Source: Bacteroidota bacterium
Lineage (GTDB): Bacteria; Bacteroidota; Bacteroidia; UKL13-3
Assembly (NCBI GenBank): GCA_051715425.1
Contig: JBPXJS010000041.1
Span: 336,360 to 400,359, forward strand
Direction of reading: 5' to 3'
Length of the DNA: 64,000 nucleotides
The notes under the pieces were generated by a model. It saw only the letters and a list, made by a program, of their open reading frames with translations, searched no databases and was not told where the DNA came from. Within the stretch, counting starts at the first letter, position 1; each line of letters opens with the position of its first letter. This document shows positions 1 through 64,000 of the stretch, in pieces. The position numbers and the translations under genes were made by a program.

Positions 1-690
1 ATACTTGCCGGTATGAAGTATGCCACCGGAGATTGCAATGTGGTGATCACAGCAGACCTTCAGGATCCTCCGGAGCTTATGGTAAAAATGTATGAACATT
101 GGGTGCGGGGAATAAAACTTGTTATTGCTAACCGCACAGACCGGGAAGATCCTTTTTTTTCAAAATTATTTGCACTCCAATATCAGAAACTCATCAAGAA
201 ATATGCCCTTAAAAACCTGCCTGAAGGGGGATTTGATTATTGTCTTTTCGATAAACAACTGCGTACCCAGGTTGTGGAAATGAATGAAACCAATACCAAT
301 TCTCTCTACCTTCTCCTGTGGCTCAAATACGATTATGTTTCCATACCGTATACCAGAAAAAAAAGAAGTATCGGAAAATCTTCGTGGACTTTTCAAAAAA
401 AGCTCAAACTCTTTATCGATTCTTTTGTTTCCTTTTCTTACGCCCCTTTAAGATTAATAACTATTATTGGCCTGCTGCTTGGTCTGCTTTCATTTATATA
501 TGCCCTGTATGTTATTTTTGCCAGACTAAGCGGCCTCATTGAAGTTCAGGGATGGACCACCATGATGGTGGTCTTCCTTCTTGTTTCTTCTTTTCAAATG
601 ATGGCATTGGGTATTATGGGAGAATATCTTTGGCGAAATCTGGAATCATCCAGAAAAAGACAGGCTTTTATTGTTGATGAAGTGATATGA
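1..690 (+). CDS. Family 2 glycosyltransferase, C-terminal part (N-terminus lies upstream of the window). Dolichyl-phosphate / undecaprenyl-phosphate sugar transferase-like with C-terminal transmembrane helices.
   Basis: The in-frame ORF runs from base 1. A GT2 DxD-type motif ITADLQDPPE appears near the window start. The tail is hydrophobic (LLLGLLSFIYALYVIFA, MMVVFLLVSSF), as in ArnC/DPM1-type GT2 enzymes. Confidence 0.65.
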   Translation: MLAGMKYATGDCNVVITADLQDPPELMVKMYEHWVRGIKLVIANRTDREDPFFSKLFALQYQKLIKKYALKNLPEGGFDYCLFDKQLRTQVVEMNETNTNSLYLLLWLKYDYVSIPYTRKKRSIGKSSWTFQKKLKLFIDSFVSFSYAPLRLITIIGLLLGLLSFIYALYVIFARLSGLIEVQGWTTMMVVFLLVSSFQMMALGIMGEYLWRNLESSRKRQAFIVDEVI

Positions 691-1193
691 AGAGTGAGCA
701 AAAATGGTATGTTCTTTATACCAATCCAAGAGCCGAAAAAAAAGTTGCTCAGGAACTTATTAAACACCAATATGAGTACTATCTCCCTTTGTTAAAAACA
801 TTAAAACATTGGAGCGACCGGAAAAAATGGGTAGAAGAACCCCTGTTTAAGTCTTACATTTTTGTAAAAACAAACCTGGAATTACACTATTACCACCTGC
901 TCAATATGTATGGTGTAGTAAAATTTATCAGAATTGGCAGTGAAATAGCCACTATCCGTGAAGAACAACTATTGGATATTAAACTGGGCCTGGAACAAAC
1001 AACCGATATTGAGTTAAGTTCAGATAAAATAGTAAATGGTTCAAATGTTGAAATTATTGCCGGCCCTCTTAAAGGCAAAACCGGATTGGTACTGGAAAGA
1101 CGCGGGAATAAATATTTTTCCATTGAAATTGAACAATTAGGCACCTTTATGCTCATTGCAATACCATCTAACTACTTAAAAATCAATGAGTAG
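687..1193 (+). CDS. UpxY-family (NusG-paralog) transcription antiterminator.
   Basis: 168 aa. NGN-like N-terminus (WYVLYTNPRAEKKV) and a C-terminal KOW-like segment (VEIIAGPLKGKTGLV). Typical first gene of Bacteroidota polysaccharide loci. The ATGA start overlaps the upstream stop. Confidence 0.8.
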   Translation: MKSEQKWYVLYTNPRAEKKVAQELIKHQYEYYLPLLKTLKHWSDRKKWVEEPLFKSYIFVKTNLELHYYHLLNMYGVVKFIRIGSEIATIREEQLLDIKLGLEQTTDIELSSDKIVNGSNVEIIAGPLKGKTGLVLERRGNKYFSIEIEQLGTFMLIAIPSNYLKINE

Positions 1194-1305
1194 TAGCTAA
1201 AATGATCAGATCTGGGATACCGCTATAACAGATATTTAAATCCTACTGGTTTTACCCTTATATTTCGAATAATTTATTTGCAAAATTCATAGCGGAGAGC
1301 TATTA

Positions 1306-1326
1306 TTGAGTAATTTTTCTACTCAA
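1306..1326. promoter_or_regulatory. Perfect 7-bp inverted repeat TTGAGTA-N7-TACTCAA in the 171-bp gap upstream of the HTH regulator. Candidate operator or hairpin.
   Basis: Read directly: ttgagta atttttc tactcaa. It is preceded by a Bacteroidota-like TTTG ... TAttaTTG element (about 1280-1310). Confidence 0.3.
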
Positions 1327-1364
1327 TCTTTAACATAGTCATTTGTGACTCACGGGGCGAAGCT

Positions 1365-1928
1365 ATGTTACATCCAGAAATAACCCGGTATTCAGGCATG
1401 CTTGATACACTTATCACATCTAAAACAAGAATAAAGTTGCTGCTTAAGTTTTTCCTTAATGGGAAAACCTCTTCTTATCTGCGCAATCTGGAGAGTGAGT
1501 TTGGTGAAAGTTCGAATGCCATACGCCTGGAGTTGAATAAATTTGAAGAAGCTGGTTTATTGCATACCACACTCGAAGGAAACAAAAAATTATTTAAAGC
1601 CAATACGCAACATCCGTTGTTTAAGGATATACATAATATTTTATTAAAATATACCGGCCTTGATCAGATTCTTGAAAAAATTATTCATAAACTCGGTGAG
1701 GTAGATAAAGTATACCTTGTTGGGGAGTTGGCACATGGGTTAGACAGCCCCATTATTGACCTTATTTTGGTTGGCGATATAAACAAATCCTATCTGATGC
1801 AACTCACAGAAAAGGCAGAGAAAATTGTAAAAAAGAAAATCAGGTATATCATTTATACTGCAAAAGAGGTTTCCGGAAATGAAGCCTCTGTTTTACCTAA
1901 GCATCACTTAATCTTATGGACAAGATAA
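1365..1928 (+). CDS. Winged-helix (ArsR/MarR-like HTH) transcriptional regulator with a C-terminal nucleotidyltransferase-like region. It occupies the position usually held by UpxZ.
   Basis: HTH segment SSYLRNLESEFGESSNAIRLELNKFEEAGLL. The C-terminal VYLVGELAHGLDSPIIDLILVGD resembles a minimal nucleotidyltransferase fold. Confidence 0.45.
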   Translation: MLHPEITRYSGMLDTLITSKTRIKLLLKFFLNGKTSSYLRNLESEFGESSNAIRLELNKFEEAGLLHTTLEGNKKLFKANTQHPLFKDIHNILLKYTGLDQILEKIIHKLGEVDKVYLVGELAHGLDSPIIDLILVGDINKSYLMQLTEKAEKIVKKKIRYIIYTAKEVSGNEASVLPKHHLILWTR

Positions 1929-2938
1929 ATTCTCCATATACCATTGCTGAGATAGGTCAGGCACACGAGGGTAGTCTGGGTATACTTCATTCCTACATTG
2001 ATGCATTGGCTGAAACCGGTGTAAACGCGGTAAAATTCCAAACACATATTGCAGAAGCGGAGAGCAGTGAACATGAGCAATTCAGGGTAAAATTCAGTTA
2101 CGAGGATGCCACTCGTTTCGACTACTGGAAAAGAATGGAGTTTACCCCGGAACAGTGGGCCGGAATAAAACAACATTGTGAAGATAAACATCTCGAATTT
2201 ATTTCATCCCCCTTTTCAATTGCTGCAGTTGAACTTCTGGAGAAATTGAATGTAACCAAATATAAAATCGGTTCAGGTGAAGTTTCCAATCTGCTTATGC
2301 TTGGTGTAATTGCCAAAACCGGGAAAGATATCATGCTTTCATCAGGGATGAGTTCCTACACTGAGCTGGATGCAACAGTAAACTTTATCAAGCCATTTGG
2401 GAATAACCTCTCTGTTTTGCAATGCACCACTTCCTACCCTACTAAACCAGAGCAATGGGGGCTTCAAGTGATTAGCGAGTTAAAGCAAAGGTATCAGATT
2501 CCTGTTGGTTTCTCTGATCATTCAGGTGATATTTTTGCCTGCCTGGCAGCCACCACGCTTGGTGCCGAAATTTTGGAGTTTCATACCGTTTTTGATAAAC
2601 GAATGTTCGGCCCTGATACAAAATCGTCTCTCACTATTGACGAAATAAAAACCCTTGTTTCAGGAATCAAAGCCATTAGCAAATCCATTCACACAAAAAC
2701 CGATAAAAACAATACTGAACCATATACCGGATTAAAAGTGTTGTTTGAAAAGTCACTTGCTGTTAATAAACCTTTAAAGGCCGGACAAACAATTAACGCC
2801 AGTGATCTGGAGTCAAAAAAACCAAAAGGGCACGGAATACCTGCCAATAAATACCAAAGCGTGGTGGGGAAAAAACTAAAACATGATTTAAAACAATGGG
2901 ATTTTCTAACAGAAGCTGATATATCTGATGAACAATAA
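1916..2938 (+). CDS. NeuB-family nonulosonic acid synthase (N-acetylneuraminate or legionaminic acid synthase-like, copy 1) with a C-terminal SAF domain.
   Basis: IAEIGQAHEGSL, VKFQTH, KIGSGE and GFSDHSGD motifs of PEP-dependent NeuB/PseI/LegI aldolases. The C-terminal SAF-like region is KPLKAGQTINASDL. Confidence 0.8.
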   Translation: MDKINSPYTIAEIGQAHEGSLGILHSYIDALAETGVNAVKFQTHIAEAESSEHEQFRVKFSYEDATRFDYWKRMEFTPEQWAGIKQHCEDKHLEFISSPFSIAAVELLEKLNVTKYKIGSGEVSNLLMLGVIAKTGKDIMLSSGMSSYTELDATVNFIKPFGNNLSVLQCTTSYPTKPEQWGLQVISELKQRYQIPVGFSDHSGDIFACLAATTLGAEILEFHTVFDKRMFGPDTKSSLTIDEIKTLVSGIKAISKSIHTKTDKNNTEPYTGLKVLFEKSLAVNKPLKAGQTINASDLESKKPKGHGIPANKYQSVVGKKLKHDLKQWDFLTEADISDEQ

Positions 2939-4088
2939 AAGAAAAGTATGTGTGGTGGTTACAGCAAGGCCAAGCTATAGCCGTATAAAAACCGCATTAA
3001 AAGCTATTCAGGAACACCCGGAGCTTGAATTACAATTGGTAATTGCAGCCTCTGCCCTGCTTGATCGTTATGGCTCTGCGGTAAACTACATTGAACGTGA
3101 TGGTTTTGAGATAGCTGCAAAAGTTTTTAATGTACTCGAAGGGGAGAACCTTACCGCAGCTGCTAAAACAACAGGTATCGGCATACTTGAACTTTCCACG
3201 GTATTTGACAACCTTTCACCTGATATTGTTGTTACAGTAGCCGACCGTTTTGAAACAATGGCCACAGCTATCTCTGCATCTTATATGAATATCCCCCTTG
3301 CGCATGTGCAGGGAGGAGAGGTAACAGGTAATATTGATGAAAAAGTAAGGCACGCCATCACCAAACTTGCCGATCTGCATTTTGTAGCATCGCCACTTGC
3401 AAAAGAAAGAGTAATAAAAATGGGAGAAAACCCGGAAAAAGTATTTCTTACCGGATGCCCGTCAATTGATCTTGCCGAAGAAATTTTACAATCAGGTCAT
3501 ATGGATTTTAATCCATTTGAAAGATACGGGGGAGTGGGAAAAAATGTTGATCTGAAAAATGGATACCTGGTAGTGATGCAGCATCCCGTTACCACCGAGT
3601 ATGATCAGTCAAGAAAACACATCGAAGAAACCCTTGAAGCCATTTACCAGTTGCAACTGCCAACACTCTGGTTTTGGCCTAATGTAGATGCAGGGTCTGA
3701 TGGAACATCAAAAGGGATCAGAACATTCAGGGAGTTTCGCGATGCATCCAATATCCATTTTTTCAAGAATATGGAGCCCCATCATTTCCTTAAACTACTT
3801 AAAGGAAGCCATTGCCTCATCGGTAACTCAAGTGTGGGTATCCGGGAATGCGCTTACCTTGGCGTACCTGTGGTAAACATTGGAAGCAGGCAGGCTGGAA
3901 GAGAACGTGGGCATAATGTGATTGATACGGATTATGAAACCTCCCAGATTAAAGCGGCTATTGAAGAGCAGATAAAACACGGGCATTATAAGCCAGATAA
4001 AATTTACGGTGACGGAACCTCAGGTTTACAGATTGCAAAGCTTCTGGCATCTCAACCATTAACATTCGATAAAAAACTATATTATTGA
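2928..4088 (+). CDS. UDP-N-acetylglucosamine 2-epimerase, NeuC/LegG-like (probably the hydrolysing type).
   Basis: 386 aa. It follows the NeuB-like gene. Epimerase_2 motifs are VVTVADRFETMATAI, HVQGGEVTG, GNSSVGIRE. Confidence 0.8.
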   Translation: MNNKRKVCVVVTARPSYSRIKTALKAIQEHPELELQLVIAASALLDRYGSAVNYIERDGFEIAAKVFNVLEGENLTAAAKTTGIGILELSTVFDNLSPDIVVTVADRFETMATAISASYMNIPLAHVQGGEVTGNIDEKVRHAITKLADLHFVASPLAKERVIKMGENPEKVFLTGCPSIDLAEEILQSGHMDFNPFERYGGVGKNVDLKNGYLVVMQHPVTTEYDQSRKHIEETLEAIYQLQLPTLWFWPNVDAGSDGTSKGIRTFREFRDASNIHFFKNMEPHHFLKLLKGSHCLIGNSSVGIRECAYLGVPVVNIGSRQAGRERGHNVIDTDYETSQIKAAIEEQIKHGHYKPDKIYGDGTSGLQIAKLLASQPLTFDKKLYY

Positions 4089-4089
4089 T

Positions 4090-4836
4090 ATGCTGGAAGT
4101 TTCGGTTAAAGGATTAACATATCACAGGTTTCTGGCAAAAACAGTTGTACCGGAAGATACCCTCCCTCTTAAAAATAAATTCGATTACTCCTTTATCGTA
4201 GCATACGAACACTTTACCGATCCCGATTATCATTGCATAGATAAAAATGCCTGCGTTATTGATCTGAGTATGGGTGCTGAAGCTGCATTTGCAAATTTTA
4301 ATTCAACAAGCAGAAATGAGGTAAGACGCTCGGAAAAAATAAGTGAGCTTACTTTTACAACAGGATATGAAACATTCGGATTTGATACGTTTTTTGAATT
4401 TCACAAAAATTGTGAGCATGACCGTGACTGGTTTCCTGTTCCTCCAGATGAATTAAAAAACAGTCTTCTTTTTTCGGCTTCCTTCAATGGAATGTTGATA
4501 GCAGGAATGAGTTGTTACACACATGAAAATTTTATCCGTGTAGGACGAATTTTTTCAAATAAACGTTCAAAAAAATCCGAAGTACTTACCAATCTCGTAT
4601 ATGGATGTGCCTCCAAAAGGATTGTTTATGAAATCTGTAAATATGGTGCAGCTAACGGATTTTCCCAACTCGATCTTGGAGGGGTTGACCTTAATGATCC
4701 GGCAAAATCAGGCATTTCACAATTTAAGCTTTCCCTTGGATCAAAGGTTATACCGGTAAAACTGGCAAGGTGGTCAAACGATCATTTTAAAACAAATGAA
4801 CACGTAATCAGAGATAATGGATGGGATCTTACCTAA
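4090..4836 (+). CDS. FemAB-family-like (GNAT-fold) acyl or aminoacyl transferase, hypothetical.
   Basis: C-terminal GISQFKLSLGSK resembles the FemAB-family G-x-x-FK-x-x-FG end motif. No other recognisable domain. Confidence 0.35.
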   Translation: MLEVSVKGLTYHRFLAKTVVPEDTLPLKNKFDYSFIVAYEHFTDPDYHCIDKNACVIDLSMGAEAAFANFNSTSRNEVRRSEKISELTFTTGYETFGFDTFFEFHKNCEHDRDWFPVPPDELKNSLLFSASFNGMLIAGMSCYTHENFIRVGRIFSNKRSKKSEVLTNLVYGCASKRIVYEICKYGAANGFSQLDLGGVDLNDPAKSGISQFKLSLGSKVIPVKLARWSNDHFKTNEHVIRDNGWDLT

Positions 4837-4846
4837 TTCAAAAAAC

Positions 4847-5860
4847 ATGGTAAAAAAATTGTACCTGCTGGGTGGAGGAGATTTTGTGTGGGAATTGCTT
4901 ACTTGGGCCACCAATGAAGGAATTAAAACAACTGCCATTACAAACCAAGCCCAGGCCCAAAAACAAATTAGCGCAACAGGTTTGTCCTTTCAGGATAGCC
5001 TGAACCAGCAACATATTCCTGCAGTGTTTACAGATCATGCTGAAGAAATAAAACGGGATGATTCTTATACTGCAGAAGAGTGTCTTTACATTTCATACGG
5101 AGCTCCCTGGATTTTAACCAAAGACATACTGACAAATACTTTCCATGGACGCCTTCTGAATATACACGGAACCAGATTACCTAAAGACCGGGGAGGAAAC
5201 ATTTTTACCTGGCAGATTCTATCAGGTTTAAGAACAGGAATGTGCCTTATACATCAAATGACTGAGCAAATCGATCAGGGTCCGGTTATTGCTTGGGACG
5301 AATTCATTTATCCGGCATCCTGCAGAATCCCGGCCGACTACATTTCATACTACGAAAGCAGGAATTTATCATTCCTTAAAGAATTTATTAAGAAGGAAGA
5401 GTTCTCTCTGGCTCCTACATTTGCTCAACCGGAATATCTGTCTACCTACTGGCCCAGGGTACTGGCAAATGTGCACGGATGGATAAACTGGGAACTGGAA
5501 GCAACGGATACAGAAAAATTTATTTGCGCATTTGATAAGCCATATGGTGGAGCCAGGTGCCGCTGGAATAACCAGGTGGTGATTATAAGGGATACCTACA
5601 GTCAAACCTCAGATGGGAAAACGCATCCGTTTCAACATGGACTCGTTTACAGAAATAATGGGAAATGGCTAAATGTATGCACAAAAGGGGGTGAACTCCT
5701 TATTTGTGATATAAGGGACGAGAAAGGGAATGATTTGCTTTCAAAAATAAAACCTGGAGACAGGCTTTATACACTTCCAGAAGATATAATCTCAACCTTC
5801 CAGCGTGTGGTAAAACAAAAAGATGGGCTTGTTACAAAAAAAATTGATCATCACCGATGA
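4847..5860 (+). CDS. Formyltransferase-domain protein (Fmt/ArnA-N-like, long form with a C-terminal extension). Putative sugar N-formyltransferase.
   Basis: LLNIHGTRLPKDRGGNIFTWQILSG and IHQMTEQIDQGPVIAWDE match the HxSLLPxxRG / DxG core of formyl transferases. Start set at MVKKLYLLGGG (the track ORF starts at 4817). Confidence 0.6.
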   Translation: MVKKLYLLGGGDFVWELLTWATNEGIKTTAITNQAQAQKQISATGLSFQDSLNQQHIPAVFTDHAEEIKRDDSYTAEECLYISYGAPWILTKDILTNTFHGRLLNIHGTRLPKDRGGNIFTWQILSGLRTGMCLIHQMTEQIDQGPVIAWDEFIYPASCRIPADYISYYESRNLSFLKEFIKKEEFSLAPTFAQPEYLSTYWPRVLANVHGWINWELEATDTEKFICAFDKPYGGARCRWNNQVVIIRDTYSQTSDGKTHPFQHGLVYRNNGKWLNVCTKGGELLICDIRDEKGNDLLSKIKPGDRLYTLPEDIISTFQRVVKQKDGLVTKKIDHHR

Positions 5861-6786
5861 AACTATTGGCCGTTAATTTTCATTATTACCGCAACGATGT
5901 ATATCATTCAGGAATTTATCCGGTAAGTCATGCCGCATTTGCACACCAAATAGAGGTACTTTCAAAGCATTATACTTTTGTTAGCCAATCTGAAATTAAC
6001 TTATGGATTGCCAACGATCATTATCCGGAAGGGAATTATTGTGTAATTACTTTTGATGATGGGTTAAAGGAGCAAATGAATGCCTTTTCCTGGTTGAAAC
6101 AAAATGGCATTCCTGCTATATTTTATGTGGTAACCCAACCTCTGCTTGAAGAAAAAGTGTTGCCGGTAAATAAGCTTCATTACATACGAACCCGCCTCAC
6201 CGATTCTGAACTGATTTCACTTATTGAAAATGAATATCCTGAAAAAGTAAAACATATTGATACCCATGCCGCAGAACAACAATACAGGTACGATAATGAA
6301 GAAGGCAGAAAAATCAAGTACTTGTTGAACTTCGGATTGGAAGAACATGAAAAAACGCTTATTCTGAATCAGTGTTTTCAGAATCTGGTTGATGATGAGG
6401 GAACTTTTGCCAGACAATTATACATGAACAAAGAAGACCTTATTGAATTGGCTAAAGAAGACATGCTCGGAGCACATGGTCACCAACATTTGCCCCTTGC
6501 ACAGGTAAAATACGAAACTGCTCACCATGATATCTTAACTTCCATAACCCTTATAGAAAACATGACCAATTTACCTGTTACGTCTTTCGCATACCCATAT
6601 GGAAGCAAAGTGGCAGTTAATGAATCTTTGCTCTCTATTTTTTCCGAGACAAATGTAAAATTTGCATTTACGATGTGGAGAGGTATGAATATATCCACAT
6701 CAGAAATTAATCCGATGCTGCTAAAAAGAATTGACACGAATGATGCACCTGGAGGTAAAGACAACTCTGACGAGTTTTTACCTTAA
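5857..6786 (+). CDS. Polysaccharide deacetylase (NodB homology domain, CE4 family).
   Basis: VITFDDGLKEQ NodB motif 1. AHGHQH and FAYPYGS motifs follow downstream. Confidence 0.65.
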   Translation: MKLLAVNFHYYRNDVYHSGIYPVSHAAFAHQIEVLSKHYTFVSQSEINLWIANDHYPEGNYCVITFDDGLKEQMNAFSWLKQNGIPAIFYVVTQPLLEEKVLPVNKLHYIRTRLTDSELISLIENEYPEKVKHIDTHAAEQQYRYDNEEGRKIKYLLNFGLEEHEKTLILNQCFQNLVDDEGTFARQLYMNKEDLIELAKEDMLGAHGHQHLPLAQVKYETAHHDILTSITLIENMTNLPVTSFAYPYGSKVAVNESLLSIFSETNVKFAFTMWRGMNISTSEINPMLLKRIDTNDAPGGKDNSDEFLP

Positions 6787-6792
6787 TCAACC

Positions 6793-7728
6793 ATGAGAAT
6801 ACTTATTGCCGAGACAAAGGACTTTAGTCGCGAAACTGTTATACTGCTGAATAAAACATTCGAAGTGGATGTGAGGGATATTGAGTCTGAAGAGGTTCCT
6901 TTAGTACTTGATCAATATGATGTATTCTGGTTCAGGTTAAAATATAAACTTACCTCAGATATTATCCTTAACAGCAATAAATGTAAGTATATCATTTGTC
7001 CGGTTACCGGGCTTGACCATATAGATATCGAGGCCTGCAAAATAAAAGGAATCAACATTATCAGCCTTAAGGGAGAAACCGCATTTCTCCGGGAGGTGCG
7101 TGCTACTGCTGAGCATACCATTGGGTTAACACTTTCTCTGCTCAGGCAAATTCCGGCCGCTGTACGTTCCGTTCAAAATGGAATCTGGAACAGGGATTTG
7201 TTTAAAGGAAATGAGATTTATGGTAAAAAGGTAGGAATACTTGGTGTTGGCAGATTGGGCAAAATCACCGCATCGTACTTTAAGTGTTTTGGTGCAGAGG
7301 TCTACGGTTATGATATCAGCCCTGTTGATGCATCAACCTGTACCCCGGTTTCTTCGATGGATGAGTTATTTGCAAGTACAGACATTATAAGCATTCATGT
7401 GAATCTGAATGACGCTACTCACCATTTGGTGACGAAAAAACAACTGGCATTAATGAAGCCAGGTAGCTTTCTTATTAATACATCAAGGGGAAGTATTATT
7501 AAAAGTGAAGATCTGATCTGGGCACTGGAAGAGCAAAAACTGGCAGGTGCAGCCATTGATGTTATTGAAAACGAATTTAACCATAAAACCGATCTCCTTA
7601 CTCAATATGCCGCAGCGAACAAAAATCTGATCATCACCCCCCATATTGGTGGTAATACCTGGGAATCATTCGCGAAAACGGAGTTGTTTGTTGCAAACAA
7701 ACTACTTAAGCTTACAGATAACAATTAA
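6793..7728 (+). CDS. NAD-dependent D-isomer-specific 2-hydroxyacid dehydrogenase (glycerate / phosphoglycerate dehydrogenase-like).
   Basis: GILGVGRLGKITA Rossmann motif. NTSRGSIIKSEDLIWALEEQKLAGAAIDV and IITPHIGGNT are catalytic-domain motifs. Confidence 0.8.
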   Translation: MRILIAETKDFSRETVILLNKTFEVDVRDIESEEVPLVLDQYDVFWFRLKYKLTSDIILNSNKCKYIICPVTGLDHIDIEACKIKGINIISLKGETAFLREVRATAEHTIGLTLSLLRQIPAAVRSVQNGIWNRDLFKGNEIYGKKVGILGVGRLGKITASYFKCFGAEVYGYDISPVDASTCTPVSSMDELFASTDIISIHVNLNDATHHLVTKKQLALMKPGSFLINTSRGSIIKSEDLIWALEEQKLAGAAIDVIENEFNHKTDLLTQYAAANKNLIITPHIGGNTWESFAKTELFVANKLLKLTDNN

Positions 7729-7735
7729 TCCAATA

Positions 7736-8758
7736 ATGAAACTAGCGTTAATAGGACTTGGCCCTCATGGACTCCGTTTATTGGAGGCAGCAAAGAGAAT
7801 AAGTCAAATTACAACTGTTGCCGTCATTGACAGAGATGAGCAAAAATTAAACCTGCCTCAGGTAGCGGAAATTCCTCATAGGTTAAACGACCTCTCCTTG
7901 TTATGGACCAATCAAATTCAACCCGATATCTTGCTTATTGCAACAAATGGTCCGTCACACGCCCCCATTGCACTTGAAGCAATGGATCATGGGGTTAGCT
8001 ACTTGCTCATATCAAAACCTCTTGCCTGCACCACTGAAGACTGTATAAACCTGCTGGAGAAGTCTAAACAAAAAAATATTCGTATTGCTGTAGATCATGC
8101 CATAAGATATGATGATACATATAACTGGATTAAAAGTCAAATATCATCAGGTTCCTGGGGTGACATAAAAAGTATATATATACAGCGCCCTGGCATAGGA
8201 TTAGGTTGTCTTGGCGTTCACTCTATTGACATTGCCAATTTCTTAATGGAAGAACTTCCAGAAACGGTTACGGGATGGATAGATAAACCATACAATATTA
8301 ACCCCCGCGGTGCTGAATTTATAGACCCGGGAGGATTGGTAGTGCTAAACTACAGCAAAGAAAAACGCGCTGTTATTTCTCAAATTGAAACAGGATCAGG
8401 CCCTATGAGCGTGGAAATAATCTGTAATTATGCCAGAATTAAAGTTGACGAAAAATTTGGTCAACTTGAAGTTGTTTCCAGAGATAAAAATTATAAAGCC
8501 GGGCCTGGGAATCCGGTTCCATATATGAAAGAAATAAACCCGCATAACCAACCCGTTAAACATGATCTTATTCTTTTGATGGAAACTACAATACGGGATT
8601 TGTTAGAATCAGAAAATCCAAAAGCTGATACAGAAGCAGGACTAAACGCTGTTGCTATTCTTGCAGCAAGCTATCTTTCCCATCAGAATGGCAATACCCC
8701 TTACCCTTTTCCGCTTCATAAAGGCGAAGATCTTAAACTATTTTTACCCATTACCTGA
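7736..8758 (+). CDS. Gfo/Idh/MocA-family NAD(P) oxidoreductase.
   Basis: MKLALIGLGPHG N-terminal Rossmann. Start moved to an internal ATG just after the upstream stop (the track ORF starts at 7646). Confidence 0.65.
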   Translation: MKLALIGLGPHGLRLLEAAKRISQITTVAVIDRDEQKLNLPQVAEIPHRLNDLSLLWTNQIQPDILLIATNGPSHAPIALEAMDHGVSYLLISKPLACTTEDCINLLEKSKQKNIRIAVDHAIRYDDTYNWIKSQISSGSWGDIKSIYIQRPGIGLGCLGVHSIDIANFLMEELPETVTGWIDKPYNINPRGAEFIDPGGLVVLNYSKEKRAVISQIETGSGPMSVEIICNYARIKVDEKFGQLEVVSRDKNYKAGPGNPVPYMKEINPHNQPVKHDLILLMETTIRDLLESENPKADTEAGLNAVAILAASYLSHQNGNTPYPFPLHKGEDLKLFLPIT

Positions 8759-8760
8759 GA

Positions 8761-9723
8761 GTGAGACTGGCCCTTATTGGTTATGGAAATATTGCAAAAA
8801 AGCACATCGAGGTCTTTAAACACTTCGGGGTAAATATTATTGCCTCCTGCAACCGAAGCGAGGCTGGAAATGTTGCAGCTAAAGAGGAAGCGGGCATCAG
8901 GAAAACGTATACAAACTACATAGAAATGGCTGAAAAAGAAGCACCAGATGCCATTTTGGTTTGTGTAACTTTTGATAAAATATATGAGGTTACGAAAGCC
9001 CTGATACCTCTAAAAATTCCATTACTTATTGAAAAACCGGCCGGAACAAGTGTTGCAGAACTATTGGATCTGATAGCGCTCAAAAACAAGTATGAAACAA
9101 TCGTTCAGGTAGCCCTCAACAGACGACACTACTCCATATTTAATACCGCAATTAATGATATGGGAGGAATCCAGAATTTAACTTCTATGTCCATTGAATG
9201 GTCAGAAAATCCGATAAGAGCCATTGAAAAAAAGAATTATACTGAGTCAATGGCTGCTAAATTAATCTATGCGAATTCTATACACGGTTTGGACACTTTG
9301 CTCCATTTTCCAGGCGTTCCTGTAGAAGAACAAATAATAACAAAAAACTTTGATGGGAAATTTCGTTGTCAGATGCAATTGTCAGGATTAACCGGATCTG
9401 GAAAATTAATTCATTTTAACTCCTCATGGGACAATCCTGTTCCCTGGAGAATCGTAATGACATCAGCCGGTATCCGATATGTATTTGCACCGCTTGAAAC
9501 ATGTGTAAAATTGGACAGTAATGGGACAGAGACTATTTTAGAAGCCGACTCATTTGACAAACAATTTAAAGCAGGGTTTTATACCCAGGCCAAACATTTT
9601 ATGCAAATTATTTCTGAAAAACGGGTTCATCATGAACATGACCTTGATTCTTGCATTTCGGGAATGGTTATAGCAGAAAAATTCTATAAAAAACTTTTTC
9701 AAGACAAGTCTACCCAATTATAA
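8761..9723 (+). CDS. Gfo/Idh/MocA-family NAD(P) oxidoreductase (second copy).
   Basis: MRLALIGYGNIAKKHIEVF Rossmann. The LLIEKP motif is typical of this family. Confidence 0.7.
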   Translation: MRLALIGYGNIAKKHIEVFKHFGVNIIASCNRSEAGNVAAKEEAGIRKTYTNYIEMAEKEAPDAILVCVTFDKIYEVTKALIPLKIPLLIEKPAGTSVAELLDLIALKNKYETIVQVALNRRHYSIFNTAINDMGGIQNLTSMSIEWSENPIRAIEKKNYTESMAAKLIYANSIHGLDTLLHFPGVPVEEQIITKNFDGKFRCQMQLSGLTGSGKLIHFNSSWDNPVPWRIVMTSAGIRYVFAPLETCVKLDSNGTETILEADSFDKQFKAGFYTQAKHFMQIISEKRVHHEHDLDSCISGMVIAEKFYKKLFQDKSTQL

Positions 9724-9732
9724 TATTTAATT

Positions 9733-10428
9733 GTGAATATACTCGCCATTATACCAGCACGCGAAGGTTCCAAAAGAGTACCTAAAAAAAATTTCCGCCC
9801 TTTTGCAGAAAGTACCCTTACAGATATCGCTATTAAACAAGCCTTACAAAGCAAACTTATAAAAACAATTGCAGTAAGCTCAGATAGTAAGGAAGTGCTT
9901 GGTATAGCAAAGAAATATGAGCGAATAATTCCGATGGAGCGTCCGGTTGAATTATCAGATGATCATTCTCCCGCTATTGATTATGTGAGGCATACCTTAG
10001 CGGTACTGGAACAAAACCAGCAATTTGATATGGTTGTGATTCTGCAACCCAGTTCTCCGCTGCGAACAGCCGCTGATATTGATGCTACTATAGATATGCT
10101 GCTAAACCACAAGCATGCTGACTCAGCAGTTAGTGTAGTAAAGGTAAGCCACATGGTGCATCCGGTGAAATTAAAAACGATAAAAGACAATGAGCTCCTT
10201 CCTTTTATTGAAGATGAAAAAGGGCGATTTGCTTCCCAGGATTTACCTGATATTTATGTAAGGAACTGCGCTGTTTATGCAACCTGGCGAAAAGACCTTG
10301 AGACAAGACCTGATGTGATAGGAAAAAAAAGTATTGCCTACGTGATGCCTCCTGAAACATCGGTTGATATAAATGATATGATAGATTTTGAGTTTGCAGA
10401 ATACCTGTATAAAAAACAAATTTCTTGA
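9733..10428 (+). CDS. CMP-nonulosonic acid synthetase (acylneuraminate cytidylyltransferase family; NeuA/LegF/PseF-like).
   Basis: ILAIIPAREGSKRVPKKN and ILQPSSPLR motifs of CTP_transf_3. 231 aa. Confidence 0.8.
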   Translation: MNILAIIPAREGSKRVPKKNFRPFAESTLTDIAIKQALQSKLIKTIAVSSDSKEVLGIAKKYERIIPMERPVELSDDHSPAIDYVRHTLAVLEQNQQFDMVVILQPSSPLRTAADIDATIDMLLNHKHADSAVSVVKVSHMVHPVKLKTIKDNELLPFIEDEKGRFASQDLPDIYVRNCAVYATWRKDLETRPDVIGKKSIAYVMPPETSVDINDMIDFEFAEYLYKKQIS

Positions 10429-11870
10429 GCGTTTTAAAATCTTTAGGTAAGGATACTTTTAACTACGGTATTGGTAAAATAATGCCTCAGGTTATTGGAT
10501 TCCTTCTAATACCCGTTTATACCAGATTTCTTAATCCGTCTGATTATGGGATAGTTGAGATGACTGGTGTATTCAGTGCATTTGTAATGATATTTATGCG
10601 AATGGCACTACCCGGTTCAATTACCAGATTCTACTATAATTACAAAGAAGGTAAAGACCTCAAGGATTATGTTACATCCGTATTTTGGTTAATGAAAATA
10701 CTTGGCCTCACAGTAGCAGTTATCACCGGTATTATTGTCTATTTTTTTGCCGGCACACTTATACCGGGATTGCCATTCTGGCCATTTGTACTTATTGCTT
10801 TGGCAACTGCCTTTTTAACAACCAACTCAGAAATTCAGAAAAGACTACTGCAGGCCAGAAGGCAATCTGCCTATTCTGCCAAACTAAATATTGCTACTGC
10901 CGCATTGGGAATATTACTGGTATTGTTATTTGTTCCGGTATTAAAAATGGGAGCCCTCGGTTTTATTTTAGCAGGTTTGATTGCGGCAATTGTATTTTTT
11001 ATTCAGGCTCATTATTATCTCCGTTTCGATTTGCAGGGTTCATTTAAGCCTGCATTGTTAAAGCATTCCGTTAAATATGCCATTCATATTCTTCCTTCTC
11101 ATCTGATTACGCCTTTTTGTGCATTATTCTCCCGCTCACTTCTTTCTTCCGGTTACTCGCTGGAAGCCGTTGGTGTTTTTGCTATTGCCAACCGCTTTAT
11201 GAGTCCTCTCAATATTGTTTCAGGAGCCTTTAGCAATTCATATGTACCGGTTTATTTTGAAACCAGAGAAAGTAATAGTGAAGAAAATTTGCAGAAACTA
11301 ATTGCTGCAACCCAACGAATATGGGTTCTGGCTAACATGATGTTTCTGGCTATGGCAGTTGCCGGTCCTTTATTTATTGTATTGTTAACACCCGATAAAT
11401 ACCACAGCGGTGCCAACCTTATTCCTGTCTTAAGTTTAACCTTTCTTATCGGGGTTTTCTATGATATGTATACACAGGAACTTTATTACAGCAAACAAAC
11501 TCAGTGGGTTAGTATTATTGCCGTTATGCGATTCATTGCCAATATCAGTGTATTGTTGTTAACGGTAAATTCTTTGGGCATTTTTGCTATTCCGGTGAGC
11601 TTACTTGCAGAATCAATAGTTATCACTACAACTGCTTACTTTATATCAAGAAAACAATTCAGGCTAAAAAAAGATAATTCCTTCCTTACCGTGATAACTG
11701 CTGCCAGCATATCACTCGCATCCATACAAACAATTATGCTTTATTACTCCTTTCCCCTGCATATTCTCATACTGAGCGGGATTGTATTAATCATCATGTT
11801 TCTCGGATTTCTGCATTATAAAAAGTATTTTAACTTTAATACCCTACTAACCCGAATAAGAAAATCATAA
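10425..11870 (+). CDS. wzx: Wzx-type oligosaccharide flippase (polysaccharide biosynthesis protein, MOP superfamily).
   Basis: 481 aa with about 12-14 predicted TM helices. The N-terminus NYGIGKIMPQVIGFLLIPVYTRFL is typical of Wzx. Confidence 0.8.
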   Translation: MSVLKSLGKDTFNYGIGKIMPQVIGFLLIPVYTRFLNPSDYGIVEMTGVFSAFVMIFMRMALPGSITRFYYNYKEGKDLKDYVTSVFWLMKILGLTVAVITGIIVYFFAGTLIPGLPFWPFVLIALATAFLTTNSEIQKRLLQARRQSAYSAKLNIATAALGILLVLLFVPVLKMGALGFILAGLIAAIVFFIQAHYYLRFDLQGSFKPALLKHSVKYAIHILPSHLITPFCALFSRSLLSSGYSLEAVGVFAIANRFMSPLNIVSGAFSNSYVPVYFETRESNSEENLQKLIAATQRIWVLANMMFLAMAVAGPLFIVLLTPDKYHSGANLIPVLSLTFLIGVFYDMYTQELYYSKQTQWVSIIAVMRFIANISVLLLTVNSLGIFAIPVSLLAESIVITTTAYFISRKQFRLKKDNSFLTVITAASISLASIQTIMLYYSFPLHILILSGIVLIIMFLGFLHYKKYFNFNTLLTRIRKS

Positions 11871-11874
11871 CCAT

Positions 11875-12885
11875 ATGTTATCAAATAAGTCAATTTTAAT
11901 AACCGGAGGAACAGGTTCTTTAGGTAAAGAACTTACCAAAACAATTCTAAGCAAATGGCCCGATGTGAAAAAGCTTATCATTTACTCAAGAGATGAGCAA
12001 AAGCAATTCCAGATGGAACAGGAATTTCCGGTAAGCAAATACCCTGCAGTACGTTATTTCATAGGCGATGTAAGAGATCTTGAAAGACTTAAACGCGCCT
12101 TAACCGGTGTGGATTACGTTATACATGCTGCGGCAATGAAACACGTACATATTGCCGAGTATAATCCGGATGAATGTGTGAAAACGAATGTAGGAGGGGC
12201 GGAAAATTTGATAAAGGCCGCGCTTGAAACTAATGTTAAAAAGGTAGTGGCGTTATCTACGGATAAGGCATGTGCTCCAATTAACCTTTATGGTGCCACT
12301 AAACTAACTTCAGACAAACTTTTTATAGCAGCCAATAATATCAAAGGATTCAAGGATATCAAATTCTCTGTTGTTCGTTACGGCAACGTCATGGGTTCAA
12401 ACGGCTCTGTTATTCCCTTTTTTATTAACAAGAAAAAAGAAGGTGTGTTGCCAATTACAGATCCCAATATGACCCGTTTTAATATCTCCCTTGCAGGTGG
12501 TGTTGATATGGTGCTGCATGCTTTAGAACATGCATGGGGTGGAGAATTATATGTACCTAAAATTCCTTCCTATAAAATAATGGACGTGGCAGAAGCGATA
12601 GGCCCGGAATGTGAACACAGGGTTTCAGGTATAAGACCCGGAGAGAAAATCCATGAAGAAATGATAACAAGTTCTGATTCATTCACCACTTATGATTTGG
12701 GTAAGTACTATGTTATTCTTCCACAGGAGCCTATCTGGGATTTGCAGGAATTTATTAAACAGTTTAATGCCAAACATGTGCCCGAAGGATTTAATTACAC
12801 ATCGGGTGAAAACACAGAGTGGGAAACTGTTGAAAGCCTCCGAAAATTAATTAAAGAACACGTTGATCCAACTTTTGTTGTATAA
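11875..12885 (+). CDS. pseB: UDP-N-acetylglucosamine 4,6-dehydratase (inverting), PseB / FlaA1-like.
   Basis: ILITGGTGSLGKEL Rossmann. STDKACAPINLYGATKL is the catalytic Y-x3-K region. 336 aa. Lies upstream of the PseC-like gene. Confidence 0.85.
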   Translation: MLSNKSILITGGTGSLGKELTKTILSKWPDVKKLIIYSRDEQKQFQMEQEFPVSKYPAVRYFIGDVRDLERLKRALTGVDYVIHAAAMKHVHIAEYNPDECVKTNVGGAENLIKAALETNVKKVVALSTDKACAPINLYGATKLTSDKLFIAANNIKGFKDIKFSVVRYGNVMGSNGSVIPFFINKKKEGVLPITDPNMTRFNISLAGGVDMVLHALEHAWGGELYVPKIPSYKIMDVAEAIGPECEHRVSGIRPGEKIHEEMITSSDSFTTYDLGKYYVILPQEPIWDLQEFIKQFNAKHVPEGFNYTSGENTEWETVESLRKLIKEHVDPTFVV

Positions 12886-12889
12886 AATA

Positions 12890-14044
12890 ATGAAACCAAT
12901 ACCATACGGAAAACAATACATTAACGAAGACGATCTGAAGGCAGTTACTGAAACGCTTCAATCTGATTTTCTTACCCAGGGACCTGCAATTGCTGAGTTT
13001 GAAAGTGCCTTTGCAACTTACACCGGTGCAAAATATGCTGTTGCATTAAGTAATGGAACGGCAGCTCTTCACCTATGTGCAATGGCATTGGATGTAAATG
13101 AAAAGAGTAATGTAATTACAACCCCAATTACATTTGCTGCATCAGCTAACTGCGTGAGGTACTGCGGTGGCAACGTTTTTTTCGCAGATATTAATCCCAA
13201 TACCTACACCCTTGATATTACAAAAGTCGAAGAACTGATTCTATCAAAACCTAAAGGATTCTTTCAAGGGATAATCCCGGTTGACTTTGCCGGATATGCT
13301 GTGAACCTGGAAGCATTCAGAAATCTGGCTGATAAACACGGCTTATGGATTATTGAAGATGCATGCCACGCCCCAGGAGGGTATTTTACAGATTCATCAG
13401 GTACCGAACAATTCTGCGGAAACGGAACTTATGCCGATATGGCTATTTTCTCCTTTCACCCGGTTAAACATATTGCATGTGGCGAAGGAGGAATGATTAC
13501 TACCAACAACGAAGACCTTTACAAAAAGCTTCTGTTACTGAGAACACATGGCATAACAAAAGATCCCAACCTGTTACACGAAAATCATGGCGCATGGTAT
13601 TATGAAATGCAAACTCTGGGGTATAACTACAGATTAACTGATTTTCAAGCCGCTTTGGGAACTTCACAATTAAAACGGGCGGATCAGGGTCTATTGCGAA
13701 GAAGAGAAATCGCTCAAACATATTTTGATGCTTTTAAAGATTGTGATTTCATAAAAGGACAATCAGGTGCGGTTGAGGGGCATGCCTATCACCTGTATAT
13801 CATTGAAACAGATAGACGAAAAGAATTGTATGATTTCCTGAGAAGCAAGAATATTTTTTGTCAGGTTCATTATATCCCGGTGCACACGCTGCCATACTAC
13901 ACTGAACTTGGACATAAAAAAGGTGATTATTATAATGCCGAACACTATTATAGCCAGTGTTTAAGTTTACCTATGTTTCCAACATTAAGTCATGAAGAAC
14001 AGACATATGTGATTCATCAGATAAAAGACTTTTTCAGTAACTAA
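12890..14044 (+). CDS. pseC: DegT/DnrJ/EryC1-family PLP aminotransferase, PseC-like (UDP-4-amino-4,6-dideoxy-L-AltNAc transaminase).
   Basis: YGKQYINEDDLKAV and FSFHPVKHIACGEGGMITT (PLP lysine region). Start set at MKPIPYG just after the pseB stop (the track ORF starts at 12863). Confidence 0.8.
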   Translation: MKPIPYGKQYINEDDLKAVTETLQSDFLTQGPAIAEFESAFATYTGAKYAVALSNGTAALHLCAMALDVNEKSNVITTPITFAASANCVRYCGGNVFFADINPNTYTLDITKVEELILSKPKGFFQGIIPVDFAGYAVNLEAFRNLADKHGLWIIEDACHAPGGYFTDSSGTEQFCGNGTYADMAIFSFHPVKHIACGEGGMITTNNEDLYKKLLLLRTHGITKDPNLLHENHGAWYYEMQTLGYNYRLTDFQAALGTSQLKRADQGLLRRREIAQTYFDAFKDCDFIKGQSGAVEGHAYHLYIIETDRRKELYDFLRSKNIFCQVHYIPVHTLPYYTELGHKKGDYYNAEHYYSQCLSLPMFPTLSHEEQTYVIHQIKDFFSN

Positions 14045-14087
14045 TCTTTACCCTTAGTTAGTCATTTAACACAACCAAATTATTTCC

Positions 14088-14951
14088 ATGTCTCCATCAG
14101 TCATTCTTGGTACTGTACAATTCGGCCTTCCTTATGGAATAAATAACTCCAGCGGTCAGGTAAGGAATGAAGAAGCAATAAAAGTGCTTTTGCTTGCTGC
14201 TGAACATGGAATAACCACCCTTGATACTGCTGAAGTATATGGAAACGCCCAGAAAATTATTGGCGATTTTCATCAACATCATGCCCAGCGGTTTCTAATT
14301 AATACCAAGTTTAAGGGCACAGAAAACAACACATTACTTGCCGAGTGCAAAAAAAGCCTCGCGGAGTTAAACATTTCACGTATTGAAACTTATTTCTTTC
14401 ATAGCTACCAGGACTATACCAACAAACCTGGCTTACGCTCAGAGCTTAGCGCTCTAAAAGAGCAAGGGCTTATAAGAAAAACCGGTCTTTCCATATATAC
14501 CAACGAGGAATTTGATACTGCCATTAACGACTCATCTATTGATACCATACAACTCCCGTTTAATTTACTTGACAACTATAACAAACGCGGTGCTTTGCTC
14601 AATAAAGCTAAACAATCAGGAAAATGCATTCAGGTAAGATCCGTTTTTCTTCAAGGTTTATTTTTTAAGCCTACAAATGAACTACCAGACTTTTTAATGC
14701 CACTTAAACCCTGGCTCGAAAAACTAAACTCACTTGCCAAAGCATATCAAACCAGCATGGAAACCCTTTGTTTACAATATGCAGCTTCCCAAAACCTGAT
14801 AGATGAGATTATTATAGGCGTTGATTCCTCTGAGCACCTGATAAGAAATCTTGCTTCACTAAACGAAAGATGTAACGAACAATTATTGCAGGAAATCAAT
14901 AACATAAACGTAGAAGAAACTTCCTTACTTTATCCTTTTAACTGGAAATAA
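14088..14951 (+). CDS. Aldo/keto reductase family oxidoreductase.
   Basis: ILGTVQFGLPYG and TLDTAEVYGN are AKR N-terminal motifs. Confidence 0.7.
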   Translation: MSPSVILGTVQFGLPYGINNSSGQVRNEEAIKVLLLAAEHGITTLDTAEVYGNAQKIIGDFHQHHAQRFLINTKFKGTENNTLLAECKKSLAELNISRIETYFFHSYQDYTNKPGLRSELSALKEQGLIRKTGLSIYTNEEFDTAINDSSIDTIQLPFNLLDNYNKRGALLNKAKQSGKCIQVRSVFLQGLFFKPTNELPDFLMPLKPWLEKLNSLAKAYQTSMETLCLQYAASQNLIDEIIIGVDSSEHLIRNLASLNERCNEQLLQEINNINVEETSLLYPFNWK

Positions 14952-14953
14952 CT

Positions 14954-15934
14954 ATGACTACTAAAACATATATTATCGCTGAAATAGCACAGGGTTTTGA
15001 AGGAAATCCCTGGTTATGCAAAAAATTTATTGAACTGGCAAAAAAGTCAGGAGCGGATGCTGTAAAATTTCAAATCTTCAGAGCAAGTGAAGTATGTACA
15101 GAGGACTATGTATACAATGAACTCTTTAATTCACTTGAGATTGACCCAAAAATCTGGACAGAGCTTATCAGCTACAGTAAATCCATAGGAATCGACTTTA
15201 TTTCCGATGTGGTTGGGATAGAAACATATGACTGGATAAGCAAAACAGACATTACCTCTTATAAAATCCATTCCACAGATCTGAAAAATTATCCCCTGCT
15301 AAAACATATTGGCAACAGAAAACACCGCATCTATGTTGGAATAGGTGGAAGTACTGCTGAAGAAATAGCTAAGGCGATAACCTTACTTGGAGATAGTGAC
15401 CTTGTTCTCCTCACAGGTTTTCAGGCAGAACCCAACCTGCTGGTTGATGTGGAACTTGATAAAATAAAGCTGTTGCAAAAAATGTTCAATCTGCCGGTAG
15501 GTTATGCAGACCATATTGATGCAAATGAAGACCTCGCTGTTGTATTGCCTTCAATGGCGGTGCTGGCCGGAGCCTCAACAATTGAGAAACACCTTACCAT
15601 TGACAGAAACAACCTTCAGATTGAAGACTATATTTCGGCTCTCAACTCTGATGAATTTATACGAATGGTTAACCTGATCAGAAACGTTGAGCAGTTTCCT
15701 TCTCAACAGGAATATAAGTTAAGTGACAGGGAAATTGAATACAGAAAAAAATCAAAGCGTGTAATTCTGGCTGCTAAAGATATTCCCGCAGGTCACACCA
15801 TTGATGCAAGTGATATTACCTTGCTGAGAACGGGAACCCCGGCAGAAATTCTAGATATTGATGAGGTAGTTCATAAACAAACCAAACGAGCATTTAAAAA
15901 ACTGGAAGTAATAACCAAAACGGAATTGATATGA
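14954..15934 (+). CDS. Divergent NeuB-family (SpsE-like) PEP-dependent sugar synthase (copy 2).
   Basis: YIIAEIAQGFEGNP, AVKFQIF, YKIHSTD and GYADHID align to NeuB family motifs. The metal-binding region is divergent. 326 aa. Confidence 0.65.
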   Translation: MTTKTYIIAEIAQGFEGNPWLCKKFIELAKKSGADAVKFQIFRASEVCTEDYVYNELFNSLEIDPKIWTELISYSKSIGIDFISDVVGIETYDWISKTDITSYKIHSTDLKNYPLLKHIGNRKHRIYVGIGGSTAEEIAKAITLLGDSDLVLLTGFQAEPNLLVDVELDKIKLLQKMFNLPVGYADHIDANEDLAVVLPSMAVLAGASTIEKHLTIDRNNLQIEDYISALNSDEFIRMVNLIRNVEQFPSQQEYKLSDREIEYRKKSKRVILAAKDIPAGHTIDASDITLLRTGTPAEILDIDEVVHKQTKRAFKKLEVITKTELI

Positions 15935-16668
15935 AATTAATAGCAACACTTGCCTGTAGAAACAATTCTAAGCGTCTTTACGGCAAACCAATGCAATTGC
16001 TGCAAACAAGAACTGTACTCGAGTATATTGTAAAAGGAATTGAAGCCAATGGAGAAGTAGATGAAATTGTGCTTGCTATCAGTTCTAAAACAGGAAACGA
16101 AATTTTTATTGAGGAAGCCAACAGACTTGGGGTAAGATACGTGCTTGGAGATGACAAAGATGTTCTTAAACGTTTAATTGATGCCTGTGAACTCGGAGGA
16201 GGAGATACCATTTATAGGGTAACCACCGAATCACCATTCCCATATATTGAAGGGTTAAAAAAAGCCAAAACTTCTCACGAGGAGCAACATGCAGATTATA
16301 CCACGTATTCCAACCTGCCTGATGGAAGCAGCTTTGAAATAGTAAGCCTGCGTGCTTTAAAAGCTTCTCATGAGCAAGGAGAAGATCGTCACAGGAGTGA
16401 GTTATGTACCTTGTATATGAATGAAAATAAATCCCGGTTTAAGTTCAATATTCTTGAAACACCGGAGGCTCTTCAACGTGCGGATTATCGTTTAACAATT
16501 GATTTTCCTGAAGACCTGATTCTTTGCCGTAAAATCATACTGGGTCTTGGCGGTGATACAAACTATATCCCTTTCGAAAAGATTATTTCTTTTCTTGATG
16601 CTGACCCGGAACTAAGAAAAACCGTAGCCAACCTGACAGATGAATCTTACATAAAATTCTTTCACTAA
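15931..16668 (+). CDS. SpsF-like cytidylyltransferase (CMP-sugar synthetase family, PseF/SpsF subgroup).
   Basis: MKLIATLACRNNSKRLYGKPM N-terminal nucleotide-binding motif. Overlaps the upstream NeuB-family gene by 4 bp. Confidence 0.65.
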   Translation: MKLIATLACRNNSKRLYGKPMQLLQTRTVLEYIVKGIEANGEVDEIVLAISSKTGNEIFIEEANRLGVRYVLGDDKDVLKRLIDACELGGGDTIYRVTTESPFPYIEGLKKAKTSHEEQHADYTTYSNLPDGSSFEIVSLRALKASHEQGEDRHRSELCTLYMNENKSRFKFNILETPEALQRADYRLTIDFPEDLILCRKIILGLGGDTNYIPFEKIISFLDADPELRKTVANLTDESYIKFFH

Positions 16669-18017
16669 TGAGACAAATCAGCAATTTCAGTAAATCTGAA
16701 GAATACCGTAAAAAAATTCACGACCTGATTCCCGGTGGAGGTCATACCTATTCCAAGGGAGACGATCAGTTTCCACAATTATCTCCTGCTGCAATACAAT
16801 ATGGCAAAGGAGCCTATGTATGGGATATTGACGGCAACCAGTACCTTGACTGTTCCATGGGATTAACTTCGGTTAGTCTTGGCCATGCTTATCCTGAAGT
16901 AACTGAGCGCGTAAAAAAGGAACTTGATTTTGGTGTAAACTTTCAACGTCCCTCCTATCTTGAAATGGAAATGGCGGAAAAGTTTCTATCCCTGATTCCG
17001 CAACACGATATGATTAAGTTTGCGAAAAACGGATCTATAGTTACTACAGCAGCAGTGAAACTAGCAAGGGCCCATACAGGAAGAAAACTTGTTGCGTTCC
17101 CCGGAGATCATCCTTTCTATTCATACGATGATTGGTTTATTGGAAAAACGGCATGCAATAAAGGTGTACCTGAAGAAATATCAGCACTCTCTGTAACTTT
17201 TCAGGGATGCAACTTGCAATCACTGAAAGAATTGTTTGAAAAGTATCCGGATCAGATTGCCTGTGTAATAACAGAGCCTGAAAGAAACCAATGCTATTAC
17301 AACTGTGCCTGTGGCGGCCAACCCGGAGCTTTCCTCGAAAAAGCGATAAAACTTTGCCATGAGCATGGGGCTTTATTTATTATTGATGAAATGATCACAG
17401 GATTTAAAACTGCTCTGCCAGGTTCTTTGGTGAAATATAACCTGAAACCGGATATGGCAACATGGGGAAAAGGTATTGCCAATGGCTTTTCCTTTTGCGC
17501 ACTCACTGGAACAAAAGAGGTAATGGAATTGGGTGGCATTCGAAACAAAGGTCAGGAAAAGGTATTTCTTACTTCTACCACACATGGTGGAGAAACACAT
17601 GCTATTGCAGCGGGTATTGCCTCCATAGACGTATTTCAAAAAAACAATGTCATTGCCCACAATCATGAAATCGGTAACTACTTTCTTGCTAAATGCAATG
17701 AAGTTATACAACATCATGAACTGACCAAATATGTACATCTGATGAATTGTAACTGGATGCCTGTATTTATATTCCGAAATTCAAAAGAGGAAATATGTCA
17801 GGGCATGCGTACGCTGGTATTACAGGAAATGATTAAGCGGGGAATCCTGTTTCAGGGAGCCTTTGTTCCCTGCTATTCCCATACAAAAGAAGACGTTGAT
17901 TATTTTGCCGAAGCCCTCGATCAGAGCCTTGTTATTTTCAAGCAAGCCCTTCACAATGGATATGAATCATATCTTACTGGCGAACCTGCAAAAGCTGTTT
18001 TTAGAAAATTATTATAA
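16668..18017 (+). CDS. Class III PLP aminotransferase (glutamate-1-semialdehyde aminomutase-like).
   Basis: GGGHTYSKG, DIDGNQYLDCSMGLTSVSLGH, IIDEMITGFK and MATWGKGIANGFS (PLP Lys) are hallmarks of class III aminotransferases. Confidence 0.75.
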   Translation: MRQISNFSKSEEYRKKIHDLIPGGGHTYSKGDDQFPQLSPAAIQYGKGAYVWDIDGNQYLDCSMGLTSVSLGHAYPEVTERVKKELDFGVNFQRPSYLEMEMAEKFLSLIPQHDMIKFAKNGSIVTTAAVKLARAHTGRKLVAFPGDHPFYSYDDWFIGKTACNKGVPEEISALSVTFQGCNLQSLKELFEKYPDQIACVITEPERNQCYYNCACGGQPGAFLEKAIKLCHEHGALFIIDEMITGFKTALPGSLVKYNLKPDMATWGKGIANGFSFCALTGTKEVMELGGIRNKGQEKVFLTSTTHGGETHAIAAGIASIDVFQKNNVIAHNHEIGNYFLAKCNEVIQHHELTKYVHLMNCNWMPVFIFRNSKEEICQGMRTLVLQEMIKRGILFQGAFVPCYSHTKEDVDYFAEALDQSLVIFKQALHNGYESYLTGEPAKAVFRKLL

Positions 18018-18035
18018 CTACTAAATATAATTATC

Positions 18036-19238
18036 ATGAGCGAATTAAAAAGATGTAAAAAATGTCTCCTTCCTGAGACTCACGAAACGATCATTTTTGA
18101 TGATGACGGAATCTGCAGTGTTTGCAGACAAAATGAATTTAAAAAAGAAAAAATCGACTGGACTTCTAAAAAAGGAGAACTTGATGAACTTATTGCACAG
18201 TATAAAGGAACCGGTGACTACGACTGTATCGTTCCGTTTAGCGGTGGTAAGGACAGTACCTGGACCTTGTATTATCTGATGAAAGAATACAAACTAAAGC
18301 CACTTGTGGTGAGGTTTGACCATGGTTTTCTTCGTCCCAACCTGAATGAAAACACCATTAAGGTATTGAGAAACCTTGGGGCCGATTTCCATTCTTTTAC
18401 CCCAAACTGGAAAGTGGTACAAAGATTAATGTTGCAAAGTTTTCTTGAAAAAGGAGATTTTTGCTGGCATTGTCATACCGGTATTTATTCTTACCCTATG
18501 TGGGTAGCTATCCGATACAATATTCCTTTAATTTTCTGGGGCGAACCATCTTCAGAGTATACTTCATACTATAGTTATGATCAATCTGAAGAGGTTGATG
18601 AAAAAAGATTCAACAGGTATATAAACCTTGGTATTAATGCCCTGGATATGGCTGTAAGAATTGGCGGTGATATAGATGAGCGTGATTTTAAACCATACTC
18701 TTATCCTCCATTAAAGGAGCTGAGAAGAATTGGTTACAGATCAGTTTGTCTTGGTTCCTATATTCCATGGGATGTAAGAACACAATCTGAAATAATAAAC
18801 AAAGAACTTGGCTGGCAGGGCGACCGTGTTGAAAATGTACCGGCTGAATACAGCTATGAGAAAATTGAGTGCTATATGCAGGGTGTGCGCGATTATATCA
18901 AATACATTAAACGAGGATATACCAGACCAACTCACCTTGCTTCAATAGATATCCGCAATGACCGGATGGAGAGAAGCAAAGGCCTGGATCTGATCAATCA
19001 GTTTGAAGGTAAAAAACCACCAAGTTTGGAAATATTCCTTGAGTTGGTTGGTTTAACAGAAGATGAATTTTTTGAGATCGCGAAAAGTCATACCGTTTCT
19101 CCGTGGAAGCTTAATGTATTTGAGCAGGAAATAGGAGAAAAATTACCTGACTTCAGCAAATGGTCGAGAGAAGGACGTGCGCAAAGGGATAAGGCGATGG
19201 AACAAATCGAACATTGGAAAAAATCTTCCGGCTTATAA
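18036..19238 (+). CDS. N-acetyl sugar amidotransferase (PP-loop ATP pyrophosphatase; WbuX/WbpG/LegX-like).
   Basis: N-terminal Cys-rich CKKCLLPET...CSVC motif. PP-loop IVPFSGGKDST. Followed directly by HisH/HisF paralogs. Confidence 0.75.
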   Translation: MSELKRCKKCLLPETHETIIFDDDGICSVCRQNEFKKEKIDWTSKKGELDELIAQYKGTGDYDCIVPFSGGKDSTWTLYYLMKEYKLKPLVVRFDHGFLRPNLNENTIKVLRNLGADFHSFTPNWKVVQRLMLQSFLEKGDFCWHCHTGIYSYPMWVAIRYNIPLIFWGEPSSEYTSYYSYDQSEEVDEKRFNRYINLGINALDMAVRIGGDIDERDFKPYSYPPLKELRRIGYRSVCLGSYIPWDVRTQSEIINKELGWQGDRVENVPAEYSYEKIECYMQGVRDYIKYIKRGYTRPTHLASIDIRNDRMERSKGLDLINQFEGKKPPSLEIFLELVGLTEDEFFEIAKSHTVSPWKLNVFEQEIGEKLPDFSKWSREGRAQRDKAMEQIEHWKKSSGL

Positions 19239-19241
19239 AAT

Positions 19242-19859
19242 ATGATTGGTATCGTAGATTACGGAATGGGTAATCTTTTATCCGTGTACAGCGCATTCGA
19301 TTACCTCGGAGAGGATGTAAAAATATGTCATCATCCGGAGGAACTTCTATCAGTTGATAAGATTGTGATTCCGGGTGTTGGCGCATTTAAAGATTGTATT
19401 GAAAAACTAAACTCCAGTGGTTTTACAGAAGCATTACATGAAAACACAATAACCAAGGCAAAACCTACTATGGGCATTTGTCTCGGGATGCAGGTGATGG
19501 CCAAATCGAGTCTTGAGGGGGGGGAGTATGAAGGTCTTGGATGGTTTGATGCCAGCGTCATTCGCCTCCATCCGGGTGATAAGGATAAAAAGGTACCCAA
19601 TATCGGATGGAATGATATCACTTATAACTCTTCTGTACCTCTGTTTAAGGGGTTACCCCAAAAACCGGATTTTTATCTTGTACATTCTTATTATATGAAA
19701 TGCAACAATCCCGGTCTGGTGGTTGCTTCATATGAATACGGGCATCAGGTAACGGCTGCCGTATTAAAAGATAATATCTTTGCAACACAGTTTCATCCGG
19801 AAAAAAGCCAGGATTACGGATTAAGAATATTAGAAAATTTTATTGACTGGAACCCCTGA
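19242..19859 (+). CDS. HisH-like class I glutamine amidotransferase subunit (WbuY-like).
   Basis: MIGIVDYGMGNLLSV, IVIPGVGAF, GICLGMQ (catalytic Cys) and FHPEKS. Contains a G8 homopolymer at 19517-19524. Confidence 0.85.
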   Translation: MIGIVDYGMGNLLSVYSAFDYLGEDVKICHHPEELLSVDKIVIPGVGAFKDCIEKLNSSGFTEALHENTITKAKPTMGICLGMQVMAKSSLEGGEYEGLGWFDASVIRLHPGDKDKKVPNIGWNDITYNSSVPLFKGLPQKPDFYLVHSYYMKCNNPGLVVASYEYGHQVTAAVLKDNIFATQFHPEKSQDYGLRILENFIDWNP

Positions 19860-19861
19860 TC

Positions 19862-20647
19862 ATGTCAAAAGCCAGATTAATTCCTAAACTTCAGCTTCGC
19901 AGAAGCTCTCAGAATCCATCAAGAATGGTACTGGTGATTACAAAGCAATTTGATACCCCAATTGAAATTGCTGATCCTGTATCGCAAGCCAAAATTTTTC
20001 AGGCACAGGCTGCTGATGAATTAATCTTTATCAATATAGATAAGGAACAAAAGGATATCAATAAATTGGCTGAAATCATTCATAAAGTTTCTGAAGAAAT
20101 ATTTATGCCCATTACAGTGGGCGGAGGAGTTAGCACTGAAGAACATTTCAGGATTCTGCTTGCCAATGGTGCTGATAAAATATCTATTAATACCATTGCA
20201 GTAGAAGATCCTTCTTTCATTACCCGCACCTCAGAAAAATTTGGTGCTCAGTGCGTGGTAGTGAGTATTGACTACCGACAGGAAGCAGATGGAACTTATT
20301 CTGTTTATACAATGGGCGGACAGAAACAAACGAATTTGCATCCTGTTGAATGGGCCATGGAAGCCGAAAGGCTTGGTGCAGGCGAAATTTTATTGTCAAG
20401 CATCGATCATGATGGAATGAGAAACGGGCTAAACCTTGAAGTAACACGAATGGTGGCCGATAAACTTTCCATCCCATTAATCACCTCAGGTGGTTGCGGA
20501 CTTGCACAACATTTTTCCGAAGGATTTCTTAAAGGCAGAGCTGATGCAGTTGCTGCGGGTAACTTCTTTGCTCACAGAGACCAGAATCTGATGCAAACCC
20601 GATCACAAATAAAAAACGCAGGAATTAACATCCGGGTGCATACCTGA
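19862..20647 (+). CDS. HisF-like cyclase/synthase subunit (WbuZ-like).
   Basis: TVGGGVST, ISINT, VVVSIDYR and EILLSSIDHDGM are TIM-barrel HisF motifs. Confidence 0.85.
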   Translation: MSKARLIPKLQLRRSSQNPSRMVLVITKQFDTPIEIADPVSQAKIFQAQAADELIFINIDKEQKDINKLAEIIHKVSEEIFMPITVGGGVSTEEHFRILLANGADKISINTIAVEDPSFITRTSEKFGAQCVVVSIDYRQEADGTYSVYTMGGQKQTNLHPVEWAMEAERLGAGEILLSSIDHDGMRNGLNLEVTRMVADKLSIPLITSGGCGLAQHFSEGFLKGRADAVAAGNFFAHRDQNLMQTRSQIKNAGINIRVHT

Positions 20648-20654
20648 TTACGCA

Positions 20655-21668
20655 TTGAAAAAAATAATACTAAGAGCAGACGGAAATTCTGCAATAGGTT
20701 TGGGTCATGTATATAGGCTGCTTTCCATTGCCAATATAGCCGGAAAAGACTTTGATGTTTGTTTTGTAATAAACAATCCGGAACCTTTTCTTCTTGACCT
20801 GTTAAACATGCATGTGAATAAGGTTATTTCCCTAAATGAAACACATGATTATTCATCACCTTCTATAAAGGATAAAGAAACAGAAATAGCATTTGATATG
20901 GATGGTATTTTAACCGGTGAAGAGATTGTAGTAACAGATGGATACTGGTTTGGAAAACAATATCAGCAGGCTGTAAAAGCAACAGGATGCAAATTGGTTT
21001 GTATAGATGATTTTGCTACCAACCATTTTTACGCAGATGTTGTGATCAATCATGCACCTGGAATACAACCATCACTCTACTCATCAGAACCTTATACAAA
21101 ATTTTGTCTGGGTTTGGATTATGCCATGTTGAGAAATGAATTTTATAGCACGTTTGCTCCGGTTGAAAAACGAGAAAAAGTACTCCTTATCTCAATGGGT
21201 GGAAGCGATGAATTCAAGCTCACTGGAAAATTTCTGCCTTCTATCATCAACAAGGGCGAATTTAAAGCCATTCATATTCTTATCTCTCCCTTATTTGATA
21301 AAGAACACCTGAACCAGATTAATCATTATGTATCCAATCCCAGTCTGAATATAAGATTACATAGCAATCTTACTGCAAAAGATCTTGTACATGTTATGGA
21401 TTCCTGCGCACATGCATTTGTTTCGGCAAGCACTGTTTTATTTGAGGCTTACAGCAGAGGGTTGATTTGTATAACAGGTTATTATACCGGCAACCAACAG
21501 AATATTTACAATGGATTTACCTCTCAAAAACTTGCACATGGTTTGGGTGATCTGAAAACGTTGGAACAAATTTCTTTTCATCATTTAAATGATAGCACAT
21601 TAATCCCTTTGCTTCAACCAATGAAGTCAGATAAAAATCTAAAAAATATTTTCCTTTCTCTATGTTAA
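20655..21668 (+). CDS. pseG: PseG-like UDP-2,4-diacetamido-2,4,6-trideoxy-L-altropyranose hydrolase.
   Basis: N-terminus KKIILRADGNSAIGLGHVYRLLSIA matches the PseG family start. About 337 aa, GT-B-like. Confidence 0.7.
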   Translation: MKKIILRADGNSAIGLGHVYRLLSIANIAGKDFDVCFVINNPEPFLLDLLNMHVNKVISLNETHDYSSPSIKDKETEIAFDMDGILTGEEIVVTDGYWFGKQYQQAVKATGCKLVCIDDFATNHFYADVVINHAPGIQPSLYSSEPYTKFCLGLDYAMLRNEFYSTFAPVEKREKVLLISMGGSDEFKLTGKFLPSIINKGEFKAIHILISPLFDKEHLNQINHYVSNPSLNIRLHSNLTAKDLVHVMDSCAHAFVSASTVLFEAYSRGLICITGYYTGNQQNIYNGFTSQKLAHGLGDLKTLEQISFHHLNDSTLIPLLQPMKSDKNLKNIFLSLC

Positions 21669-22291
21669 TTCAGATATTATGTGATAATCCTTCCTCATGG
21701 ATTATTCCTTATGCAAAAGAACTGGTAAATGAACTGACCTTGTCAGGAAATATTATCCGGCTTATTCATCATAAGGATGAGGTAGTTTCCGGAGATATTC
21801 TCATTATGCTTTCGTGCGAGCACTTATTCAGGAATCTTTCACTTAACAAGTATAATCTGGTTGTGCATGAGAGTGATCTCCCTAAAGGTAAAGGATGGTC
21901 GCCACTAACCTGGCAGGTGCTTGAGGGTAAGGATAAAATTCCGGTAACCCTTATCGAAGCAACGGAAGGAGTTGATGCCGGGCCAATATATGATCAGATA
22001 ACTATTAACCTGAACGGTACTGAGCTTGTTGATGAACTCAGACAGGCACAGGGAGAAGCGACAAAAGAACTGATCAGAAAATTTGTTAAAAATCACCCCA
22101 ACAATACAGCCACACCTCAACAAGGTGAGGAAAGTTTTTATCCAAGAAGAAAACCTGAAGATGGAAAACTTGATATCCATGTCCCTTTAAAAGATCAATT
22201 TAATCTGCTCCGTGTTTCCGATAATGAGCGATACCCTGCATGGTTCGAAATAGATGGTGTTACTTACCAGTTAAAGATCTACAAAAAATAA
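21662..22291 (+). CDS. Formyltransferase-domain protein (short form), putative sugar N-formyltransferase.
   Basis: VVHESDLPKGKGWSPLTWQVLEG and LIEATEGVDAGPIYDQ. Confidence 0.65.
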   Translation: MLIQILCDNPSSWIIPYAKELVNELTLSGNIIRLIHHKDEVVSGDILIMLSCEHLFRNLSLNKYNLVVHESDLPKGKGWSPLTWQVLEGKDKIPVTLIEATEGVDAGPIYDQITINLNGTELVDELRQAQGEATKELIRKFVKNHPNNTATPQQGEESFYPRRKPEDGKLDIHVPLKDQFNLLRVSDNERYPAWFEIDGVTYQLKIYKK

Positions 22292-22319
22292 CGTTTATCA
22301 AATACGTTCTAAACTAACA

Positions 22320-23318
22320 ATGAAAATTATTAATACTTTCAGGCACGCTGATATAGAAATTCAACACGTTCTTATTGACCTTGGTTCAACAACTGAAATG
22401 AATCAATATATGTTGTTGTTTGAGAAATGTTTTGGGAAAAGAGCCAATATTACCGAAGAAACTTTCACGTGGTTTAACCTTGATCAGCCCGGAGCCGAGA
22501 ATTACAACTTTGGATTTATTGATTGCAACAATAACAGCCTGATAGCTGCATACGGACTGTTGCCAATCGATGCTGCGCTTCATGGGAAAAAGGCAAAAGC
22601 TGTTTTATGCACCAATGTAATGACAGACCCCGACTATGCAGGCAAAGGTTTGTTTGTAAAAATAGGTGAAGAATCCATCAGGCATTGTGGAGAACAAGGT
22701 ATTTCTGTTTGCCTTGGCATCCCAAATGAAAATGCCATAAAAGGACATATGAAAGTAGGCTGGACACCGTTTGAAGATATTTCCTACTATGAGATGCTCA
22801 AAACTGATATGTCGGTCTTCCCTGCTGACAGCAGAATTCAGATCAGTGAATCAGACAGTTTCAACGAACGTGATTATATATTTGATGATCTGTTTAATAA
22901 CGACAGCGATTTTCGTTTAACAAGAACCAGCACCTGGCTTAACTGGCGATGCTCAAAGCCTCACAGTACTTACAGAAAGTTTAAGGTTAATGAAAATGGT
23001 TTTGTTGGTTACTTTATTATAAAGGAGTTTTTTGATGCAAAAGAGGCTGTAAAAAAAACACATATTGTTGACCTGGCCTTTAAAAACGAACAGGTTCTGG
23101 AAGCAATTCTAAAATATGCTGTAAATATTGCGGTGCTCAATCAATCAGATATTCTGAACTTATGGGCATTTGATAGTGATGAGCTGATGGCCCGGTCGCT
23201 AATAAACTGTAACTACAAAAAATCGTCTTCAAAAAATTATGTCATTCTTTACCCTATAGGTATTGAAAAACCGATAAAAAAAATAAGATTATCTTTATTT
23301 GACAACGATGTATTCTAA
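22320..23318 (+). CDS. GNAT / FemAB-like acyltransferase, hypothetical (paralog of 42295-43224).
   Basis: TDPDYAGKGLFVKIGEESIRHCGEQGISVCLGIPNENAIKGHMKVGWTP aligns with the paralog segment THPDHRGKGLFVDLAKK...GFEKLGWTF. Confidence 0.4.
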   Translation: MKIINTFRHADIEIQHVLIDLGSTTEMNQYMLLFEKCFGKRANITEETFTWFNLDQPGAENYNFGFIDCNNNSLIAAYGLLPIDAALHGKKAKAVLCTNVMTDPDYAGKGLFVKIGEESIRHCGEQGISVCLGIPNENAIKGHMKVGWTPFEDISYYEMLKTDMSVFPADSRIQISESDSFNERDYIFDDLFNNDSDFRLTRTSTWLNWRCSKPHSTYRKFKVNENGFVGYFIIKEFFDAKEAVKKTHIVDLAFKNEQVLEAILKYAVNIAVLNQSDILNLWAFDSDELMARSLINCNYKKSSSKNYVILYPIGIEKPIKKIRLSLFDNDVF

Positions 23319-23324
23319 GTAATT

Positions 23325-24383
23325 ATGAACAACACATTTGATATTGGTAAATTTAAGGTAGGCGATGGTCAGCCTGTATTTATTATTGCCGAGCTTTCCT
23401 GTAATCACCAGCAGGATTTTGAACTGGCAAGAAAATCCGTTCTGGCTATGAAAGAATGTGGCGTTGATGCCGTGAAGCTTCAAACAGCCAAACCGTCATC
23501 CATTACCATAAAAGCAGATACTGAGTATTTTAAAATAAAGGGAGGTACCTTATGGGACAATAAAACCCTTTACGATCTTTATTCTGAAGTGTATACCCCA
23601 TGGGAATGGCATAAACCCCTTCAGGAGTTGAGTGAAAGTCTGGGTATGACATTCTTCTCTTCTCCCTTTGATCATGAAGCTGTTGATTTTTTAGAACAAC
23701 ATCAGGTTCCTGCATACAAAATTGCATCCTTTGAAATTACGGATATCCCACTTATTAAATATACAGCCGGTAAGGGCAAACCGATTATTATTTCTACCGG
23801 CATTGCAAATGAAGAAGATATAAAAGATGCCGTTGAAGCCTGTCATTCTGTTGGAAACTATCAGATAGCCTTATTAAAATGTACTTCGGCCTACCCAACT
23901 CCACTTGAGGAAGTAAATCTGAATGTAATACCCGAATTGAAAAGAAAATTTAATACAATTATTGGACTTTCAGATCATACACTTGGTAGTCTGGTTCCAA
24001 CCGGGGCCGTAGCACTTGGAGCACGCATTATAGAGAAACATTTTATTTTAGACAGAAAGCTGGGTGGGCCAGATGCCGCCTTTTCTATGGAACCACATGA
24101 ATTTAAGGCGATGATTGATACCGTAAGGGATCTTGAAAAAGCAATGGGCAAAAGTGAAATTATCATTTCCGAAAAAGTTGAAAAAAACAGACAATTTGCA
24201 CGCTCGCTTTTCATCGTAGAAGATGTAAAAAAGGGCGACTTGCTTACACCTGAAAACGTGAGATCAATACGACCAGGATATGGCATAAGACCTAAACATC
24301 TTGAAAATATACTTGGAAAAAGAGTAACCAGAGATATAGAAAAAGGAACCCCATTGGATTTTAATATGATTGACGCATCATGA
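23325..24383 (+). CDS. pseI: Pseudaminic acid synthase PseI (NeuB family, copy 3).
   Basis: Close full-length resemblance to characterised PseI: FIIAELSCNH, VKLQT, FSSPFD, AYKIASFE, LLKCTSAYPTP, GLSDHTLG and a C-terminal SAF domain. Confidence 0.9.
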   Translation: MNNTFDIGKFKVGDGQPVFIIAELSCNHQQDFELARKSVLAMKECGVDAVKLQTAKPSSITIKADTEYFKIKGGTLWDNKTLYDLYSEVYTPWEWHKPLQELSESLGMTFFSSPFDHEAVDFLEQHQVPAYKIASFEITDIPLIKYTAGKGKPIIISTGIANEEDIKDAVEACHSVGNYQIALLKCTSAYPTPLEEVNLNVIPELKRKFNTIIGLSDHTLGSLVPTGAVALGARIIEKHFILDRKLGGPDAAFSMEPHEFKAMIDTVRDLEKAMGKSEIIISEKVEKNRQFARSLFIVEDVKKGDLLTPENVRSIRPGYGIRPKHLENILGKRVTRDIEKGTPLDFNMIDAS

Positions 24384-25093
24384 TGAAAGAACTCTTCCGC
24401 AACAAAAAAATAATGATGGTGGTGGCTCATCCTGACGATGAACTGCTTGGACCAGGAGCTACCATGAACAGGCTAATCAGTGAATTGGGCGTTAAGGCCC
24501 ATGTAGTTATACTTGGGGAAGGCATCACCTCACGCTCAGATACCCGAGATCCCGCACTTTGGGAAAAGGAGCTTGCTATACACCGCAACAATATCATGTC
24601 GGCCCAAAAGGCCATTGGATATCAAAGCGTACAAATTTATGATTTGCCCGATAACAGATTTGACAGTGTAGCATTGCTTGACATTATTAAAGTAGTGGAA
24701 AAGGAAAAAAAAGCCTTTAACCCGGATATTATTTTTACCCACCATGGCGGAGATGTGAATATTGATCATCAAAGAACTTTTGAAGCAGTGATAACTGCCT
24801 GCCGTCCGATGGAACATGAACAAGTTAAAACCATTATCACTTTTGAAACCCCATCCGGTACGGAGTGGAGAGCATCAACAGATCCAAGACACTTTATACC
24901 AAATCTGTATATGGGGGTAACAAAAGAAAACGTAGAGGCCAAAATAAAAGGGATGGAAAGTTATGAATTTGAAAAACGACCTTTCCCTCATCCACGCTCA
25001 CCTGAAGCACTAATGATTCAGGCCCAGAGATGGGGTGTAGCAGCCGGACTGCATTACGCTGAAGCATTCTGTATTGTAAGAAGTATATCCTAA
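24380..25093 (+). CDS. LmbE-like (PIG-L family) N-acetyl-sugar deacetylase.
   Basis: MMVVAHPDDELLGPGATM and IFTHHGGDVNIDHQ are PIG-L/LmbE zinc-site motifs. Confidence 0.75.
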   Translation: MMKELFRNKKIMMVVAHPDDELLGPGATMNRLISELGVKAHVVILGEGITSRSDTRDPALWEKELAIHRNNIMSAQKAIGYQSVQIYDLPDNRFDSVALLDIIKVVEKEKKAFNPDIIFTHHGGDVNIDHQRTFEAVITACRPMEHEQVKTIITFETPSGTEWRASTDPRHFIPNLYMGVTKENVEAKIKGMESYEFEKRPFPHPRSPEALMIQAQRWGVAAGLHYAEAFCIVRSIS

Positions 25094-25103
25094 TTCTAAA
25101 CCC

Positions 25104-25631
25104 ATGAATACAAAAGAATTAAACAAACCCATTTATCTCGAAATTCTTACTGATGCAAATTTTTCTAAGAATTACGTGAACTGGATGAATGATTATGAAA
25201 TCACAAAATACCTGGAAAGCAGGTGGAGAGGTCAAACCATTGACAGTATTAAAGAATACCTCAAATACATGAATGAGAGCCCAAACAATTTTATGTTCGG
25301 CATTTTCCTGTCATCAAACAACCAACATATTGGCAATATTAAAATAGGTAGTATTGACTGGATACACAGAAACGGTGATGTAGGCCTGTTGATTGGCGAA
25401 CGATCCACCTGGGGTAAGGGTTATGCTACTGAAGCCATCAAACAAATTACCCATATAGCTTTCAAAAATCTAAACCTGAACAAACTGCTTGCAGGTATTT
25501 ATGTTGGCAATGAAGGTTCTTACAAAGCATTTATAAAAGCAGGATGGGAGGATGTAGGTCTTCTCAAAAAACATCGCTTCTCTGAGGGGAAATTTGTTGA
25601 CGAATACCTGGTTGAGGTTATTACCAATTAA
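25104..25631 (+). CDS. GNAT-family N-acetyltransferase (RimL-like). Candidate PseH.
   Basis: 175 aa. Acetyl-CoA-binding region ERSTWGKGYATEAIKQI. Located inside the pse gene block. Confidence 0.55.
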   Translation: MNTKELNKPIYLEILTDANFSKNYVNWMNDYEITKYLESRWRGQTIDSIKEYLKYMNESPNNFMFGIFLSSNNQHIGNIKIGSIDWIHRNGDVGLLIGERSTWGKGYATEAIKQITHIAFKNLNLNKLLAGIYVGNEGSYKAFIKAGWEDVGLLKKHRFSEGKFVDEYLVEVITN

Positions 25632-25644
25632 TTCAGGAAATACC

Positions 25645-26676
25645 ATGATCATTGCAAAACCAGATAATATCTTTTTCTTCACCGGCCCTGCGGTATGGAT
25701 ACCCGAAGCCATCAACTATGCATCTGCCAATGGTATTCAGTGCTATGTTTTTGCCGTTACAAGGCATCTGGAGGAAATTGTAGACAGGGAAAACAATATT
25801 ACTTTTAAAGATGTATTGGAAAAGAATCAGATAGCTTATTTCCATTGTGATGATATCAATACGTCTGCCGATTTTAAAAGACTTGCTACTAAAAACAGCA
25901 TTGGTATAGGCTTAGGGGAAGCGTATACTTTTACAACAGAAACGCTTGCACTGGTTGACCGGAAAATCTTTGATATGATGATTATCCGTATGCCAAAATA
26001 CAGAGGCGGTGCTCATTTTACCTGGCAAATTCTGCAACAAAACAGAATTGGAGCATGGTACCTTCAACTGGTTAATGAAGAAATGATTCCAGGTGGTTAC
26101 GATCACGCTGAAATTATAAAAACACACGAATATATTTTGCCTCAATGGGCTCGCACACCAGCCGACTATTTTAAAGTAGCTGATGTAGAAGGACTCAATC
26201 TTTTTAAGGGGTTTCTTAATGATATTGCATCAGGAAAAGATTTTCATCTGACATGGTTACAGGAGAATTTTTCATTATACCTGCCACGCCTGTATACGTT
26301 AAAACATGCCTTTATTGACTGGAGTTGGAGCGGAGAAGAAATAGAACGTTTTATATGTGCCTTTGATGATCCTTATGTTGGCGCCAGCACCTTTTGCAAT
26401 GGTACCAGGGTATTGATAAAAAAAGCCCAGTTTGAACGTGGAGAGGGGGCTTTCCATCCGTTTATTAATGGTATCATTTACCGTATTTTTAACGGAAAAA
26501 TATTTGTGGCAGTAAATAACGGAAGCATCATTATAGAAACAATTCAAACGGAAAGCGGAGAATCATACCTTCCGGAACTGAAACCAGGATACCGGTTATT
26601 TACTCCGCAGAGCAAAATAGAAGAGGCCATGATGTTTAATGCCGAATTTGATTCAAAAGGAATAAAAAATAAGTAA
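25645..26676 (+). CDS. Formyltransferase-domain protein (long form with a C-terminal extension).
   Basis: MIIRMPKYRGGAHFTWQILQ. The C-terminal region is paralogous to that of 4847-5860 (W...ER.ICAFD.PY.GA....N). Start set at MIIAKPD after the upstream stop (the track ORF starts at 25594). Confidence 0.6.
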   Translation: MIIAKPDNIFFFTGPAVWIPEAINYASANGIQCYVFAVTRHLEEIVDRENNITFKDVLEKNQIAYFHCDDINTSADFKRLATKNSIGIGLGEAYTFTTETLALVDRKIFDMMIIRMPKYRGGAHFTWQILQQNRIGAWYLQLVNEEMIPGGYDHAEIIKTHEYILPQWARTPADYFKVADVEGLNLFKGFLNDIASGKDFHLTWLQENFSLYLPRLYTLKHAFIDWSWSGEEIERFICAFDDPYVGASTFCNGTRVLIKKAQFERGEGAFHPFINGIIYRIFNGKIFVAVNNGSIIIETIQTESGESYLPELKPGYRLFTPQSKIEEAMMFNAEFDSKGIKNK

Positions 26677-27962
26677 TGATATTTGACAGACAAAACAGTT
26701 GTAACAGAATGATGCGTTTTATAGAGGAAGTTTATCCTTTGCAGCGCATGATTAATTCTGAAGGACTTGACAGTGCTTTTGAGATCGTAAAACGAGAAAT
26801 TCCGGAAACCATTATACATGAATACCCTGCCGGAATGGAATGTGGAGACTGGATAGTACCTAAAGGATGGAAAGTAAAAGAAGCTTACCTGAAAAACAAA
26901 GCAGGTGATATTATTGCAGATTTTGCAGAACATCCGCTTTTTGTTGCCGCATACAGTGAACCGGTGAGCGGTTGGTTCACAAAATCTGAAATAGCCCGCC
27001 ATGTGCGTTGCCACCCAACCAAACCGGGAGCTTATTTTTTGGAGCATCGCAATGCCTACAATTATAAATTAACAGACTGGGGCATTACGCTTCCTAAAAA
27101 CACATGGGATAACCTGCCCGATGCAGAGTACCATGTTCATATTGATATAGAATGGAGCAACCGGAGTATGAAGGTTGCAGAAGTATTTGTTCAGGGTCAG
27201 TCAGATAAAATCATTTCTATTAGTGCGCATATTGACGAAATATGTAATGACAACCTGAGCGGATGCGCTGCCGGAATGGAAATGATCCGCTATATTCAGC
27301 AATTACCTTCTCCTAAATATTCCTATCAGTTGCTTTTGATACCGGAAACGATAGGTACCTTTTTTTATGTTTTTAATAACCTGCAGAGGGTAAAGAAAAC
27401 AATAGGCATGTATAACCTTGAAACTGTTGGCTCAGGTGAAAGTTGGGTATTAAAAAAAGCCCTTACACCAAACAGTTTAATTGAACAGGCTCTCCATTCA
27501 GCGCTTGTTAACACCGGTTTCCCTTATAAACATATTGATTTTTTTGAAGGATATGGGAATGATGAACGTGTGTACGAATGGCCTACGCTTAAAATTCCGG
27601 GTGTAGCACTTCAGCGTTATCCTTTTTACGAATACCATTCCGGAGATGATACCCCGGAGAATATTGATCAGGAGCATTTGTTTAATGCTGTTCAAATCTC
27701 GTGTAACCTCGTAGATGTTTTAGAAACCGATTATATTCCTGAATATACTCAGGTTATTCCACCATGGCTTACACGACACGATCTGTATTATGACAGCAGG
27801 GATAATACAGCCAACTTTCATAAGTTCAACAATCTCCTACTTTTTAATATTGATGGAACCAAATCCCTTTCGGAACTTTGCGGGATAGCCGGTATAAGAT
27901 TTACCGAGGCCTATGAATATCTGGAAAAATTTGTTGCCAAAGGTTTTATTATAAAAAAATAA
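26676..27962 (+). CDS. DUF4910 / aminopeptidase-like (M28 fold) protein with a C-terminal winged helix. Resembles the Campylobacter Cj1295 family implicated in non-acetyl acylation of pseudaminic acid.
   Basis: 428 aa. HIDIEWSN, SAHIDEICNDNLSGCAAGME and YEYHSGDDTPE are M28-like metal-site segments. Confidence 0.5.
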   Translation: MIFDRQNSCNRMMRFIEEVYPLQRMINSEGLDSAFEIVKREIPETIIHEYPAGMECGDWIVPKGWKVKEAYLKNKAGDIIADFAEHPLFVAAYSEPVSGWFTKSEIARHVRCHPTKPGAYFLEHRNAYNYKLTDWGITLPKNTWDNLPDAEYHVHIDIEWSNRSMKVAEVFVQGQSDKIISISAHIDEICNDNLSGCAAGMEMIRYIQQLPSPKYSYQLLLIPETIGTFFYVFNNLQRVKKTIGMYNLETVGSGESWVLKKALTPNSLIEQALHSALVNTGFPYKHIDFFEGYGNDERVYEWPTLKIPGVALQRYPFYEYHSGDDTPENIDQEHLFNAVQISCNLVDVLETDYIPEYTQVIPPWLTRHDLYYDSRDNTANFHKFNNLLLFNIDGTKSLSELCGIAGIRFTEAYEYLEKFVAKGFIIKK

Positions 27963-27975
27963 TTTTCATTGTTTT

Positions 27976-29436
27976 ATGCTTTTTAACTCATTCGAGTTTC
28001 TGCTCTTCTTTCCTCTTGTTACCCTGATTTACTTTTTGATCCCGCATCGTTTCAGGTGGTTTCATCTGTTGCTTGCGAGTTGTGTTTTTTATGCGGCCTT
28101 TATTCCGGCCTATATCCTTATTCTGTTTTTTACCATCATCATAGACTATGTGGCTGGTATCCTCATTGAAAAAACGGAAGGCCCAAAACGAAAATGGTAT
28201 CTTACCATGAGCATCATTGCCAATGTGGGTGTTCTTGCCATATTCAAATATTACAACTTCTTTATAGGGAACATCAACGATTTGTTGTTGCTTATTGGTA
28301 TTCATAGTAATCCACTCCCCTATCTTGGTATTATTCTGCCCATTGGTCTTTCCTTTCATACATTTCAGGCGATGAGTTATACCATTGAAGTGTATCGTAA
28401 AAATCAGCCGGCAGAAAAACATTTTGGCATTTATTCTCTTTATGTAATGTTCTATCCACAACTTGTTGCCGGACCTATTGAGAGGCCACAGAATGTGATT
28501 CATCAGTTCCACGAGGAGAAAAAATTCGATTACAGCCTTGCGGTCAAGGGAATGCGACTTATGCTTATCGGGATGTTTAAAAAAGTGGTTATTGCCGACA
28601 GGCTTGCCCTGTTTACCAGTCCTGTATTTAACGACCCCGACCAGTATTCTTCCGTTGTACTTTTTATTGGTGCTGTATTTTTTGCCTTTCAGATTTTCTG
28701 TGATTTTTCCGGGTACTCTGATATTGCTTTGGGATCAGCTCAGGTAATGGGAATAACCCTCATGAAAAACTTTGATAAGCCGTATCATTCTCAATCCATA
28801 TCAGAATTCTGGAGCCGCTGGCATATTTCTCTTAGCACATGGTTCAGGGATTATTTATATATTACTCTCGGTGGAAACAGGGTGTCGGTTCCAAGATGGT
28901 ACTTTAACCTGTTTTTTGTTTTTCTGGTTAGCGGTTTCTGGCACGGTGCCAACTGGACTTTTATCATATGGGGTATGTTACACGGATTCTACCTGATATT
29001 TGCATTAGCAACCTCCGGATTTAGAAAGTCGCTGGCTGCTGCAGTAAAACTGGATAAATTGCCCCGCATTCAATCCGTTTTAAATATACTTATCACATTT
29101 GTACTTGTAACCCTGGCCTGGATCTTTTTCAGGGCCAATACCGTAAAAGAAGCAATGTTCATCATCACTTCTGTGCTCCATATTCCGCTTGATATTTTAT
29201 CAGGATCTGCTAACCTGTTAAGCAAATTTCCTGTTACTGCCAATACCTTTCTCATCTCAGTAGCCATGATTATTCTCCTTGAAACATATCACACCTTACA
29301 TTCTAATGCAAAAATGATATCCCTGTTTTCAAAACCTAAATCTTACTTACGTTGGTCAGCATATTACATGCTTATAATAGGTTTGGTTTTTTTAGGAGTA
29401 TGGGGAGAACAACAATTTATTTATTTCCAGTTTTAA
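27976..29436 (+). CDS. MBOAT-family membrane-bound O-acyltransferase (AlgI/DltB-like).
   Basis: 486 aa, multi-TM. Conserved region FWSRWHISLSTWFRDYLYI with the catalytic His. Confidence 0.85.
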   Translation: MLFNSFEFLLFFPLVTLIYFLIPHRFRWFHLLLASCVFYAAFIPAYILILFFTIIIDYVAGILIEKTEGPKRKWYLTMSIIANVGVLAIFKYYNFFIGNINDLLLLIGIHSNPLPYLGIILPIGLSFHTFQAMSYTIEVYRKNQPAEKHFGIYSLYVMFYPQLVAGPIERPQNVIHQFHEEKKFDYSLAVKGMRLMLIGMFKKVVIADRLALFTSPVFNDPDQYSSVVLFIGAVFFAFQIFCDFSGYSDIALGSAQVMGITLMKNFDKPYHSQSISEFWSRWHISLSTWFRDYLYITLGGNRVSVPRWYFNLFFVFLVSGFWHGANWTFIIWGMLHGFYLIFALATSGFRKSLAAAVKLDKLPRIQSVLNILITFVLVTLAWIFFRANTVKEAMFIITSVLHIPLDILSGSANLLSKFPVTANTFLISVAMIILLETYHTLHSNAKMISLFSKPKSYLRWSAYYMLIIGLVFLGVWGEQQFIYFQF

Positions 29437-29437
29437 T

Positions 29438-30565
29438 ATGATTCGGTTTTTCAAGCGACTTTTCCTTTTTTCGGTTCCAATTATTGTTTTTTTCAGCGTT
29501 CCTCTGTTTGTTCTTTTTCCCTCAGGTGAACTTACCTCCAATACCACCATGCTTGAGGAGCATATAGAGAACAAACAATCCCTTATCGGCTTGGCATATA
29601 GTAATCCGGTAACTTTTCTTAAACTTCATGCGGCAAAACAGAAAACACCTGAAATTCTTGCTTTGGGTACCTCGAGAATAATGCAGGTACGAGACTTTTT
29701 CTTTAAAAATTCTTCATCATTCTACAATGCAGGTGGAGGAATTTTCAGAATAAATTACCTGCGCTATTTTACTTCAGAAGTAATTAAGTCAGCGAAACCA
29801 CGTATGATCATCGTTTGCCTTGATCAGAATTTTTTTAACCCTAACTGGGATAACCTGAGCAAAACGAAATTTGACGATGAATACAAGGATGAATACAACG
29901 CGTTGTCTTATATTTTTAATAATGCAACCACCTGCTGGCATGATGCTTTTGAGGGAAAAGTTCCTGCGGATTATTGTTTAAATCTAAAACCCGGACAAAT
30001 TGGTTTAACTGCCGCAGTAAAGAAAAATGGGTTCCGGAGTGACGGAAGTTATTATTCAGGACAGATAAAAAGTCATCCGGAAGAAGATCAGGATTATCAG
30101 TTCAAAAACACCCTTGATAGAATTGCTAAAGCAACCAAACGATTCGAATATGCCCAACAAATTAACAGCAGAGCAGTAAATGAGCTGGACTCTTTCCTTA
30201 CTTTTTGCAAAGTCAACAATATTCATGTAGTAAGTTTTCTCCCTCCTTATGCAAATAAAATATTATCAGTTATGCGTTCAAAAGGTAACGACTATGCGTA
30301 TCTGGATAAGATCATGCCCGCTTTAAAACCGGTATTTGAAAAACACAGGTTAAACGTATTTGATTTTACAGATCTTTCCACCATTCAGGCAGGAGATGAA
30401 GAAGTGCTTGACGGATTCCACGGATCTGAAAAAATATACCTGAGGATGATGATTCAAATGGCGAATAAAGATAGTATACTGGCAAAATCTTGTGATGTAC
30501 CTGCACTTCAGCATTTGCTCAACCAATCCTATTCCCACCAATTTATACATAACGAAACTTACTAA
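29438..30565 (+). CDS. Putative MBOAT partner protein (AlgJ/DltD-like, N-terminal signal anchor, SGNH-like).
   Basis: Starts immediately after the MBOAT gene. N-terminal TM helix. ALGTSRIMQ motif. The call is by position and architecture only. Confidence 0.35.
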   Translation: MIRFFKRLFLFSVPIIVFFSVPLFVLFPSGELTSNTTMLEEHIENKQSLIGLAYSNPVTFLKLHAAKQKTPEILALGTSRIMQVRDFFFKNSSSFYNAGGGIFRINYLRYFTSEVIKSAKPRMIIVCLDQNFFNPNWDNLSKTKFDDEYKDEYNALSYIFNNATTCWHDAFEGKVPADYCLNLKPGQIGLTAAVKKNGFRSDGSYYSGQIKSHPEEDQDYQFKNTLDRIAKATKRFEYAQQINSRAVNELDSFLTFCKVNNIHVVSFLPPYANKILSVMRSKGNDYAYLDKIMPALKPVFEKHRLNVFDFTDLSTIQAGDEEVLDGFHGSEKIYLRMMIQMANKDSILAKSCDVPALQHLLNQSYSHQFIHNETY

Positions 30566-30567
30566 CT

Positions 30568-32157
30568 GTGAACGCCCTTTTCCTGAAATTCGCAAAAGAC
30601 CCAAGCAAAAGAATTGTAAAACGTATTATAGAAGATTTACATATCAATCATGTGCATGTTATTTCTACAAGCACGGGGCATTTTAGTGAATCTGAACAAA
30701 AAACATTTACAAAGGGTACCAAATTTACCCAACTCTCTGCAGAGGAGCATTATTTTGGTGTTTATGAACATGTAAACTGGAATGAACTGGAGCCAGTTGA
30801 CAAAAGCCTGCTTGATAAGTTTGAAAAACATTACTTCAACCTGTTTGCCGTTTTTGATAAAGACTATCTGCCTTACAATTTTGAAGACCAATACTCTTAT
30901 CCTAAACATATTATTGAGCCTATACTTAAACATCAGTTTAATAAGTATGCGGTAAACAGGATATACAGCTATGATCATTTTGACAAGATCAGAATGATGC
31001 ACCGACATATCAGATTCTGGTATAACTATATCAAACGTGAAAAGATTGAAGCTGCCTTTTTTACCCTATGCCCGCACTTTCCTTTTGAGTATATTATTTA
31101 CGCGCTTTGTAAGGAAATGAATATTCCTACGGCCATGTCGTATTTTTCCAGCCCTCCAGGTTACTCACTGGTATTTAAAGATATTGATGATCCTTATGCA
31201 TATACTCATAAGAAATTTCTTGAACTATCCGCAGATGTAAACCTTCAAACTTCTATTAAACTAAATGATGACTTTGAGGCTGAATGGAATGCAAAAACCA
31301 GAGATATGGAAAAGCCCTGGTATTTTGATACAAAACTAATGGCAAAATTCGATCAGGAGGGTAGATTTAAACATGAAGAAAATTCAAGGGTAAATGAGTG
31401 GAAGAGGCAACGTCCAATTTCTTTTAAAGAGAAAATTTGGAGTAAAGTGAAACGCAGATTTGATATAGATTATATCTATTTCAAAATGAAATTTGGAAAA
31501 GTTCCATACTGGAAAAAGTTATACAATTATTATCAGTCTATAACTGAAACACCAGACTTTAATAAGCCCTACATCTATCTGCCGCTTGCCTACCAGCCTG
31601 AATTATCAACCATGCCGCTGGGAGGTTACTATTTCTATCAAACTACCCTGATTGATATGATTTCCCATTATTTACCGGAAGGTTGGTTTATTTATGTAAA
31701 GGAGCATATTATGCCAAGCAAGAGAATGAGGAGCGTTCAATTCTATCAGGATTTGAAAAACAATCCGAAGGTAAAACTCATCAGCAAGGATGTAGATTCC
31801 ATGAAACTTGCCGAACACGCAAAGGCTGTCGCCACCATTACAGGAACACCAGGCTGGGAAGGACTTTTCCGGGGCAAACCATGTCTGCTCTTCGGACATA
31901 TCTTTTACGAATACGCCCCGGGAGTTTTCAGAATCAGAACAAATGAAGATTGCCGGATGGCTATCAAGAAAATCGAAGAAGGCTTTACTACATCAACTGA
32001 TGACTTAATGATATTTATGAAAGCATTACAACTAACCAATATCAGAGCCGCTATGGAGCATGCCACACTCGATTTTAAAGGATACGATCTGGATGAAAAT
32101 GCTGAGATTTTCGGTAAAGAATATGTTCGGGTAATTAAAGAGCAATTAAAATCATAA
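30568..32157 (+). CDS. Capsule_synth-family (KpsS/KpsC-like, GT107-type) glycosyltransferase candidate.
   Basis: YIYLPLAYQPELSTMPLGG ... FIYVKEHIMPS resembles the KpsS core LQVYNDSQ ... YLVIKHHPMD. Confidence 0.45.
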   Translation: MNALFLKFAKDPSKRIVKRIIEDLHINHVHVISTSTGHFSESEQKTFTKGTKFTQLSAEEHYFGVYEHVNWNELEPVDKSLLDKFEKHYFNLFAVFDKDYLPYNFEDQYSYPKHIIEPILKHQFNKYAVNRIYSYDHFDKIRMMHRHIRFWYNYIKREKIEAAFFTLCPHFPFEYIIYALCKEMNIPTAMSYFSSPPGYSLVFKDIDDPYAYTHKKFLELSADVNLQTSIKLNDDFEAEWNAKTRDMEKPWYFDTKLMAKFDQEGRFKHEENSRVNEWKRQRPISFKEKIWSKVKRRFDIDYIYFKMKFGKVPYWKKLYNYYQSITETPDFNKPYIYLPLAYQPELSTMPLGGYYFYQTTLIDMISHYLPEGWFIYVKEHIMPSKRMRSVQFYQDLKNNPKVKLISKDVDSMKLAEHAKAVATITGTPGWEGLFRGKPCLLFGHIFYEYAPGVFRIRTNEDCRMAIKKIEEGFTTSTDDLMIFMKALQLTNIRAAMEHATLDFKGYDLDENAEIFGKEYVRVIKEQLKS

Positions 32158-32161
32158 GAGG

Positions 32162-33355
32162 ATGAAAAAATATAGTGATATATCCGTTGGCGACTCAGCC
32201 GAAATAAAGCACACCATAACCGATCATGATATACGCAAGTTTGTTGACCTGACAGGTGATGACAACAAACTTCATATTGATTCCGGTTTTGCAGCCAACA
32301 CCTCATTTAAAAAGCCTGTTGCACACGGTATGCTGGGTGCCTCTTTCATCTCCACTATTATAGGCACAAAATTACCTGGCGATGGTGCATTATGGTTTTC
32401 GCAAAGTTTAGAATTTTTGATGCCTGTAAGGGTTGGCGATACATTAACCATTACTGCAGAAGTAACAGGGAAAAATGACAGAAATAACAGTATAGAGTTA
32501 AGAACCGATATATATAATCAGAACAAACAAAAAGTAACCTCCGGCACCGCTAAGGTAAAAATAGTAGAACAGGAACTGCCTTCTGAAAAAAATCAGGAAG
32601 AATTAAGCTCAGGCATTAAAAACATACTTATAATTGGCGCATCCGGAGGCATCGGACAAGCCATCAGTAAAAAACTTAGTCAGGAGGGTTATAACCTGAT
32701 TCTCCACTATAACAACAACCCGGGCAAGGTGGAACAAATTGCAGCTACAAAAGTTAACGACAATCAAAAAATTGCCTGTGTTAAGGCTGATTTAAGTATA
32801 GACAGCGAGCTTGACGGGTTAATCTCCAAAGCAGAAAGAACACTTGGTTCTGTTGATGGTATCATTAATGCGGCAACTGTAAATGTTTCAAACATTAAAT
32901 TTGAGAAAACAGACTGGAACGACCTGAACAGGCATCTTCAGATAAACATTAAAGCCAATTACGAATTGTTGAAAAGGCTGGTTCCTTCTATGAAACAGCG
33001 GAAACAAGGGAAGATCATTTTTATAACCACCCAATATACAGAGAGCACTCCTCCTGCAGAGCTTATTCATTATGTAACAGCAAAATCCGCCCTAAATGGT
33101 TTTGCCAAATCTATGGCTGTAGAGCTGGGTCCTCACAATATCCAGGTTAATCTTGTTTCTCCGGGTATGACTGAAACTGAACTGATTGCTGATGTTCCTG
33201 AAAAAGCCAGACTCGTAGCCGCAGGTAAAACCCCGCTGCGAAGACTTGCTACTCCTCTGGATATAGCAAATGTGGTATCCTTTTTATTTTCCGAAAACAG
33301 CAATTATATAACAGGTGAAACCATTCGTGTGAATGGCGGACAAACCATGATATAA
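32162..33355 (+). CDS. Fusion of a MaoC-like (hot-dog fold) dehydratase and a short-chain dehydrogenase/reductase (FabG-like).
   Basis: N-terminus FVDLTGDDNKLHID and VAHGML (MaoC). C-terminus ILIIGASGGIGQAI and YVTAKSALNG (SDR Y-x3-K). Confidence 0.75.
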   Translation: MKKYSDISVGDSAEIKHTITDHDIRKFVDLTGDDNKLHIDSGFAANTSFKKPVAHGMLGASFISTIIGTKLPGDGALWFSQSLEFLMPVRVGDTLTITAEVTGKNDRNNSIELRTDIYNQNKQKVTSGTAKVKIVEQELPSEKNQEELSSGIKNILIIGASGGIGQAISKKLSQEGYNLILHYNNNPGKVEQIAATKVNDNQKIACVKADLSIDSELDGLISKAERTLGSVDGIINAATVNVSNIKFEKTDWNDLNRHLQINIKANYELLKRLVPSMKQRKQGKIIFITTQYTESTPPAELIHYVTAKSALNGFAKSMAVELGPHNIQVNLVSPGMTETELIADVPEKARLVAAGKTPLRRLATPLDIANVVSFLFSENSNYITGETIRVNGGQTMI

Positions 33356-35109
33356 TGGAATTGATAAAATACACAGACCTCTTAAAAGAAAACAAAATCC
33401 TGAAAGACAAACTTGCAGGAAAACCTCAGGTAAAAATTCACCTGTTGAATAATGTTACAGTGAATATCCTGAAAAATGTACTTGAATACAGGTTACGTTT
33501 GTCCGGCAACAATGTTGAAATGGTGATGCATGATTATGACACCATTATCCCGGACAGTATGCAACTTCAGGATGAGAATACTCCCAGAATCATATTTTGG
33601 GATATTTGCAATTATTTACCCGGTATTTATTACAAAAGCAATCTGTGGTCAAATAAGGAACTCGATGACTTTATCTCTAAAGTAAGAAATGATATTGATT
33701 TGGTGTTTCAATCTCTTTCCAAAGCAAGCATTGCATTTGTTAATACCTTTAGTGCATCGCCCTTTGCCCTGCATGCAGTAAAACAGACACCATTGCAGGT
33801 GGCCGCTGAGGTATTGAATAAATACCTCATTGACAGAAAACCGGAAAATGTTCATCTGGTTGATATGTCGGTCATTTATCAGGAAATATCTGTGAGCATA
33901 GCGACAGATCTGAGAATGTTTAATAACAGCAAAACGTTACACAGTTATCCGTTTTTCTATGCGTATGTTAACCGCATCATGCCCGTGCTGTCATCAGTAA
34001 CCGGGAAAGCCAAAAAGGCATTGATATTTGATTGTGATAATTCCTTATGGCACGGGATTATCGGTGAAGACGGGAAAGAAGGAATTAAAATGTCTGCAGA
34101 AGACAGCAAAGGCATTTTTTTTCATCAGGTTCAACGTATTGCTGTGGAGTTAAGTAAACAAGGAATCATTATTGGCTTAAACAGTAAAAACAACCCGGAA
34201 GATGTGGAGGATATCCTTCAATCGCATCCGGATATGTTCTTAAGAGATGAGCATATTGTAATAAAAAAAGTAAACTGGATCGATAAAGCATCAAATCTTA
34301 AGCAGATAGCCAAAGACCTGAATATTGGTATTGACAGTCTTGTTTTTATAGATGATTCTGATTTTGAAATCAATTTAGTAAGAGAACAACTGCCCGAGGT
34401 TTCCACATTTCAGGTTCCCAAGGCCCTGCATGATTACCCAAAGATGATGAAAGAAATTTCCAACCTCTTTTATAATCACTCACAAACAGGTGAAGATCTG
34501 GAAAGGGTGAACATGTATAAACAAGAACAGGCACGGGAACAACAAAAAGAAACATTCGGTAATATTGATGAGTACCTTCATTCACTTGGCATAAAAATAA
34601 AAATATATAAAGACGATGTATCATTGGTTGCCAGAACCGCACAAATGACACAAAAGACCAATCAGTTTAATCTCACCACCAAACGATACACTGAAAACGA
34701 TATTCAGCATTTTATCACATCTGCATCACATCATGTGTATGTATTTGAGGTTAGTGATAAATTTGGGTCGTATGGAATAACCGGCATGTGCATTACAAAT
34801 GCTGAAAACAATAACGTTTTGATTGATTCCTTTTTGATGAGCTGCCGGGTATTGGGAAGAAAAATAGAATCAAGTTTTCTTTCATACATCATTGATGATT
34901 TGGTAAAAGAAGGAGTTAAGTCTATGCTCTCCTCATATATCAAAACTGCAAAAAATGCTCAGGTTGAAATGTTTTTTGAAAACAATGGGTTCAGCCTCAC
35001 TGAATCATCAGAGGGTGCTAAGAACTATACCCTCAACACAATAGATTGGAAAAACCACACTCCTGATTTTATCACTATTGAAAACGCTGATAACATTAAA
35101 ACTGCATAA
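33355..35109 (+). CDS. FkbH-like HAD-superfamily subfamily IIIC phosphatase/acyltransferase with a C-terminal GNAT-like domain.
   Basis: KALIFDCDNSLWHGIIGEDG is the hallmark FkbH/HAD-IIIC motif I. Further HAD motifs VFIDDS and GLNSKNN. The C-terminal ~150 aa is GNAT-like. Confidence 0.75.
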   Translation: MELIKYTDLLKENKILKDKLAGKPQVKIHLLNNVTVNILKNVLEYRLRLSGNNVEMVMHDYDTIIPDSMQLQDENTPRIIFWDICNYLPGIYYKSNLWSNKELDDFISKVRNDIDLVFQSLSKASIAFVNTFSASPFALHAVKQTPLQVAAEVLNKYLIDRKPENVHLVDMSVIYQEISVSIATDLRMFNNSKTLHSYPFFYAYVNRIMPVLSSVTGKAKKALIFDCDNSLWHGIIGEDGKEGIKMSAEDSKGIFFHQVQRIAVELSKQGIIIGLNSKNNPEDVEDILQSHPDMFLRDEHIVIKKVNWIDKASNLKQIAKDLNIGIDSLVFIDDSDFEINLVREQLPEVSTFQVPKALHDYPKMMKEISNLFYNHSQTGEDLERVNMYKQEQAREQQKETFGNIDEYLHSLGIKIKIYKDDVSLVARTAQMTQKTNQFNLTTKRYTENDIQHFITSASHHVYVFEVSDKFGSYGITGMCITNAENNNVLIDSFLMSCRVLGRKIESSFLSYIIDDLVKEGVKSMLSSYIKTAKNAQVEMFFENNGFSLTESSEGAKNYTLNTIDWKNHTPDFITIENADNIKTA

Positions 35110-35111
35110 AA

Positions 35112-36524
35112 TTGAATAATTCCCGGGATTACTTATCGTACTTACTTCGTATAGAAAAACTTATTTCCGATAAACACCGGCATATTTTCAGCGCACTGTT
35201 TATACAATTCTATCTCTATCTAACAGGAAGTGTACATTCGAAGAAAACCCCAAAAAGAAATATCACCTTTTACCTAGCCAAGTTTTTGAGATTTATCCAA
35301 CTCACATTGTTAAATCTTAAATCAGCAAACGCGGATATAGTGGTATGGATAGCAGACAAATCGCATATTAACGAGGTTTCTGCTGTTTGTGTGAACCTAA
35401 TGGGCAATGGAAAAAAAGTATTAATTGTTTCAGCAAAAAATGATTTGCTCAAAAATCCTGCACTTCAACCCTTTCAAAGGTTATTCATTCCAATTCCTTT
35501 CACCAAACCAATGCCAGAATCAGAAGTTGATGAATTTGTTAAGGCATTTACAAGTGCTGAAGTATTGACCGGTGAGCTAAAGCTGAATGAGACCGAAATG
35601 AACCTTTTTAAACAATGCCTGACAGACTGGGGAAATAATACAAAAAGGCTAGGTGAAATTTTAAATCAACTCCTCAAAAGGATCAAGCCGGAAGCTGCCA
35701 TAATTGGTTATGATATCCCACCTGATGGAAGAACCTTTACCCTGGTATGTAAAGAAAATAATATTAAAACATTTATGATCCAGCATGGTTCAGTTGCTGT
35801 TAAAAATGGCATATTCAGCGGACATAAAGTTGACCATTACATGGTTTATGGAGAACTCACAAAATCTATTTTAAAAGATGTAAATTGTGAATCAGAAATA
35901 TATGTAGCCGGCCCGCCCTATTTAGACCATATAAAGACAAAGAAAAAAGCCGATATCCGGCAACAAACCAGCAGAAAAAAAAGAATTCTAGTAGCCTTTT
36001 CAGGACCGGGGCATTTTACCACATTGGAACATCACCAATTATCTATCAAGGTTCTGATTACTTTAGTTAAGCAAATGCCTGATACAGAATTCTTCCTTAA
36101 ACTTCACCCCAAAGACAGTTTAACATACTATACCGATCTGTTATCTTATTCTAATGTTTTTGATAAACTCCCAAACAACAATAGCACTGATATTTTCGAT
36201 TGGCTTGCCCATAGTGACCTTTTGATTACAGGAGCTTCTACTGTGTGCCAGGAGGCAATGATTATAAATATTCCGGCCATTTGCCTCGACCTCTTAAACC
36301 ACTACTCCAGCGTGGAGTTTATAAAAGATAAAGCGGTGTATTACAATACCTCTGAAACTCAATTAAGCGATACCATTAATAACCTATTTAATGGTATTGA
36401 GGATTTACAAATAAAACAAAATGCCATAGGGCATGTGGAACATTTTTTTGGCAGGCTTGATGGAAAAGCGTCAACCCGTTGTGCCGACTATATACTCAAA
36501 CAATTAGACAGAAATGGAAAATAA
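35112..36524 (+). CDS. TagF/KpsS-like GT-B fold transferase (Glyphos_transf / Capsule_synth superfamily), hypothetical.
   Basis: FMIQHGS, FFLKLHPKD (conserved K-x-HP) and LLITGAST. Confidence 0.35.
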   Translation: MNNSRDYLSYLLRIEKLISDKHRHIFSALFIQFYLYLTGSVHSKKTPKRNITFYLAKFLRFIQLTLLNLKSANADIVVWIADKSHINEVSAVCVNLMGNGKKVLIVSAKNDLLKNPALQPFQRLFIPIPFTKPMPESEVDEFVKAFTSAEVLTGELKLNETEMNLFKQCLTDWGNNTKRLGEILNQLLKRIKPEAAIIGYDIPPDGRTFTLVCKENNIKTFMIQHGSVAVKNGIFSGHKVDHYMVYGELTKSILKDVNCESEIYVAGPPYLDHIKTKKKADIRQQTSRKKRILVAFSGPGHFTTLEHHQLSIKVLITLVKQMPDTEFFLKLHPKDSLTYYTDLLSYSNVFDKLPNNNSTDIFDWLAHSDLLITGASTVCQEAMIINIPAICLDLLNHYSSVEFIKDKAVYYNTSETQLSDTINNLFNGIEDLQIKQNAIGHVEHFFGRLDGKASTRCADYILKQLDRNGK

Positions 36525-36741
36525 AGTAAAGGAAATAATGGCTGCTGTTTTCGAAACAGAGCCATCATTAATTAATGAAAACAGCAGTCCCGATAATATC
36601 GAGAACTGGGATTCTATCAGACATATGAATCTGATTGTTGCCCTTGAGGAGGAATTCGGAATCCAGTTTAATGATGACCAGATTGCCGACATGACCAACT
36701 TTAAGCTGGTAATTGCTACCCTAAAAGAATTTAGTTTATAG
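36514..36741 (+). CDS. Acyl carrier protein (phosphopantetheine attachment site).
   Basis: 75 aa, acidic. WDSIRHMNLIVALEEEFGIQF has the Ser (DSI) attachment motif and helix II. Confidence 0.75.
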   Translation: MENKVKEIMAAVFETEPSLINENSSPDNIENWDSIRHMNLIVALEEEFGIQFNDDQIADMTNFKLVIATLKEFSL

Positions 36742-36745
36742 GTTT

Positions 36746-37309
36746 ATGCTTAAAGCAATTGGCTACTTCCATGCGATTCTTAATTATGCTTATAAATATT
36801 ATTTGCAGATTAAGCACTACCCAAAATTAAAGATAGAGGGTCGCCCCTTGATTGGAAAAAGGGTTCGGTTTATTCTGGCAACAGGTTCCAAAACCACTAT
36901 TGGAAAAGGGGTAATGATTTCTGATGATGTGATTATCCAGGCATGGGCTGGAGCACAAATAACTATTGGAAAGAAATGCTTCTTTAACAGAACAGTATCG
37001 CTTATTGTTCATGAGAAACTGGAAATAGGCAACGAAGTAATGCTTGGAGAAAATGTGAAAGTTTATGACAATGAACATGTGATAAACGGGAATAAGGTGG
37101 AGCGAAAATTGTTTAATACGGCTCCTGTTGTTATCCGTGATAATTGCTGGATTGCCAACAGTGCGGTTGTATTGAAAGGAACAACCATGGGGCCAAATAC
37201 ACTAGTTGCAGCATTAACAATGGCCTCCGGCAATCTGGAAGCCAACGCCATGTATATGGGTGTACCATGCAGAAAATTAAAAAAACTGGAAACGGAGGAA
37301 TCAAAATAA
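36746..37309 (+). CDS. Left-handed beta-helix (hexapeptide repeat) acetyltransferase (WbbJ/PglD/LegH-like).
   Basis: Repeating [LIV]-G-x4 hexapeptides: IGKGVMISDDVII, IGNEVMLGENVKV, IRDNCWIANSAVV. Confidence 0.75.
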   Translation: MLKAIGYFHAILNYAYKYYLQIKHYPKLKIEGRPLIGKRVRFILATGSKTTIGKGVMISDDVIIQAWAGAQITIGKKCFFNRTVSLIVHEKLEIGNEVMLGENVKVYDNEHVINGNKVERKLFNTAPVVIRDNCWIANSAVVLKGTTMGPNTLVAALTMASGNLEANAMYMGVPCRKLKKLETEESK

Positions 37310-39163
37310 ATGTGTGGAATTGCCGGTATAATCGGAAATAACGCTTCAGAAAAAAGCATTGATGAGATGCTTAAGGCTACCAGGCACAGGGGGCCGGATG
37401 ATTATGGCATAGCCTCCTTTGAAGGCGCTGCTATCGGCATGAACCGCCTGGCCATCATTGATCTTTCTGCACTTGCTCATCAGCCCATGCTAAGCAAGGA
37501 TGGAAGATATGCCATTGTATATAACGGAGAAATATATAACTACCTGGAAATTAGAAAAGAACTCGAAAAACAAGGTGAGTTCTTTTTATCCAACTCTGAT
37601 ACCGAGGTTCTTTTAAGGGCTTTCCTTGTTTACGGTAAGGCTTGCCTTTCAAAAATACGGGGCATGTTTGCCTTTGTGATCTGGGATAAAGAAACACAAA
37701 CAGCTTTTGGAGCCAGAGATCACCTCGGCATAAAACCATTTATTTATAGTGTAAGGGATAATAACCTGATTTTTTGTTCAGAATTAAAAGGTTTTCTTGC
37801 CCTAAACAGCTACAACTGGATTCCCGATGACTACTCCGTGTCAGAGTATCTGATGCGTGGATACATTACAGCTCCATCCACCATACTCAAGGATATTTAC
37901 TCCTTGCTTCCGGGAAACTGTTTTGAGTTCAAAAATGGGGAATTAACTATTTCGACATACTGGGACTTAAAAGAAAACGAGCTACCGGCTCTGCCTGAGA
38001 AAGAAATGCTAAGCACCATCAAACAACATGTACTTGATGCGGTTAAAGAACAACAGGTTTCTGATGTTCCGTTGGGAGTATTTCTTAGCGGTGGGCTCGA
38101 TTCTTCCATAGTAGTGTCTGCCATGAGAGAATCCGGTATAAAAAAGATAAAAACGTTCTCCATAGGTTTGCAAAATGATTCAACTGAGCTTGATGAATCA
38201 TCTGATGCCCGCATTACTTCAGCCTTCTTTCAAACGGATCATTATGAGTTTATGCTAACGGGTGAAGAAATAACATCAAAATTTCATCATTATTATAAAA
38301 TGCTGGATCAGCCATCCGTTGATGGTTTAAACACCTATCTGGTAAGCGAAATGGCGAGAAAGGAGGTTACTGTGGCATTGTCAGGATTAGGAGGAGATGA
38401 GTTATTTGGAGGATATAGCTGGCAAACCAAACCATACCTTACATCGGCTTATAAAAAAACTGCGGCAAACATACTAAACCCAATAAAAAACTTTCTTCCA
38501 GGCTCACTTTCAAATAAAGTTAAAAGTACCTTACTGATGAATGATATGCATGATTATTACAAAAACCTGCATACAACTTTTTCAGAAAATGAGTGGGACA
38601 CCGTGCCCAATTCACCCATTAAAAAAGAATCTATTTTAGATAAAGTACTTTCTGCATACCAGCTTAAAGTGGCAGATAAAATGAGGCAGATTACGTATTA
38701 TGACATGAAAGTTTTTATGGCTTCGCGGTTATTAAGAGATAATGATGCGGTAGCAATGGGGCATTCCCTTGAAGTACGTTTTCCATTTATTGATTACCGG
38801 CTGTGTGAGTTTGCATGGAATATTAAAACAGAACAGAAAAGAAACGGATTTTCTGCCGACCCGGGATATGGAAATGGAACAAAAAAACTGCTCTATGAAG
38901 CGTTCAGGAATCAGCTCCCTCCTGATATTGCAAAGAGAACAAAGAAAGGATTTAAATTGCCTTATCAACTTTGGTTTAAAACTACACTGAAGAATGAAGT
39001 AGATCTAATCTGGACAAGCCCGTACCTGAGCAAATATATCAGGAAAGAAAAACTTGTTGAGATAAAACAAGGTTGGGAAAACGGGAAGGTGAACTGGGTA
39101 ATTATTCTTCAACTATTAACCCTTGACGGATGGTTCCGTCATGTTTATGAGCGCACCCCTTAA
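37310..39163 (+). CDS. Asparagine synthetase B-family glutamine-dependent amidotransferase (PseA/WbpS-like).
   Basis: MCGIAGI N-terminal nucleophile Cys. PP-loop FLSGGLDSS. 617 aa. Confidence 0.85.
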   Translation: MCGIAGIIGNNASEKSIDEMLKATRHRGPDDYGIASFEGAAIGMNRLAIIDLSALAHQPMLSKDGRYAIVYNGEIYNYLEIRKELEKQGEFFLSNSDTEVLLRAFLVYGKACLSKIRGMFAFVIWDKETQTAFGARDHLGIKPFIYSVRDNNLIFCSELKGFLALNSYNWIPDDYSVSEYLMRGYITAPSTILKDIYSLLPGNCFEFKNGELTISTYWDLKENELPALPEKEMLSTIKQHVLDAVKEQQVSDVPLGVFLSGGLDSSIVVSAMRESGIKKIKTFSIGLQNDSTELDESSDARITSAFFQTDHYEFMLTGEEITSKFHHYYKMLDQPSVDGLNTYLVSEMARKEVTVALSGLGGDELFGGYSWQTKPYLTSAYKKTAANILNPIKNFLPGSLSNKVKSTLLMNDMHDYYKNLHTTFSENEWDTVPNSPIKKESILDKVLSAYQLKVADKMRQITYYDMKVFMASRLLRDNDAVAMGHSLEVRFPFIDYRLCEFAWNIKTEQKRNGFSADPGYGNGTKKLLYEAFRNQLPPDIAKRTKKGFKLPYQLWFKTTLKNEVDLIWTSPYLSKYIRKEKLVEIKQGWENGKVNWVIILQLLTLDGWFRHVYERTP

Positions 39164-40349
39164 TATCGTATACATTCATCAGGATGGTCATATAACCGGA
39201 TCTGCTATCAGCTTAAAAAATCTGATCAGCGGATTTTTACCGGGTCAGGTAAATCCAACACTAATCATTCCAACTGAAGGGCCTTTGAGAGCTTTTATGG
39301 AAGAAGCGGGCATTCAGGTGATTTGTGCTCCCTTTCAATCATTTTGGACCTTTCCTGGTCCGAGGTGGTTTTCGAGAAATAATTTTAAGATGTACAAGGC
39401 TCTGATACCCGACAAGAAACTTTTGAAGTTGATAAGGGATCTTAAACCGGATATTATTCATATTAATGATAAAGCTGCAATGGCTGCCGGTATTTCCCTC
39501 AGAAAGTCTGGTATTCCTATTATACAACACCTGAGAAGCAACTTTCATAAAACTAAATTCAGGTTTAATAAATGGTTATCTGTATGGCTTACTAAAAGAT
39601 ATGCTGATTTATTCATCGCTATTTCAGAAGATGAAACGGATGGTTTTGATCGTGTATCCAACCTTCATATCATTTACAATACCATACATCCCTCCCTCTC
39701 TGCAAAAGCTCTTGCCAATAAGAAAAATATCCGTGAAGAGTTTAATATCCGTTCAGAAGATGTGGTTGTTTGTTATGTGGGCCTTTACAACGAATTAAAA
39801 GGTGCATGGGATTATATAGATACATGTGGTCGATTAAAGAAAAAACTGCCCCACAAAAAATTCCATTTCTTTTTCATTGGTCCCATTCCCTCACCGGATG
39901 TTAAACTAAATGAACATGGCACCCTTATCAACCCATACGATAAGGCAAAAAAACTTGCTGATGAAGCAGGAATAAGAGAAGAGATGATATTCACCGGATA
40001 CAGAAAAGATGCCCTGAGCCTGATTGCTGCTTCTGATCTGCTGTTGATTATGAATAAGCAGGGCGTGCTGGGCCGTCAACCCTTTGAAGCCATGTCGGTA
40101 GGTGTTCCTGTAATTGCAGTTGCAGGGCAAAGCAGCAAAACCAATATAGTTCGTTCAGGGGTAAATGGTATTCTTCTTAAAGAATATTCACCGGGGCTTA
40201 TTGCAGAAGAAGCTGCCCGTATGCTCTCTGACCGGAACTATTGCCATCAACTTGGCAATGCAGGCAAAGAAATAGCTGACACTGAATTTAACCCACTGAT
40301 TAACTCACAGAAGGTAATCAAACTTTACCACAGCCTCATAAAAAATTGA
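39147..40349 (+). CDS. GT4-family (GT-B) glycosyltransferase.
   Basis: The C-terminal GQPFEAMSVGVPVIAV matches the GT4 E-x7-E region. Start is uncertain (39123, 39141 or 39147) and overlaps the asnB-like stop. Confidence 0.7.
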   Translation: MSAPLNIVYIHQDGHITGSAISLKNLISGFLPGQVNPTLIIPTEGPLRAFMEEAGIQVICAPFQSFWTFPGPRWFSRNNFKMYKALIPDKKLLKLIRDLKPDIIHINDKAAMAAGISLRKSGIPIIQHLRSNFHKTKFRFNKWLSVWLTKRYADLFIAISEDETDGFDRVSNLHIIYNTIHPSLSAKALANKKNIREEFNIRSEDVVVCYVGLYNELKGAWDYIDTCGRLKKKLPHKKFHFFFIGPIPSPDVKLNEHGTLINPYDKAKKLADEAGIREEMIFTGYRKDALSLIAASDLLLIMNKQGVLGRQPFEAMSVGVPVIAVAGQSSKTNIVRSGVNGILLKEYSPGLIAEEAARMLSDRNYCHQLGNAGKEIADTEFNPLINSQKVIKLYHSLIKN

Positions 40350-41209
40350 AACCCGCCAACCCGTCTTTACAAATTGAAGGTCGCTCAGGATGTGAGCTCA
40401 AAATCATACAGCGTGATGGTGGTATATTTGTACGCAAATATTCCAGTAATGAATTGTATAACGAAAGGCTTGTTAAACAACAAGAGAAACAGGCCTCATT
40501 CAATGACCCAACATTAGTGCAATTCGGTTTTTCAACCCCCCAGGTCTTTCAAACCGGCAACGAGGGCAACCTGTTTTGGTTTGAGATGAATTATGTTGGT
40601 GGTGAAAAGTATTCCAACTACCTTCAAAGAATAAATAAACCGGAAATCGACCAACTGATTAACCGTTTTATTAAATACTTTGAGTTTCAGTTTGCCAAAG
40701 CGGAAACGATTGATGTACCCGTATTAATCATTCAGGATAAAATAAAATCCCTTGAAACTGCGGTAAATAATAACGCTGAAATAAATGCGGTACTGAGAGA
40801 AAAGCTCCTGTCTTATTTGCAAAAAAATATTCCTTCACATACAATCGGTATAGGGCAATGTCATGGAGACCTTACTCTCTCCAATATGCTTTTTCTCAAC
40901 AACGGACATATCGTTACCTTTGATCTTCTTGATTCCTTTATTGAATCACCTGTTATTGATTTTGTGAAACTCAGACAGGATACCCGATACGGCTGGTCCA
41001 TTTTTATTGAGGATATTGACACCAATACAAGGCTTAAGCAGGTATTACGTTACCTGGATAATGCGCTGGTTGAATATGCTCAAAGCAAATCCGATCTTAT
41101 TCACTGGGAGCATTATCTTACGGTGTTTAACTTTGCCAGAATATTGCCTTACGCAAAAGACCTCAGGGATTTACATTTTATAGAAAACAAATTGAATAAC
41201 TTAATATAA
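40346..41209 (+). CDS. Aminoglycoside-phosphotransferase-fold kinase (choline/ethanolamine kinase or anomeric sugar kinase, LicA/NahK/AmgK-like).
   Basis: Catalytic loop GQCHGDLTLSNMLF (H-G-D-x4-N), followed by the IVTFDLLDS metal-binding Asp. Confidence 0.7.
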   Translation: MKPANPSLQIEGRSGCELKIIQRDGGIFVRKYSSNELYNERLVKQQEKQASFNDPTLVQFGFSTPQVFQTGNEGNLFWFEMNYVGGEKYSNYLQRINKPEIDQLINRFIKYFEFQFAKAETIDVPVLIIQDKIKSLETAVNNNAEINAVLREKLLSYLQKNIPSHTIGIGQCHGDLTLSNMLFLNNGHIVTFDLLDSFIESPVIDFVKLRQDTRYGWSIFIEDIDTNTRLKQVLRYLDNALVEYAQSKSDLIHWEHYLTVFNFARILPYAKDLRDLHFIENKLNNLI

Positions 41210-41210
41210 T

Positions 41211-42287
41211 ATGATACTTATTGTACCTATGGCTGGCCGATCGAGCCGCTTTCCAAATATGAAACCCAAGTGGATGCTAACACACCCCAGCGGGCGTTTT
41301 ATGGTAATTGAAGCTATTAACGGGCTGAACCTTTCAGACTTTAGCAAAATTGTTTTTGTTTGCCTGAAAGAGCATGAAGAATTACACGGATTTACCAAAG
41401 GGTTCAGGGAAGAGCTTGAATCTTTAGGAATAAATGATAAAAGCGAAATATTATACCTTGAAACTACGACAAGACACCAATCTGAAACCGTGGCCAAGGC
41501 GATTGAACACTACCATATAACGGGTCCAGTGTTTGTTAAAGATTCGGATAATTATTTCACAGTTAGGTATACTGGAAATAATACCGTTTGTTTTTACGAC
41601 CTTAATTCATCGGGGTTAATAAAGCCTAAAAACAAAAGTTACATTTCATTTGATGAACATGGTTATATCAACAATATTGTAGAAAAGCAGGTAATCAGTT
41701 CGAGTTTCTGCGTTGGAGGTTATGGATTTGCCTCAGCAGGTGAGTTTATTTCCTATATGAATAAGATTGACAATGAAGGAGAGGTATACCTTAGCAATGT
41801 GATCTTTGAAATGATTCTTGACGGTAAGAAATTCAGCAGTACCATAGTAGATCATTACAAGGATTGGGGAACCCTTGAAGATTGGGATCGGTTCAAGCGT
41901 TCGTATGCCACCTTGTTTTTGGATATTGACGGCACTTTGGTGAAAAACTCCTCAGCTCATTTTCCTCCTTATATTGGGAATACACCAGCCCTGACCGAGA
42001 ATATAGAGATCATTAAAAAGCTGTATGAGAGCGGTAAATTTCAGGTGATACTTACTACATCACGTCCGGAGAAATACAGAAAGGAAACCGTAAACCAAAT
42101 GGAAAAAGAAGGCATTCCTTTCAACCACCTCATCATGGGGCTTTATCACGCTAAGAGAATTATTATAAATGATTACAGCAAATCAAATCCGTACAAAAGC
42201 TGTGACGCCATCAACCTGAAAAGGGATGCACAGGATCTTAAAGAGATATTAAGGGAATCATTGGGAATTGATTACGAAGAAATTTAA
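41211..42287 (+). CDS. Fusion of an N-terminal sugar-phosphate / phospho-alcohol nucleotidyltransferase (LicC/MurU-like) and a C-terminal HAD-family phosphatase.
   Basis: N-terminus ILIVPMAGRSSRF (G-x-G-x-R NT motif). C-terminus LFLDIDGTLVKNS (HAD DxDxT) and ILTTSRPE. Confidence 0.65.
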   Translation: MILIVPMAGRSSRFPNMKPKWMLTHPSGRFMVIEAINGLNLSDFSKIVFVCLKEHEELHGFTKGFREELESLGINDKSEILYLETTTRHQSETVAKAIEHYHITGPVFVKDSDNYFTVRYTGNNTVCFYDLNSSGLIKPKNKSYISFDEHGYINNIVEKQVISSSFCVGGYGFASAGEFISYMNKIDNEGEVYLSNVIFEMILDGKKFSSTIVDHYKDWGTLEDWDRFKRSYATLFLDIDGTLVKNSSAHFPPYIGNTPALTENIEIIKKLYESGKFQVILTTSRPEKYRKETVNQMEKEGIPFNHLIMGLYHAKRIIINDYSKSNPYKSCDAINLKRDAQDLKEILRESLGIDYEEI

Positions 42288-42294
42288 CTACAAT

Positions 42295-43224
42295 ATGAAT
42301 TACACTACACAAAAATTGGTTCCAGGTAAACTCAATGATTTACACTGGCTTCACAAAAAATCCTTTAACTCAAAATATGATTTCACCTACTTTAAGGATA
42401 AATACAATACACAAGCTTACCACGAAGACTTAATCGGCTTCTTTAGCTATGCTGATGAAACACCTGCCGCATATTATGGCATTTTTCCGATAGCGCTTAT
42501 GTATAACGGCACCAAGGTAATTGCCTCCCAATCTGGTGACACCATGACCCATCCTGATCACAGAGGTAAAGGTCTATTTGTTGACTTAGCAAAGAAAACA
42601 TACCAATTTGCCGGGGAATCAGGTATCAAGTTTGTGTTAGGCTTTACAAACACAAAATCACACCGGGGTTTTGAAAAACTTGGATGGACCTTCACAGGGA
42701 AATGGAAAGTGTTTACTATTGAAAATAAGCTGCCTGATACCTCTATTGTATTTAGAAAATTTCCTTTCTTAAAAAGAATATTCACAAATTGGTTAAAAAA
42801 GTACGTTGTAAAATTTGATCAAATAAAATGGGAATCGTTCATACCAGAAGGAGTTAAAGGTTATGTATTAAAAGACAGTGATTTTTTTGAATATAAAAAA
42901 TACAGTAATGCGCAATTAGTAAGTATCGATGGCTTTCATTTATATCTAAATATAAATCCATACCTGTTGCTTGGTGATGTTTCATATTTTCCTTATGATA
43001 AAATGCCTGCTTTTTTAGCTGTACTGCAAAAAATCGCAAAAAAATCTCTTGTAAAAAAAGTAAGCATAAGTATTTCTGAGAACCACTGGTTAACTGATTA
43101 CTTTAACAAGTCAGGCTTTACGCCTCAGGAATCTTCCAGTACAATTGGTTATTATAATTTTAGTACAGATCACTTTGACTTTAAATCCATCATGCACATT
43201 CAAGGTGATGCTGATTATTTTTAA
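42295..43224 (+). CDS. GNAT / FemAB-like acyltransferase (paralog of 22320-23318).
   Basis: See the paralog alignment for 22320-23318. Start set at MNYTTQ after the upstream stop (the track ORF starts at 42268). Confidence 0.4.
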   Translation: MNYTTQKLVPGKLNDLHWLHKKSFNSKYDFTYFKDKYNTQAYHEDLIGFFSYADETPAAYYGIFPIALMYNGTKVIASQSGDTMTHPDHRGKGLFVDLAKKTYQFAGESGIKFVLGFTNTKSHRGFEKLGWTFTGKWKVFTIENKLPDTSIVFRKFPFLKRIFTNWLKKYVVKFDQIKWESFIPEGVKGYVLKDSDFFEYKKYSNAQLVSIDGFHLYLNINPYLLLGDVSYFPYDKMPAFLAVLQKIAKKSLVKKVSISISENHWLTDYFNKSGFTPQESSSTIGYYNFSTDHFDFKSIMHIQGDADYF

Positions 43225-43227
43225 TCT

Positions 43228-44688
43228 ATGAATATCATTATAGAGTCTACGGTACTGGAAAAGTGGCAACATTCATTGCTTTCTCATCTTCATGAGCATT
43301 CCTCTGATGAAATCAGAATATTCTCATTAGGATTAAAAAATAAATCATCAGGCGGATTAATAAACCTTATTACATTCTTTGAAAATCGCATCAGAAAAAT
43401 TAATAACCTGTCATATAAAGCAACTCCACTTCAAAATGTTGAGGTTTTAAGCATAAGTGACTTAAAATCCTCCTTAGCGGGAAATTCTATAATCAATCTG
43501 ACTGAAACAGACATTTGTGCTTCAGGAGTTATTCCAAAGGATATTTCTGTTTCCGAAATATATTACGCAACAGAAAGCAGTCAATTTACGCGTAGTCCTT
43601 ATGTGATATTTACAAATTCAGACACATTATATATTAAAGCAGTAACCAAATTAAATGGGGAAATAATTCATTCTGCTACGACAAGAACCAGCAATAACCA
43701 GTATTTTACGAGCAAATCTCTTAGTGACCTGAAATGGAACTCTCTAGAACTTTTAAAGCTTTTACTTAAAACTAAAGACCAGGGTAAACAGGCAGAATCG
43801 ATAAAAGTCAATTCCTGGAAACCTCTGATGATTTTGTTTCCAGCAATGCAGAAAACTTTGAATTTGTTTATATCAAAATTTTTCACCTCCAAAAACACCA
43901 AATGGACAATTGCATTAAAGAATAAAAATACAAATATCACTAGCACCCTTATTCCTGAAAAAGATTACTTTCTGGCAGATCCTTTCATAGTTGAGGAAGA
44001 TTCACAATTACACCTTTTTGTTGAGCATTTTTCCTATCCATTAAATAAGGGGTTGCTTTCTTACATTAATATTGAAAACAATTCCATATCCGAACCCGTA
44101 TTAATTCTGGAAGAGCCTTTTCACCTCTCCTACCCTCACGTATTTTTTCATGAAGGCTGTTATTACATGATTCCTGAAACCCGTCAAAGCAATTCTGTAA
44201 GGCTATATAAATGTATTGAATTTCCCTTAAAATGGTCTTTTTTGAAAACCATTATTGATCATACTCAACTTTCAGATGTTACACTTTTTAAACACGACAG
44301 TATTTACTGGATGTTTGCCAATACATGCGTAGAAAACACCAATAACAGTATAGAAAAGCTACACCTTTTTTATACAGACGATCCAATTAATAGTGAGTGG
44401 CAATCTCACCCATTAAATCCTATTGTGAGTGATGTGTGTAGTTCCAGACCCGCAGGTAATCTCTTTGTAAAAGAGGGTAAAATTTACCGTCCCTCACAGG
44501 ATTCGGGTAAAACATATGGGTATGCGGTAAACATTAATGAAATAGTTTGCCTTTCTAAAAACAATTACGAAGAAAGACTTATTCGTAAGATAAGTCCTGA
44601 TGATGTTTCGTTAAATGCACTTGCCACGCATACTTATAATCAAACAGCCTCCTATGAGGTATTCGATATCATAACAAAATTAAAATGA
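43228..44688 (+). CDS. Hypothetical protein. The C-terminal half looks like a beta-propeller or GH-like sandwich domain.
   Basis: 486 aa. No confident motif. The C-terminal segment FLADPFIVEED...YYMIPETRQ...IYWMFAN recurs in glycan-locus proteins of unknown function. Confidence 0.3.
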   Translation: MNIIIESTVLEKWQHSLLSHLHEHSSDEIRIFSLGLKNKSSGGLINLITFFENRIRKINNLSYKATPLQNVEVLSISDLKSSLAGNSIINLTETDICASGVIPKDISVSEIYYATESSQFTRSPYVIFTNSDTLYIKAVTKLNGEIIHSATTRTSNNQYFTSKSLSDLKWNSLELLKLLLKTKDQGKQAESIKVNSWKPLMILFPAMQKTLNLFISKFFTSKNTKWTIALKNKNTNITSTLIPEKDYFLADPFIVEEDSQLHLFVEHFSYPLNKGLLSYINIENNSISEPVLILEEPFHLSYPHVFFHEGCYYMIPETRQSNSVRLYKCIEFPLKWSFLKTIIDHTQLSDVTLFKHDSIYWMFANTCVENTNNSIEKLHLFYTDDPINSEWQSHPLNPIVSDVCSSRPAGNLFVKEGKIYRPSQDSGKTYGYAVNINEIVCLSKNNYEERLIRKISPDDVSLNALATHTYNQTASYEVFDIITKLK

Positions 44689-45734
44689 ATTCACCTTTCT
44701 TTTCCATTTGCATCCCAAACTTCAACTATGGGAATTACCTCCATGAAACGATAGACAGCGTTCTTAGCCAGGATTTTAATGATTTTGAAATTTGTATTGC
44801 TGATAATAAAAGTACTGATAACTCCTGGGAAGTCATTACTGAATACACGAATAAACATAACAACATCAAAGCAATACAGAACACTCAAAATCTTGGATTT
44901 GCTGGTAATTTAGACGCGGTAAGCAAAATCTCAACCGGGAAATGGATGATTATGCTGTCTTCTGATGATTTAATGGAACCAGGGGCATTAAGCCTTTATT
45001 ATAAATGTATCACCAAAGATAATAATACCTTTAATGTATACAATTCAAGTGTAACTCAGTTTAACAATGACAAACCAGAGGAGCAAAAACATATAGGATA
45101 TAGGAAGCCTATCTGGAATAACACCGATAAATCTGAACATTGGACTACCATATTGGGATGCGAAACATATACCAAAAGCTGCAACAAATTACTCCATCTT
45201 GGATTGAAGACATCTAAGAGCCCTTTTAATTTTGTGTCCTTATGCTATTCACGGGAAATTTATAATCTTGTTTCAGGATATGGATCCACTCGCATGATTA
45301 ATCCTGATAAGTGGTTTCACTTTCGCTTGTGTTCGGTTGCCAATGAGGCAATATATATGGATCAGGTTTGTTTTAAATACCGTTGGCATAACAATAACCA
45401 AACAGCACAACAAACGCAGTCGGGAGCGTTGAAGTTTTGGATTGACGAATACAGAACAAGTTTTGAAGTTGACAAAGACTTGCTTCAAAAAATAGGGTTA
45501 AATCAACTGGATGTAAAAAAAGCGTATATCGAAAATGTAATATTGCCTTATATGCTCAGGCATCTTAGATTAAAAGAAAGGAAAATGTCCTGGCGGATTC
45601 TATATTTAGGACTTGCTACTTATCCTGAAATTTGCTTTAGAGATTTTAGATTTTATTTCCTGTTTATTTTATTAACTCTCGGACCACTTGGGAGTTTGAT
45701 TTCAAAACTTTACACCTCCTCCCCTAATAAATGA
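44685..45734 (+). CDS. GT2-family glycosyltransferase.
   Basis: FSICIPNFNYGNYLHETIDSVLSQ and MLSSDD (DxD). Confidence 0.8.
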   Translation: MNSPFFSICIPNFNYGNYLHETIDSVLSQDFNDFEICIADNKSTDNSWEVITEYTNKHNNIKAIQNTQNLGFAGNLDAVSKISTGKWMIMLSSDDLMEPGALSLYYKCITKDNNTFNVYNSSVTQFNNDKPEEQKHIGYRKPIWNNTDKSEHWTTILGCETYTKSCNKLLHLGLKTSKSPFNFVSLCYSREIYNLVSGYGSTRMINPDKWFHFRLCSVANEAIYMDQVCFKYRWHNNNQTAQQTQSGALKFWIDEYRTSFEVDKDLLQKIGLNQLDVKKAYIENVILPYMLRHLRLKERKMSWRILYLGLATYPEICFRDFRFYFLFILLTLGPLGSLISKLYTSSPNK

Positions 45735-45819
45735 AAAAGGCAGACATGGTTTTGCTCAAATGATAAAAAGTTAACAAACCGCATACCCATTTTTACTTAA
45801 AACCAGACTTTCCCATAGT

Positions 45820-47091
45820 ATGAAATCGTTAACGCAACAATTAAAAGTAAAGGACAGGCTATTATCTGCTTACACCATAGCCGTTGTTTTTCCTGTGATT
45901 TATATTGGCACAAACTTTTCGTTGGTAATGTTCATTTTTTTATGGCAGTACATACATAATATCACTAAGGTTTCATTTAGCAGTGTTAGGCTGGAATCCA
46001 AACTGCTTATGGCTTTTGGTGTTGGTGTTGTTATCTCCATTTTTGATATATGGACCCTTGAACAAGGTACAGGTAGGATAACTAAAGCGTTTGCCGTAGT
46101 ACCTAATTACCTCTATTGGGCACTAACTATTGTTTTGTTTGTTACTAACTACAGGCTTATTAATTTCTCAGTTATTTATAAGAGTGTAACAATTTCAATA
46201 GTATGTGTAATTGCCTATTATTATGTACCGTTCTTTAAACCTCTGGAAGCTACGTTTCTTTTCAGGGGACTACCAGATAATATCTTTGCGTTTATATTAA
46301 TTGGTTTTACCCCTATTACACTCTCCTATATTAAAAATAAGTTTGGCATATTTGCCTTTTTCATTTCAGGGATTTCTCTCATGTTGTTTGCCTTTCTTGG
46401 CGGATCAAGATCGGGATCATTGCTTGTTTCCTTAAATTTTGCCATTCTCACCATATTTTACTTAAGAAACAGCCTGCTTATTTATTTCTCGTTTGCCATT
46501 GGTGCTATTCTTTTCCTTTCCTATCTAAGCTTTGAGGATGATATTAAACAAATGGTTAAGGCACTTAACCCGAGAACCTATGACCTTCTTTATGAAGAAA
46601 ACACCCTTGAACTGGATCATTCCTATTTAACGAGAGTAGCTATCCGGGAGAAAGGGCTCTCCTTATTTGAGAAAAGCCCCATCACAGGAGTTGGAATAAA
46701 TAATTTTGGCTCTCTTGAAGGAGAAATATCTTACAACTTCGTTGGAGGTGATATTGTGGCCAGGGATGATGAGCATATCCAACATGCAAGTGCTCACAAC
46801 TCCTACATTTCTATTCTTACTGAAACCGGCTTATTGGGTAGTATTCCATTGGCTATATTTATTCTTTACTCTTTAAGCAGATGTCTCAGAATGGGATTAA
46901 AAGGAGATGAGCAATCCTTTGTGCTTGCTATTGGACTGATAGGTATGCTTATCCATTTTAATTTTATTTCCGCCATTCTGAATATTTATACATGGTTCTA
47001 TTTTGGACTGGTAGCAGCCAACAATCAGCGTTTTAACCAAAAAAATGAAACTAGGAATACATTATCACATACCGCTGCTTCAGGCAGATGA
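45820..47091 (+). CDS. wzy: Wzy-type O-antigen/capsule repeat-unit polymerase (O-antigen ligase family).
   Basis: 423 aa, about 10-12 TM helices. Wzy_C-like motif SAHNSYISILTETGLLG in a periplasmic loop. Confidence 0.7.
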   Translation: MKSLTQQLKVKDRLLSAYTIAVVFPVIYIGTNFSLVMFIFLWQYIHNITKVSFSSVRLESKLLMAFGVGVVISIFDIWTLEQGTGRITKAFAVVPNYLYWALTIVLFVTNYRLINFSVIYKSVTISIVCVIAYYYVPFFKPLEATFLFRGLPDNIFAFILIGFTPITLSYIKNKFGIFAFFISGISLMLFAFLGGSRSGSLLVSLNFAILTIFYLRNSLLIYFSFAIGAILFLSYLSFEDDIKQMVKALNPRTYDLLYEENTLELDHSYLTRVAIREKGLSLFEKSPITGVGINNFGSLEGEISYNFVGGDIVARDDEHIQHASAHNSYISILTETGLLGSIPLAIFILYSLSRCLRMGLKGDEQSFVLAIGLIGMLIHFNFISAILNIYTWFYFGLVAANNQRFNQKNETRNTLSHTAASGR

Positions 47092-48244
47092 AAACCAATA
47101 CTTCACAGTAGGCTTTTTTGGTGTATTTCTGGACAGCCTTGCCAATGAGGTTGATGAACTTGTTTGTTTTCTTCATACTCCACTGCAAGGAGAAAAAGAA
47201 ACAATGGACTATCGTTTAAAAGCCAAAAATATAACATTTGTTGATTTAGGTCCACACGATGCATTATATTACAGACTTTTGCGATCAGTTGCTATAAAAC
47301 GAAAATGTGCACCCCAACTTAAAAATGTTGATGCACTATTAATAAGAACCCCTACCCCATTGGTTCAAACAATGGCCGGTGCTATTGAAAAGAGTAAGGT
47401 AACACTGTTACTGGTTGGTGACTATGAAGAAGGAAGTAAAACACTGGGCTTTGGGACATTGAAAAATTTTGTTCTGAGAAAATGGGGGCAATTTTATAAC
47501 AGACAACTTGAAAAGTTGATTTCCCGGGTAAACGTTCTGGCCAACAGCAATCACCTTCAGCAAAAATTCAGCTTATTTAATCCCCAAATAAGGGTTATTA
47601 CCACAACCACACTTTCAGAACAATCTTTTTATAAAAAAGAAACAACCTGCACAAACCCTGAAATTAAACTTCTTTATACCGGAAGAATTGATACCGGGAA
47701 AGGGATACTTGAAATGGCAGAATCGGTTGCCATATTGCGAAAAAAAGGCTACAATGTTTCACTTTCACTTGCCGGGTGGGATGATGACCGTGGTTTAAAA
47801 TCAACGCGAATGCTTGAGGAATTGGCAGCTAAGCTCGGTATCACCCCATATATCCATTTTCTGGGTAGAAAACAGATTGGAGAAGAGTTGAATGCTGTAT
47901 ACCGTGAGGCTGATATTTATCTGATGTGTTCTCAGGTTATCGAAGGTTTCCCCCGCACTATCTGGGAGGCAATGGCCAACTCTCTTCCTGTTATCGCCAC
48001 AAAAGTAGGTTCCATGCCACATTTTCTTTCTGATAAAGAAACAGCCTTGTTAATAGATCCTATGAAGGTTGACCAGCTGGTTGAAGCAATAGAACAATTG
48101 ATAGTCAATCCGGTCTTAAGAGCAAATTTAATCACCGGAGGATATCAACTTGCTAAACAAAATACATTGGAAAGTCAGGCTAAAAAAATGATTGAAGCAA
48201 TTACAAATCCCATCATCCTAAATGCTGCTAAACATTCTTCATAA
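47045..48244 (+). CDS. GT4-family glycosyltransferase (paralog of 52671-53834).
   Basis: EGFPRTIWEAMANSLPVIATKVGS. The N-terminus MKLGIHYHIP matches the paralog MKLAFYYHIP. Confidence 0.75.
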   Translation: MKLGIHYHIPLLQADENQYFTVGFFGVFLDSLANEVDELVCFLHTPLQGEKETMDYRLKAKNITFVDLGPHDALYYRLLRSVAIKRKCAPQLKNVDALLIRTPTPLVQTMAGAIEKSKVTLLLVGDYEEGSKTLGFGTLKNFVLRKWGQFYNRQLEKLISRVNVLANSNHLQQKFSLFNPQIRVITTTTLSEQSFYKKETTCTNPEIKLLYTGRIDTGKGILEMAESVAILRKKGYNVSLSLAGWDDDRGLKSTRMLEELAAKLGITPYIHFLGRKQIGEELNAVYREADIYLMCSQVIEGFPRTIWEAMANSLPVIATKVGSMPHFLSDKETALLIDPMKVDQLVEAIEQLIVNPVLRANLITGGYQLAKQNTLESQAKKMIEAITNPIILNAAKHSS

Positions 48245-49037
48245 AACAGGTTTTTTTAACCTTTGCCGGTCAGTTTATAAAAATAAAAGAAGCATTTCTA
48301 TTCTTCTGCATGGAACCTATGGGAAAACCTTCCGTGATATTCCTCATAAGTTGCATTTTGGAATGCATACGGATGACCTTGAAAAAATGATTTTATGGTT
48401 AAAGAAGGAGAATATTCCCTTAATATCAACCACTGAATTACTTGCCGGTAAACCAGGTCTCAATATCAGTCTTGATGATGGGTATGCAAATAACTATGAA
48501 TATGGACTTAAGGTTTTTGAAAAAATGGAATCCCCATTTACCATTTTTGTTACTACCAGACATATCATTGAAAATGACCGCTGTGATATTCTTGACTACT
48601 TTACAGAAATAATACAAGAACAAAAAATAGCTGTTTCTGACGAAGCGGGCTATGAACTTTTCTGGGGTTTAACTCCGGATCAGGTTAAAAAACTGAGTGT
48701 GCATCCCTTAGCTGAATTGGGCTGCCATACACATAACCACCCGCATCTGAATCTGTGTTCAGAAAATGATATAAATAATGAAATTAGTTTATCTTCTGAC
48801 ATATTGAAAAATTTAACAGGTGAACAGCCAAAAACTTTTTCATATCCCTTTGGAGATTATGACCAGCGGACAATCAACAGTGTTATTAAAAAGGGATTTA
48901 TTGCTGCCTTTGCGGTAAAACCATCACTCAGGAACAATACACTCTTTGAACTGCCAAGAATAGGTATATACAATAACTCACCCGCTTACTTGTCTGCAAA
49001 ACTCAATTTCATATATCACTCTATCAGATGCGCATAA
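48222..49037 (+). CDS. Polysaccharide deacetylase (NodB/CE4 family).
   Basis: ISLDDGYANN (NodB motif 1). GCHTHNHPHL and FSYPFGD motifs. Confidence 0.65.
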   Translation: MLLNILHKTGFFNLCRSVYKNKRSISILLHGTYGKTFRDIPHKLHFGMHTDDLEKMILWLKKENIPLISTTELLAGKPGLNISLDDGYANNYEYGLKVFEKMESPFTIFVTTRHIIENDRCDILDYFTEIIQEQKIAVSDEAGYELFWGLTPDQVKKLSVHPLAELGCHTHNHPHLNLCSENDINNEISLSSDILKNLTGEQPKTFSYPFGDYDQRTINSVIKKGFIAAFAVKPSLRNNTLFELPRIGIYNNSPAYLSAKLNFIYHSIRCA

Positions 49038-49825
49038 CCATCTATACTTCACTTCAAACTGACTGGCTGGCATTGCACCAGATCAACTCCATTAAAAAAG
49101 AGTTTGAAAACGTAACAGTAGTTGCAGTGAACCGCTCTGAAAAAGAGTTTCTACAGGAACGGATTCAGACACAAAAAAAATTAATAAAAAAAAGGGGACT
49201 CATTTGGTTCATTAAGAAAAGAGTCGATAATTATTTTCTGCGCCCATGCTCTTCTGATTGGAACAGGCATCTTGAGGAACAAAAACAGATACAAAAAGCA
49301 CTACTTAAGACAGAGGAAATACCTTATGACCACATTGTTTCATCTGTTAATGGGAAAAACAGCGCACAAACAATATTGGATACAGAACCTGACCTCTTAA
49401 TTCAGGCAGGCGCAGGAATACTGAAATCTAATATTTTTAATATACCAGCCATTTGCACGCTAAATGTGCATGGTGCTATAGCTCCCCGTTTAAGAGGAGG
49501 AAGCTCCATTTTCTGGTCTTACTATTTTGGACGACCAGACTGGCTTGGGGTAACAGTGCATCAAATTGATAAAGGAATTGATACCGGTGCGGTTTATAAA
49601 AGGCAGACATTATCTTATACACCAGGAATTCACCCGGCTGGTAAGTTGGTAGAATCTGCTATTACCGGAACAGATTTGTTATGTTCTGTAATTGGTCAAA
49701 TTCAGAAAAGAGATATTATTGCACAAAAAATAGAAGAAGAAAGTACATACCTTGGGTTTTACAACTCAAAACAATACAATAGCTTAAAAAACAATAACTG
49801 GTACCCGATTAAAACAACTAAATAA
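49028..49825 (+). CDS. Formyltransferase-domain protein (short form).
   Basis: NVHGAIAPRLRGGSSIFWS and VTVHQIDKGIDTGAVY. Confidence 0.65.
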   Translation: MRITIYTSLQTDWLALHQINSIKKEFENVTVVAVNRSEKEFLQERIQTQKKLIKKRGLIWFIKKRVDNYFLRPCSSDWNRHLEEQKQIQKALLKTEEIPYDHIVSSVNGKNSAQTILDTEPDLLIQAGAGILKSNIFNIPAICTLNVHGAIAPRLRGGSSIFWSYYFGRPDWLGVTVHQIDKGIDTGAVYKRQTLSYTPGIHPAGKLVESAITGTDLLCSVIGQIQKRDIIAQKIEEESTYLGFYNSKQYNSLKNNNWYPIKTTK

Positions 49826-51636
49826 TGTCAATCATCTTAGGAATTAACTTTAGTCACGACTGTTCCGTATCCCTGCTGAAAAACGGAAAAGTTCTGGCAT
49901 CCATTGAGGAAGAAAAAACTAGTCGTATCAAACAGGATTTCGGCTGGCCCAAAACAGCAGTAGAAAGATTGCTTAAAGAGCATCATATTAAACCAGAAGA
50001 GGTAAACACCATTGCGTTTGGCAGTAAGTTCTTTTTAAGCATCAGCAAGAACGAAGTAAAATACCGTTTTAATAAAACGCAGTTAAACAGAAATGGCGAA
50101 ATATTAAACCGCATTACTTCTTTTCTGGGTTTTACCGATTCAAATTTTACTGATAAAAATACAGACACATTTGAAGAGGAGTTGAAAAAAGAAGGATTTA
50201 TTCATGCGAAAGTTCAATTTTTTAACCATCACCTTGCTCATGCTGCAAGTGCGTGGTATGCCGCTCCATTTGAGTGCGATCTCGTATTTACTGCAGATGG
50301 TCATGGCGATGGGGAATCAATCACATTTTATGAACCTGATTCCGTAGAAGGATTAAAACTGCTGCAATCATTTGGTCACGAAGTTTCTGTAGGTCAATTC
50401 TACAGCGGAATTACCAAACTGCTTGGTTTCAGACCCACAAGGCATGAAGGAAAGATTACAGGATTAGCCGCTTATGGTAAGCCCGGTGAATTACTGGAAA
50501 AGTTCAGGGGAGCATTTCATTTCGAAAATGGAATACTCACCCGGTTTCCTTTTAATGAATCTGAAACATTGTGGAAACAATATAATCTTGATAGTAACCT
50601 TGATCTGAAAACGAAAGTTAACTTTCAGTCTGAATCAGCTGTTGGTCAGCAATACGCTAAAAATGCATGGATACTTGATGCATGGCTGAAAGAAGTAACA
50701 GCAGGATACAGCAAAGAAGATATAGCATATGCCTGTCAGAAAGTAACAGAAGAAGTAATGGTGCAATTGATGGATTATGCCATTCACAAATTTAAAGGTG
50801 GCAAAAAAATCAAACTTGGTCTTGCAGGCGGGGTATTTGCTAATGTAAGGGTCAATCAGCTCCTGTTCGAACACCCTTTGGTAGAAAATGTTTTTGTTCA
50901 ACCCGCAATGGGAGATTCGGGTTTATCTATTGGGGCTGTTTATCTGGCCGATATTGAGGATCATAAAAATAAGCTTACAAACCAATATCGTTTTACTCAT
51001 ACTTATCTTGGACCAGACTATACCAATGATCTGGAAACCTTTTTAAACAACATTGATAAAGATAAATACATTGTAGAAGATATGGGAAATGAAGCACCTA
51101 AAAGGGTTGCCAAATTAATGCAGGATAATACCATAGTAGGCTTTTGGCACGGCAGTATGGAATGGGGCCCCCGTGCCCTTGGAAAACGTTCTATGATCCT
51201 CAATACGTTTGTTAGAAGCGTGAACGACACCCTCAATCAACGATTAAACCGTACTGAATTTATGCCATTTGCTCCTTCAGTTATTGATTATATGGTAAAA
51301 ACATATATGCCTAAATATGAGGAAAAGGATATTGCTGCCGATTACATGACAATAACCTACGATGTTGATCCTAAATATCACGACCAGTTGCAGGCCGTGG
51401 TTCATGTAGACGGAACAGCCCGACCACAAGTGGTAAAAAAAGAAACCAATCCCTATTATTATGCTATAATAGATGAGTTTTATAAACTGACCGGATGCGG
51501 GGCGATTGTAAATACAAGTTTCAATGTTCATGAAGAGCCCATTGTATCATCTCCTGAATCAGCCTTCAGGGCTCTTGTTGATCATCGGATTGATGCGCTT
51601 GTTCTTGACCAATTTCTCATCGTACATAAAAAATGA
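49825..51636 (+). CDS. NodU/CmcH-family carbamoyltransferase (Kae1/HypF-like fold), O-carbamoyltransferase.
   Basis: 603 aa. MSIILGINFSHDCSVSLL N-terminus. NHHLAHAASAWY (H-x-H-x-H metal site). C-terminal GCGAIVNTSFNVHEEPIV is the NodU carbamoyl-AMP domain. Confidence 0.8.
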   Translation: MSIILGINFSHDCSVSLLKNGKVLASIEEEKTSRIKQDFGWPKTAVERLLKEHHIKPEEVNTIAFGSKFFLSISKNEVKYRFNKTQLNRNGEILNRITSFLGFTDSNFTDKNTDTFEEELKKEGFIHAKVQFFNHHLAHAASAWYAAPFECDLVFTADGHGDGESITFYEPDSVEGLKLLQSFGHEVSVGQFYSGITKLLGFRPTRHEGKITGLAAYGKPGELLEKFRGAFHFENGILTRFPFNESETLWKQYNLDSNLDLKTKVNFQSESAVGQQYAKNAWILDAWLKEVTAGYSKEDIAYACQKVTEEVMVQLMDYAIHKFKGGKKIKLGLAGGVFANVRVNQLLFEHPLVENVFVQPAMGDSGLSIGAVYLADIEDHKNKLTNQYRFTHTYLGPDYTNDLETFLNNIDKDKYIVEDMGNEAPKRVAKLMQDNTIVGFWHGSMEWGPRALGKRSMILNTFVRSVNDTLNQRLNRTEFMPFAPSVIDYMVKTYMPKYEEKDIAADYMTITYDVDPKYHDQLQAVVHVDGTARPQVVKKETNPYYYAIIDEFYKLTGCGAIVNTSFNVHEEPIVSSPESAFRALVDHRIDALVLDQFLIVHKK

Positions 51637-52661
51637 CATCTCAGGTACTGTTTATCGGTACTTTCATTTCTTCAACATCAGGAAGTAAAGGCCCCTCGGA
51701 AAGTATTTCAGAAAAGCTGAGTGAAATGGGGCATTTGGTGGGCACTGTTTCCGGAAAAAAAAGCCCGATAGTGCGCTTTCTGGACACCACTTTTCACATT
51801 ATAAACAGGTCATACAGCATAGCCTTTGTTGATGTTTACAGCAGCAGAACTTTGTACCTCACCTATTTTTACACCTTATTGCTTCGATTAAAAGGGATTC
51901 CTTATATTTCCATTCTCCACGGTGGTGCCCTTGAAGAAAAGTATGATACCATACACAACTTCTTAAACCCTTTATTGCTAAGAAGCAAGCATATTATCAC
52001 ACCTTCAGTTTTCCTTCAATCTTTTTTTACAAAAAAGGGCTTTGAAGTGCAACATTTACCAAATCCGCTAAATCAAGATTTGTTTCCTTATAAAGAACGA
52101 TCCGGTATTCCTTCAATGAATGTGAAGCTGCTTTGGGTTAGGGCATTTAGTGAAATTTACCAGCCAGAACTTGCTATTTATACTTTGCTTCATTTGCGAC
52201 AGCGGGGGTACAAGGCAAGCCTCACGATGGTTGGGCCCGATAAAGGCAAATTAAAAGAATGCCAGTTTCTGGCAGAAAAAAACCAGCTTTTACCTTTTAT
52301 TTCTTTTACCGGCCCGGTGGATAATTCCAAACTTTATACATATTACCATACACACGATATCCTACTTAACACAACAAAGTATGAAAGTTTCGGAATGGCT
52401 GTGGCAGAAGCCGCCTCTTGTGGATTACCAGTTGTAAGTAATGCTGTTGGAGAGATTAAAGCTGCATGGAAACATGAGCATGACATTATTCTGGCTAATG
52501 AAAACGATTTCGCTGATAAAGTTTCGTTATTGATTGAAAACAGCAAGCTATATACTAAAATCTCTCAGGAAGCTTACCATCATGCAAAGCTATTCTACCG
52601 GGATAATATAATACCCCAATGGTTGAAGCTTATTCATACCATAAGCAAAAAAACTGCTTAG
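51633..52661 (+). CDS. GT4-family glycosyltransferase.
   Basis: ESFGMAVAEAASCGLPVVSNAVGE (E-x7-E). Confidence 0.7.
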   Translation: MTSQVLFIGTFISSTSGSKGPSESISEKLSEMGHLVGTVSGKKSPIVRFLDTTFHIINRSYSIAFVDVYSSRTLYLTYFYTLLLRLKGIPYISILHGGALEEKYDTIHNFLNPLLLRSKHIITPSVFLQSFFTKKGFEVQHLPNPLNQDLFPYKERSGIPSMNVKLLWVRAFSEIYQPELAIYTLLHLRQRGYKASLTMVGPDKGKLKECQFLAEKNQLLPFISFTGPVDNSKLYTYYHTHDILLNTTKYESFGMAVAEAASCGLPVVSNAVGEIKAAWKHEHDIILANENDFADKVSLLIENSKLYTKISQEAYHHAKLFYRDNIIPQWLKLIHTISKKTA

Positions 52662-52670
52662 CCTTTTATA

Positions 52671-53834
52671 TTGAAGTTAGCCTTTTACTACCACATACCA
52701 GCATCACTTAAACCGGATGGAATATATTTCCCATCCTATTTCGGTGTATTTATTGATGCATTGGCAAATGAATGCAGCGGTTTGGTTCTACTGGTTCATG
52801 AGGCTACTCCCTTTGAAAGTGGATCAAATGACTACAGGCTAAAATCAACTCATATTACCCTGATTAATCTGGGCATAACAACACCAGCCTGGCACCGTGC
52901 TTTGTTTCACAGGAATATCATGAAAAAGGCTAAGCAAACATTAAGCACTTGCGATTCCATGATAGTAAGATGCCCTTGCGCATTGGCTCCGTTTATGCAT
53001 CATTATATGCCTGCGGAAAAAATCTGGTTTATGGCCGTAGGTGATTACCGGGAAGCAGCTAAACACTGGAAAACGCCAACTTTAAGGGATAATGCCATTA
53101 AAGTTTATCTCCTCATTAATGATTACCTGTTTAGAAAAAGGCTGCCATACAGTAACCTGCTTGTTAACTCAAAGCTATTGTTTGACAAGTACAGCAAACT
53201 TGCAAAAAAAATTGACCAGATAAGCACCACAACCCTTTCCTCTTCTGATTTCTATGATAGAACAGATACCTGCACCCGACATGAAACAACATTGTTGTAT
53301 ACCGGCAGAATTGACCGGGCAAAAGGGCTGTTTGAACTGGTAGAGGCTGTTTCTATACTTAGAAATGATGGGATGCCGGTAAGACTGAATATTGCCGGCT
53401 GGGAATTGAAAGAGGGAAATGAAACCGAGAAGGAACTCAGATTATTTGCTTCAACATGCGGTGTAGCTAACCATATCCATTTTCTTGGTAAACTAAGTTC
53501 CGGAACCGAACTTAATCAGGCATACCGTGGGGCAGATATTTATGTTATCCCCTCCTATCACGAAGGATTTCCAAGAACCATCTGGGAAGCGTTTGCCAAT
53601 AGTTTACCCGTTATCACCACTTCTGTTGGAGGTATTCCTGATGTACTCACTCATCTTAAACATGCTTACCTTATTCCCCCGCGTGATACCCGGGCAATAG
53701 TAACTGCAGTTAAATATGTTACCGGCAATCAAGCGTGTCGTAAACTTTTAATAAAAGAAGGAAAATTACTTGCAGCACAAAATACCCTTGAGATTCAAAC
53801 CAACAAACTGGTTCAATGTATTTCAAACCCTTAG
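52671..53834 (+). CDS. GT4-family glycosyltransferase (paralog of 47045-48244).
   Basis: EGFPRTIWEAFANSLPVITTSVGG. Confidence 0.75.
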   Translation: MKLAFYYHIPASLKPDGIYFPSYFGVFIDALANECSGLVLLVHEATPFESGSNDYRLKSTHITLINLGITTPAWHRALFHRNIMKKAKQTLSTCDSMIVRCPCALAPFMHHYMPAEKIWFMAVGDYREAAKHWKTPTLRDNAIKVYLLINDYLFRKRLPYSNLLVNSKLLFDKYSKLAKKIDQISTTTLSSSDFYDRTDTCTRHETTLLYTGRIDRAKGLFELVEAVSILRNDGMPVRLNIAGWELKEGNETEKELRLFASTCGVANHIHFLGKLSSGTELNQAYRGADIYVIPSYHEGFPRTIWEAFANSLPVITTSVGGIPDVLTHLKHAYLIPPRDTRAIVTAVKYVTGNQACRKLLIKEGKLLAAQNTLEIQTNKLVQCISNP

Positions 53835-53903
53835 TACAATTTAAAGGAACATCTCTCTAAATCATCACAATATCCGTAAGAAATCATTTGGATTTCTATA
53901 TTT

Positions 53904-55022
53904 ATGAACACCATTTCAATGTCGCACAAAAACAAAATAAACTTTAATACCGATAAAAAAATATTATACCTGCTTCCTACCCCATCAATGAAAGGAGGAA
54001 TGACAGCAATAACACAAATGTGGTACGATGTAGGACTATTTGAATCCGGCAAAACAAAACATTTTGATACCAACTTTTTCTGGGGACGTAACGTTTTTGT
54101 GAGGTTAATGGAATCGTTTGTCCTGAAAATAAAATTCATATATGTACTTCTGCAATTTAAGCCTTACGCCATCTATGTAATCGCATCACCTTATTGGGGA
54201 TTTTACGATAAAATTTGCTATTGTGCCATTGCCAGGGTTTTCTCCGTTAAATCTATTTTTAATAACGTAAGTGCGCGTTTTATTACGTTTCACGAATCCA
54301 CTTTTTTTAACAGAGCGCTTTCAAAATGGTGTATAAAAATTCCAGATGCCCTTGTGGTTGGTTCGCCTTATTGGTACAATTACTTTAATAAACATTTCCC
54401 AAATGCAAAGGTGGTTGAAATTCCCAATCCGGTAACCTCAAATGAATTCATTAGTCGTCCCAAAACAGCGGAAAAATCAAATGGCAAAATCAAAGTAGTT
54501 ACAGCATCCCGGATTACCAAAGAAAAGGGGATATTTGAATTGATACAGGTGGTAAAAATGGTATGTGCTAAAAGTGACCGGTTTGAATTCACCATTATGG
54601 GTGAAGGCCCTGAACTGGATAATATGAGAAAAGAATTGGCCGAGTATGTCTCTTCCGGTTATGTAAAGATTAAAGGCTTTATTATAGGAGAAGAAAAAAT
54701 TAAAACAATCACAGATGCCGATATTTATCTGCTGCTTACACATTTTGACCTGATGCCCATCTCCATACTTGAAGCAATGTCTGCAGGCCTTCCTGTCTTT
54801 ACAACTAAAGTTGGCGGGGTTGATGATATGATTCAAGAAAATGAAACAGGGCATCTTTTTTCTGTAAAAGAAATTAACGAAGTGGCAGATAAACTCCTGT
54901 CTTACCAGTGCAAAAGAGAAAAGCTAATTGAAATGGGGCTGAAAGGACGAAAAAAAGTTCTTGAAAAATATGATATTGAAGTAATCGCTAACCAGCATAT
55001 TCATCTTGTAAATAGCATTTAA
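53904..55022 (+). CDS. GT4-family glycosyltransferase.
   Basis: LMPISILEAMSAGLPVFTTKVGG. Confidence 0.75.
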   Translation: MNTISMSHKNKINFNTDKKILYLLPTPSMKGGMTAITQMWYDVGLFESGKTKHFDTNFFWGRNVFVRLMESFVLKIKFIYVLLQFKPYAIYVIASPYWGFYDKICYCAIARVFSVKSIFNNVSARFITFHESTFFNRALSKWCIKIPDALVVGSPYWYNYFNKHFPNAKVVEIPNPVTSNEFISRPKTAEKSNGKIKVVTASRITKEKGIFELIQVVKMVCAKSDRFEFTIMGEGPELDNMRKELAEYVSSGYVKIKGFIIGEEKIKTITDADIYLLLTHFDLMPISILEAMSAGLPVFTTKVGGVDDMIQENETGHLFSVKEINEVADKLLSYQCKREKLIEMGLKGRKKVLEKYDIEVIANQHIHLVNSI

Positions 55023-55024
55023 CA

Positions 55025-56425
55025 ATGGCCTTAACAGATATTATATATAAATACCTTCCTGTTAGTCTTCAGAATTATGCCATTTCCCTGTATGGCTACA
55101 AGTGGCAGAAAAGACGTTTTGGAGGTATATTCGAAAAGGAACTGACAGGCTTTAAAACGCGGGAAAAATACACCCCTGAGCAATGGGAAGCGTATCAGAA
55201 TACAGAACTCAGAAAAATATTGACCCACGCTTTTTCCCATGTACCATTTTACAGGAAAAAATTCACCGATTCGGGCTTTACCCTGCATGACCTTGTAAAC
55301 TTTACCTTATCAGACTTAAGTCATTTGCCCTATCTGGAGAAAGATGAGTTAAGAACATTTGGAACCACAGATCTGATTGCATCAACAAAGGAACCCGGAG
55401 GAGACTTTTTTGCCAGCAGCGGAAGTACCGGAACGCCCACACAAATTCTTATTTCTCCACGGATGCATCAGGCATGGAGCGCGGGATTTGAAGCACGCAT
55501 CAGGCACTGGGCAGGAGTAAACAGGAAAACCCCTCGCGGAACTATTGGTGGCAGAAGAATTATAAAAGACGGAGACGCAAAAGGGCCATTCTACAGATAT
55601 AATCTGGTTGAAAAGCAGGTCTATTTTTCAGCATACCATATTTCCCCAAAAACAGTAGCCAACTATGTAGACGGTATGTTTAAACATCGGATCGAATACA
55701 TGACAGGTTATGCCATGAGCAACTATTTTCTTGCACGTTTTATTGAAGAGGCAGGAATCAAAGCTCCACAACTCAAGGCCGTTATTACCTCGAGTGAAAA
55801 ATTAACTCCCGAAATGAGGGAAACTTTCCGAAGGGTGTATGGCTGCCCTACCTTTGACTCCTATAGCGGTGTTGAAGACTGCGGCATGATAACCGAATGT
55901 GAATCCGGAAGTTTGCATATAAGTCCGGATCTGGGAATAATAGAAATTCTAAATGAACAGGGAAAACCTGTAAATCCTGGTGAAGAAGGTGAAGCAGTTT
56001 GCACAGGTACACTTAATTATGACCAACCTTTAATACGCTACAGAATAGGTGATATGCTTCGGCTAAGCAAGAATCAGAATTGCCCATGTGGCAGGCAAAT
56101 GCCGGTAATTGATGAAATAATAGGTAGAATTGAAGATACCGTGGTGGGTAAGGATGGGCGCGAGATGGTGCGGTTTCATGGCATATTTATCAACATTCCT
56201 GAGATTATTGAAGCTCAGTTGATTCAACATACATTAGAGATGTTTGAAATAAAATTGGTAACATCGCAGCAGCTTAACCCGGATCAATTAAGCCTTATCC
56301 AAAGCCGCATGGAAAGCCAGCTGGGTAAGATTAACCTTGAAATTAATGAAGTAGAGAGCATACCCAGAAACCAAAACGGAAAATTTAAAGCCGTTATCTC
56401 TAAAGTAAAAAGAAATACCATATGA
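55025..56425 (+). CDS. Phenylacetate-CoA ligase / CapK-family adenylate-forming enzyme.
   Basis: FASSGSTGTPTQ (adenylation P-loop-like core) and YLEKDELR. 466 aa. Confidence 0.7.
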   Translation: MALTDIIYKYLPVSLQNYAISLYGYKWQKRRFGGIFEKELTGFKTREKYTPEQWEAYQNTELRKILTHAFSHVPFYRKKFTDSGFTLHDLVNFTLSDLSHLPYLEKDELRTFGTTDLIASTKEPGGDFFASSGSTGTPTQILISPRMHQAWSAGFEARIRHWAGVNRKTPRGTIGGRRIIKDGDAKGPFYRYNLVEKQVYFSAYHISPKTVANYVDGMFKHRIEYMTGYAMSNYFLARFIEEAGIKAPQLKAVITSSEKLTPEMRETFRRVYGCPTFDSYSGVEDCGMITECESGSLHISPDLGIIEILNEQGKPVNPGEEGEAVCTGTLNYDQPLIRYRIGDMLRLSKNQNCPCGRQMPVIDEIIGRIEDTVVGKDGREMVRFHGIFINIPEIIEAQLIQHTLEMFEIKLVTSQQLNPDQLSLIQSRMESQLGKINLEINEVESIPRNQNGKFKAVISKVKRNTI

Positions 56426-57630
56426 ATACACTCAAACTAATAAAGAATCACACAGGAAAACTTGTTCCCCTTGCGCTTAGCACATTAAATCCGGCTAATT
56501 TTACGGTGCTTGTAAAAAATGCCTTTAGTCTATTATCAAGCCAGCAATGGGAAAACTACATTCTCAAAAACAACAAAAAACACACAGAACTGGCAAAGAA
56601 GTCACTCAACTGGCTAAAACATTCTCAGGATGTTATTGGATCAGGAGGCGTGGGCTGTTATGAATTTTACAGGTGGACCAAAGGTTATCCTGAAGTAACC
56701 GGATACATTATACCAACCTTTTGGGATGCATACCATTTATTTGGTGACGAAGAATATAAACAAAGAGCCATTAGAATGGCTGATTGGGAATTGGGTTTAC
56801 AAAAACCGGAAGGCGGATGGGAAGGCTTTTATGAAGGTGACGGCCAACCTCCCGTAGTTTTTAATTCCGGTCAGGTGCTGAGGGGACTTATCAGAACATA
56901 CAAAGAAACCAACGAACAAAAATACCTTGATGCGGCCATTAAAGGAGCTGATTGGATAGTTGGAACTCAGGATGCAGACGGTAGCTGGACCAGCACCAAC
57001 TTTAAACAAATGAAACGGGTGTACGATACTTACGTTACTGCACCCATTGCAGAATTGTATCAGATTACCAAAAACGAAAAGTATAAAGAAAGCTGCATCA
57101 GAAACTGCGATTTTGTATTGAAACACCAACATGCCAATGGCTGGTTTGAGCTTTGTGATAATACGTTGCTGAACAATGAAGCTCCTGTTACCCATACCTT
57201 ATCGTATACCACAGATGGATTAATTGAAACCGGACAACGGCTAGGAATTGATAAATATATTCAGGCCGGTAAACTTGCAGCAGAAGCTATGATGCATAAA
57301 GCTGAAATTTTACCGGTAATGCCAGCACGACTTGATAAGGACTGGAAAAAAAGAGCCAATTATGTTTGTAATACAGGTAACGCACAATTAGGTATTATCC
57401 TCATGAGACTGTATGAAATAACAGGAGAAGCCCGCTACATGAACACTGCTCTAAAACTGGCCGATTTCCTTGCCTATATCCAGCAACTGAATAGTGTGGG
57501 AGCACACCGCACCGGAGGAATAACAGGATCTTATCCGATATGGGGAATGTATTGCCCGCTGAAATACCCATCGTGGGCAAGTAAATATTATACCGATCTT
57601 TTATTCTATATCCATAAGCATGCTAAATAA
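56422..57630 (+). CDS. Alpha/alpha-toroid repeat protein with terpenoid-cyclase / prenyltransferase-like QW repeats. Function unknown.
   Basis: Repeats LQKPEGGWEG, TQDADGSWTS and HQHANGWFEL spaced about 45-55 aa apart. Confidence 0.4.
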   Translation: MNTLKLIKNHTGKLVPLALSTLNPANFTVLVKNAFSLLSSQQWENYILKNNKKHTELAKKSLNWLKHSQDVIGSGGVGCYEFYRWTKGYPEVTGYIIPTFWDAYHLFGDEEYKQRAIRMADWELGLQKPEGGWEGFYEGDGQPPVVFNSGQVLRGLIRTYKETNEQKYLDAAIKGADWIVGTQDADGSWTSTNFKQMKRVYDTYVTAPIAELYQITKNEKYKESCIRNCDFVLKHQHANGWFELCDNTLLNNEAPVTHTLSYTTDGLIETGQRLGIDKYIQAGKLAAEAMMHKAEILPVMPARLDKDWKKRANYVCNTGNAQLGIILMRLYEITGEARYMNTALKLADFLAYIQQLNSVGAHRTGGITGSYPIWGMYCPLKYPSWASKYYTDLLFYIHKHAK

Positions 57631-58372
57631 AGACACGCTTTCAGAGCAAATCGCATTTATCTCCATTAATCCTTCGGGTAAATTTGTAAAATCGGCTCAG
57701 CTGGGATTTGACAAGGTTGGTTTGCGGCCTAAGTTTATGATTTATGTAAACCCCGGAGGGAGGATAAAAAAAGAATTTAAAAAATATCGCCTTGGCATAT
57801 TCACTCAGTTTTTACTTCCAAAATTCAAACAACACTTTGGCAATAAACAAAGCTTTTCCAACGAGGTCATAAACATTCCCATTCCGGTTATCCATAAAGT
57901 AAGTTCATTAAACAGTGACGAAACAGTAAAGTTTATTACCGACAACAAGATTAAATACCTGGTGAATTGTGGTGCCGGAATTTTCAGAAAAAAAATCACT
58001 TCCATTCAAGGCATTCAAATCATTAATGCCCATGCCGGGAAACTTCCTCACTACAGAAATATGAATGTGGTGGAATGGGCACTGCTGAATGGAGAACCTG
58101 TTATCGGAACCATTCATCTGATTGATAGCGGAATTGATACCGGACCAATTCTTTATGAAGAAGAATTAAAGATTAGTGGTGCTGATCACCTGATACCTGC
58201 AAGGGAAATGGCTTTTGATCAGGTCATACAACTGGCAGGTAAAACCGTGCTTGCACTTGCCGAAGAAACATTAAACATCAAACCACAGCCTAAAGAGGGT
58301 AAAAAATGGTATACCATGCATCCCTTCTTTAAGGAAAAACTGAACAGAAAACTGGCCTCTGCGGGCAGGTAA
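57620..58372 (+). CDS. Formyltransferase-domain protein (short form).
   Basis: INAHAGKLPHYRNMNVVEWALLNG and IHLIDSGIDTGPILYEE. Confidence 0.65.
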   Translation: MLNKDTLSEQIAFISINPSGKFVKSAQLGFDKVGLRPKFMIYVNPGGRIKKEFKKYRLGIFTQFLLPKFKQHFGNKQSFSNEVINIPIPVIHKVSSLNSDETVKFITDNKIKYLVNCGAGIFRKKITSIQGIQIINAHAGKLPHYRNMNVVEWALLNGEPVIGTIHLIDSGIDTGPILYEEELKISGADHLIPAREMAFDQVIQLAGKTVLALAEETLNIKPQPKEGKKWYTMHPFFKEKLNRKLASAGR

Positions 58373-58396
58373 AATTATTCTGTCCAACTCTTTTTC

Positions 58397-59617
58397 ATGA
58401 AAATTCTTATCCTCACCCAATACTTTCCTCCTGAAACAGGTGCACCACAAAACCGGTTGCATTCACTTGCCAGTTATTTAAGTGAATTTGGCGCAGAGGT
58501 GAGCATCCTTACGGCCATGCCCAACTATCCCAAAATGGAAATATATGAGGGGTATACAGGTAAATTCTTTAAAAAGGAAACCGATGGACCGCTTACCGTT
58601 TACAGAAGCTGGATATATGTAAAAAAGAGCAAGGGGGTTTTGGCCCGGCTTCTTAATTATTTTTCTTTTGTATTCTCTTCTCTTTTTATTGGACTTTTCA
58701 GGGTACCACGACATGATCTGATCATATGTGAATCCCCTCCCCTTTTTCTGGGAATCACAGCCCTACTTCTTAAATGGATAAAAAGCAGTAAACTTGATTT
58801 TAATGTATCCGACTTATGGCCTGAAAGTGCCGAAAAGCTGGGTATCGTAAACAATAAGATCATGCTTGGACTTTCATATAAACTGGAATCCTTTATTTAT
58901 AAAAATGCCAACCTGGTGAGCGGACAAACCCAAGGTATCATTACCAGCATCAATCAACGATTCCCAAAAGTAAATACCCACCTCTTCCGAAACGGAATTG
59001 ATACCAAACAATTCTCTACAGAAGGAAACAGATCAGGGTTCAGAAACAAATATGGGATGTTGGAATCCGATTTTGTTATTGCATACGCAGGCATAATAGG
59101 ACATGCTCAGGGGTTGGAGGTAATTATACATGCAGCAAAAGAACTGAGTGCATATCCTCAGATAAAATTTTTGATTGTAGGTGACGGCCCTGAGAAACCG
59201 AAACTAATTGAGCTTACGGCACAACTGGGTCTTACCCATATTATTTTCGTTAACAATGTTCCAAGAAGTGAAATGCCTGATGTGGTAGCAGCATGCGATT
59301 GTTATGTAACTCCCCTCAGGAAAAATGATTTGTTCCTGGGAGCAATCCCTTCCAAAATTTTTGAACCACTTAGTTTTGGTAAGCCTGTGCTTTTGGGTGT
59401 GGATGGGGAAGCAAAGGAGTTATTTGTTGACACCGGACATTGTGCCCTACACTTTGAGCCGGAAAATGCATCACATCTGGCACAGCAGGCGTTAAAACTG
59501 TTTAATAACAAAACGCTCTTGCATGAGTTAGGGGCAAACGGAAGGCTTTATGTAAGAAATAATTTCGACAGACAGGTACTCGCAAAATCTTTATGGCAGA
59601 AACTACAAACTATATAA
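58397..59617 (+). CDS. GT4-family glycosyltransferase, WbuB-like.
   Basis: MKILILTQYFPPETGAPQNR is the WbuB-type N-terminus. Confidence 0.8.
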   Translation: MKILILTQYFPPETGAPQNRLHSLASYLSEFGAEVSILTAMPNYPKMEIYEGYTGKFFKKETDGPLTVYRSWIYVKKSKGVLARLLNYFSFVFSSLFIGLFRVPRHDLIICESPPLFLGITALLLKWIKSSKLDFNVSDLWPESAEKLGIVNNKIMLGLSYKLESFIYKNANLVSGQTQGIITSINQRFPKVNTHLFRNGIDTKQFSTEGNRSGFRNKYGMLESDFVIAYAGIIGHAQGLEVIIHAAKELSAYPQIKFLIVGDGPEKPKLIELTAQLGLTHIIFVNNVPRSEMPDVVAACDCYVTPLRKNDLFLGAIPSKIFEPLSFGKPVLLGVDGEAKELFVDTGHCALHFEPENASHLAQQALKLFNNKTLLHELGANGRLYVRNNFDRQVLAKSLWQKLQTI

Positions 59618-60264
59618 TAAAAGATGCAAAGGCGGATGATTTGAAAACAATTGCCCGTTGCCACAAAGCCGCTTTCCCCGATTCTTTAACAAGTCTGTTG
59701 GGTATTGGATTTATTGCCGACATGCTAAAATGGTACCTGAGCGGTTCAAATAAGTTTTTATACTGGATAGAAGAGAACGGAAAGTGTATTGGCTACTGCG
59801 GAGGATATCTGATGGATGGGCGCGATGCATACGGGGCAAGTTCAGGCATGACCCAATTTGGTTTTAACAGCGCGCTTCGCGCCATGATTTTCAGGCCATG
59901 GTTGTTTTTTCACCCGGAAATATTAGCCAAATACAAATTTATCTGGACCAATATAAAACGAAGGCTGATCAAACAACCAGCAACGGTTAAACAGGAGAAT
60001 ACAAAAAGCACCTCATCAAAATCCGGCAATCAATTACAGGCAGGGCTGGTAGTAATTGGGGTTTCTCCTGAACTTCATAAAAAAGGTTTAGGAACCTTGC
60101 TGCAACAGGAGTTTGAAAGACGTGCCTTAAACATGGGAGCAACTGTTTTATCCCTTTCTGTAAGAAAAGTGAACAACAAAGCCATCTCCTCCTACCAGCG
60201 AAATGGCTGGAATATCACTGACGAAAACGGCCCGTCTCATATTATGACCAAACGCATCAATTAG
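59593..60264 (+). CDS. GNAT-family N-acetyltransferase.
   Basis: VVIGVSPELHKKGLGTLLQQEFERRA (acetyl-CoA pocket Q/R-x-x-G-x-G/A). Confidence 0.55.
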   Translation: MAETTNYIIKDAKADDLKTIARCHKAAFPDSLTSLLGIGFIADMLKWYLSGSNKFLYWIEENGKCIGYCGGYLMDGRDAYGASSGMTQFGFNSALRAMIFRPWLFFHPEILAKYKFIWTNIKRRLIKQPATVKQENTKSTSSKSGNQLQAGLVVIGVSPELHKKGLGTLLQQEFERRALNMGATVLSLSVRKVNNKAISSYQRNGWNITDENGPSHIMTKRIN

Positions 60265-60289
60265 TGCAAAGTGTTTAGTGCAAAGTGCT
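60262..60289. repeat. Tandem 14-bp direct repeat (TAGTGCAAAGTGTT / TAGTGCAAAGTGCT) overlapping the stop codon of the upstream gene.
   Basis: Read directly from the sequence. Confidence 0.6.
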
Positions 60290-60353
60290 CGGTTAGCATG
60301 TAAATAATAAGCTTGAGTTTGTTCGTTCAAAGTTGGCCATTTAACGCATTCGC

Positions 60354-60409
60354 ACATTAACACTTCGACACCTCAACACCTCAACACATTAACACCTCAA
60401 CGCATCTAC
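60354..60409. repeat. Seven tandem 8-bp units ACMTYRAC (ACATTAAC ACTTCGAC ACCTCAAC ACCTCAAC ACATTAAC ACCTCAAC GCATCTAC) in a 184-bp intergenic region.
   Basis: Read directly. The 8-bp period is less than one helical turn. It is not CRISPR-like: no spacers, and the units are too short. Confidence 0.6.
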
Positions 60410-60448
60410 CAACTGGCCGGTGTTTTCAACTAACCAGGAATAAAAATA

Positions 60449-61201
60449 TTGATCTACTTCACCCACGATATAGACTGGCTTTCTCCTTCTCATCCGTATT
60501 CCATTATCAAGTCTTTAACTCATGCAGATAAATGGATAGGATTAGGGCAAATATCAGATAAAAATCTTTTTCTTAGGGAGATTGAAGCGTTGCTTTCAAC
60601 TGATATCACACTCCAGATAAATCCGGTATGGTTAATAGGTGCGCCAAAATCAGGAAGTTTTACACGTTACGGGTTACGTTACCATATTGGTGATACAAAT
60701 TACATGAAATGCTTATCCCTTCTTTTGGAGGCAGGTGTAGAAACGGGGCTTCATAGTATCAACTCGGAATCTTTTACTGAACAGGTAACCACATTGAGTT
60801 CCCTGCTGCAAAAACCAGTAAAATATCACAGAAGTCACTTTCTGAAATTTAGCACAAAAGAACTTACAGAGAATCTCATTAAGCACCACGTGAAGGTTGA
60901 TTTCAGTTTTGGTCACGCCAGAAATATTGCACTTCCGGGGTTACCTGTTTCTTCGGATCATGGTATTCGCTTTATTCCCACCGTCCTCTTCGACAATATA
61001 TTTTTCTTTGAACAACCTGCTGTTATTTTTAATATGCTCAGAAAGGTTCTTGCAGAATCAGCAAAACTAAAGCAGGATATTTCCATTCTCTTCCATCCGG
61101 AAAATTTCGTTTTAAAGCCCGCCCTGCACCAACATTATGCTGAAGTGATTCGCATTTGTAAAAATGAAGGTGATATCTTTAACCCTAAAGTTGAGGCATA
61201 A
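60449..61201 (+). CDS. Hypothetical protein (possible deacetylase or TIM-barrel-like fold).
   Basis: 250 aa. No confident motif. Coding potential is supported by length and codon usage consistent with its neighbours. Confidence 0.3.
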   Translation: MIYFTHDIDWLSPSHPYSIIKSLTHADKWIGLGQISDKNLFLREIEALLSTDITLQINPVWLIGAPKSGSFTRYGLRYHIGDTNYMKCLSLLLEAGVETGLHSINSESFTEQVTTLSSLLQKPVKYHRSHFLKFSTKELTENLIKHHVKVDFSFGHARNIALPGLPVSSDHGIRFIPTVLFDNIFFFEQPAVIFNMLRKVLAESAKLKQDISILFHPENFVLKPALHQHYAEVIRICKNEGDIFNPKVEA

Positions 61202-61387
61202 CCGGATTTCACCGCACCCCTAACTTTTATTTGCAGCCTTTCCCATTAGCTAAGGGCATCTCTTTTGGCTTTCTTTTAATGACTGTTGTTCTGCAGTCGC
61301 ATCCCCACCATCTTATTTATTTAGCGATTTTCATCTGAAAATCCTTATTTCGCAGGTATTGTTTATACTTAATACTTAAAGATACCT

Positions 61388-62599
61388 ATGCTGCCATTTT
61401 CTCCTCCGCACATCGACCAAAAAATTATTGATGAAGTAATCGATACCCTAAAATCCGGTTGGATTACTACAGGCCCAAAAACAAAAAAGTTCGAAAAAGA
61501 GCTTACTGCATATGCAGGAAACAAAGCCACCCTTTGCTTAAATTCAGCCACAGCCGGGTTAGAAATTATGCTGCGCTGGTTTGGTGTTCAGGAGGGGGAT
61601 GAGGTGATTTTGCCGGCATATACATACAGTGCAACAGCTAATGTGATTGTGCATTGCGGAGCCAAGCCTGTTTTTGTCGATATCGGAGATGACTTTAATA
61701 TTTCTGTGAATCAGATAGCCCAGGCAGTTACAGAGCGTACAAAAGTAATCATGCCGGTTGATTTCGGTGGTTATCCTTGTGATTACAATGGTATCAACGC
61801 ATTGGTAAATAAGCCTGAGATAAAAAGCCTGTTTAAACCAGCAACAAAAGAACAGGAACAATTGGGGAGAATAATGGTACTTTCAGATGCTGCGCATTCC
61901 ATAGGAGGATTTTACAACAGTAAACGTACCGGTTCATTAACAGATGTATCTGTTTTTTCTTTTCATGCCGTAAAAAACCTTACCACTGCAGAAGGCGGAG
62001 CCATTGCCCTCAATCTGCCACCTCCATTTGATAATGAAGAAATATACAAATACCTGTGTATAAAAACGCTTCATGGCCAGAACAAAGATGCCCTGGCCAA
62101 AAGTATACCTGGTAACTGGCGCTACGATATTATTGAAGCCGGTTATAAGATGAATATGACAGATATTATGGCCTCTATAGGCCTGGTTGAACTGGAGCGG
62201 TACGACAGGGAAATCCTTCCGGAAAGGAAGCAGATTTTTGAACAGTATACAGAAACATTTAAGCAATATAGCTGGGCTATCATTCCTGAGTATGCCAATG
62301 ATGTAGCCATATCATCCTACCACCTGTACCCGCTAAGAATTAAAGGGGCAACTGAGAAACAAAGGGATGCAGTTATTGCTAAGATATTTGAAAAGCAGGT
62401 TTCGGTTAATGTTCATTTTATACCCGTTCCTATGATGAGTTTTTATGTGAACAGGGGTTATGATATAACCAACTACCCTAAAACCTATAATATGTATTGT
62501 AATGAGATTTCTTTACCTGTTTATGTTGGATTAACACCTGATAAGGTAAAACAGGTAACTGATGCTGTAATTCAATCCATTCAGGAAGTAATGGGATAA
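61388..62599 (+). CDS. DegT/DnrJ/EryC1-family PLP aminotransferase, PglE/WbpE-like (UDP-4-keto-sugar aminotransferase).
   Basis: FSPPHIDQKIIDEV and FSFHAVKNLTTAEGGAI (PLP Lys). Confidence 0.8.
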   Translation: MLPFSPPHIDQKIIDEVIDTLKSGWITTGPKTKKFEKELTAYAGNKATLCLNSATAGLEIMLRWFGVQEGDEVILPAYTYSATANVIVHCGAKPVFVDIGDDFNISVNQIAQAVTERTKVIMPVDFGGYPCDYNGINALVNKPEIKSLFKPATKEQEQLGRIMVLSDAAHSIGGFYNSKRTGSLTDVSVFSFHAVKNLTTAEGGAIALNLPPPFDNEEIYKYLCIKTLHGQNKDALAKSIPGNWRYDIIEAGYKMNMTDIMASIGLVELERYDREILPERKQIFEQYTETFKQYSWAIIPEYANDVAISSYHLYPLRIKGATEKQRDAVIAKIFEKQVSVNVHFIPVPMMSFYVNRGYDITNYPKTYNMYCNEISLPVYVGLTPDKVKQVTDAVIQSIQEVMG

Positions 62600-62644
62600 G
62601 GATGTTTTGAAAGATGATGGCAGGATTGTAAACTTGCAATCACT

Positions 62645-63232
62645 TTGAAACGCCTTTTTGATATTCTATTCAGCCTCATTGGCATACTACTCCTTTCACC
62701 GGTTTTTCTGTTGTTATGGCTGCTTATTAGAATGGAATCCAAAGGGCCTGCCGTTTTTACCCAAATGCGCGTTGGACTTAACAACAGCAACTTTACCCTT
62801 TATAAGTTCCGCAGCATGTATTCAGATGCCGAAAAAAGGGGACAACTTACGGTAGGCATGCGTGACCCAAGGATTACCAAAGTTGGTTATTACCTGAGAC
62901 GGTTTAAACTCGATGAATTACCCCAATTATTTAATGTACTTAATGGCAGTATGAGTTTTGTAGGGCCCAGGCCCGAAGTAAGGCGCTATGTGGATTATTA
63001 CACGCATGAACAATTAAAAGTGCTTTCCGTAAGGCCGGGAATTACAGATTTTGCATCCCTGAAATATTATAAGGAAAATGAATTACTGGGTAAAGCCAGC
63101 GACCCTGAAAAGGAGTACATTCAGGTAATTATGCCTGAAAAACTGGCTCTTAACCTGGAGTATATTAAGAAAAACTCTTTACTGAAAGATATCGTAATTA
63201 TAGTACAAACCATTATCAAAATAATAACCTGA
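62645..63232 (+). CDS. Small (PglC/WecA-unrelated monotopic) phosphoglycosyl transferase of the bacterial sugar transferase family. It initiates the repeat unit on undecaprenyl phosphate.
   Basis: MKRLFDILFSLIGILLLSP, YKFRSM and DELPQLFNVLNGSMSFVGPRP are PglC-family motifs. 195 aa. Confidence 0.85.
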   Translation: MKRLFDILFSLIGILLLSPVFLLLWLLIRMESKGPAVFTQMRVGLNNSNFTLYKFRSMYSDAEKRGQLTVGMRDPRITKVGYYLRRFKLDELPQLFNVLNGSMSFVGPRPEVRRYVDYYTHEQLKVLSVRPGITDFASLKYYKENELLGKASDPEKEYIQVIMPEKLALNLEYIKKNSLLKDIVIIVQTIIKIIT

Positions 63233-63292
63233 TAATAAATAGTTTGGATTTGTATATAATAGTTTCTTTATATTCGTAAAGTTAAAGATAAA

Positions 63293-64000
63293 ATGAGCTT
63301 ACTCTACTCCTTATTCCCCAAAACCGGCAATGCACCGCGGTGGCTGATCTTCTCAATTGACATATTTATTTGTGTTTTCTCTTTTATTTCAGCAACACTC
63401 CTTCGGTTTAATTTCTTTATTGAGGATGCTTTTAACCCGGAATATTTCTATACTTTACCCCTTGTTCTGGCTATCAGAATCCTGTTTATCCTTTATTTCC
63501 GGATTTATGCAGGCATTATTCGCCATACCAGCGTGCAGGATGCCATCCGGGTGTTTTATACCATTACTTTCAGCACCATTGTTATCAGTATCATCAATAT
63601 TATTTACACCAAAATTAACCTGGATACCAAGGCACTTATTCCTGTATCTATTATTATTATTGATTATATAGGTACCACCTTGCTAATGAATTCTTTCAGG
63701 GTTGCGGCCAAGGTGATGTATATGCAGATTAACCGGCCCGATGAATCCAATATTACCAATTTTGCTGTTTTTGGTGCCGGAGAGGCCGGTATTATTGCCA
63801 AAAGAAAACTGGAACAAAATGGCAGCCGGGATATTAAGGTGGTAGCCTTTTTTGATGATGACCAGAAGAAATACAAAAATTATGTTGATGGTGTAACCAT
63901 TTACCATGGCGGAAGAGACCTGGAAACCGTCATTAAAAAACTCAATATAAAAGAAGTGGTTATTTCGCCTCAGGATATTTCTAAATCAAGAAAGCAGGAA
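63293..64000 (+). CDS. N-terminal part of a PglF/CapD/WbpM-like membrane-anchored UDP-GlcNAc 4,6-dehydratase (open to the window end, and absent from the ORF track because there is no in-window stop).
   Basis: ATG at 63293. 236 codons with no stop. Four N-terminal TM helices, then FAVFGAGEAGIIAKRK Rossmann and VAFFDDD. Confidence 0.7.
   Translation, partial: MSLLYSLFPKTGNAPRWLIFSIDIFICVFSFISATLLRFNFFIEDAFNPEYFYTLPLVLAIRILFILYFRIYAGIIRHTSVQDAIRVFYTITFSTIVISIINIIYTKINLDTKALIPVSIIIIDYIGTTLLMNSFRVAAKVMYMQINRPDESNITNFAVFGAGEAGIIAKRKLEQNGSRDIKVVAFFDDDQKKYKNYVDGVTIYHGGRDLETVIKKLNIKEVVISPQDISKSRKQE

Follow-up and report, generated by a model that had tools for sequence, protein, structure and literature searches.

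Like the locus described here, the L. pneumophila Sg6/12 O-antigen cluster carries reductase, SpsF-like and aminotransferase genes, but it has a single NeuB (PMC3694923), whereas the present locus has three NeuB-family genes. Genetics in B. subtilis indicates that SpsF-type enzymes act as CMP-nonulosonate synthetases (PMC7439481), and in the Moritella viscosa Pse cluster, which lacks a cytidylyltransferase, an SpsF-type enzyme has been proposed as a stand-in for the missing NeuA homologue (PMC7371886). A role has also been described for the BFO_1060/Tanf_01245 family of T. forsythia (PMC5420450).

Our locus comes from an uncultured Bacteroidota bacterium, and it exceeds the window (the whole stretch of DNA analysed, 64,000 nt) at both ends. 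An earlier note had described one co-directional Wzx/Wzy glycan locus of ~63 kb at 687-64000. The single locus stands: a flippase (Wzx), a polymerase (Wzy) and a Bac_transf initiating transferase each occur once. Its extent does not, because it reaches ~72 kb. Wza and Wzc, which the note suggested looking for nearby, directly adjoin the window upstream together with genes for UDP-sugar dehydrogenase, epimerase and GT2, and the 3' boundary is the end of the PglF-like gene, ~1.3 kb beyond the window. The + strand carries all ~60 genes, all of them intact, with 48 of 60 gene junctions at ≤15 bp and only three polytopic membrane proteins. An ORF is present for every gene that the note had named, including its seven glycosyltransferases and the PglF/E/C set at the 3' end:

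687-1193, + strand: UpxY-family (NusG-like) transcription antiterminator, heading the biosynthetic block (NF033644, 139.3 bits vs cutoff 100)
1365-1928, + strand: small conserved ORF that heads loci of this kind (175-187 aa)
1916-2938, + strand: NeuB1, canonical NeuB-family synthase (NeuB TIGR03569, 291.5 bits; PseI, 220.6 bits; both under cutoff)
2928-4088, + strand: NeuC-type hydrolysing UDP-GlcNAc 2-epimerase (TIGR03568, 390 bits vs cutoff 235.9)
4090-9723, + strand: tailoring block, flanked by NeuC and the cytidylyltransferase (formyltransferase-like gene, polysaccharide deacetylase, D-2-hydroxyacid dehydrogenase, two Gfo/Idh/MocA oxidoreductases, one more ORF)
9733-10428, + strand: NeuA/PseF-type CMP-nonulosonate synthetase (PseF TIGR03584, 138 bits, under the cutoff of 205.7)
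10425-11870, + strand: Wzx flippase (Polysacc_synt, 68.4 bits; 11 hydrophobic segments)
11875-12885, + strand: PseB (TIGR03589, 506.3 bits vs cutoff 407.75)
12863-14044, + strand: PseC (TIGR03588, 467.1 bits vs cutoff 423.5)
14088-14951, + strand: aldo/keto reductase of an accessory cassette (Aldo_ket_red; KidO-like, 75.6 bits)
14954-15934, + strand: NeuB2, divergent NeuB-family enzyme (NeuB 183.6 and PseI 135.8 bits, both far under cutoff)
15931-16668, + strand: SpsF-type cytidylyltransferase, obligate neighbour of NeuB2 (Pfam CTP_transf_3, 61.6 bits)
16668-18017, + strand: class-III aminotransferase, glutamate-1-semialdehyde-aminomutase-like (PRK06209, 532.8 bits vs cutoff 486)
18036-20647, + strand: WbuX, HisH-like and WbuZ (HisF-like) N-acetyl-sugar amidotransferase set, forming acetamidino groups (TIGR03573 342.9 bits, above cutoff; HisH 227; WbuZ 272.6)
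20655-21668, + strand: PseG, UDP-sugar hydrolase (TIGR03590, 163.7 bits vs cutoff 153.55)
21662-23318, + strand: short formyltransferase-like protein and GNAT (Acetyltransf_9) protein
23325-24383, + strand: PseI, pseudaminic acid synthase (TIGR03586, 480.8 bits vs cutoff 340.25)
24380-27962, + strand: PIG-L deacetylase, GNAT, formyltransferase-C-domain protein, DUF4910/M28-like protein
27976-35109, + strand: acyl-decoration genes (MBOAT, MaoC-SDR fusion, FkbH, one more ORF) and one candidate transferase
30568-32157, + strand: Capsule_synth-like candidate ulosonic-acid transferase
35112-36524, + strand: candidate nonulosonic-acid transferase, remote relative of T. forsythia BFO_1060/Tanf_01245 (NF046086 66.8 bits, under the cutoff of 200; TIGR04396 50.4 bits)
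36746-60264, + strand: repeat-unit assembly and decoration block, with the glycosyltransferases and Wzy below, an AsnB-like amidotransferase, NodU-like carbamoyltransferase, CapK/PaaK-like ligase, deacetylase, acetyltransferases, two more formyltransferase-like genes, a kinase-like gene, a HAD gene and a GINT1_N protein
39123, 44685, 47045, 51633, 52671, 53904 and 58397, + strand: seven GT2/GT4 glycosyltransferases
45820-47091, + strand: Wzy polymerase
60449-64000, + strand: 3' initiation set, opening with one ORF without an assigned name
61388-62599, + strand: DegT/PglE-like aminotransferase of the initiation set
62645-63232, + strand: PglC-like phosphoglycosyltransferase (Bac_transf) of the initiation set
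from ~63290 past the window end, + strand: PglF/CapD-like dehydratase (657 aa when complete in the contig)

The three synthases share the NeuB-plus-SAF domain architecture. The earlier note held that its reading would fail if two of them were recent duplicates with degenerate active sites. Pairwise identity is 24-29% and the metal-binding and catalytic residues (E25, K53, Q55, K129, H215, E234, H236, D247) are kept in all three, so the genes are intact and different, neither recent duplicates nor pseudogenes. The gene at 23325-24383 is a textbook PseI, grouped with PseB, PseC and PseG: against the solved pseudaminic acid synthase 8h2c it scores 342 bits and is identical at 20/20 active-site positions. 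With all four Pse enzymes above their equivalog cutoffs, a separate NeuC-NeuB1 route and two cytidylyltransferases, the note's proposal of more than one CMP-nonulosonic-acid route is borne out.

The closest solved relative of NeuB1 is N. meningitidis NeuB, with which it shares 17/20 active-site positions. NeuB1 orthologues (67-73% identity) occur elsewhere in bare NeuB-NeuC-CTP_transf_3 triads, and this context narrows the legionaminic/neuraminic-type assignment of the note: the product is probably neuraminic-type (from a ManNAc-type substrate) rather than legionaminic-type. The assignment stays tentative because NeuB1 scores below the NeuB equivalog cutoff (399.65) and has Thr at position 184, where Asn or Tyr (Neu), Tyr (Leg) and Ser (Pse) have been reported (PMC7371886). 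A legionaminic route could draw on the PglF/PglE set at the 3' end. The tailoring block recurs in locus L093, minus both Gfo genes, and the L087 triad is accompanied by a 2-Hacid_dh gene and a deacetylase.

The best solved relatives of the 9733-10428 product are CMP-Neu5Ac synthetases. Its identity to the cytidylyltransferases that accompany NeuB1 orthologues in the L087 and L090 triads is only 32%. It might serve the Pse branch instead. Close homologues of the 15931-16668 product are named SpsF by JGI.

NeuB2 differs from canonical NeuB by the signature D110, H131, T133, D134, G182, F183, Q184, E186 and A213, despite which its metal ligands are retained. The replacements fall at positions surrounding PEP (110, 131, 182, 184), plus S213, and not just around the sugar tail, so that the PEP-side pocket is remodelled. 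Its clade is monophyletic (67 sequences), and we surveyed 65 bacterial and archaeal loci that contain it, 37 of them with full flanks (±10 kb). An SpsF-type gene lies directly downstream of NeuB2 in 55/65, and in three more (L021, L024, L065) the ORF holding NeuB2 is unusually long and matches SpsF as well, an apparent fusion of the two. Among the full-flank loci, 35/37 contain a canonical NeuB, and 32/37 contain one but no NeuA-type cytidylyltransferase within the flanks (a PseF encoded elsewhere in those genomes is possible); the class-III aminotransferase (solved relatives: GSA aminomutases and sugar C-6' aminotransferases) is found in 29/37 and the reductase in 19/37. Within a locus, this module thus normally pairs NeuB2 with a canonical NeuB, usually a PseI-like one. 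The earlier note considered a locus for several nonulosonic acids unusual, but two NeuB paralogues are the usual condition of this module in a Pse-type cluster, and three NeuB genes occur in 6/37 loci and likewise in two close relatives.

The reductase, NeuB2, SpsF and aminotransferase genes form a mobile four-gene cassette that moves as a block and accompanies canonical NeuB genes in many phyla. Here it lies between PseC and WbuX, and in GCA_943372105.1 it follows PseB-C-G-H-I. Identity to that genome varies between 97-98% and 47-74% for neighbouring genes, the pattern of a recombination mosaic. The order NeuB1 block then Wzx-PseB-PseC is found in two other genomes.

We consider it somewhat more probable than otherwise that two CMP-nonulosonic acids enter one Wzx/Wzy polymer, with NeuB2 tied to the Pse branch and having no free-standing pathway. 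Because two of the three synthases are part of a single module that is widespread and uncharacterised, two acidic nine-carbon sugars, not three, are most likely; two acids within one polymer are well supported, and a third is possible. The locus, with the window as its core, would be a Wzx/Wzy-dependent capsule or exopolysaccharide locus, feeding both activated acids into a heavily decorated repeat unit. In one branch, NeuC would hydrolyse and epimerise a UDP-HexNAc, NeuB1 would join the product to PEP, the enzymes encoded between NeuC and the cytidylyltransferase (deacetylase, formyltransferase-like enzyme, dehydrogenases) would tailor it, and the NeuA-type enzyme would activate what is probably a neuraminic-type sugar. 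In the other, PseB, PseC, a GNAT, PseG and PseI would make pseudaminic acid, which the WbuX/HisH/HisF set and acyl-tailoring genes would turn into a derivative that is acetamidino-substituted or otherwise N-acylated. The SpsF-type enzyme most likely serves this branch as its CMP-transferase. It would also activate what NeuB2 most likely makes together with the reductase and aminotransferase, a modified ulosonic acid of the Pse family or a precursor. The sequence shows the gene identities, the active-site conservation, the synteny and the co-occurrence; the substrates, the match of each cytidylyltransferase to a synthase and the arrival of both acids in a single polymer are inferred from these.

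NeuB2 may well make a separate third acid, since every catalytic residue is kept. The idea that the third synthase, which the earlier note linked to a possible third acid, signals an independent one is not borne out by the conserved NeuB2 clade, whose members in other genomes are almost always adjacent to SpsF and near a canonical NeuB, usually with one cytidylyltransferase. We regard as unlikely a polymer with three independent acids, in which NeuB1 would make a neuraminic-/legionaminic-type acid, PseI pseudaminic acid and NeuB2 a third with its own SpsF-type enzyme. All three synthases have the metal ligands and catalytic Lys/Glu that this would take, but cytidylyltransferases number just two. 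NeuB2 and SpsF do form a synthase/cytidylyltransferase pair, their apparent fusion suggests consecutive steps, and they sit beside Neu-type genes without PseB/PseC in L015 and L016; however, one SpsF-type enzyme is common to NeuB2 and the canonical NeuB in 32 of the 37 comparable loci, so either it is promiscuous or both synthases supply one product line. In favour, unconventional transferase candidates number up to three (30568, 35112, 43228); against, the residues replaced in NeuB2 surround PEP, so it may not be an ordinary nonulosonate synthase.

Less probable still is a polymer with one acid, a pseudaminic derivative, with NeuB1/NeuC serving a protein O-glycan or LPS or being silent mosaic cargo. 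NeuB1/NeuC come directly after the UpxY antiterminator in the same tight gene string as the sole Wzx, their block precedes Wzx-PseB-PseC in all three genomes, and every gene is intact; these points weigh against it, even though the locus has a mosaic structure and Bacteroidota protein O-glycans can bear nonulosonic acids (PMC5378307, PMC5420450). Improbable, too, and the most so, are two or more adjacent independent loci, i.e., an island that supplies nonulosonic acids (687-36524) next to an ordinary capsule locus starting at 36746. The gaps of 221 bp at 36524-36746 and 184-186 bp near 60.3 and 61.2 kb, and a + strand terminator-like hairpin at 61248-61270, would fit this. However, the sole flippase is in the first half while the sole polymerase and initiating transferase are in the second, so neither half is self-sufficient; gene direction is uniform throughout, and no + strand terminator-like site was found in the gap at 36.5 kb.

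The four proteins of 24380-27962 probably carry out N-acyl tailoring in the Pse branch. The GNAT among them, the PseH candidate, scores 39.7 bits vs a cutoff of 93.1, and L006 holds the last three genes in identical order at 71-82% identity. Both ulosonic-acid transferase candidates (30568 and 35112) match their families weakly. The small ORF at 1365-1928 has no match in Pfam or NCBIfam profiles; its homologues directly adjoin NeuB1 orthologues, upstream, in L082, L090, L093 and L094, and further homologues are found in L018 and L035.

The DNA holds a single co-directional polysaccharide locus, in which all of the ~60 ORFs are on the + strand, 48/60 gene junctions in the window are <=15 bp, and G+C is ~0.38. 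All genes named in the earlier note were found where it had placed them, including Wzx (10425-11870), Wzy (45820-47091), seven GT2/GT4 glycosyltransferases and, at the 3' end, a PglF/E/C-like set (a DegT/PglE-like aminotransferase, a PglC-like phosphoglycosyltransferase and a PglF/CapD-like dehydratase). Two genes near the ends of the window matter for the type and extent of the locus:

687-1193, + strand: UpxY-family antiterminator (139 bits against a cutoff of 100)
from ~63290, continuing beyond the window end, + strand: PglF/CapD-like dehydratase, 657 aa

The UpxY antiterminator points to a Bacteroidota host. We read the flanks from the Logan assembly of SRR31089860, which contains the same contig. 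On the 5' side of UpxY (L084 3408-10004) are Wza, Wzc, a UDP-sugar dehydrogenase, an epimerase and a GT2, the 3' end of which opens the window, and two PTR2 transporters are also upstream. The proposed search for adjacent export genes was therefore positive, with both Wza and Wzc just upstream of the window. The PglF-like gene is the last of the locus and is followed by a cytochrome c gene (L086 11906-15340), so the whole locus spans ~72 kb, export genes included. Only three polytopic membrane proteins are encoded in the window: Wzx, an MBOAT protein and Wzy. Because the sole flippase is in the 5' half, while the sole polymerase and the sole initiating transferase are in the 3' half, this is one functional locus and not two. 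With UpxY at its head, Wzx, Wzy, an initiating phosphoglycosyltransferase and glycosyltransferases in one orientation, it is a real and unusually large case of a nonulosonic acid capsule locus of the UpxY-regulated Wzx/Wzy type known from Bacteroidota.

Transcription units internal to the locus are possible. Larger intergenic gaps occur at 36.5, 60.3 and 61.2 kb. Of the + strand terminator-like hairpins, just one falls within a sizeable gap between genes: it is at 61248-61270 (9 pairs with a T-rich tail), 5' of the DegT-like gene and 3' of the ORF at 60449-61201. The 3' initiation genes may form a separate transcription unit. A scan for sigma-70 promoters, a model which does not cover Bacteroidota promoters, gave fewer sites than in shuffled sequences. 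The ORF at 1365-1928 occupies the spot 3' of UpxY where an UpxZ trans-inhibitor would stand. It belongs to a conserved set of 175-187 aa proteins which match no known family and head related loci, where they stand immediately behind UpxY or immediately in front of NeuB1 orthologues. Homologues are also present in L093 and L094 (loci from other genomes, as are the other L-numbers below), where there is no UpxY upstream within the fetched flank. We rejected this ORF as a NeuB1-specific partner, since its homologues head the NeuB1-less loci L018 and L035.

The locus has three NeuB-family synthases, which we call NeuB1 (1916-2938), NeuB2 (14954-15934) and PseI (23325-24383). The earlier note had said that its reading would be refuted if two of them clustered tightly as recent duplicates with degenerate active sites. 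Recent duplication and pseudogenes are both ruled out: pairwise identity among the three is only 24-29%, and the catalytic residues are intact. We compared 20 active-site positions mapped onto Neisseria meningitidis NeuB (NmNeuB), whose residue numbers are used throughout. At 20/20 positions, PseI has the same residues as 8h2c, a pseudaminic acid synthase of solved structure, and it scores 480.8 bits with TIGR03586, over the equivalog cutoff of 340.25. Its signature, ASFE / CTSY, has Phe preceding the catalytic E134 and Ser at 184, as in Pse-type synthases (PMC7371886). NeuB1 agrees with NmNeuB at 17/20 positions and carries a GSGE motif, i.e., the Neu/Leg-type Gly before E134, with catalytic and metal residues present. 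Its NCBIfam scores are both under the equivalog cutoffs (NeuB, TIGR03569, 291.5 vs 399.65; PseI 220.6). NeuB2 is the divergent member, with scores far under both cutoffs (NeuB 183.6 bits, PseI 135.8), and retains E25, K53, Q55, K129, H215, E234, H236, D247 and R314.

NeuB1 is followed by an epimerase gene:

2928-4088, + strand: NeuC, directly 3' of NeuB1 (390 bits, above cutoff)

Close homologues of NeuB1 (67-72% identity) are very numerous in environmental Bacteroidota, and PGAP labels them merely 'N-acetylneuraminate synthase family protein'. The earlier note had left this branch as legionaminic/neuraminic-type. Orthologues of NeuB1 and NeuC occur on three unrelated contigs (L087, L090 and L094) as bare NeuB-NeuC-CTP_transf_3 triads, with 67-73% identity to the window's genes in L087 and L090. 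No sugar aminotransferase is near the triads of L087 and L090, and L087 has one epimerase/dehydratase-family gene ~8 kb downstream; in L094, a DegT gene ~7 kb downstream of the triad is apparently part of a separate sugar pathway. Such triads, free of dehydratase and aminotransferase, favour a ManNAc-derived, neuraminic-type product for NeuB1 over a legionaminic-type one. Two features keep this call tentative: residue 184 is Thr, which matches no published class (Neu has Asn or Tyr, Leg has Tyr; PMC7371886), and the PglF/PglE-like pair at the 3' end could be the source of a bacillosamine-type precursor. Among solved structures in the PDB, none is annotated as LegI. Between NeuC and the NeuA-type cytidylyltransferase are six genes: an ORF without an assigned family, a formyltransferase-like gene, a polysaccharide deacetylase, a D-2-hydroxyacid dehydrogenase and two Gfo/Idh/MocA oxidoreductases. 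They presumably encode tailoring enzymes (de-N-acetylation, re-acylation, oxidation-reduction), and the same block minus the Gfo pair is found in GCA_900175145.1.

The Pse branch includes, besides PseI:

11875-12885, + strand: PseB (above equivalog cutoff)
12863-14044, + strand: PseC (above equivalog cutoff)
18036-19859, + strand: WbuX / HisH-like pair (above cutoffs)
19862-20647, + strand: WbuZ/HisF-like gene (WbuZ 272.6 bits, just under the cutoff of 299.7)
20655-21668, + strand: PseG (above equivalog cutoff)

For PseH, there is a GNAT candidate alone (39.7 bits vs 93.1). Nothing in the locus passes the PseF cutoff, with 138 vs 205.7 bits for the NeuA-type gene and no NCBIfam match for the SpsF-type one. 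Both cytidylyltransferases are CTP_transf_3 proteins. The NeuA-type gene (9733-10428) resembles PseF, and its best solved relatives are CMP-Neu5Ac synthetases. It is just 32% identical to the cytidylyltransferases of the simple NeuB1 triads, so its substrate may differ from theirs. The SpsF-type gene (15931-16668) matches PF02348 at 61.6 bits, over 22.6, and is assigned via its homologues (55-65% identity), which JGI names 'spore coat polysaccharide biosynthesis protein SpsF' (COG1861). In Bacillus subtilis, SpsF-type enzymes behave genetically as CMP-nonulosonate synthetases, i.e., an spsF mutant makes legionaminic acid but does not transfer it (PMC7439481). In the Pse cluster of Moritella viscosa, an SpsF-like/aldo-keto-reductase fusion has been proposed to stand in for the absent NeuA homologue (PMC7371886).

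NeuB2 lies in a cassette of four genes: an aldo/keto reductase (14088-14951), NeuB2, the SpsF-type cytidylyltransferase and a class-III aminotransferase (16668-18017), which, among proteins of solved structure, is most closely related to glutamate-semialdehyde aminomutases and sugar C-6' aminotransferases. We aligned 32 NeuB2 homologues and scanned one genome per species (GTDB representatives, which do not include the window's own genome), giving 80 loci with <=10 kb of flank on each side. When the window's proteins were mapped onto these loci, the order PseB-PseC-(reductase)-NeuB2-SpsF-aminotransferase-(PseG)-PseI recurred in Bacteroidota, Bdellovibrionota, Planctomycetota, Nitrospirota, Proteobacteria, Chloroflexota and Actinomycetota, as well as in Priestia megaterium and in methanogenic and other archaea. 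The SpsF-type gene is directly 3' of NeuB2 in 55 of the 65 loci with a NeuB2-clade gene, and in 3 more NeuB2 is part of an unusually long ORF. In L021 8422, L024 4160 and, in Priestia megaterium, L065 3665, a single ORF matches both NeuB2 and SpsF; these apparent fusions come from three unrelated lineages, which supports consecutive steps. Among the 37 loci with full flanks, a canonical NeuB is present in 35, the class-III aminotransferase in 29, PseC in 26, PseB in 25 and the reductase in 19. A canonical NeuB without any NeuA-type cytidylyltransferase is found in 32/37, and three or more NeuB-family genes in 6/37. GCA_943372105.1, whose 5' genes are 95-98% identical to the window's, also has three NeuB genes; its order is PseB-PseC-PseG-GNAT-PseI-GNAT, then reductase-NeuB2-SpsF-aminotransferase. 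The four-gene cassette moves as a block.

In a neighbour-joining tree, the NeuB2 clade comprises 67 sequences. The NeuB TIM-barrel and SAF domain are on record for NeuB2 (PF03102, PF08666), and E25, K53, Q55, K129, H215, E234, H236 and D247 are kept in 67/67 members. Enzymes of the NeuB family form domain-swapped dimers. The pocket differs from that of canonical synthases: G182 and Q184 are found in 67/67 members (canonical: Cys182 in 85/85, 184 mostly S/T), F/Y183 replaces T/V, acidic D/E110 replaces S/T, and S213 is lost. S/T110, C182 and S213 are each present in 100% of the 85 canonical sequences, whereas the window's NeuB2 has D110, G182, Q184 and A213 and thus departs from the canonical set around PEP. 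Positions 110, 131, 182 and 184 are listed as surrounding PEP (PMC7371886).

Both the gene content and the synteny, which is conserved in three genomes, lend good support to two nonulosonic acids. The earlier note's suggestion of a third acid, and of rarity, is only partly supported: a conserved module, whose normal state is a pair of NeuB paralogues, accounts for the third synthase. In the simplest reading, the SpsF-type enzyme would activate the Pse branch, while NeuB2 would act with the reductase and the class-III aminotransferase to provide a modified Pse-family acid or a precursor of one. It is possible instead that NeuB2 makes a separate third acid: it has a cytidylyltransferase immediately downstream, and against this stands its regular pairing with a canonical NeuB. 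A reaction that does not use PEP is also possible. Our bolder proposal, which we hold only tentatively and think rather unlikely, is that NeuB2 represents an uncharacterised subfamily, widespread in bacteria and archaea, which together with SpsF, the reductase and the aminotransferase makes an undescribed CMP-activated ulosonic acid (an extra-aminated Pse-family acid is one candidate, by analogy with Kdo8N) or uses a donor other than PEP. If so, many 'Pse' clusters in nature would encode two different acids.

Nonulosonic acids (sialic, legionaminic and pseudaminic) shape surface recognition by hosts, phages and predators, and the NeuB gene by itself is the usual basis for predicting their type. 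The present locus indicates that a large environmental Bacteroidota capsule cluster can join Neu-type and Pse-type routes, and it exposes a conserved four-gene cassette alongside canonical synthases in many phyla. If the cassette leads to a new sugar acid, NeuB counting or three-class assignment is incomplete; if it is a mere cytidylyltransferase with a variant synthase, NeuB counts overestimate the number of acids. The NeuB2 clade itself is the most interesting remainder. In the literature searched, there was no functional study of the clade and no description of the cassette's product, and the cassette genes appear solely in gene lists (Legionella pneumophila Sg6/12, M. viscosa); papers on the flagellar islands of Geobacillus and Clostridium mention neither the reductase nor the aminotransferase.

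Multiple NeuB paralogues are already known (e.g., Campylobacter jejuni), as are the accessory genes from published gene lists. The C. jejuni flagellar glycosylation locus has NeuB paralogues for Neu, Leg and Pse in one organism and, like the window, combines >1 nonulosonic acid pathway with N-acyl tailoring genes (e.g., acetamidino). Its target is flagellin via Maf-type transferases, unlike the window's Wzx/Wzy polymer, and we know of no C. jejuni NeuB of the NeuB2 (G182/Q184) type and of no reductase-SpsF-class-III aminotransferase cassette there. Three NeuB pathways are described for the species (PMC7371886). The O-antigen cluster of L. pneumophila serogroup 6/12 has a gene list nearly equal to that of window 4817-32157: PseG, a GSA-aminomutase-like aminotransferase, an SpsF-like 'acylneuraminate cytidylyltransferase', HisF/HisH, a WbuX-like gene, an aldo/keto reductase, DegT (PseC), CapD (PseB), NeuB, a 'capsule polysaccharide biosynthesis protein', an aminopeptidase-like gene and two dehydrogenases (PMC3694923). 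It differs in being a gammaproteobacterial O-antigen with a chemically undefined product, and in listing one NeuB, with neither a NeuB2 paralogue nor NeuC (PMC3694923).

M. viscosa shares a Pse-type cluster without a NeuA/PseF homologue, and PseAc2 was detected there by mass spectrometry; it differs in having a single synthase, with NeuB2 absent and no class-III aminotransferase reported (PMC7371886). The reductase and cytidylyltransferase fused in that species are separate genes flanking NeuB2 in the window. Tannerella forsythia is, like the window's host, a member of the Bacteroidota with acetamidino- and acyl-modified Pse (Pse5Am7Gra and Leg loci), but each of its strains has a single pathway, and the sugar is added to a protein O-glycan (PMC5378307, PMC5420450). 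In the B. subtilis spsC-G/spsM legionaminic acid pathway, the SpsE synthase also adjoins an SpsF-type cytidylyltransferase (PMC7439481), but the SpsE pocket is canonical (ASYE / CVAY) rather than NeuB2-type and the operon has one synthase.

Two genes are candidates for transferring these acids:

30568-32157, + strand: candidate ulosonic-acid transferase, Capsule_synth (KpsS/KpsC-like) segment, weak match
35112-36524, + strand: candidate ulosonic-acid transferase, BFO_1060 family (66.8 bits against a cutoff of 200)

The BFO_1060 family includes genetically proven T. forsythia transferases of Pse and Leg derivatives, and the gene at 35112-36524 is a distant relative of these dedicated enzymes (Tanf_01245 / TFUB4_00887 / BFO_1060; PMC5420450); only its C-terminal 160 residues align, so this is resemblance and not membership. 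Two candidates fit two donor sugars, both by weak matches.

The polymer is predicted from gene content to be heavily decorated. Decoration genes include MBOAT, a MaoC-SDR fusion, FkbH, an AsnB-like amidotransferase, a NodU-like carbamoyltransferase, a CapK/PaaK-like ligase, several acetyltransferases, a kinase-like gene and a HAD gene. MBOAT, an unmatched ORF, the MaoC-dehydratase/SDR fusion and FkbH (HAD-IIIC) are grouped at 27976-35109, a group whose product may be a substituent of the glyceroyl or hydroxyacyl type; no gene for a separate acyl carrier protein was seen with it. Homologues of FkbH and MaoC-SDR adjoin NeuB2 cassettes in L005, L011, L023, L035 and L056. There are five formyltransferase-like paralogues (4817-6786, 21662-22291, 25594-26676, 48222-49825 and 57620-58372), two of them directly beside polysaccharide deacetylase genes, and the partial GT2 at the window start (13-690) resembles ArnC/PgfS. 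The formyltransferase/deacetylase layout recalls the formylate-then-deformylate logic of ArnA/ArnD, which by analogy would yield free amino groups.

Compared with GCA_943372105.1 (L082/L091), window 687-14044 is a fine-scale mosaic: UpxY, NeuB1, NeuC and PseB are 95-98% identical, the intervening genes from the formyltransferase-like gene to the second Gfo gene only 66-74%, and NeuA and Wzx 84-88%. PseI, NeuB2 and SpsF are 47-62% identical and differently ordered. This patchy identity points to repeated recombination within the locus. The closest syntenic relative of the Pse block is L006 (Bacteroidia MAG SW_8), which has a second, divergent trio just upstream (canonical NeuB, NeuB2-like, SpsF-like; 452-3932) and thus four NeuB-family genes within 20 kb. 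A DUF4910/DUF2172/M28 peptidase-like protein (26676-27962) within the window's Pse tailoring block is 82% identical in L006, and with the 'aminopeptidase' of the L. pneumophila cluster it makes a recurrent Pse-cluster partner. The gene at 43228-44688 (486 aa) matches GINT1_N at 142.8 bits, the N-terminal domain of eukaryotic glucosamine inositolphosphorylceramide transferase 1, which is unexpected in a bacterial capsule locus. At 40346-42287, among glycosyltransferases, an APH-like kinase-fold protein sits beside a HAD-type phosphatase-like protein, a pair that suggests a phosphorylated substituent or precursor.

Follow-up and report, generated by a model that had tools for sequence, protein, structure and literature searches.

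How many different sugars are formylated when a single polysaccharide locus carries five genes of the formyltransferase (FT) fold? The stretch of Bacteroidota DNA analysed here (the window, 64,000 nucleotides), whose source organism resembles Chitinophagaceae, is a single capsule or O-antigen locus that exceeds 64 kb and reads in one direction. It is headed by a UpxY antiterminator and encodes Wzx, Wzy and many glycosyltransferases; its amino-sugar genes include three NeuB-type synthases, PseC and two DegT aminotransferases. All genes described below lie on the + strand. The five FT-fold ORFs (FT1 to FT5) of the preliminary description were confirmed at its coordinates, and all are intact; no sixth was found when HMMs from the family alignments were run in six frames over the window and its flanks, exactly five ORFs being matched. 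The motif HxxxLPxxRG...DxG that had been ascribed to all five is exact in FT1 (HGTRLPKDRG / DQG) and only approximate in FT2 (HESDLPKGKG / DAG), FT4 (HGAIAPRLRG / DTG) and FT5 (HAGKLPHYRN / DTG), whereas FT3 (MIIRMPKYRG / DHA) lacks both the His and the Gly.

Pairwise identity among the five proteins is 23–31% at best, and no more than 29% when measured over full length; their genes share no DNA similarity. Bootstrap values in a neighbor-joining (NJ) tree were 100 for FT2, 98 for FT3, 90 for FT4, 100 for FT5, 100 for FT1+FT3 and 91 for FT4+FT5; orthologues from other phyla group with each FT (bootstrap 90–100), and FT1-type proteins are paraphyletic around FT3, which is nested within their clade. 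Identities and tree thus make the five ancient paralogs and rule out a recent near-identical duplication; judged by sequence, they belong to three anciently separated lineages (FT1/FT3, FT2 and FT4/FT5) with different architectures. On alignment to E. coli Fmt and ArnA, the catalytic Asn-His-Asp is kept in FT1, FT4 and FT5, and these three look like ordinary N-formyltransferases in their residues. The Asp is retained in all five and the His in four, so that the loss of catalytic His or Asp from several copies, which would have pointed to pseudo-enzymes, is confined to the His of FT3. Measured against the NCBIfam equivalog models, all five fall far short of every cutoff; with the separate lineages and architectures, this speaks against five equivalent enzymes of the WbkC/VioF/FdtF type.

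Start/stop overlaps of 1–11 bases link each FT to a neighbour, and each has its own conserved partner, a putative de-acylating enzyme for four of the five; the partner types are NodB-type deacylase, PIG-L, DUF4910 and (α/α)-toroid protein. Such a partner for every FT points to N-acyl editing modules, or to transient formylation like that of ArnA/ArnD, rather than to simple one-step formylation. The explanation that we favour, and consider fairly probable, is that five separately conserved sugar-tailoring modules accreted in the locus, each bringing its own FT-fold protein; the donors, acceptors and reaction order proposed for them below we infer from fold, residues, phylogeny and conserved neighbourhoods.

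FT1 (4847–5860; the gene caller chose an ATG at 4817, but the N-termini of homologues favour 4847) is a two-domain Fmt/ArnA-like formyltransferase (Pfam Formyl_trans_N 35.8 bits, Formyl_trans_C 27.9 bits) with the triad Asn105-His107-Asp143, which aligns with that of Fmt/ArnA and is invariant in 16 family members. Its stop overlaps by 4 bases PDa1 (5857–6786), a NodB-type (Pfam Polysacc_deac_1) de-N-acylase with the motifs TFDDG, HGHQH and AYPYG. Directly upstream lies u248 (4090–4836), which has no Pfam match even at E≤1 and is called Fem-like (aminoacyl-tRNA-dependent transferase-like) from one weak match of a three-sequence profile to PDB 9wqw/9wqy, 'aminoacyl-tRNA-dependent peptide synthase' (E = 4e-6, 29.6 bits). 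The cassette is headed (1916–4088) by NeuB-like synthase #1 (NCBIfam 291 bits, below its own cutoff) and a NeuC-type hydrolysing 2-epimerase (390 bits, cutoff 236), and continues at 6793–10428 with a PGDH-like 2-hydroxyacid dehydrogenase (2HADH), two GFO/IDH oxidoreductases and CMP-sugar synthetase #1, assigned by Pfam, NCBIfam and synteny. The order NeuB-NeuC-u248-FT1-PDa1-2HADH-CMP synthetase is kept in two other MAGs (L060 and L061), with u248 homologues (52–55% identity) in the same position and PDa1 homologues (45–50%) after FT1; a distant FT1 relative stands in a plain dehydratase-aminotransferase-FT arrangement.

FT4 (49028–49825) is a single-domain FT (Formyl_trans_N 44.1 bits; best PDB match Fmt, 41 bits) of a rare lineage, with only five representative clusters of relatives at E≤1e-30; its triad, Asn146-His148-Asp185, is invariant in the family alignment. 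Its start is overlapped by 10 bases by PDa2 (48222–49037), a second NodB-type de-N-acylase by Pfam (motifs SLDDG, HTHNH and SYPFG); in 15 metagenome loci, FT4 relatives with only 30–39% identity are immediately preceded by a homologue of PDa2. A NodU-like O-carbamoyltransferase (49825–51636; Pfam Carbam_trans_N/C), overlapping FT4 by 1 base, scores 113 bits against the NodU model, below that model's cutoff, and is syntenic at 86% identity in one other locus (L020). FT5 (57620–58372; Formyl_trans_N 40.0 bits), also single-domain with canonical Asn-His-Asp, is on its PDB matches (FdtF, QdtF, WbkC, WbtJ, VioF, PseJ, Rv3404c and WlaRD; E = 1e-7 to 2e-3) the closest of the five to characterised sugar N-formyltransferases. 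Its partners (55025–57630) are a CapK/PaaK-like adenylate-forming enzyme and an (α/α)-toroid 'heparinase/pectate-lyase-like' protein; the latter is directly upstream of FT5 homologues in all six of six loci (56–74% identity), and CapK is present in five of the six.

FT1, FT4 and FT5 most likely move a formyl group from N10-formyl-tetrahydrofolate to a sugar-borne amine. Each of FT1 and FT4 is coupled in translation to a NodB-type de-N-acylase, so removal of an N-acetyl group is probably the source of the amine that they formylate; these two modules may carry out an acetyl-to-formyl swap, or the formyl group may later be removed again. FT5, together with its CapK-like and toroid partners, would act on a different residue, which is probably a uronic acid.

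FT2 (21662–22291), a compact, 1ZGH-like protein of 209 aa, occupies by Pfam, PDB matches and gene order the PseH/PseJ slot of a pseudaminic acid (Pse) pathway. The first two enzymes of that pathway, PseB (NCBIfam 506 bits, cutoff 408) and PseC (467 bits, cutoff 423), are encoded at 11875–14044; the UDP-sugar hydrolase PseG (20655–21668; 164 bits, cutoff 154) overlaps the FT2 start by 7 bases, and a GNAT (Acetyltransf_9), PseI (481 bits, cutoff 340) and a PIG-L deacetylase complete the module at 22320–25093. The PIG-L protein (motif AHPDDE) is 70% identical to those of the Pse clusters of Bernardetia and Gracilimonas, which keep the PseG-FT2-PseI order together with PIG-L and have no PseH-type GNAT. 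FT2 scores barely above the Formyl_trans_N gathering score (27.3 against 26.1 bits); a PDB sequence search returned 1ZGH first, at 50 bits, and ArnA next, with no similarity to PseJ detectable at E<0.01. In Bacteroidota FT2 has over 2,300 homologues, with identities of about 60%, and family-wide N65-L-V67-x-H69 and D105 are invariant, placing Val67-His69-Asp105 where the triad has Asn-His-Asp. FT2 probably takes over the N-acyl step of pseudaminic-acid synthesis in Bacteroidota: its probable reaction, functionally equivalent to that of PseJ, is N-formylation of UDP-4-amino-4,6-dideoxy-beta-L-AltNAc, leading to 7-N-formyl Pse, after which the N5 acyl group would be edited by PIG-L and a GNAT. 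Since the N-acyl slot is filled by an FT, the 7-N-formyl-Pse-type product that had been proposed is plausible; Pse5Ac7Fo is the product of PseJ (PMC11040635), and PseI and PseF accept 7-N-formyl and 5-N-hydroxybutyryl substrates (PMC13576459; PMC11040635). Against an N-acyl role, the PseH step could instead fall to a GNAT, which both the window and Bernardetia contain, and the family-wide lack of the canonical Asn argues against formyl transfer.

FT3 (25645–26676; the longest ORF starts at TTG 25594) has the Fmt/ArnA fold with a rewired active site, as indicated by family alignment, AlphaFold model and Foldseek. Pfam recognizes only Formyl_trans_C (52.2 bits), and the N-domain has no match in Pfam or in a PDB sequence search; in the model (pLDDT 87.8), however, both domains match Fmt and ArnA (Foldseek E = 1.5e-19, TM 0.70), the best fold matches being Fmt proteins. 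Asp110-x-Met112 replaces Asn-x-His, Asp153 is retained and His124 is new, all four being at least 90% conserved across a family (42–72% identity) found in Bacteroidota, Nitrospirota, Margulisbacteria, Campylobacterales and DPANN archaea. Overlapping FT3 by 1 base is a DUF4910/DUF2172 M28-like protein (3K9T family; 26676–27962; Pfam; PDB 3k9t, E = 2e-44), which is also directly downstream of FT3 in Manganitrophus (Nitrospirota, L009) and a Micrarchaeota locus (L010); seen in three loci, the pairing supports a conserved pair reaching from Bacteroidota to DPANN archaea. Elsewhere, as in C. acetobutylicum, DUF4910 is encoded with no FT3-type gene beside it, and a sugar-modifying, non-peptidase role has been proposed for it (Das et al. 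2014). A RimJ/L-type GNAT (25104–25631; Pfam Acetyltransf_3), weakly PseH-like (40 bits, below the cutoff of 93), has 45% identical homologues adjoining FT3/DUF4910 in L009 and L010. The gene set found at 14088–20647 in the window (by NCBIfam an aldo-keto reductase, NeuB-like #2, CTP_transf_3 #2, a GSA-aminomutase-like aminotransferase, and WbuX/HisH/WbuZ for acetamidino formation) recurs beside FT3 in those two loci and, in a PVC bacterium (L011), beside an FT1-like gene. FT3 descends from an FT1-type enzyme whose catalytic Asn and His became Asp and Met, and it probably no longer performs classical formyl transfer; FT3 and DUF4910 likely bind, or otherwise N-acylate or de-acylate, a nonulosonic-acid intermediate. 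The suggestion that some copies had been repurposed fits FT3 and possibly FT2 (Asn to Val family-wide).

That five active sugar N-formyltransferases give a glycan with about five different N-formylated amino sugars seems very unlikely to us, even though the fold is present in every copy, the Asp and most His are conserved, and the locus makes many amino sugars. FT3 has lost His and Asn family-wide, FT2 lacks the canonical Asn, and four of the five are paired with putative de-acylases, a pairing more suggestive of editing or of a temporary modification than of five formyl groups in the end product; of the multiple N-formylated sugars first envisaged, several N-formyl/N-acyl-edited sugars are likely to remain, but not five simple sugar N-formyltransferases. 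The same missing residues, with weak PurU-model matches of FT1 and FT5, could mark some copies as decaying pseudo-enzymes or formyl-THF hydrolases without a glycan role. This is hardly credible: every ORF is intact, and FT2 and FT3 each belong to a large, strongly conserved family (about 60% and 42–72% identity) whose invariant motifs are its own and whose gene context is kept across phyla. The PurU matches, at 17–18 bits against cutoffs of 223–286, cover no more of the PurU models than the shared formyltransferase core, and lend the hydrolase idea no support. Aminoacyl-linked chemistry in the FT1/FT3 clade is improbable to a lesser degree. Here u248 would move an amino acid from aminoacyl-tRNA to the sugar amine freed by PDa1, FT1 would formylate its alpha-amine on the tRNA or on the sugar, and FT3 would handle an N-aminoacyl nonulosonic acid in a related, non-formyl way. 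The u248 profile match, the conserved u248-FT1-NodB order, the resemblance of the FT3 model to Fmt and the full-length alignment of FT1, with both Pfam domains, to FT3 agree with it, as do the GNAT and aminopeptidase-like DUF4910 flanking FT3, the glutamate-1-semialdehyde-aminomutase-like transaminase co-travelling with the clade, and an independent proposal of DUF4910 as a transacylase that places an amino acid or peptide on an amino sugar (Das et al. 2014). However, ArnA, which acts on a UDP-sugar, shares the two-domain layout, so this architecture is not diagnostic; the u248 assignment is a single weak match, and the distant FT1 relative has no Fem-like gene nearby. The Fem-like/FT1 and FT3-DUF4910 pairs are the most novel leads from the locus.

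The accreted modules that we prefer could also differ in what becomes of the formyl group. In FT1-PDa1, PDa2-FT4 and possibly FT2 with PIG-L, it might be a temporary tag that drives an unfavourable amination or allows a downstream transferase to act, and is then removed by the partner hydrolase; the finished polymer, with free amines, would be a zwitterionic glycan rather than one with N-formyl sugars. We regard this as unlikely. N-formyl sugars are frequent end products in O-antigens, in the window neither FT1 nor FT4 has an aminotransferase gene as a neighbour, and PDa1 and PDa2, although of the same NodB family as ArnD, show no specific BLASTP similarity to it beyond family level. On the other side, FT-NodB adjacency with overlapping stop/start codons is seen in this locus and in 15 plus 2 others, and arnA adjoins arnD in E. 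coli. The Arn pathway provides the precedent, since only the formylated sugar is accepted by ArnC and NodB-family ArnD then deformylates it (PMC12690121); and the CMP-nonulosonic acids of Ca. Kuenenia, tied to a deacetylase/formyltransferase pair, carry one formyl group and one free amine (bioRxiv 10.64898/2026.04.20.719630).

Five formyltransferase (FT)-fold open-reading frames, namely FT1 (4847-5860), FT2 (21662-22291), FT3 (25645-26676), FT4 (49028-49825) and FT5 (57620-58372), are all present on the + strand, as the preliminary description had reported. HMMs, four of them built from alignments of single families and one from an alignment across families, were run against the six-frame ORFs of the window and its flanks; they recovered the same five ORFs and no sixth copy. 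The motif that had been quoted for them (HxxxLPxxRG with a downstream D-x-G) fits FT1 literally, but none of the other four. For FT1 the gene caller chose the ATG at 4817 (347 aa), and the N-termini of homologues favor the ATG at 4847; the longest ORF of FT3 begins at a TTG at 25594, and both the homologues and the gene call favor the ATG at 25645. Pfam Formyl_trans_N was matched by four of the ORFs and Formyl_trans_C by two, with modest scores of 27-52 bits. FT1, FT2, FT4 and FT5 exceed the gathering score of Formyl_trans_N (PF00551), and FT3 is recognized by Pfam through its C-terminal domain only. Because a PDB sequence search with FT3 gave no match, its fold had to be predicted. The AlphaFold model of FT3 (17 sequences; pLDDT 87.8, pTM 0.85) superposes over both domains on Fmt, ArnA-N and the FDH hydrolase domain (Foldseek best E-value = 1.5e-19, TM 0.70), and BLASTP aligned FT3 with FT1 over the full length (29% identity, E-value = 4e-40); FT3 passes as a member of the FT superfamily by these two results.

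The family-level models gave low scores throughout. The Fmt model TIGR00460 scored 28-47 bits for all five proteins (equivalog cutoff 201.5), the ArnA model NF005998 30-54 bits (cutoff 777), and the VioF-type model NF005755 (dTDP-4-amino-4,6-dideoxyglucose formyltransferase) at most 28.8 bits, for FT5 (cutoff 238). With lengths of 209-347 aa, the proteins have no fused C-terminal UDP-GlcA decarboxylase domain of the kind found in ArnA. It had been suggested that some copies were repurposed as formyl-THF hydrolases. However, the models of PurU, a protein with an N-terminal ACT domain, matched FT1 and FT5 only, with 17-18 bits, far under the cutoffs of 286 and, for the subfamily model, 223; these matches are confined to the shared formyltransferase core (profile positions ~149-241 of 280-286) and do not reach the models' N-terminal portion, and a PurU-like identity is ruled out on the scores. 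On these model scores, none of the five is assigned to the Fmt, ArnA, VioF-type, PurN or PurU equivalogs. The names carried by these families in the databases are only "formyltransferase family protein", "methionyl-tRNA formyltransferase" and "hypothetical protein".

Two further possibilities, that some copies are decayed and that the five arose by recent duplication, were weighed against residue conservation and phylogeny. In an alignment with authentic E. coli Fmt and ArnA (reference positions N108/H110/D146 of Fmt), the canonical Asn/His/Asp set was confirmed in FT1 (N105/H107/D143) and FT4 (N146/H148/D185), where it is invariant in the respective families, and in FT5, for which the window copy was aligned in this alignment only. 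We infer that FT1, FT4 and FT5 are N10-formyl-THF-dependent N-formyltransferases. In the FT2 family Val67, His69 and Asp105 are invariant, so that Val occupies the position of the canonical Asn, and an invariant Asn65 lies two residues further upstream (N-L-V-V-H); 1ZGH, the closest structure to FT2, also lacks the canonical Asn. In FT3 the three positions are Asp110, Met112 and Asp153, each at least 90% conserved in the family, which has also gained a His124 that hardly varies ("RGGAH") and carries an insertion of five residues before D153. The catalytic Asp is retained by all five copies and the His by all except FT3, so that a widespread loss of either residue, which would have pointed to pseudo-enzymes, is not seen; FT3 and, less markedly, FT2 nevertheless depart from the canonical set. 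The conservation of FT2 and FT3 as families with invariant motifs of their own rules out decayed or pseudogene copies.

By sequence comparison the paralogs are ancient. In BLASTP, FT1 and FT3 share 29% identity and FT4 and FT5 27%, and the remaining pairs align over the catalytic core of ~50 residues only; no nucleotide similarity was detected among the five copies. A neighbor-joining tree (capped Kimura correction) was built from 72 sequences, which comprised the five copies together with relatives of each as well as Fmt and ArnA-N of E. coli; in it, every window copy clusters with orthologs of other phyla. Bootstrap values (of 100) were 100 for the FT2 family, 98 for FT3, 90 for FT4 and 100 for FT5, and 100 for FT1 plus FT3 and 91 for FT4 plus FT5; three FT lineages are represented. 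FT3 branches from within the FT1-type sequences, which for this reason were monophyletic in only 17 of the 100 replicates, and FT3 is therefore derived from a canonical FT1-like ancestor. Recent duplication is ruled out by the lack of DNA similarity, the identity of at most 29% and the grouping with orthologs of other phyla, so that the near-identical duplicates envisaged earlier were not found. Two FT genes also occur together in L008 (Gracilimonas), L011 (a PVC bacterium) and L014, and an FT1-like and an FT5-like gene lie ~40 kb apart on one 550 kb MAG contig. Such multi-FT loci thus recur among relatives, but the five FT genes of the window are the largest number seen.

Based on Pfam and NCBIfam scans, the window is a predicted capsule or O-antigen locus, and it is nearly one co-directional gene array on the + strand with a GC content of ~0.38. 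The window belongs to a 129 kb Logan contig, and a 474 kb NCBI contig also encodes identical proteins. It contains an UpxY/NusG-like antiterminator (687-1193), Wzx (10425-11870), Wzy (45820-47091), a PglC-type initiating transferase (62645-63232) and ~10 glycosyltransferases, and the closest named homologs of its proteins belong to Chitinophagales, Flavisolibacter, Ferruginibacter and Flavipsychrobacter, so that its source is most likely one of the Chitinophagaceae. Three NeuB-type synthases are encoded (1916-2938, 14954-15934 and 23325-24383, all +), one of which, PseI, reaches its equivalog cutoff, and neither of the two CTP_transf_3 CMP-sugar synthetases reaches that of PseF; the output of the locus seems to be up to three different nonulosonic acids. 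The pseudaminic acid (Pse) core is complete and entirely above the equivalog cutoffs: PseB 506 bits (cutoff 408), PseC 467 (423), PseG 164 (154) and PseI 481 (340). Further genes encode WbuX/HisH/WbuZ acetamidino proteins, an FkbH-domain protein, a MaoC-SDR fusion, a DltB-like MBOAT, AsnB and a NodU-like carbamoyltransferase.

Within 27976-30565 and 32162-35109 (+) are the DltB-like MBOAT (154 bits), an unannotated neighbor of 338-375 aa, the fusion of a MaoC dehydratase with a FabG-like SDR, and the FkbH-domain protein (280 bits; cutoff 147), suggesting machinery for hydroxyacyl/glyceroyl donors and O-acylation, and thus acyl groups besides acetyl and formyl. A 67-aa ORF at 36538-36741 (+), with no Pfam hit on record, contains the classic phosphopantetheine motif of carrier proteins, ENWDSIRHMNLIVALEEEFGIQF; upstream of it are the FkbH-domain gene (33355-35109) and a glycosyltransferase-like gene (35112-36524), and a hexapeptide acyltransferase is just downstream. 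It is probably an ACP that serves N- or O-acylation by carrying an acyl unit such as glyceroyl. A Capsule_synth (KpsC/KpsS-like) protein (30568-32157, +) and the product of 35112-36524 (+), which weakly matches the BFO_1060 glycosyltransferase family (67 bits; cutoff 200), are candidate nonulosonic-acid transferases; in Gracilimonas (L008) a Capsule_synth gene likewise follows the Pse cassette. Another cassette, at 14088-18017 (+), combines an aldo-keto reductase with a CTP_transf_3 cytidylyltransferase and with an aminotransferase resembling glutamate-1-semialdehyde aminomutase (533 bits; cutoff 486), to which the window adds a NeuB-like synthase, and has counterparts at L009:402-4724 (Manganitrophus), L010:11927-14002 (Micrarchaeota), L011:10067-14097 and L060:17694-18999. 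The CTP_transf_3 and aminotransferase genes are separate and adjacent here (15931-18017), whereas they form one fusion of 680-703 aa in Nitrospirota, Micrarchaeota and another MAG. This cassette might add a further amino group to a CMP-activated sugar.

FT2 has more than 2,300 homologs (~60% identity, 208-215 aa) across Bacteroidota. Its gene is flanked by those of PseG and PseI both in the window and in three genomes of two other orders, namely two Bernardetia (Cytophagales) and Gracilimonas (Balneolales). In these genomes the genes run PseB-PseC-PseF-PseG-FT2-PseI; next comes a GNAT or a second FT2-like protein, and after it a PIG-L deacetylase 70% identical to the window copy. PIG-L is the constant companion of FT2, and in a PVC-group locus, too, PIG-L and PseI accompany an FT2-like gene. 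No GNAT is encoded in the Gracilimonas Pse cluster, and an FT-type protein must therefore supply the N-acylation normally needed by PseG and PseI. The second FT2-like family comprises short proteins of 226-233 aa that match Pfam Formyl_trans_C_2 and are 29-30% identical to FT2; its genes at L008:9675-10355 (Gracilimonas) and L011:14818-15519 (PVC group) lie directly before PIG-L, and in Gracilimonas such a gene replaces the Acetyltransf_9 GNAT of the window and Bernardetia.

The known enzyme closest to FT2 by position is PseJ of Anoxybacillus (PDB 6CI2/6CI4), a small single-domain N-formyltransferase acting on UDP-4-amino-4,6-dideoxy-L-AltNAc, which replaces the acetyltransferase PseH in the Pse pathway and leads to Pse5Ac7Fo (PMC11040635). 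At ~209 aa, FT2 is likewise small, and its place in the pathway, between PseG and PseI, corresponds to that of PseJ, but it differs in the family-wide Val at the canonical Asn position and in its companion PIG-L. PseJ was absent from the PDB matches of FT2 at E<0.01, the nearest structure being the uncharacterized 1ZGH, and it was a weak PDB match for FT1, FT4 and FT5 (E-value = 1e-5 to 7e-4). Judged from these comparisons, FT2 is PseJ-like by position and no PseJ homolog by sequence. By analogy, FT2 would install a formyl group at the 4-N-acylation step of the Pse pathway, as PseJ does; PIG-L would then remove the 2-N-acetyl group (the later N5 of Pse), and the GNAT or the second FT would re-acylate the freed N5 amine. 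This scheme is plausible because PseI and PseF accept 7-N-formyl and 5-N-hydroxybutyryl substrates (PMC11040635; PMC13576459), because Pse5Hb7Fo-type sugars are known (PMC11040635), and because the MaoC-SDR fusion, FkbH domain and carrier protein could supply hydroxyacyl/glyceroyl donors. FT2, a very common and uncharacterized Bacteroidota enzyme, would be the likely route to 7-N-formyl Pse. Literature searches found no gene-level description of 7-N-formyl-Pse clusters and no account of formyltransferases in nonulosonic-acid capsule loci, and a 2026 paper on Clostridium Pse mentions no formyl or peptidase genes.

FT3 is followed directly by an M28-like DUF4910/DUF2172 gene in three loci: the window (26676-27962), Ca. 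Manganitrophus, where the pair lies beside fliW, and a Micrarchaeota genome. In both of the latter loci FT3 has as neighbors WbuX/HisH/HisF-like genes, a CTP_transf_3-Aminotran_3 fusion and a GNAT of the RimJ/L type, and a NeuB-type synthase was called only in the locus of Manganitrophus. The window DUF4910 protein matches PDB 3K9T (CA_C2195) with an E-value of 2e-44. From gene neighborhoods, Das et al. (2014) proposed that the DUF4910 family modifies a surface sugar, by amino acid/peptide transacylation or as an amidase, and is no peptidase. The partner of FT3 is a homolog of this CA_C2195/DUF4910-DUF2172 family, but the FT3 (Asp-x-Met) family is absent from their description, which does not discuss an Fmt-like partner; the entries listed in their supplement include a few short formyltransferase-like neighbors of DUF4910 genes in a few genomes, as BLASTCLUST pairs. 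The catalytic His and Asn of FT3 are gone, yet it is strongly conserved with DUF4910. Classical formyl transfer is most likely no longer its function, and its role may be in substrate binding or alternative acyl handling together with DUF4910.

FT1 belongs to a cassette of NeuB, NeuC, a 248-aa protein (u248), FT1, a NodB-type (Polysacc_deac_1) deacylase, a 2-hydroxyacid dehydrogenase and a CMP synthetase, with or without two GFO/IDH oxidoreductases, which recurs in two other MAGs with 45-80% identity per gene. FT1 overlaps its NodB partner, PDa1, by 4 bases, and this pairing is kept in both other loci. In all three loci (window 4090-4836, +; L060:8256-8999; L061:8257-9000) u248 lies between NeuC and FT1. 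A Pfam search with u248 gave no match even at E≤1, and a single-sequence AlphaFold model (pLDDT 31.5) was set aside; a profile of the three u248 sequences gave a single match (E-value = 4e-6, 29.6 bits), to the "aminoacyl-tRNA-dependent peptide synthase" structures 9wqw/9wqy, making u248 a candidate Fem-like transferase. The contigs of L012/L060 (CALRQL020000001.1) and L014 (CAZOZL010000002.1) are labeled "Agrobacterium sp." and "Burkholderiales", whereas their FT1/FT5 cassettes are Bacteroidota-like (50-80% identity per gene), which reflects either mis-binning or mislabeling or horizontal transfer of whole modules.

The FT4 lineage is rare, with five representative clusters at E≤1e-30. A homolog of the NodB-type PDa2, which in the window overlaps FT4 by 10 bases, is directly upstream of the FT4 relative in 15 of 16 metagenome loci (those of at least 5 kb among L020-L044), in which FT4 identity is 30-39% except in the near-syntenic L020; in L027 and L028 the NodB-FT4 pair is followed by NeuB1/NeuC homologs and WbuX/Z/HisH. 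FT5 is directly preceded by an (α/α)-toroid protein (56422-57630) in six of six genomes, in five of which a CapK/PaaK-like adenylating enzyme comes ahead of the toroid protein. The latter has generic fold-level relatives only and is better conserved (56-74%) than FT5 (44-58%). The whole FT5 module (55025-58372, +; L012-L017), with its "heparinase/pectate-lyase-like" toroid protein, is common to Chitinophagaceae, Flavobacteriaceae and even a Solirubrobacteraceae MAG.

The FT partners are thus conserved and lineage-specific, and four of them are putative amidohydrolases (two NodB-type, PIG-L and the M28-like protein); overlaps of 1-11 bases between each FT and its partner in the window are consistent with co-translation. 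A recurring design rule for N-acyl editing, one FT-fold protein with one amidohydrolase, may be at work. In a joint reading, which we consider rather unlikely, the FT1/FT3 clade would not consist of plain sugar formyltransferases and would form the core of undescribed machines for nonulosonic-acid N-acyl editing. FT3, altered from Asn-x-His to Asp-x-Met with a new His, would be the obligate partner of DUF4910 in a cassette common to Bacteroidota, Nitrospirota and DPANN archaea, and FT1, the Fem-like aminoacyl-tRNA-dependent transferase and the NodB deacylase would together produce an N-(N-formyl-aminoacyl) nonulosonic acid. If this were true, the four distinct FT-fold/amidohydrolase pairs would reveal a modular principle of general scope by which bacteria and archaea vary the N-substituents on their sialic-acid-like sugars. 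The locus may also connect sugar formylation with aminoacyl-tRNA-dependent transferases.

Flagella, capsules and S-layers are decorated with nonulosonic acids (Pse, Leg and their relatives), whose charge, recognition by the immune system and effect on susceptibility to phages are tuned by the N-substituents. Glycan loci with formyltransferases are already known, and the pairing of a deacetylase with an FT has been noticed only recently. The enzymes that install N-substituents other than acetyl are largely unknown (PMC11040635). An architecture with one FT in each module, the pairing of a rewired FT3 family with DUF4910, and the Fem-like/FT1/NodB cassette appear to be undescribed so far, and FT3 represents a widely distributed Fmt-fold family without the catalytic His, paired with the long-orphan DUF4910 family.

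As to known systems, the characterized sugar N-formyltransferases (WlaRD, FdtF, QdtF, VioF, WbkC, WbtJ and Rv3404c) share the N-domain fold and Asn-His-Asp with FT4 and FT5; FT5 matches nearly all of them and FT4 several (E-value about 1e-7 to 1e-3), a resemblance that is, as far as sequence comparison goes, at the superfamily level only. Unlike those enzymes, FT4 and FT5 have no adjacent dehydratase/aminotransferase pair, the neighbors of FT4 being a NodB deacylase and a carbamoyltransferase and those of FT5 a CapK ligase and the toroid protein, which suggests that their acceptors are not dTDP or GDP sugars that have just been aminated. Among structures, Fmt matches the FT3 model best (TM 0.70), and in the PDB sequence search it was the top match for FT4; its N- plus C-terminal architecture is shared by FT1 and FT3. 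It differs from the present proteins in that these are encoded in a glycan operon and in that FT3 lacks the catalytic His and Asn.

ArnA of the lipid A Ara4N pathway, a two-domain FT like FT1 and FT3 (the latter by Foldseek), is genetically coupled to the NodB-family hydrolase ArnD, and FT1-PDa1 and PDa2-FT4 repeat this pairing of an FT with a Polysacc_deac_1 hydrolase, but without the fused decarboxylase and in the context of nonulosonic-acid/capsule synthesis, not lipid A. ArnA formylates first and ArnD deformylates later (PMC12690121), and by analogy the NodB pairs here may follow the same order; PDa1 and PDa2 have the NodB metal-binding and catalytic motifs. BLASTP of ArnD against PDa1 and PDa2 gave no significant match, and the two hydrolases may be deacetylases or deformylases.

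A deacetylase with an FT in a nonulosonic-acid cluster has a direct precedent in Ca. Kuenenia, whose CMP-sugars, modified while still nucleotide-activated, carry a single N-formyl group beside a single free amine (bioRxiv 10.64898/2026.04.20.719630). A legionaminic-acid-type cluster with a deacetylase and a formyltransferase, both uncharacterized, has been linked to those CMP-sugars (SugarBase preprint, 2026; bioRxiv 10.64898/2026.04.20.719630). The FT2/PIG-L and FT1/NodB modules would follow the same logic, the likeness being one of gene pairing only. The Kuenenia cluster has one such pair, whereas in the present locus four FTs are paired with a hydrolase and the fifth has a partner of another kind.

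What the first reader, a model, noticed from the sequence alone, without database searches (positions are those of the whole stretch)
14088..18017. Third, divergent NeuB-family synthase co-located with an SpsF-like cytidylyltransferase, an aldo/keto reductase and a class III aminotransferase
The NeuB-like ORF at 14954-15934 keeps the fold motifs, but its metal/PEP site is divergent (GYADHID in place of the SDHS-type motif). It is translationally coupled to an SpsF-type cytidylyltransferase. An AKR and a glutamate-semialdehyde-aminomutase-like aminotransferase flank it. This four-gene cassette does not match the canonical Pse, Leg or Neu routes. It may make a different keto-deoxy acid (octulosonic or nonulosonic) or an aminated variant.
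Basis: inference. Interest (0 to 1): 0.6.

Follow-up and report, generated by a model that had tools for sequence, protein, structure and literature searches.

The report
Extra synthase–activase pair in pseudaminic-acid locus
Four tightly packed genes sit inside an otherwise ordinary operon for a bacterial sialic-acid-like surface sugar; the same genes recur in many phyla, no study I could find has tested them, and they probably make a modified, probably extra-aminated, form of that sugar.

Summary
Four ORFs at 14088-18017 encode an aldo/keto reductase (AKR), a divergent NeuB-family synthase (NeuB3), an SpsF-type cytidylyltransferase (CT) and a GSAM-like class III aminotransferase (AT3). They are separated by a 2-nt gap, a 4-nt overlap and a 1-nt overlap.

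The cassette is not a stand-alone route. It lies between PseB-PseC and WbuX-HisH-HisF-PseG-...-PseI. The order PseB-PseC-AKR-NeuB3-CT-AT3-PseG-PseI recurs across about ten phyla (all four genes together in 32 of 47 fully flanked loci).

It resolves into two sub-modules:
- **NeuB3+CT.** This pair co-evolves and is fused in Priestia, B. cereus, Nitrospiria and Methanosarcinales. It supplies the Pse branch's only cytidylyltransferase, since PseF is absent.
- **AKR+AT3.** This pair also occurs without NeuB3. It is noted but unexplained in Aeromonas and Legionella papers.

NeuB3 keeps every metal and catalytic residue and models as a NeuB fold (pLDDT 95). It forms its own deep clade, distinct from B. 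subtilis SpsE. Its sugar pocket is remodelled and the serine triad I recall as PEP-phosphate ligands is degenerate.

Best reading: a variant pseudaminic-acid pathway whose product is redox/transamination-tailored around the CMP-activation step. The exact product and the reason for two synthases remain unknown. Verdict: new variant of a known kind, moderate interest.

The parts
11875..12885 (+). PseB, UDP-GlcNAc 4,6-dehydratase (inverting). Upstream context of the cassette.
   Evidence: TIGR03589 scores 506, above its cutoff of 408.
12863..14044 (+). PseC aminotransferase (DegT family).
   Evidence: TIGR03588 scores 467, above its cutoff of 423.5.
14088..14951 (+). Aldo/keto reductase, the redox partner of the tailoring pair.
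   Evidence: PF00248, E=4e-34. The catalytic tetrad D46/Y51/K74/H105 is at least 90% conserved in 43 locus homologues. The gene is present in 34 of 47 fully flanked NeuB3 loci. Some loci carry a GFO/IDH/MocA oxidoreductase where the AKR would be.
14954..15934 (+). NeuB3, a divergent NeuB-family nonulosonate synthase (TIM barrel plus SAF domain).
   Evidence: PF03102 E=1.2e-43 plus SAF. It scores below the NeuB and PseI equivalog cutoffs. The AlphaFold model has pLDDT 95 and TM 0.88 to NmNeuB 2wqp. The catalytic residues are conserved and the pocket is remodelled. It forms its own clade.
15931..16668 (+). SpsF-type cytidylyltransferase, coupled to NeuB3 by an ATGA overlap. It is the only CT available to the Pse branch.
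   Evidence: PF02348, E=1.2e-16, with no NCBIfam equivalog hit. It starts within 150 nt of the NeuB3 stop in 65 of 78 loci. It is fused to NeuB3 in four lineages. Only two CTs exist in all six frames of the window. R10, R15, K19, E100 and P102 are at least 95% conserved.
16668..18017 (+). GSAM-like class III (fold-type I) PLP aminotransferase.
   Evidence: PF00202, E=2e-40. NF004856 scores 533, above its cutoff of 486, whereas hemL TIGR00713 scores 186, below its cutoff of 527. The PLP lysine K268 and D240 are invariant. The gene is present in 42 of 47 loci. It is fused to the CT in L033.
18036..20647 (+). WbuX / HisH / HisF(WbuZ) trio, which forms acetamidino groups on N-acetyl sugars. Immediately downstream of the cassette.
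   Evidence: TIGR03573 scores 343. TIGR01855 scores 227. TIGR03572 scores 273. The same arrangement occurs in L010.
20655..21668 (+). PseG, the UDP-sugar hydrolase.
   Evidence: TIGR03590 scores 164, above its cutoff of 154.
23325..24383 (+). PseI, the canonical pseudaminic acid synthase and the second synthase of the same branch.
   Evidence: TIGR03586 scores 481, above its cutoff of 340.
9733..10428 (+). The only other cytidylyltransferase in the window (NeuA/PseF-like). It lies at the end of the upstream NeuB1-NeuC module.
   Evidence: TIGR03584 scores 138, below its cutoff of 206. There is no BLAST-level similarity to the SpsF-type CT.

Best explanation
The four genes are an accessory block of a variant pseudaminic-acid (Pse) pathway, not a separate route.

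SHOWN:
- They lie inside a complete Pse operon. That operon order is conserved across many phyla.
- NeuB3 and the SpsF-type CT are a co-inherited pair that is sometimes fused.
- The loci normally lack a PseF-type CT.
- AKR and AT3 recur together, and each is found fused to the CT in some lineage.

INFERRED:
1. The SpsF-type CT does PseF's job and makes the CMP-activated nonulosonate.
2. NeuB3 is an active, metal-dependent synthase. It condenses a three-carbon donor (PEP by homology) with an N-acylated 6-deoxy-hexosamine taken from the PseB/PseC/PseG steps. This is probably a variant that PseI does not accept, for example one with a free or cationic amino group. NeuB3 then hands its product directly to the CT.
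3. AKR (or a GFO/IDH/MocA oxidoreductase in some loci) and AT3 form an oxidoreductase/transaminase pair that acts on the cytidine-nucleotide-linked sugar. They convert a hydroxyl (C8 or C4) to an amino group through a keto intermediate.
4. The neighbouring amidotransferase trio and acyl/formyl-transferases then decorate the new amine.

The end product would be a Pse-type sugar with an extra nitrogen substituent.
For: Context:
- PseB, PseC, PseG and PseI all pass their equivalog cutoffs around the cassette.

Recurrence in 47 NeuB3 loci with full flanks:
- CT 44, AT3 42, AKR 34, PseI 41, PseB 32, PseC 32, PseG 30.
- A PseF/NeuA-type CT is present in only 8.
- All four cassette genes occur together in 32.
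- The hosts span Bacteroidota, four proteobacterial classes, Nitrospirota, Planctomycetota, Omnitrophota, Actinomycetota, Bdellovibrionota and Methanosarcinales.

Fusions:
- NeuB3::CT in L023, L072 and L084 and in B. cereus L170.
- CT::AT3 in L033.
- CT::AKR in a Vibrio Pse cluster that lacks NeuA (PMC7371886).

CT as the PseF substitute:
- Only two CTs exist in the window for three synthases.
- The seven-gene Bacillus Pse operon has an SpsF-type CT as its only CT. From memory, Li et al. 2015 made CMP-Pse in vitro with the homologous seven enzymes.

NeuB3 competence, 74 homologues, NmNeuB number first:
- E25=E10, 74/74.
- K53=K38, 73/74.
- K129=K104, 74/74.
- H215=H187, 74/74.
- E234=E211, 74/74.
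- H236=H213, 74/74.
- D247=D225, 74/74.
- R314=R292, 74/74.
- The model has pLDDT 95 and TM 0.88 to NmNeuB.

Pocket change:
- N29-H30 is replaced by G-F/Y.
- G131 is replaced by H (65/74).
- P246 is replaced by E (73/74).
- Y186 is replaced by E (39/74).

AKR/AT3 as a redox/amination pair:
- Both active sites are intact.
- AT3 is accompanied by an AKR or GFO oxidoreductase in 38 of 42 loci.
- AT3 also sits next to NeuA-type CTs in NeuC-containing loci.
- Its sister clade sits with glucose-1-P cytidylyltransferase in 27 of 64 loci.
- An 8-amino manno-nonulosonate is known from another Bacteroidota, Tenacibaculum maritimum, and its biosynthesis is undescribed (PMC3210612).
Against: - No biochemistry exists for any of the four proteins.
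- The need for two synthases feeding one CT is not explained by any direct evidence.
- B. thuringiensis IS5056 has lost the NeuB3 barrel and keeps only SAF::CT. Its protein is 60% identical to the C-terminal part of the B. cereus fusion. The barrel is therefore dispensable in at least one lineage.
- AKRs usually reduce rather than oxidise, so the direction of the AKR step is uncertain.
- AKR+AT3 occur without NeuB3 (L091, L168, Aeromonas). NeuB3+CT occur without AKR/AT3 (L005, L087). The two halves therefore need not act on the same intermediate.
- In NeuB3 the three serines I recall as PEP-phosphate ligands in NmNeuB are degenerate (position 107: S27/G27/A10; position 129: S35/G34/A5; position 185: never S). 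PEP use is therefore not assured.
- A few loci (L019, L020, L047) have NeuB3-CT with no Pse genes within about 10 kb.
Confidence: 0.45

Rival explanations
1. The cassette is a self-contained route to a different CMP-activated keto-deoxy acid, such as an octulosonate or a non-Pse nonulosonate. AKR and AT3 prepare the aldose. NeuB3 condenses it. The CT activates it.
For: - NeuB3-CT, with or without AKR, occurs without nearby Pse genes in L019, L020 and L047.
- NeuB3's pocket is remodelled and its serine triad is degenerate.
- NeuB3 is the deepest branch among the NeuB-family sequences compared.
Against: - The cassette sits between PseC and PseG in most loci, and PseI is present in 41 of 47.
- On this reading the Pse branch would have no CT at all.
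- R292, the N-acyl-binding Arg314 of NmNeuB, is invariant, which argues for an N-acyl hexosamine substrate.
- No gene in the cassette could supply an independent sugar backbone.
Confidence: 0.15
2. NeuB3 is largely redundant with PseI, or acts mainly as a structural or ligand-binding partner of the CT. Its SAF domain would be the important part. On this reading nothing chemically new is made by NeuB3, and only AKR and AT3 tailor the sugar.
For: - B. thuringiensis IS5056 retains only SAF::CT. It lies in the same operon position as the B. cereus NeuB3::SAF::CT and is 60% identical over 318 aligned positions.
- Aeromonas group I islands and L091 work with AKR-CT-AT3 and PseI alone (PMC7874193).
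Against: - All catalytic and metal residues are invariant across 74 sequences from about ten phyla.
- NeuB3 and PseI are both retained in 41 of 47 loci, which is unexpected for redundant paralogues.
Confidence: 0.2
3. AKR and AT3 do not add an amine. They might remove one (transaminate an amine to a ketone, then reduce it to a hydroxyl). They might epimerise a centre by oxidation and reduction, giving a stereoisomer or a 7-hydroxy analogue of Pse. Or they might make an N-acyl side chain.
For: - AKRs normally act as NADPH-dependent reductases (general knowledge).
- The Vibrio strain with the CT::AKR fusion appears to make a PseAc2 isomer with a different configuration (PMC7371886).
- L. pneumophila non-Sg1 loci with AKR, AT3 and an SpsF-type CT make a 4-epi-legionaminic-type polymer (PMC3694923 and its reference 98).
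- ATP-grasp ligases accompany AT3 in 15 of 15 cases where a ligase is present.
Against: - Removing an amine that PseC has just installed would be wasteful.
- An aminotransferase is not needed for epimerisation.
- AT3 pairs with GFO/IDH/MocA dehydrogenases in some loci. From general knowledge, that is the classic hydroxyl-to-ketone-to-amine pairing (WbpB/WbpE, GnnA/GnnB).
Confidence: 0.15
4. It is simply the known SpsE/SpsF legionaminic acid pair of Bacillus subtilis type.
For: - JGI labels homologues 'SpsE' and 'SpsF'.
- The synthase-CT adjacency resembles spsE-spsF (PMC7439481).
Against: - In the NJ tree B. subtilis SpsE (1vli) falls among the PseI/LegI-like sequences, not with NeuB3. It shares 30% identity with NeuB3 and 39% with the PseI group.
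- The loci carry PseB (inverting), PseC, PseG and PseI. NeuC-type genes occur in only 3 of 47.
- Bacillus-type SpsF-like CTs are only 25-27% identical to the NeuB3-coupled CT.
Confidence: 0.03

Closest known systems
Canonical CMP-pseudaminic acid pathway (PseB, PseC, PseH, PseG, PseI, PseF) of Helicobacter and Campylobacter
   Same: PseB, PseC, PseG and PseI equivalogs are all present around the cassette, together with GNAT candidates for PseH.
   Different: There is no PseF equivalog. An SpsF-type CT stands in its place. A second, deeply divergent synthase, an AKR and a class III aminotransferase are inserted between PseC and PseG.
Bacillus thuringiensis/cereus seven-gene Pse operon (Pen, Pal, PseC-type, CT, PseG-, PseH-, PseI-type; Li et al. 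2015, cited as reference 43 in PMC7439481; details from memory)
   Same: An SpsF-type CT lies between pseC and pseG and is the only CT. In B. cereus BC38B that gene is a 585-aa NeuB3::SAF::CT fusion whose barrel is 35% identical to the window's NeuB3.
   Different: The Bacillus operon has no AKR or AT3. In B. thuringiensis IS5056 the barrel has been deleted. The CT is only about 25% identical to the window's CT.
Aeromonas group I flagellin glycosylation islands (pseB-pseC-AKR-pseF-class III aminotransferase-pseG-(pseH)-pseI; PMC7874193)
   Same: The AKR and class III aminotransferase flank the CT inside a Pse locus in the same way. The associated glycan in A. hydrophila AH-1 is an unsolved 403-Da Pse-like sugar (PMC4691044).
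   Different: No second synthase is reported there. The functions of the AKR and the aminotransferase were not tested. I could not check whether the Aeromonas 'PseF' is SpsF-type.
Neisseria meningitidis NeuB and Campylobacter jejuni PseI (PDB 1xuz/2wqp, 8h2c)
   Same: Same two-domain fold (TM 0.88 and 0.86). Same metal ligands, catalytic Glu and Lys residues, and N-acyl-binding Arg.
   Different: Identity is 22-26%. The Ser132/154/213 triad is degenerate. The NH motif is replaced by G-F/Y. There are new invariant H106, Q157 and E224 and a 5-6 residue insertion after the DH motif. NeuB3 scores below both equivalog cutoffs.
Dehydrogenase plus aminotransferase pairs that aminate sugar hydroxyls (WbpB/WbpE, GnnA/GnnB; KdnB/KdnA for 8-amino-Kdo). 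These are recalled from memory as analogies.
   Same: An oxidoreductase and a PLP aminotransferase are co-inherited next to a nucleotide-activating enzyme. GFO/IDH/MocA enzymes replace the AKR in some loci.
   Different: Here the aminotransferase is a GSAM-like class III enzyme, not DegT-type. The reductase is an AKR. The substrate, position and direction are unknown.

Membership tests
NeuB / sialic acid synthase family (PF03102 + SAF) | NeuB TIM-barrel domain followed by a C-terminal SAF (antifreeze-like) domain. | tested here: met
   PF03102 E=1.2e-43 and PF08666 E=2.4e-7. The model has pLDDT 95, TM 0.88 to 2wqp and 0.86 to 8h2c.
NeuB / sialic acid synthase family (PF03102 + SAF) | Metal-binding His pair, catalytic Glu residues, the two Lys residues that bind PEP, and the trans-acting Arg of the SAF domain (NmNeuB E25, K53, K129, H215, E234, H236, D247, R314; the roles are recalled from the NmNeuB literature). 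| tested here: met
   E10, K38, K104, H187, E211, H213, D225 and R292 are conserved in 73-74 of 74 homologues.
NeuB / sialic acid synthase family (PF03102 + SAF) | Serine triad that binds the PEP phosphate (NmNeuB S132, S154, S213; role recalled from memory). | tested here: not met
   Position 107: S27/G27/A10. Position 129: S35/G34/A5 (the window has G). Position 185: A45/M18/Q6, never S. In PseI the counts are S61/61, S57/61 and S61/61.
NeuB / sialic acid synthase family (PF03102 + SAF) | Catalyses PEP plus aldose condensation. | not testable with these tools
   Requires an enzyme assay.
PseI equivalog (TIGR03586) | Whole-protein score at or above the curated cutoff of 340.25. | tested here: not met
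   NeuB3 scores 135.8. The window's true PseI (23325-24383) scores 480.8.
NeuB_NnaB equivalog (TIGR03569) | Whole-protein score at or above the curated cutoff of 399.65. | tested here: not met
   NeuB3 scores 183.6.
SpsE/SpsF legionaminic acid route (B. subtilis) | Synthase orthologous to SpsE, set in a Leg-type context. | tested here: not met
   SpsE (1vli) clusters with the PseI/LegI-like group and outside the NeuB3 clade. The context is PseB/PseC/PseG/PseI, and NeuC occurs in 3 of 47 loci.
CMP-ulosonate cytidylyltransferases (PF02348 CTP_transf_3) | Domain match and the N-terminal nucleotide-binding Arg/Lys motif. | tested here: met
   PF02348 E=1.2e-16. R10, R15 and K19 are at least 95% conserved in 66 homologues, and E100-x-P102 stands in place of the GDxP motif.
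PseF equivalog (TIGR03584) | Score at or above the cutoff of 205.7. | tested here: not met
   The SpsF-type CT has no NCBIfam hit at E<=1e-5. The window's other CT scores 138.3.
Glutamate-1-semialdehyde aminomutase (HemL) | hemL equivalog score (TIGR00713, cutoff 527.3) and a tetrapyrrole context. | tested here: not met
   It scores 186.3. It does pass the provisional NF004856 model (533 vs 486). The context is a glycan locus.
Class III (fold-type I) PLP aminotransferases | Domain match plus the PLP lysine and the pyridine-binding Asp. | tested here: met
   PF00202 E=2e-40. K268 and D240 are invariant in 15 diverse homologues.
Aldo/keto reductase superfamily | Domain match plus the Asp-Tyr-Lys-His catalytic tetrad. 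| tested here: met
   PF00248 E=4e-34. D46, Y51, K74 and H105 are at least 90% conserved in 43 homologues.

The most novel reading that the evidence does not exclude
NeuB3 plus its dedicated CT would define a previously unrecognised branch of nonulosonic acid biosynthesis, present in about ten phyla. In it a synthase with a re-engineered, more acidic sugar pocket and a degenerate phosphate-binding triad takes an amino- or cationic hexose, or a donor other than PEP. Together with AKR and AT3 it would yield a triamino sugar, such as an 8-amino-Pse of the kind seen in Tenacibaculum, or another backbone not yet assigned to any pathway.
Probability: 0.25. Interest if true: 0.75.

Novelty: new variant of a known kind. 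Interest (0 to 1): 0.55.

Why it matters
Nonulosonic acids such as pseudaminic acid coat flagella, capsules and O-antigens. They affect motility, immune evasion and phage or antibody recognition.

A conserved four-gene addition to the Pse pathway, found from Bacteroidota to archaea and in cultivable Bacillus, Priestia, Polynucleobacter and (in part) Aeromonas and Legionella, points to a common sugar variant with no assigned biosynthesis. It could account for unsolved glycans such as the 403-Da flagellin sugar of A. hydrophila AH-1, or the 8-amino nonulosonate of Tenacibaculum.

It also corrects annotation. 'Glutamate-1-semialdehyde aminomutase', 'SpsF spore coat protein' and 'N,N'-diacetyllegionaminate synthase' are all misleading names in this context.

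The natural fusions give ready-made constructs for testing.

Tried and rejected
1. Known SpsE/SpsF legionaminic pair. Rejected on the tree and on context.
2. Pseudo-enzyme lacking catalytic residues. Rejected.
3. A hidden third CT in the window that would serve PseI. None was found in six-frame searches with five CT queries and a CT profile, nor in the Pfam scans of the ORFs up to 52.6 kb.
4. Whether the B. thuringiensis SAF domain is closer to the NeuB3 or the PseI SAF profile. Inconclusive, at 16.6 bits each. The question was settled instead by direct homology to the B. cereus fusion.
5. Whether the E159/Y159 dimorphism in NeuB3 tracks the presence of AT3. By inspection of a few examples only, with no tally run, it does not appear to. 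The AT3-less L005-type members carry E. From the locus identities I expected the Y variants to be the more distant, AT3-containing members.
6. Literature. I found only descriptive mentions of the AKR, the aminotransferase and the SpsF-like CT in Pse loci (PMC7874193, PMC3694923, PMC7371886) and no functional study. The B. thuringiensis pathway paper (Li 2015) is not held, so its content is cited from memory.
7. PDB sequence search for the AKR. No hit at E<=1e-10.
8. Contexts of NeuB3-CT without Pse genes (L019, L047). These gave heterogeneous neighbours and no clear substrate clue.
9. Naming the source organism. The cluster look-up returned no names. The best synteny is with a Bacteroidia MAG, L010.

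Full report
**Observation.**

Each hits the expected family:
- 14088-14951, aldo/keto reductase: PF00248, E=4e-34.
- 14954-15934, NeuB domain plus SAF domain: PF03102, E=1.2e-43; PF08666.
- 15931-16668, CTP_transf_3 cytidylyltransferase: PF02348, E=1.2e-16.
- 16668-18017, class III aminotransferase: PF00202, E=2e-40. NCBIfam NF004856 scores 533 against a cutoff of 486. The true hemL model scores only 186 against a cutoff of 527.

The junctions are a 2-nt gap, an ATGA overlap and a TAATG overlap. All four genes therefore form one translationally coupled block.

The window holds three NeuB paralogues. It holds only two cytidylyltransferases in any of the six frames.

**Surroundings.**

The window is a 64-kb glycan locus in which every ORF of at least 150 aa that does not lie inside a longer plus-strand ORF is on the plus strand. 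A UpxY antiterminator lies near its start, which is the Bacteroidota style.

The cassette is not isolated:
- Directly upstream are PseB and PseC.
- Directly downstream are the WbuX/HisH/HisF acetamidino trio, PseG, a formyltransferase-like gene and a GNAT.
- Beyond those lies a bona fide PseI, which scores 481 against a cutoff of 340.
- A separate NeuB1-NeuC module, ending in a NeuA/PseF-like CT, occupies 1.9-10.4 kb.

The Pse branch therefore has two synthases (NeuB3 and PseI). The SpsF-type CT is its only obvious activating enzyme.

**Recurrence.**

A profile of NeuB3 homologues found 87 species-level genomes, and 80 loci were kept. I scored the six-frame ORFs of those loci with the window's proteins.

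The order PseB-PseC-AKR-NeuB3-CT-AT3-PseG-...-PseI appears again and again. The hosts are Bacteroidota, Alpha-, Beta-, Gamma- and Delta-proteobacteria, Nitrospirota, Planctomycetota, Omnitrophota, Actinomycetota, Bdellovibrionota and Methanosarcinales.

Counts in the 47 loci with full flanks:

| Gene | Loci |
|---|---|
| CT | 44 |
| AT3 | 42 |
| AKR | 34 |
| PseI | 41 |
| PseB | 32 |
| PseC | 32 |
| PseG | 30 |
| PseF/NeuA-type CT | 8 |
| NeuC | 3 |
| All four cassette genes | 32 |

The CT starts within 150 nt of the NeuB3 stop in 65 of 78 loci. The closest synteny is a Bacteroidia MAG (L010), which even shares the WbuX/HisH/HisF trio after AT3.

**Two sub-modules.**

NeuB3+CT occurs without AKR and AT3 in L005 and L087. 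There a GFO/IDH/MocA oxidoreductase and an SDR follow the CT.

AKR+AT3 occurs without NeuB3 in several places:
- L168, whose AT3 is 80% identical to the window's, has PseC-AKR-AT3 directly adjacent.
- L091 has PseB-PseC-AKR-...-SpsF-like CT-GNAT-AT3-...-PseI.
- The Aeromonas group I flagellin glycosylation islands are described as pseB-pseC-AKR-pseF-class III aminotransferase-pseG-pseI (PMC7874193).
- The L. pneumophila Sg6/12 O-antigen region has the pair (PMC3694923).

In L086 a GFO/IDH/MocA enzyme takes the AKR's place beside AT3-NeuB3-CT. AT3 is accompanied by an AKR or GFO oxidoreductase in 38 of 42 loci.

**Fusions.**

The CT is the hub of the cassette:
- NeuB3::SAF::CT single proteins occur in a Nitrospiria MAG (582 aa), Priestia megaterium (576 aa) and a Methanosarcinales MAG (598 aa).
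- The same fusion occurs as an intact 585-aa ORF on B. cereus BC38B plasmid p1, between pseC and pseG. Its barrel is 35% identical to the window's NeuB3, with E=3e-46.
- CT::AT3 is fused in a Nitrospirae MAG.
- A CT::AKR fusion is reported in a Vibrio Pse cluster that lacks NeuA (PMC7371886).

In B. thuringiensis IS5056 the same operon position holds only a 331-aa SAF::CT. It is 60% identical to the C-terminal 316 residues of the B. cereus fusion, so the barrel has been deleted there.

From memory, the homologous seven-enzyme B. thuringiensis operon was shown to make CMP-Pse in vitro (Li et al. 2015, reference 43 of PMC7439481; the paper itself is not held). That supports the SpsF-type CT as a PseF substitute. 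It also shows that the NeuB3 barrel is dispensable in at least one lineage.

**Is NeuB3 an enzyme?**

I mapped the sequence onto N. meningitidis NeuB numbering through the HMMER alignment to 2wqp. I then counted residues in 74 NeuB3 and 61 PseI sequences from the loci.

The conserved residues are E25=E10, K53=K38, Q55=Q40, K129=K104, D214/H215=D186/H187, E234=E211, H236=H213, D247=D225 and R314=R292. Each is present in 73-74 of 74 NeuB3 sequences. Their roles are as I recall them from the NmNeuB literature. PDB entries 4ipi and 4ipj are R314 mutants.

The AlphaFold model is confident, with pLDDT 95 and pTM 0.89. It superposes on NmNeuB (TM 0.88) and C. jejuni PseI (TM 0.86).

The clade has its own signature:
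- Q-G-F/Y replaces the x-N-H motif.
- H106 replaces Gly or Ala (65/74).
- G-F-Q replaces C-T-S/N (Q in 74/74).
- E224 replaces Pro or Val (73/74).
- E159 replaces Tyr in about half of the sequences.
- There is a 5-6 residue insertion after the DH motif.
- The three serines I recall as PEP-phosphate ligands are degenerate, whereas they are essentially invariant in PseI.

In an NJ tree NeuB3 is monophyletic and forms the deepest split. NmNeuB, CjPseI, Leptospira NeuB and B. subtilis SpsE all fall on the other side. NeuB3 is therefore not the SpsE of the legionaminic route.

The other three proteins also look active:
- The AKR tetrad D46/Y51/K74/H105 is conserved.
- The CT nucleotide-binding residues are conserved.
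- The AT3 PLP lysine K268 and D240 are invariant.

**What AT3 may act on.**

An AT3-anchored scan of metagenome contigs shows that the family is broader than the Pse context. Close relatives sit beside SpsF-type or NeuA-type CTs, in both Pse-type and NeuC-containing loci.

A sister clade, about 44% identical and found in Shinella and Rhizobium chromids, sits in a different module. Of 64 such loci, 27 carry glucose-1-phosphate cytidylyltransferase, 21 PIG-L, 17 DUF4910 and 13 an SDR.

In both settings the aminotransferase accompanies a cytidylyltransferase and an oxidoreductase. From this I infer that the family transaminates cytidine-nucleotide-linked keto-sugars.

An 8-amino-3,5,7,8,9-pentadeoxy-manno-nonulosonic acid is known from the O-antigen of Tenacibaculum maritimum, a Bacteroidota (PMC3210612). 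A product of the proposed kind therefore exists in nature.

**Mechanism proposed.**

Shown:
- The cassette is embedded in a Pse operon.
- The arrangement is conserved across phyla.
- The fusions exist.
- The active-site residues are intact.
- PseF is absent.

Inferred:
1. The SpsF-type CT makes the CMP-nonulosonate.
2. NeuB3 is a second synthase that takes an N-acyl 6-deoxy-hexosamine variant, perhaps one carrying a free amine given the added acidic residues, and channels its product to the CT.
3. AKR (or GFO) and AT3 replace a hydroxyl by an amine on the activated sugar.
4. The amidotransferase trio and the acyl/formyl transferases decorate that amine.

The weakest point is why two synthases are kept.

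**Comparison and novelty.**

The AKR, the class III aminotransferase and the SpsF-like CT have each been noticed in Pse loci. In the ten full-text searches available I found no functional study.

As far as I could find, the following are undescribed:
- the NeuB3 clade itself;
- its obligate coupling and fusion to a dedicated CT sub-clade, which is only 25-27% identical to Bacillus-type SpsF-like CTs;
- its degenerate serine triad.

This is a new variant of a known kind of pathway, not a new kind of system. It is widespread rather than peculiar to this window.

Noticed in passing
window 1916-2938, 14954-15934, 23325-24383 versus 9733-10428 and 15931-16668: There are three NeuB-family synthases but only two CTP_transf_3 cytidylyltransferases in all six frames of the 64-kb window. 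At least one CT must therefore serve two synthases.
   Followed up: yes
L170 8986-10743 (B. cereus BC38B plasmid p1, NZ_CP109873.2) and L088 8776-9771 (B. thuringiensis IS5056 pIS56-328): An intact 585-aa NeuB3::SAF::CT ORF lies between pseC and pseG. The plasmid gene table lists only its C-terminal 334 aa, as an 'NTP transferase domain-containing protein'. The B. thuringiensis counterpart is a 331-aa SAF::CT that lacks the barrel. This looks like a clean domain deletion within one species group.
   Followed up: yes
window 24380-25093 and 26676-27962; L171 (Shinella sp. HZN7 pShin-03): A PIG-L deacetylase and a DUF4910/M28-peptidase-like protein lie downstream of PseI. DUF4910, PIG-L, an SDR and glucose-1-P cytidylyltransferase recur next to the sister clade of AT3 in rhizobial chromids and in soil metagenomes. 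This may be a second uncharacterised amino-sugar module that shares parts with this one.
   Followed up: partly
window 1365-10428: An upstream NeuB1-NeuC module carries a formyltransferase-like gene, a polysaccharide deacetylase, a D-2-hydroxyacid dehydrogenase, two GFO/IDH/MocA oxidoreductases and a NeuA/PseF-like CT. NeuB1 scores below both the NeuB and PseI cutoffs (292 vs 400; 221 vs 340), so this nonulosonate is also of uncertain type.
   Followed up: no
window 687-1193: A UpxY-family transcription antiterminator (139 bits, cutoff 100) sits at the head of the locus. This marks a Bacteroidota-type capsule or O-antigen operon.
   Followed up: no
window 30568-32157, 37310-39163, 49825-51636: Further along the locus are a Capsule_synth (KpsS/KpsC-like) protein that could be the nonulosonate transferase, an AsnB-like amidotransferase and a carbamoyltransferase. 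They suggest additional amide or carbamoyl decoration of the polymer.
   Followed up: no
L010 2185-3950: The most syntenic relative (a Bacteroidia MAG) carries a second, much more divergent NeuB3-like plus SpsF-like CT pair about 8 kb upstream of the main one (scores 136 and 77).
   Followed up: no
L037 2894-4600 and L049 1738-3500: Some NeuB3 loci also contain an SpsE-like synthase, an SpsF-like CT and a PseG/SpsG-like gene, reminiscent of the B. subtilis spsE-F-G arrangement. SpsF-type CTs therefore exist in several sub-clades within a single locus.
   Followed up: no
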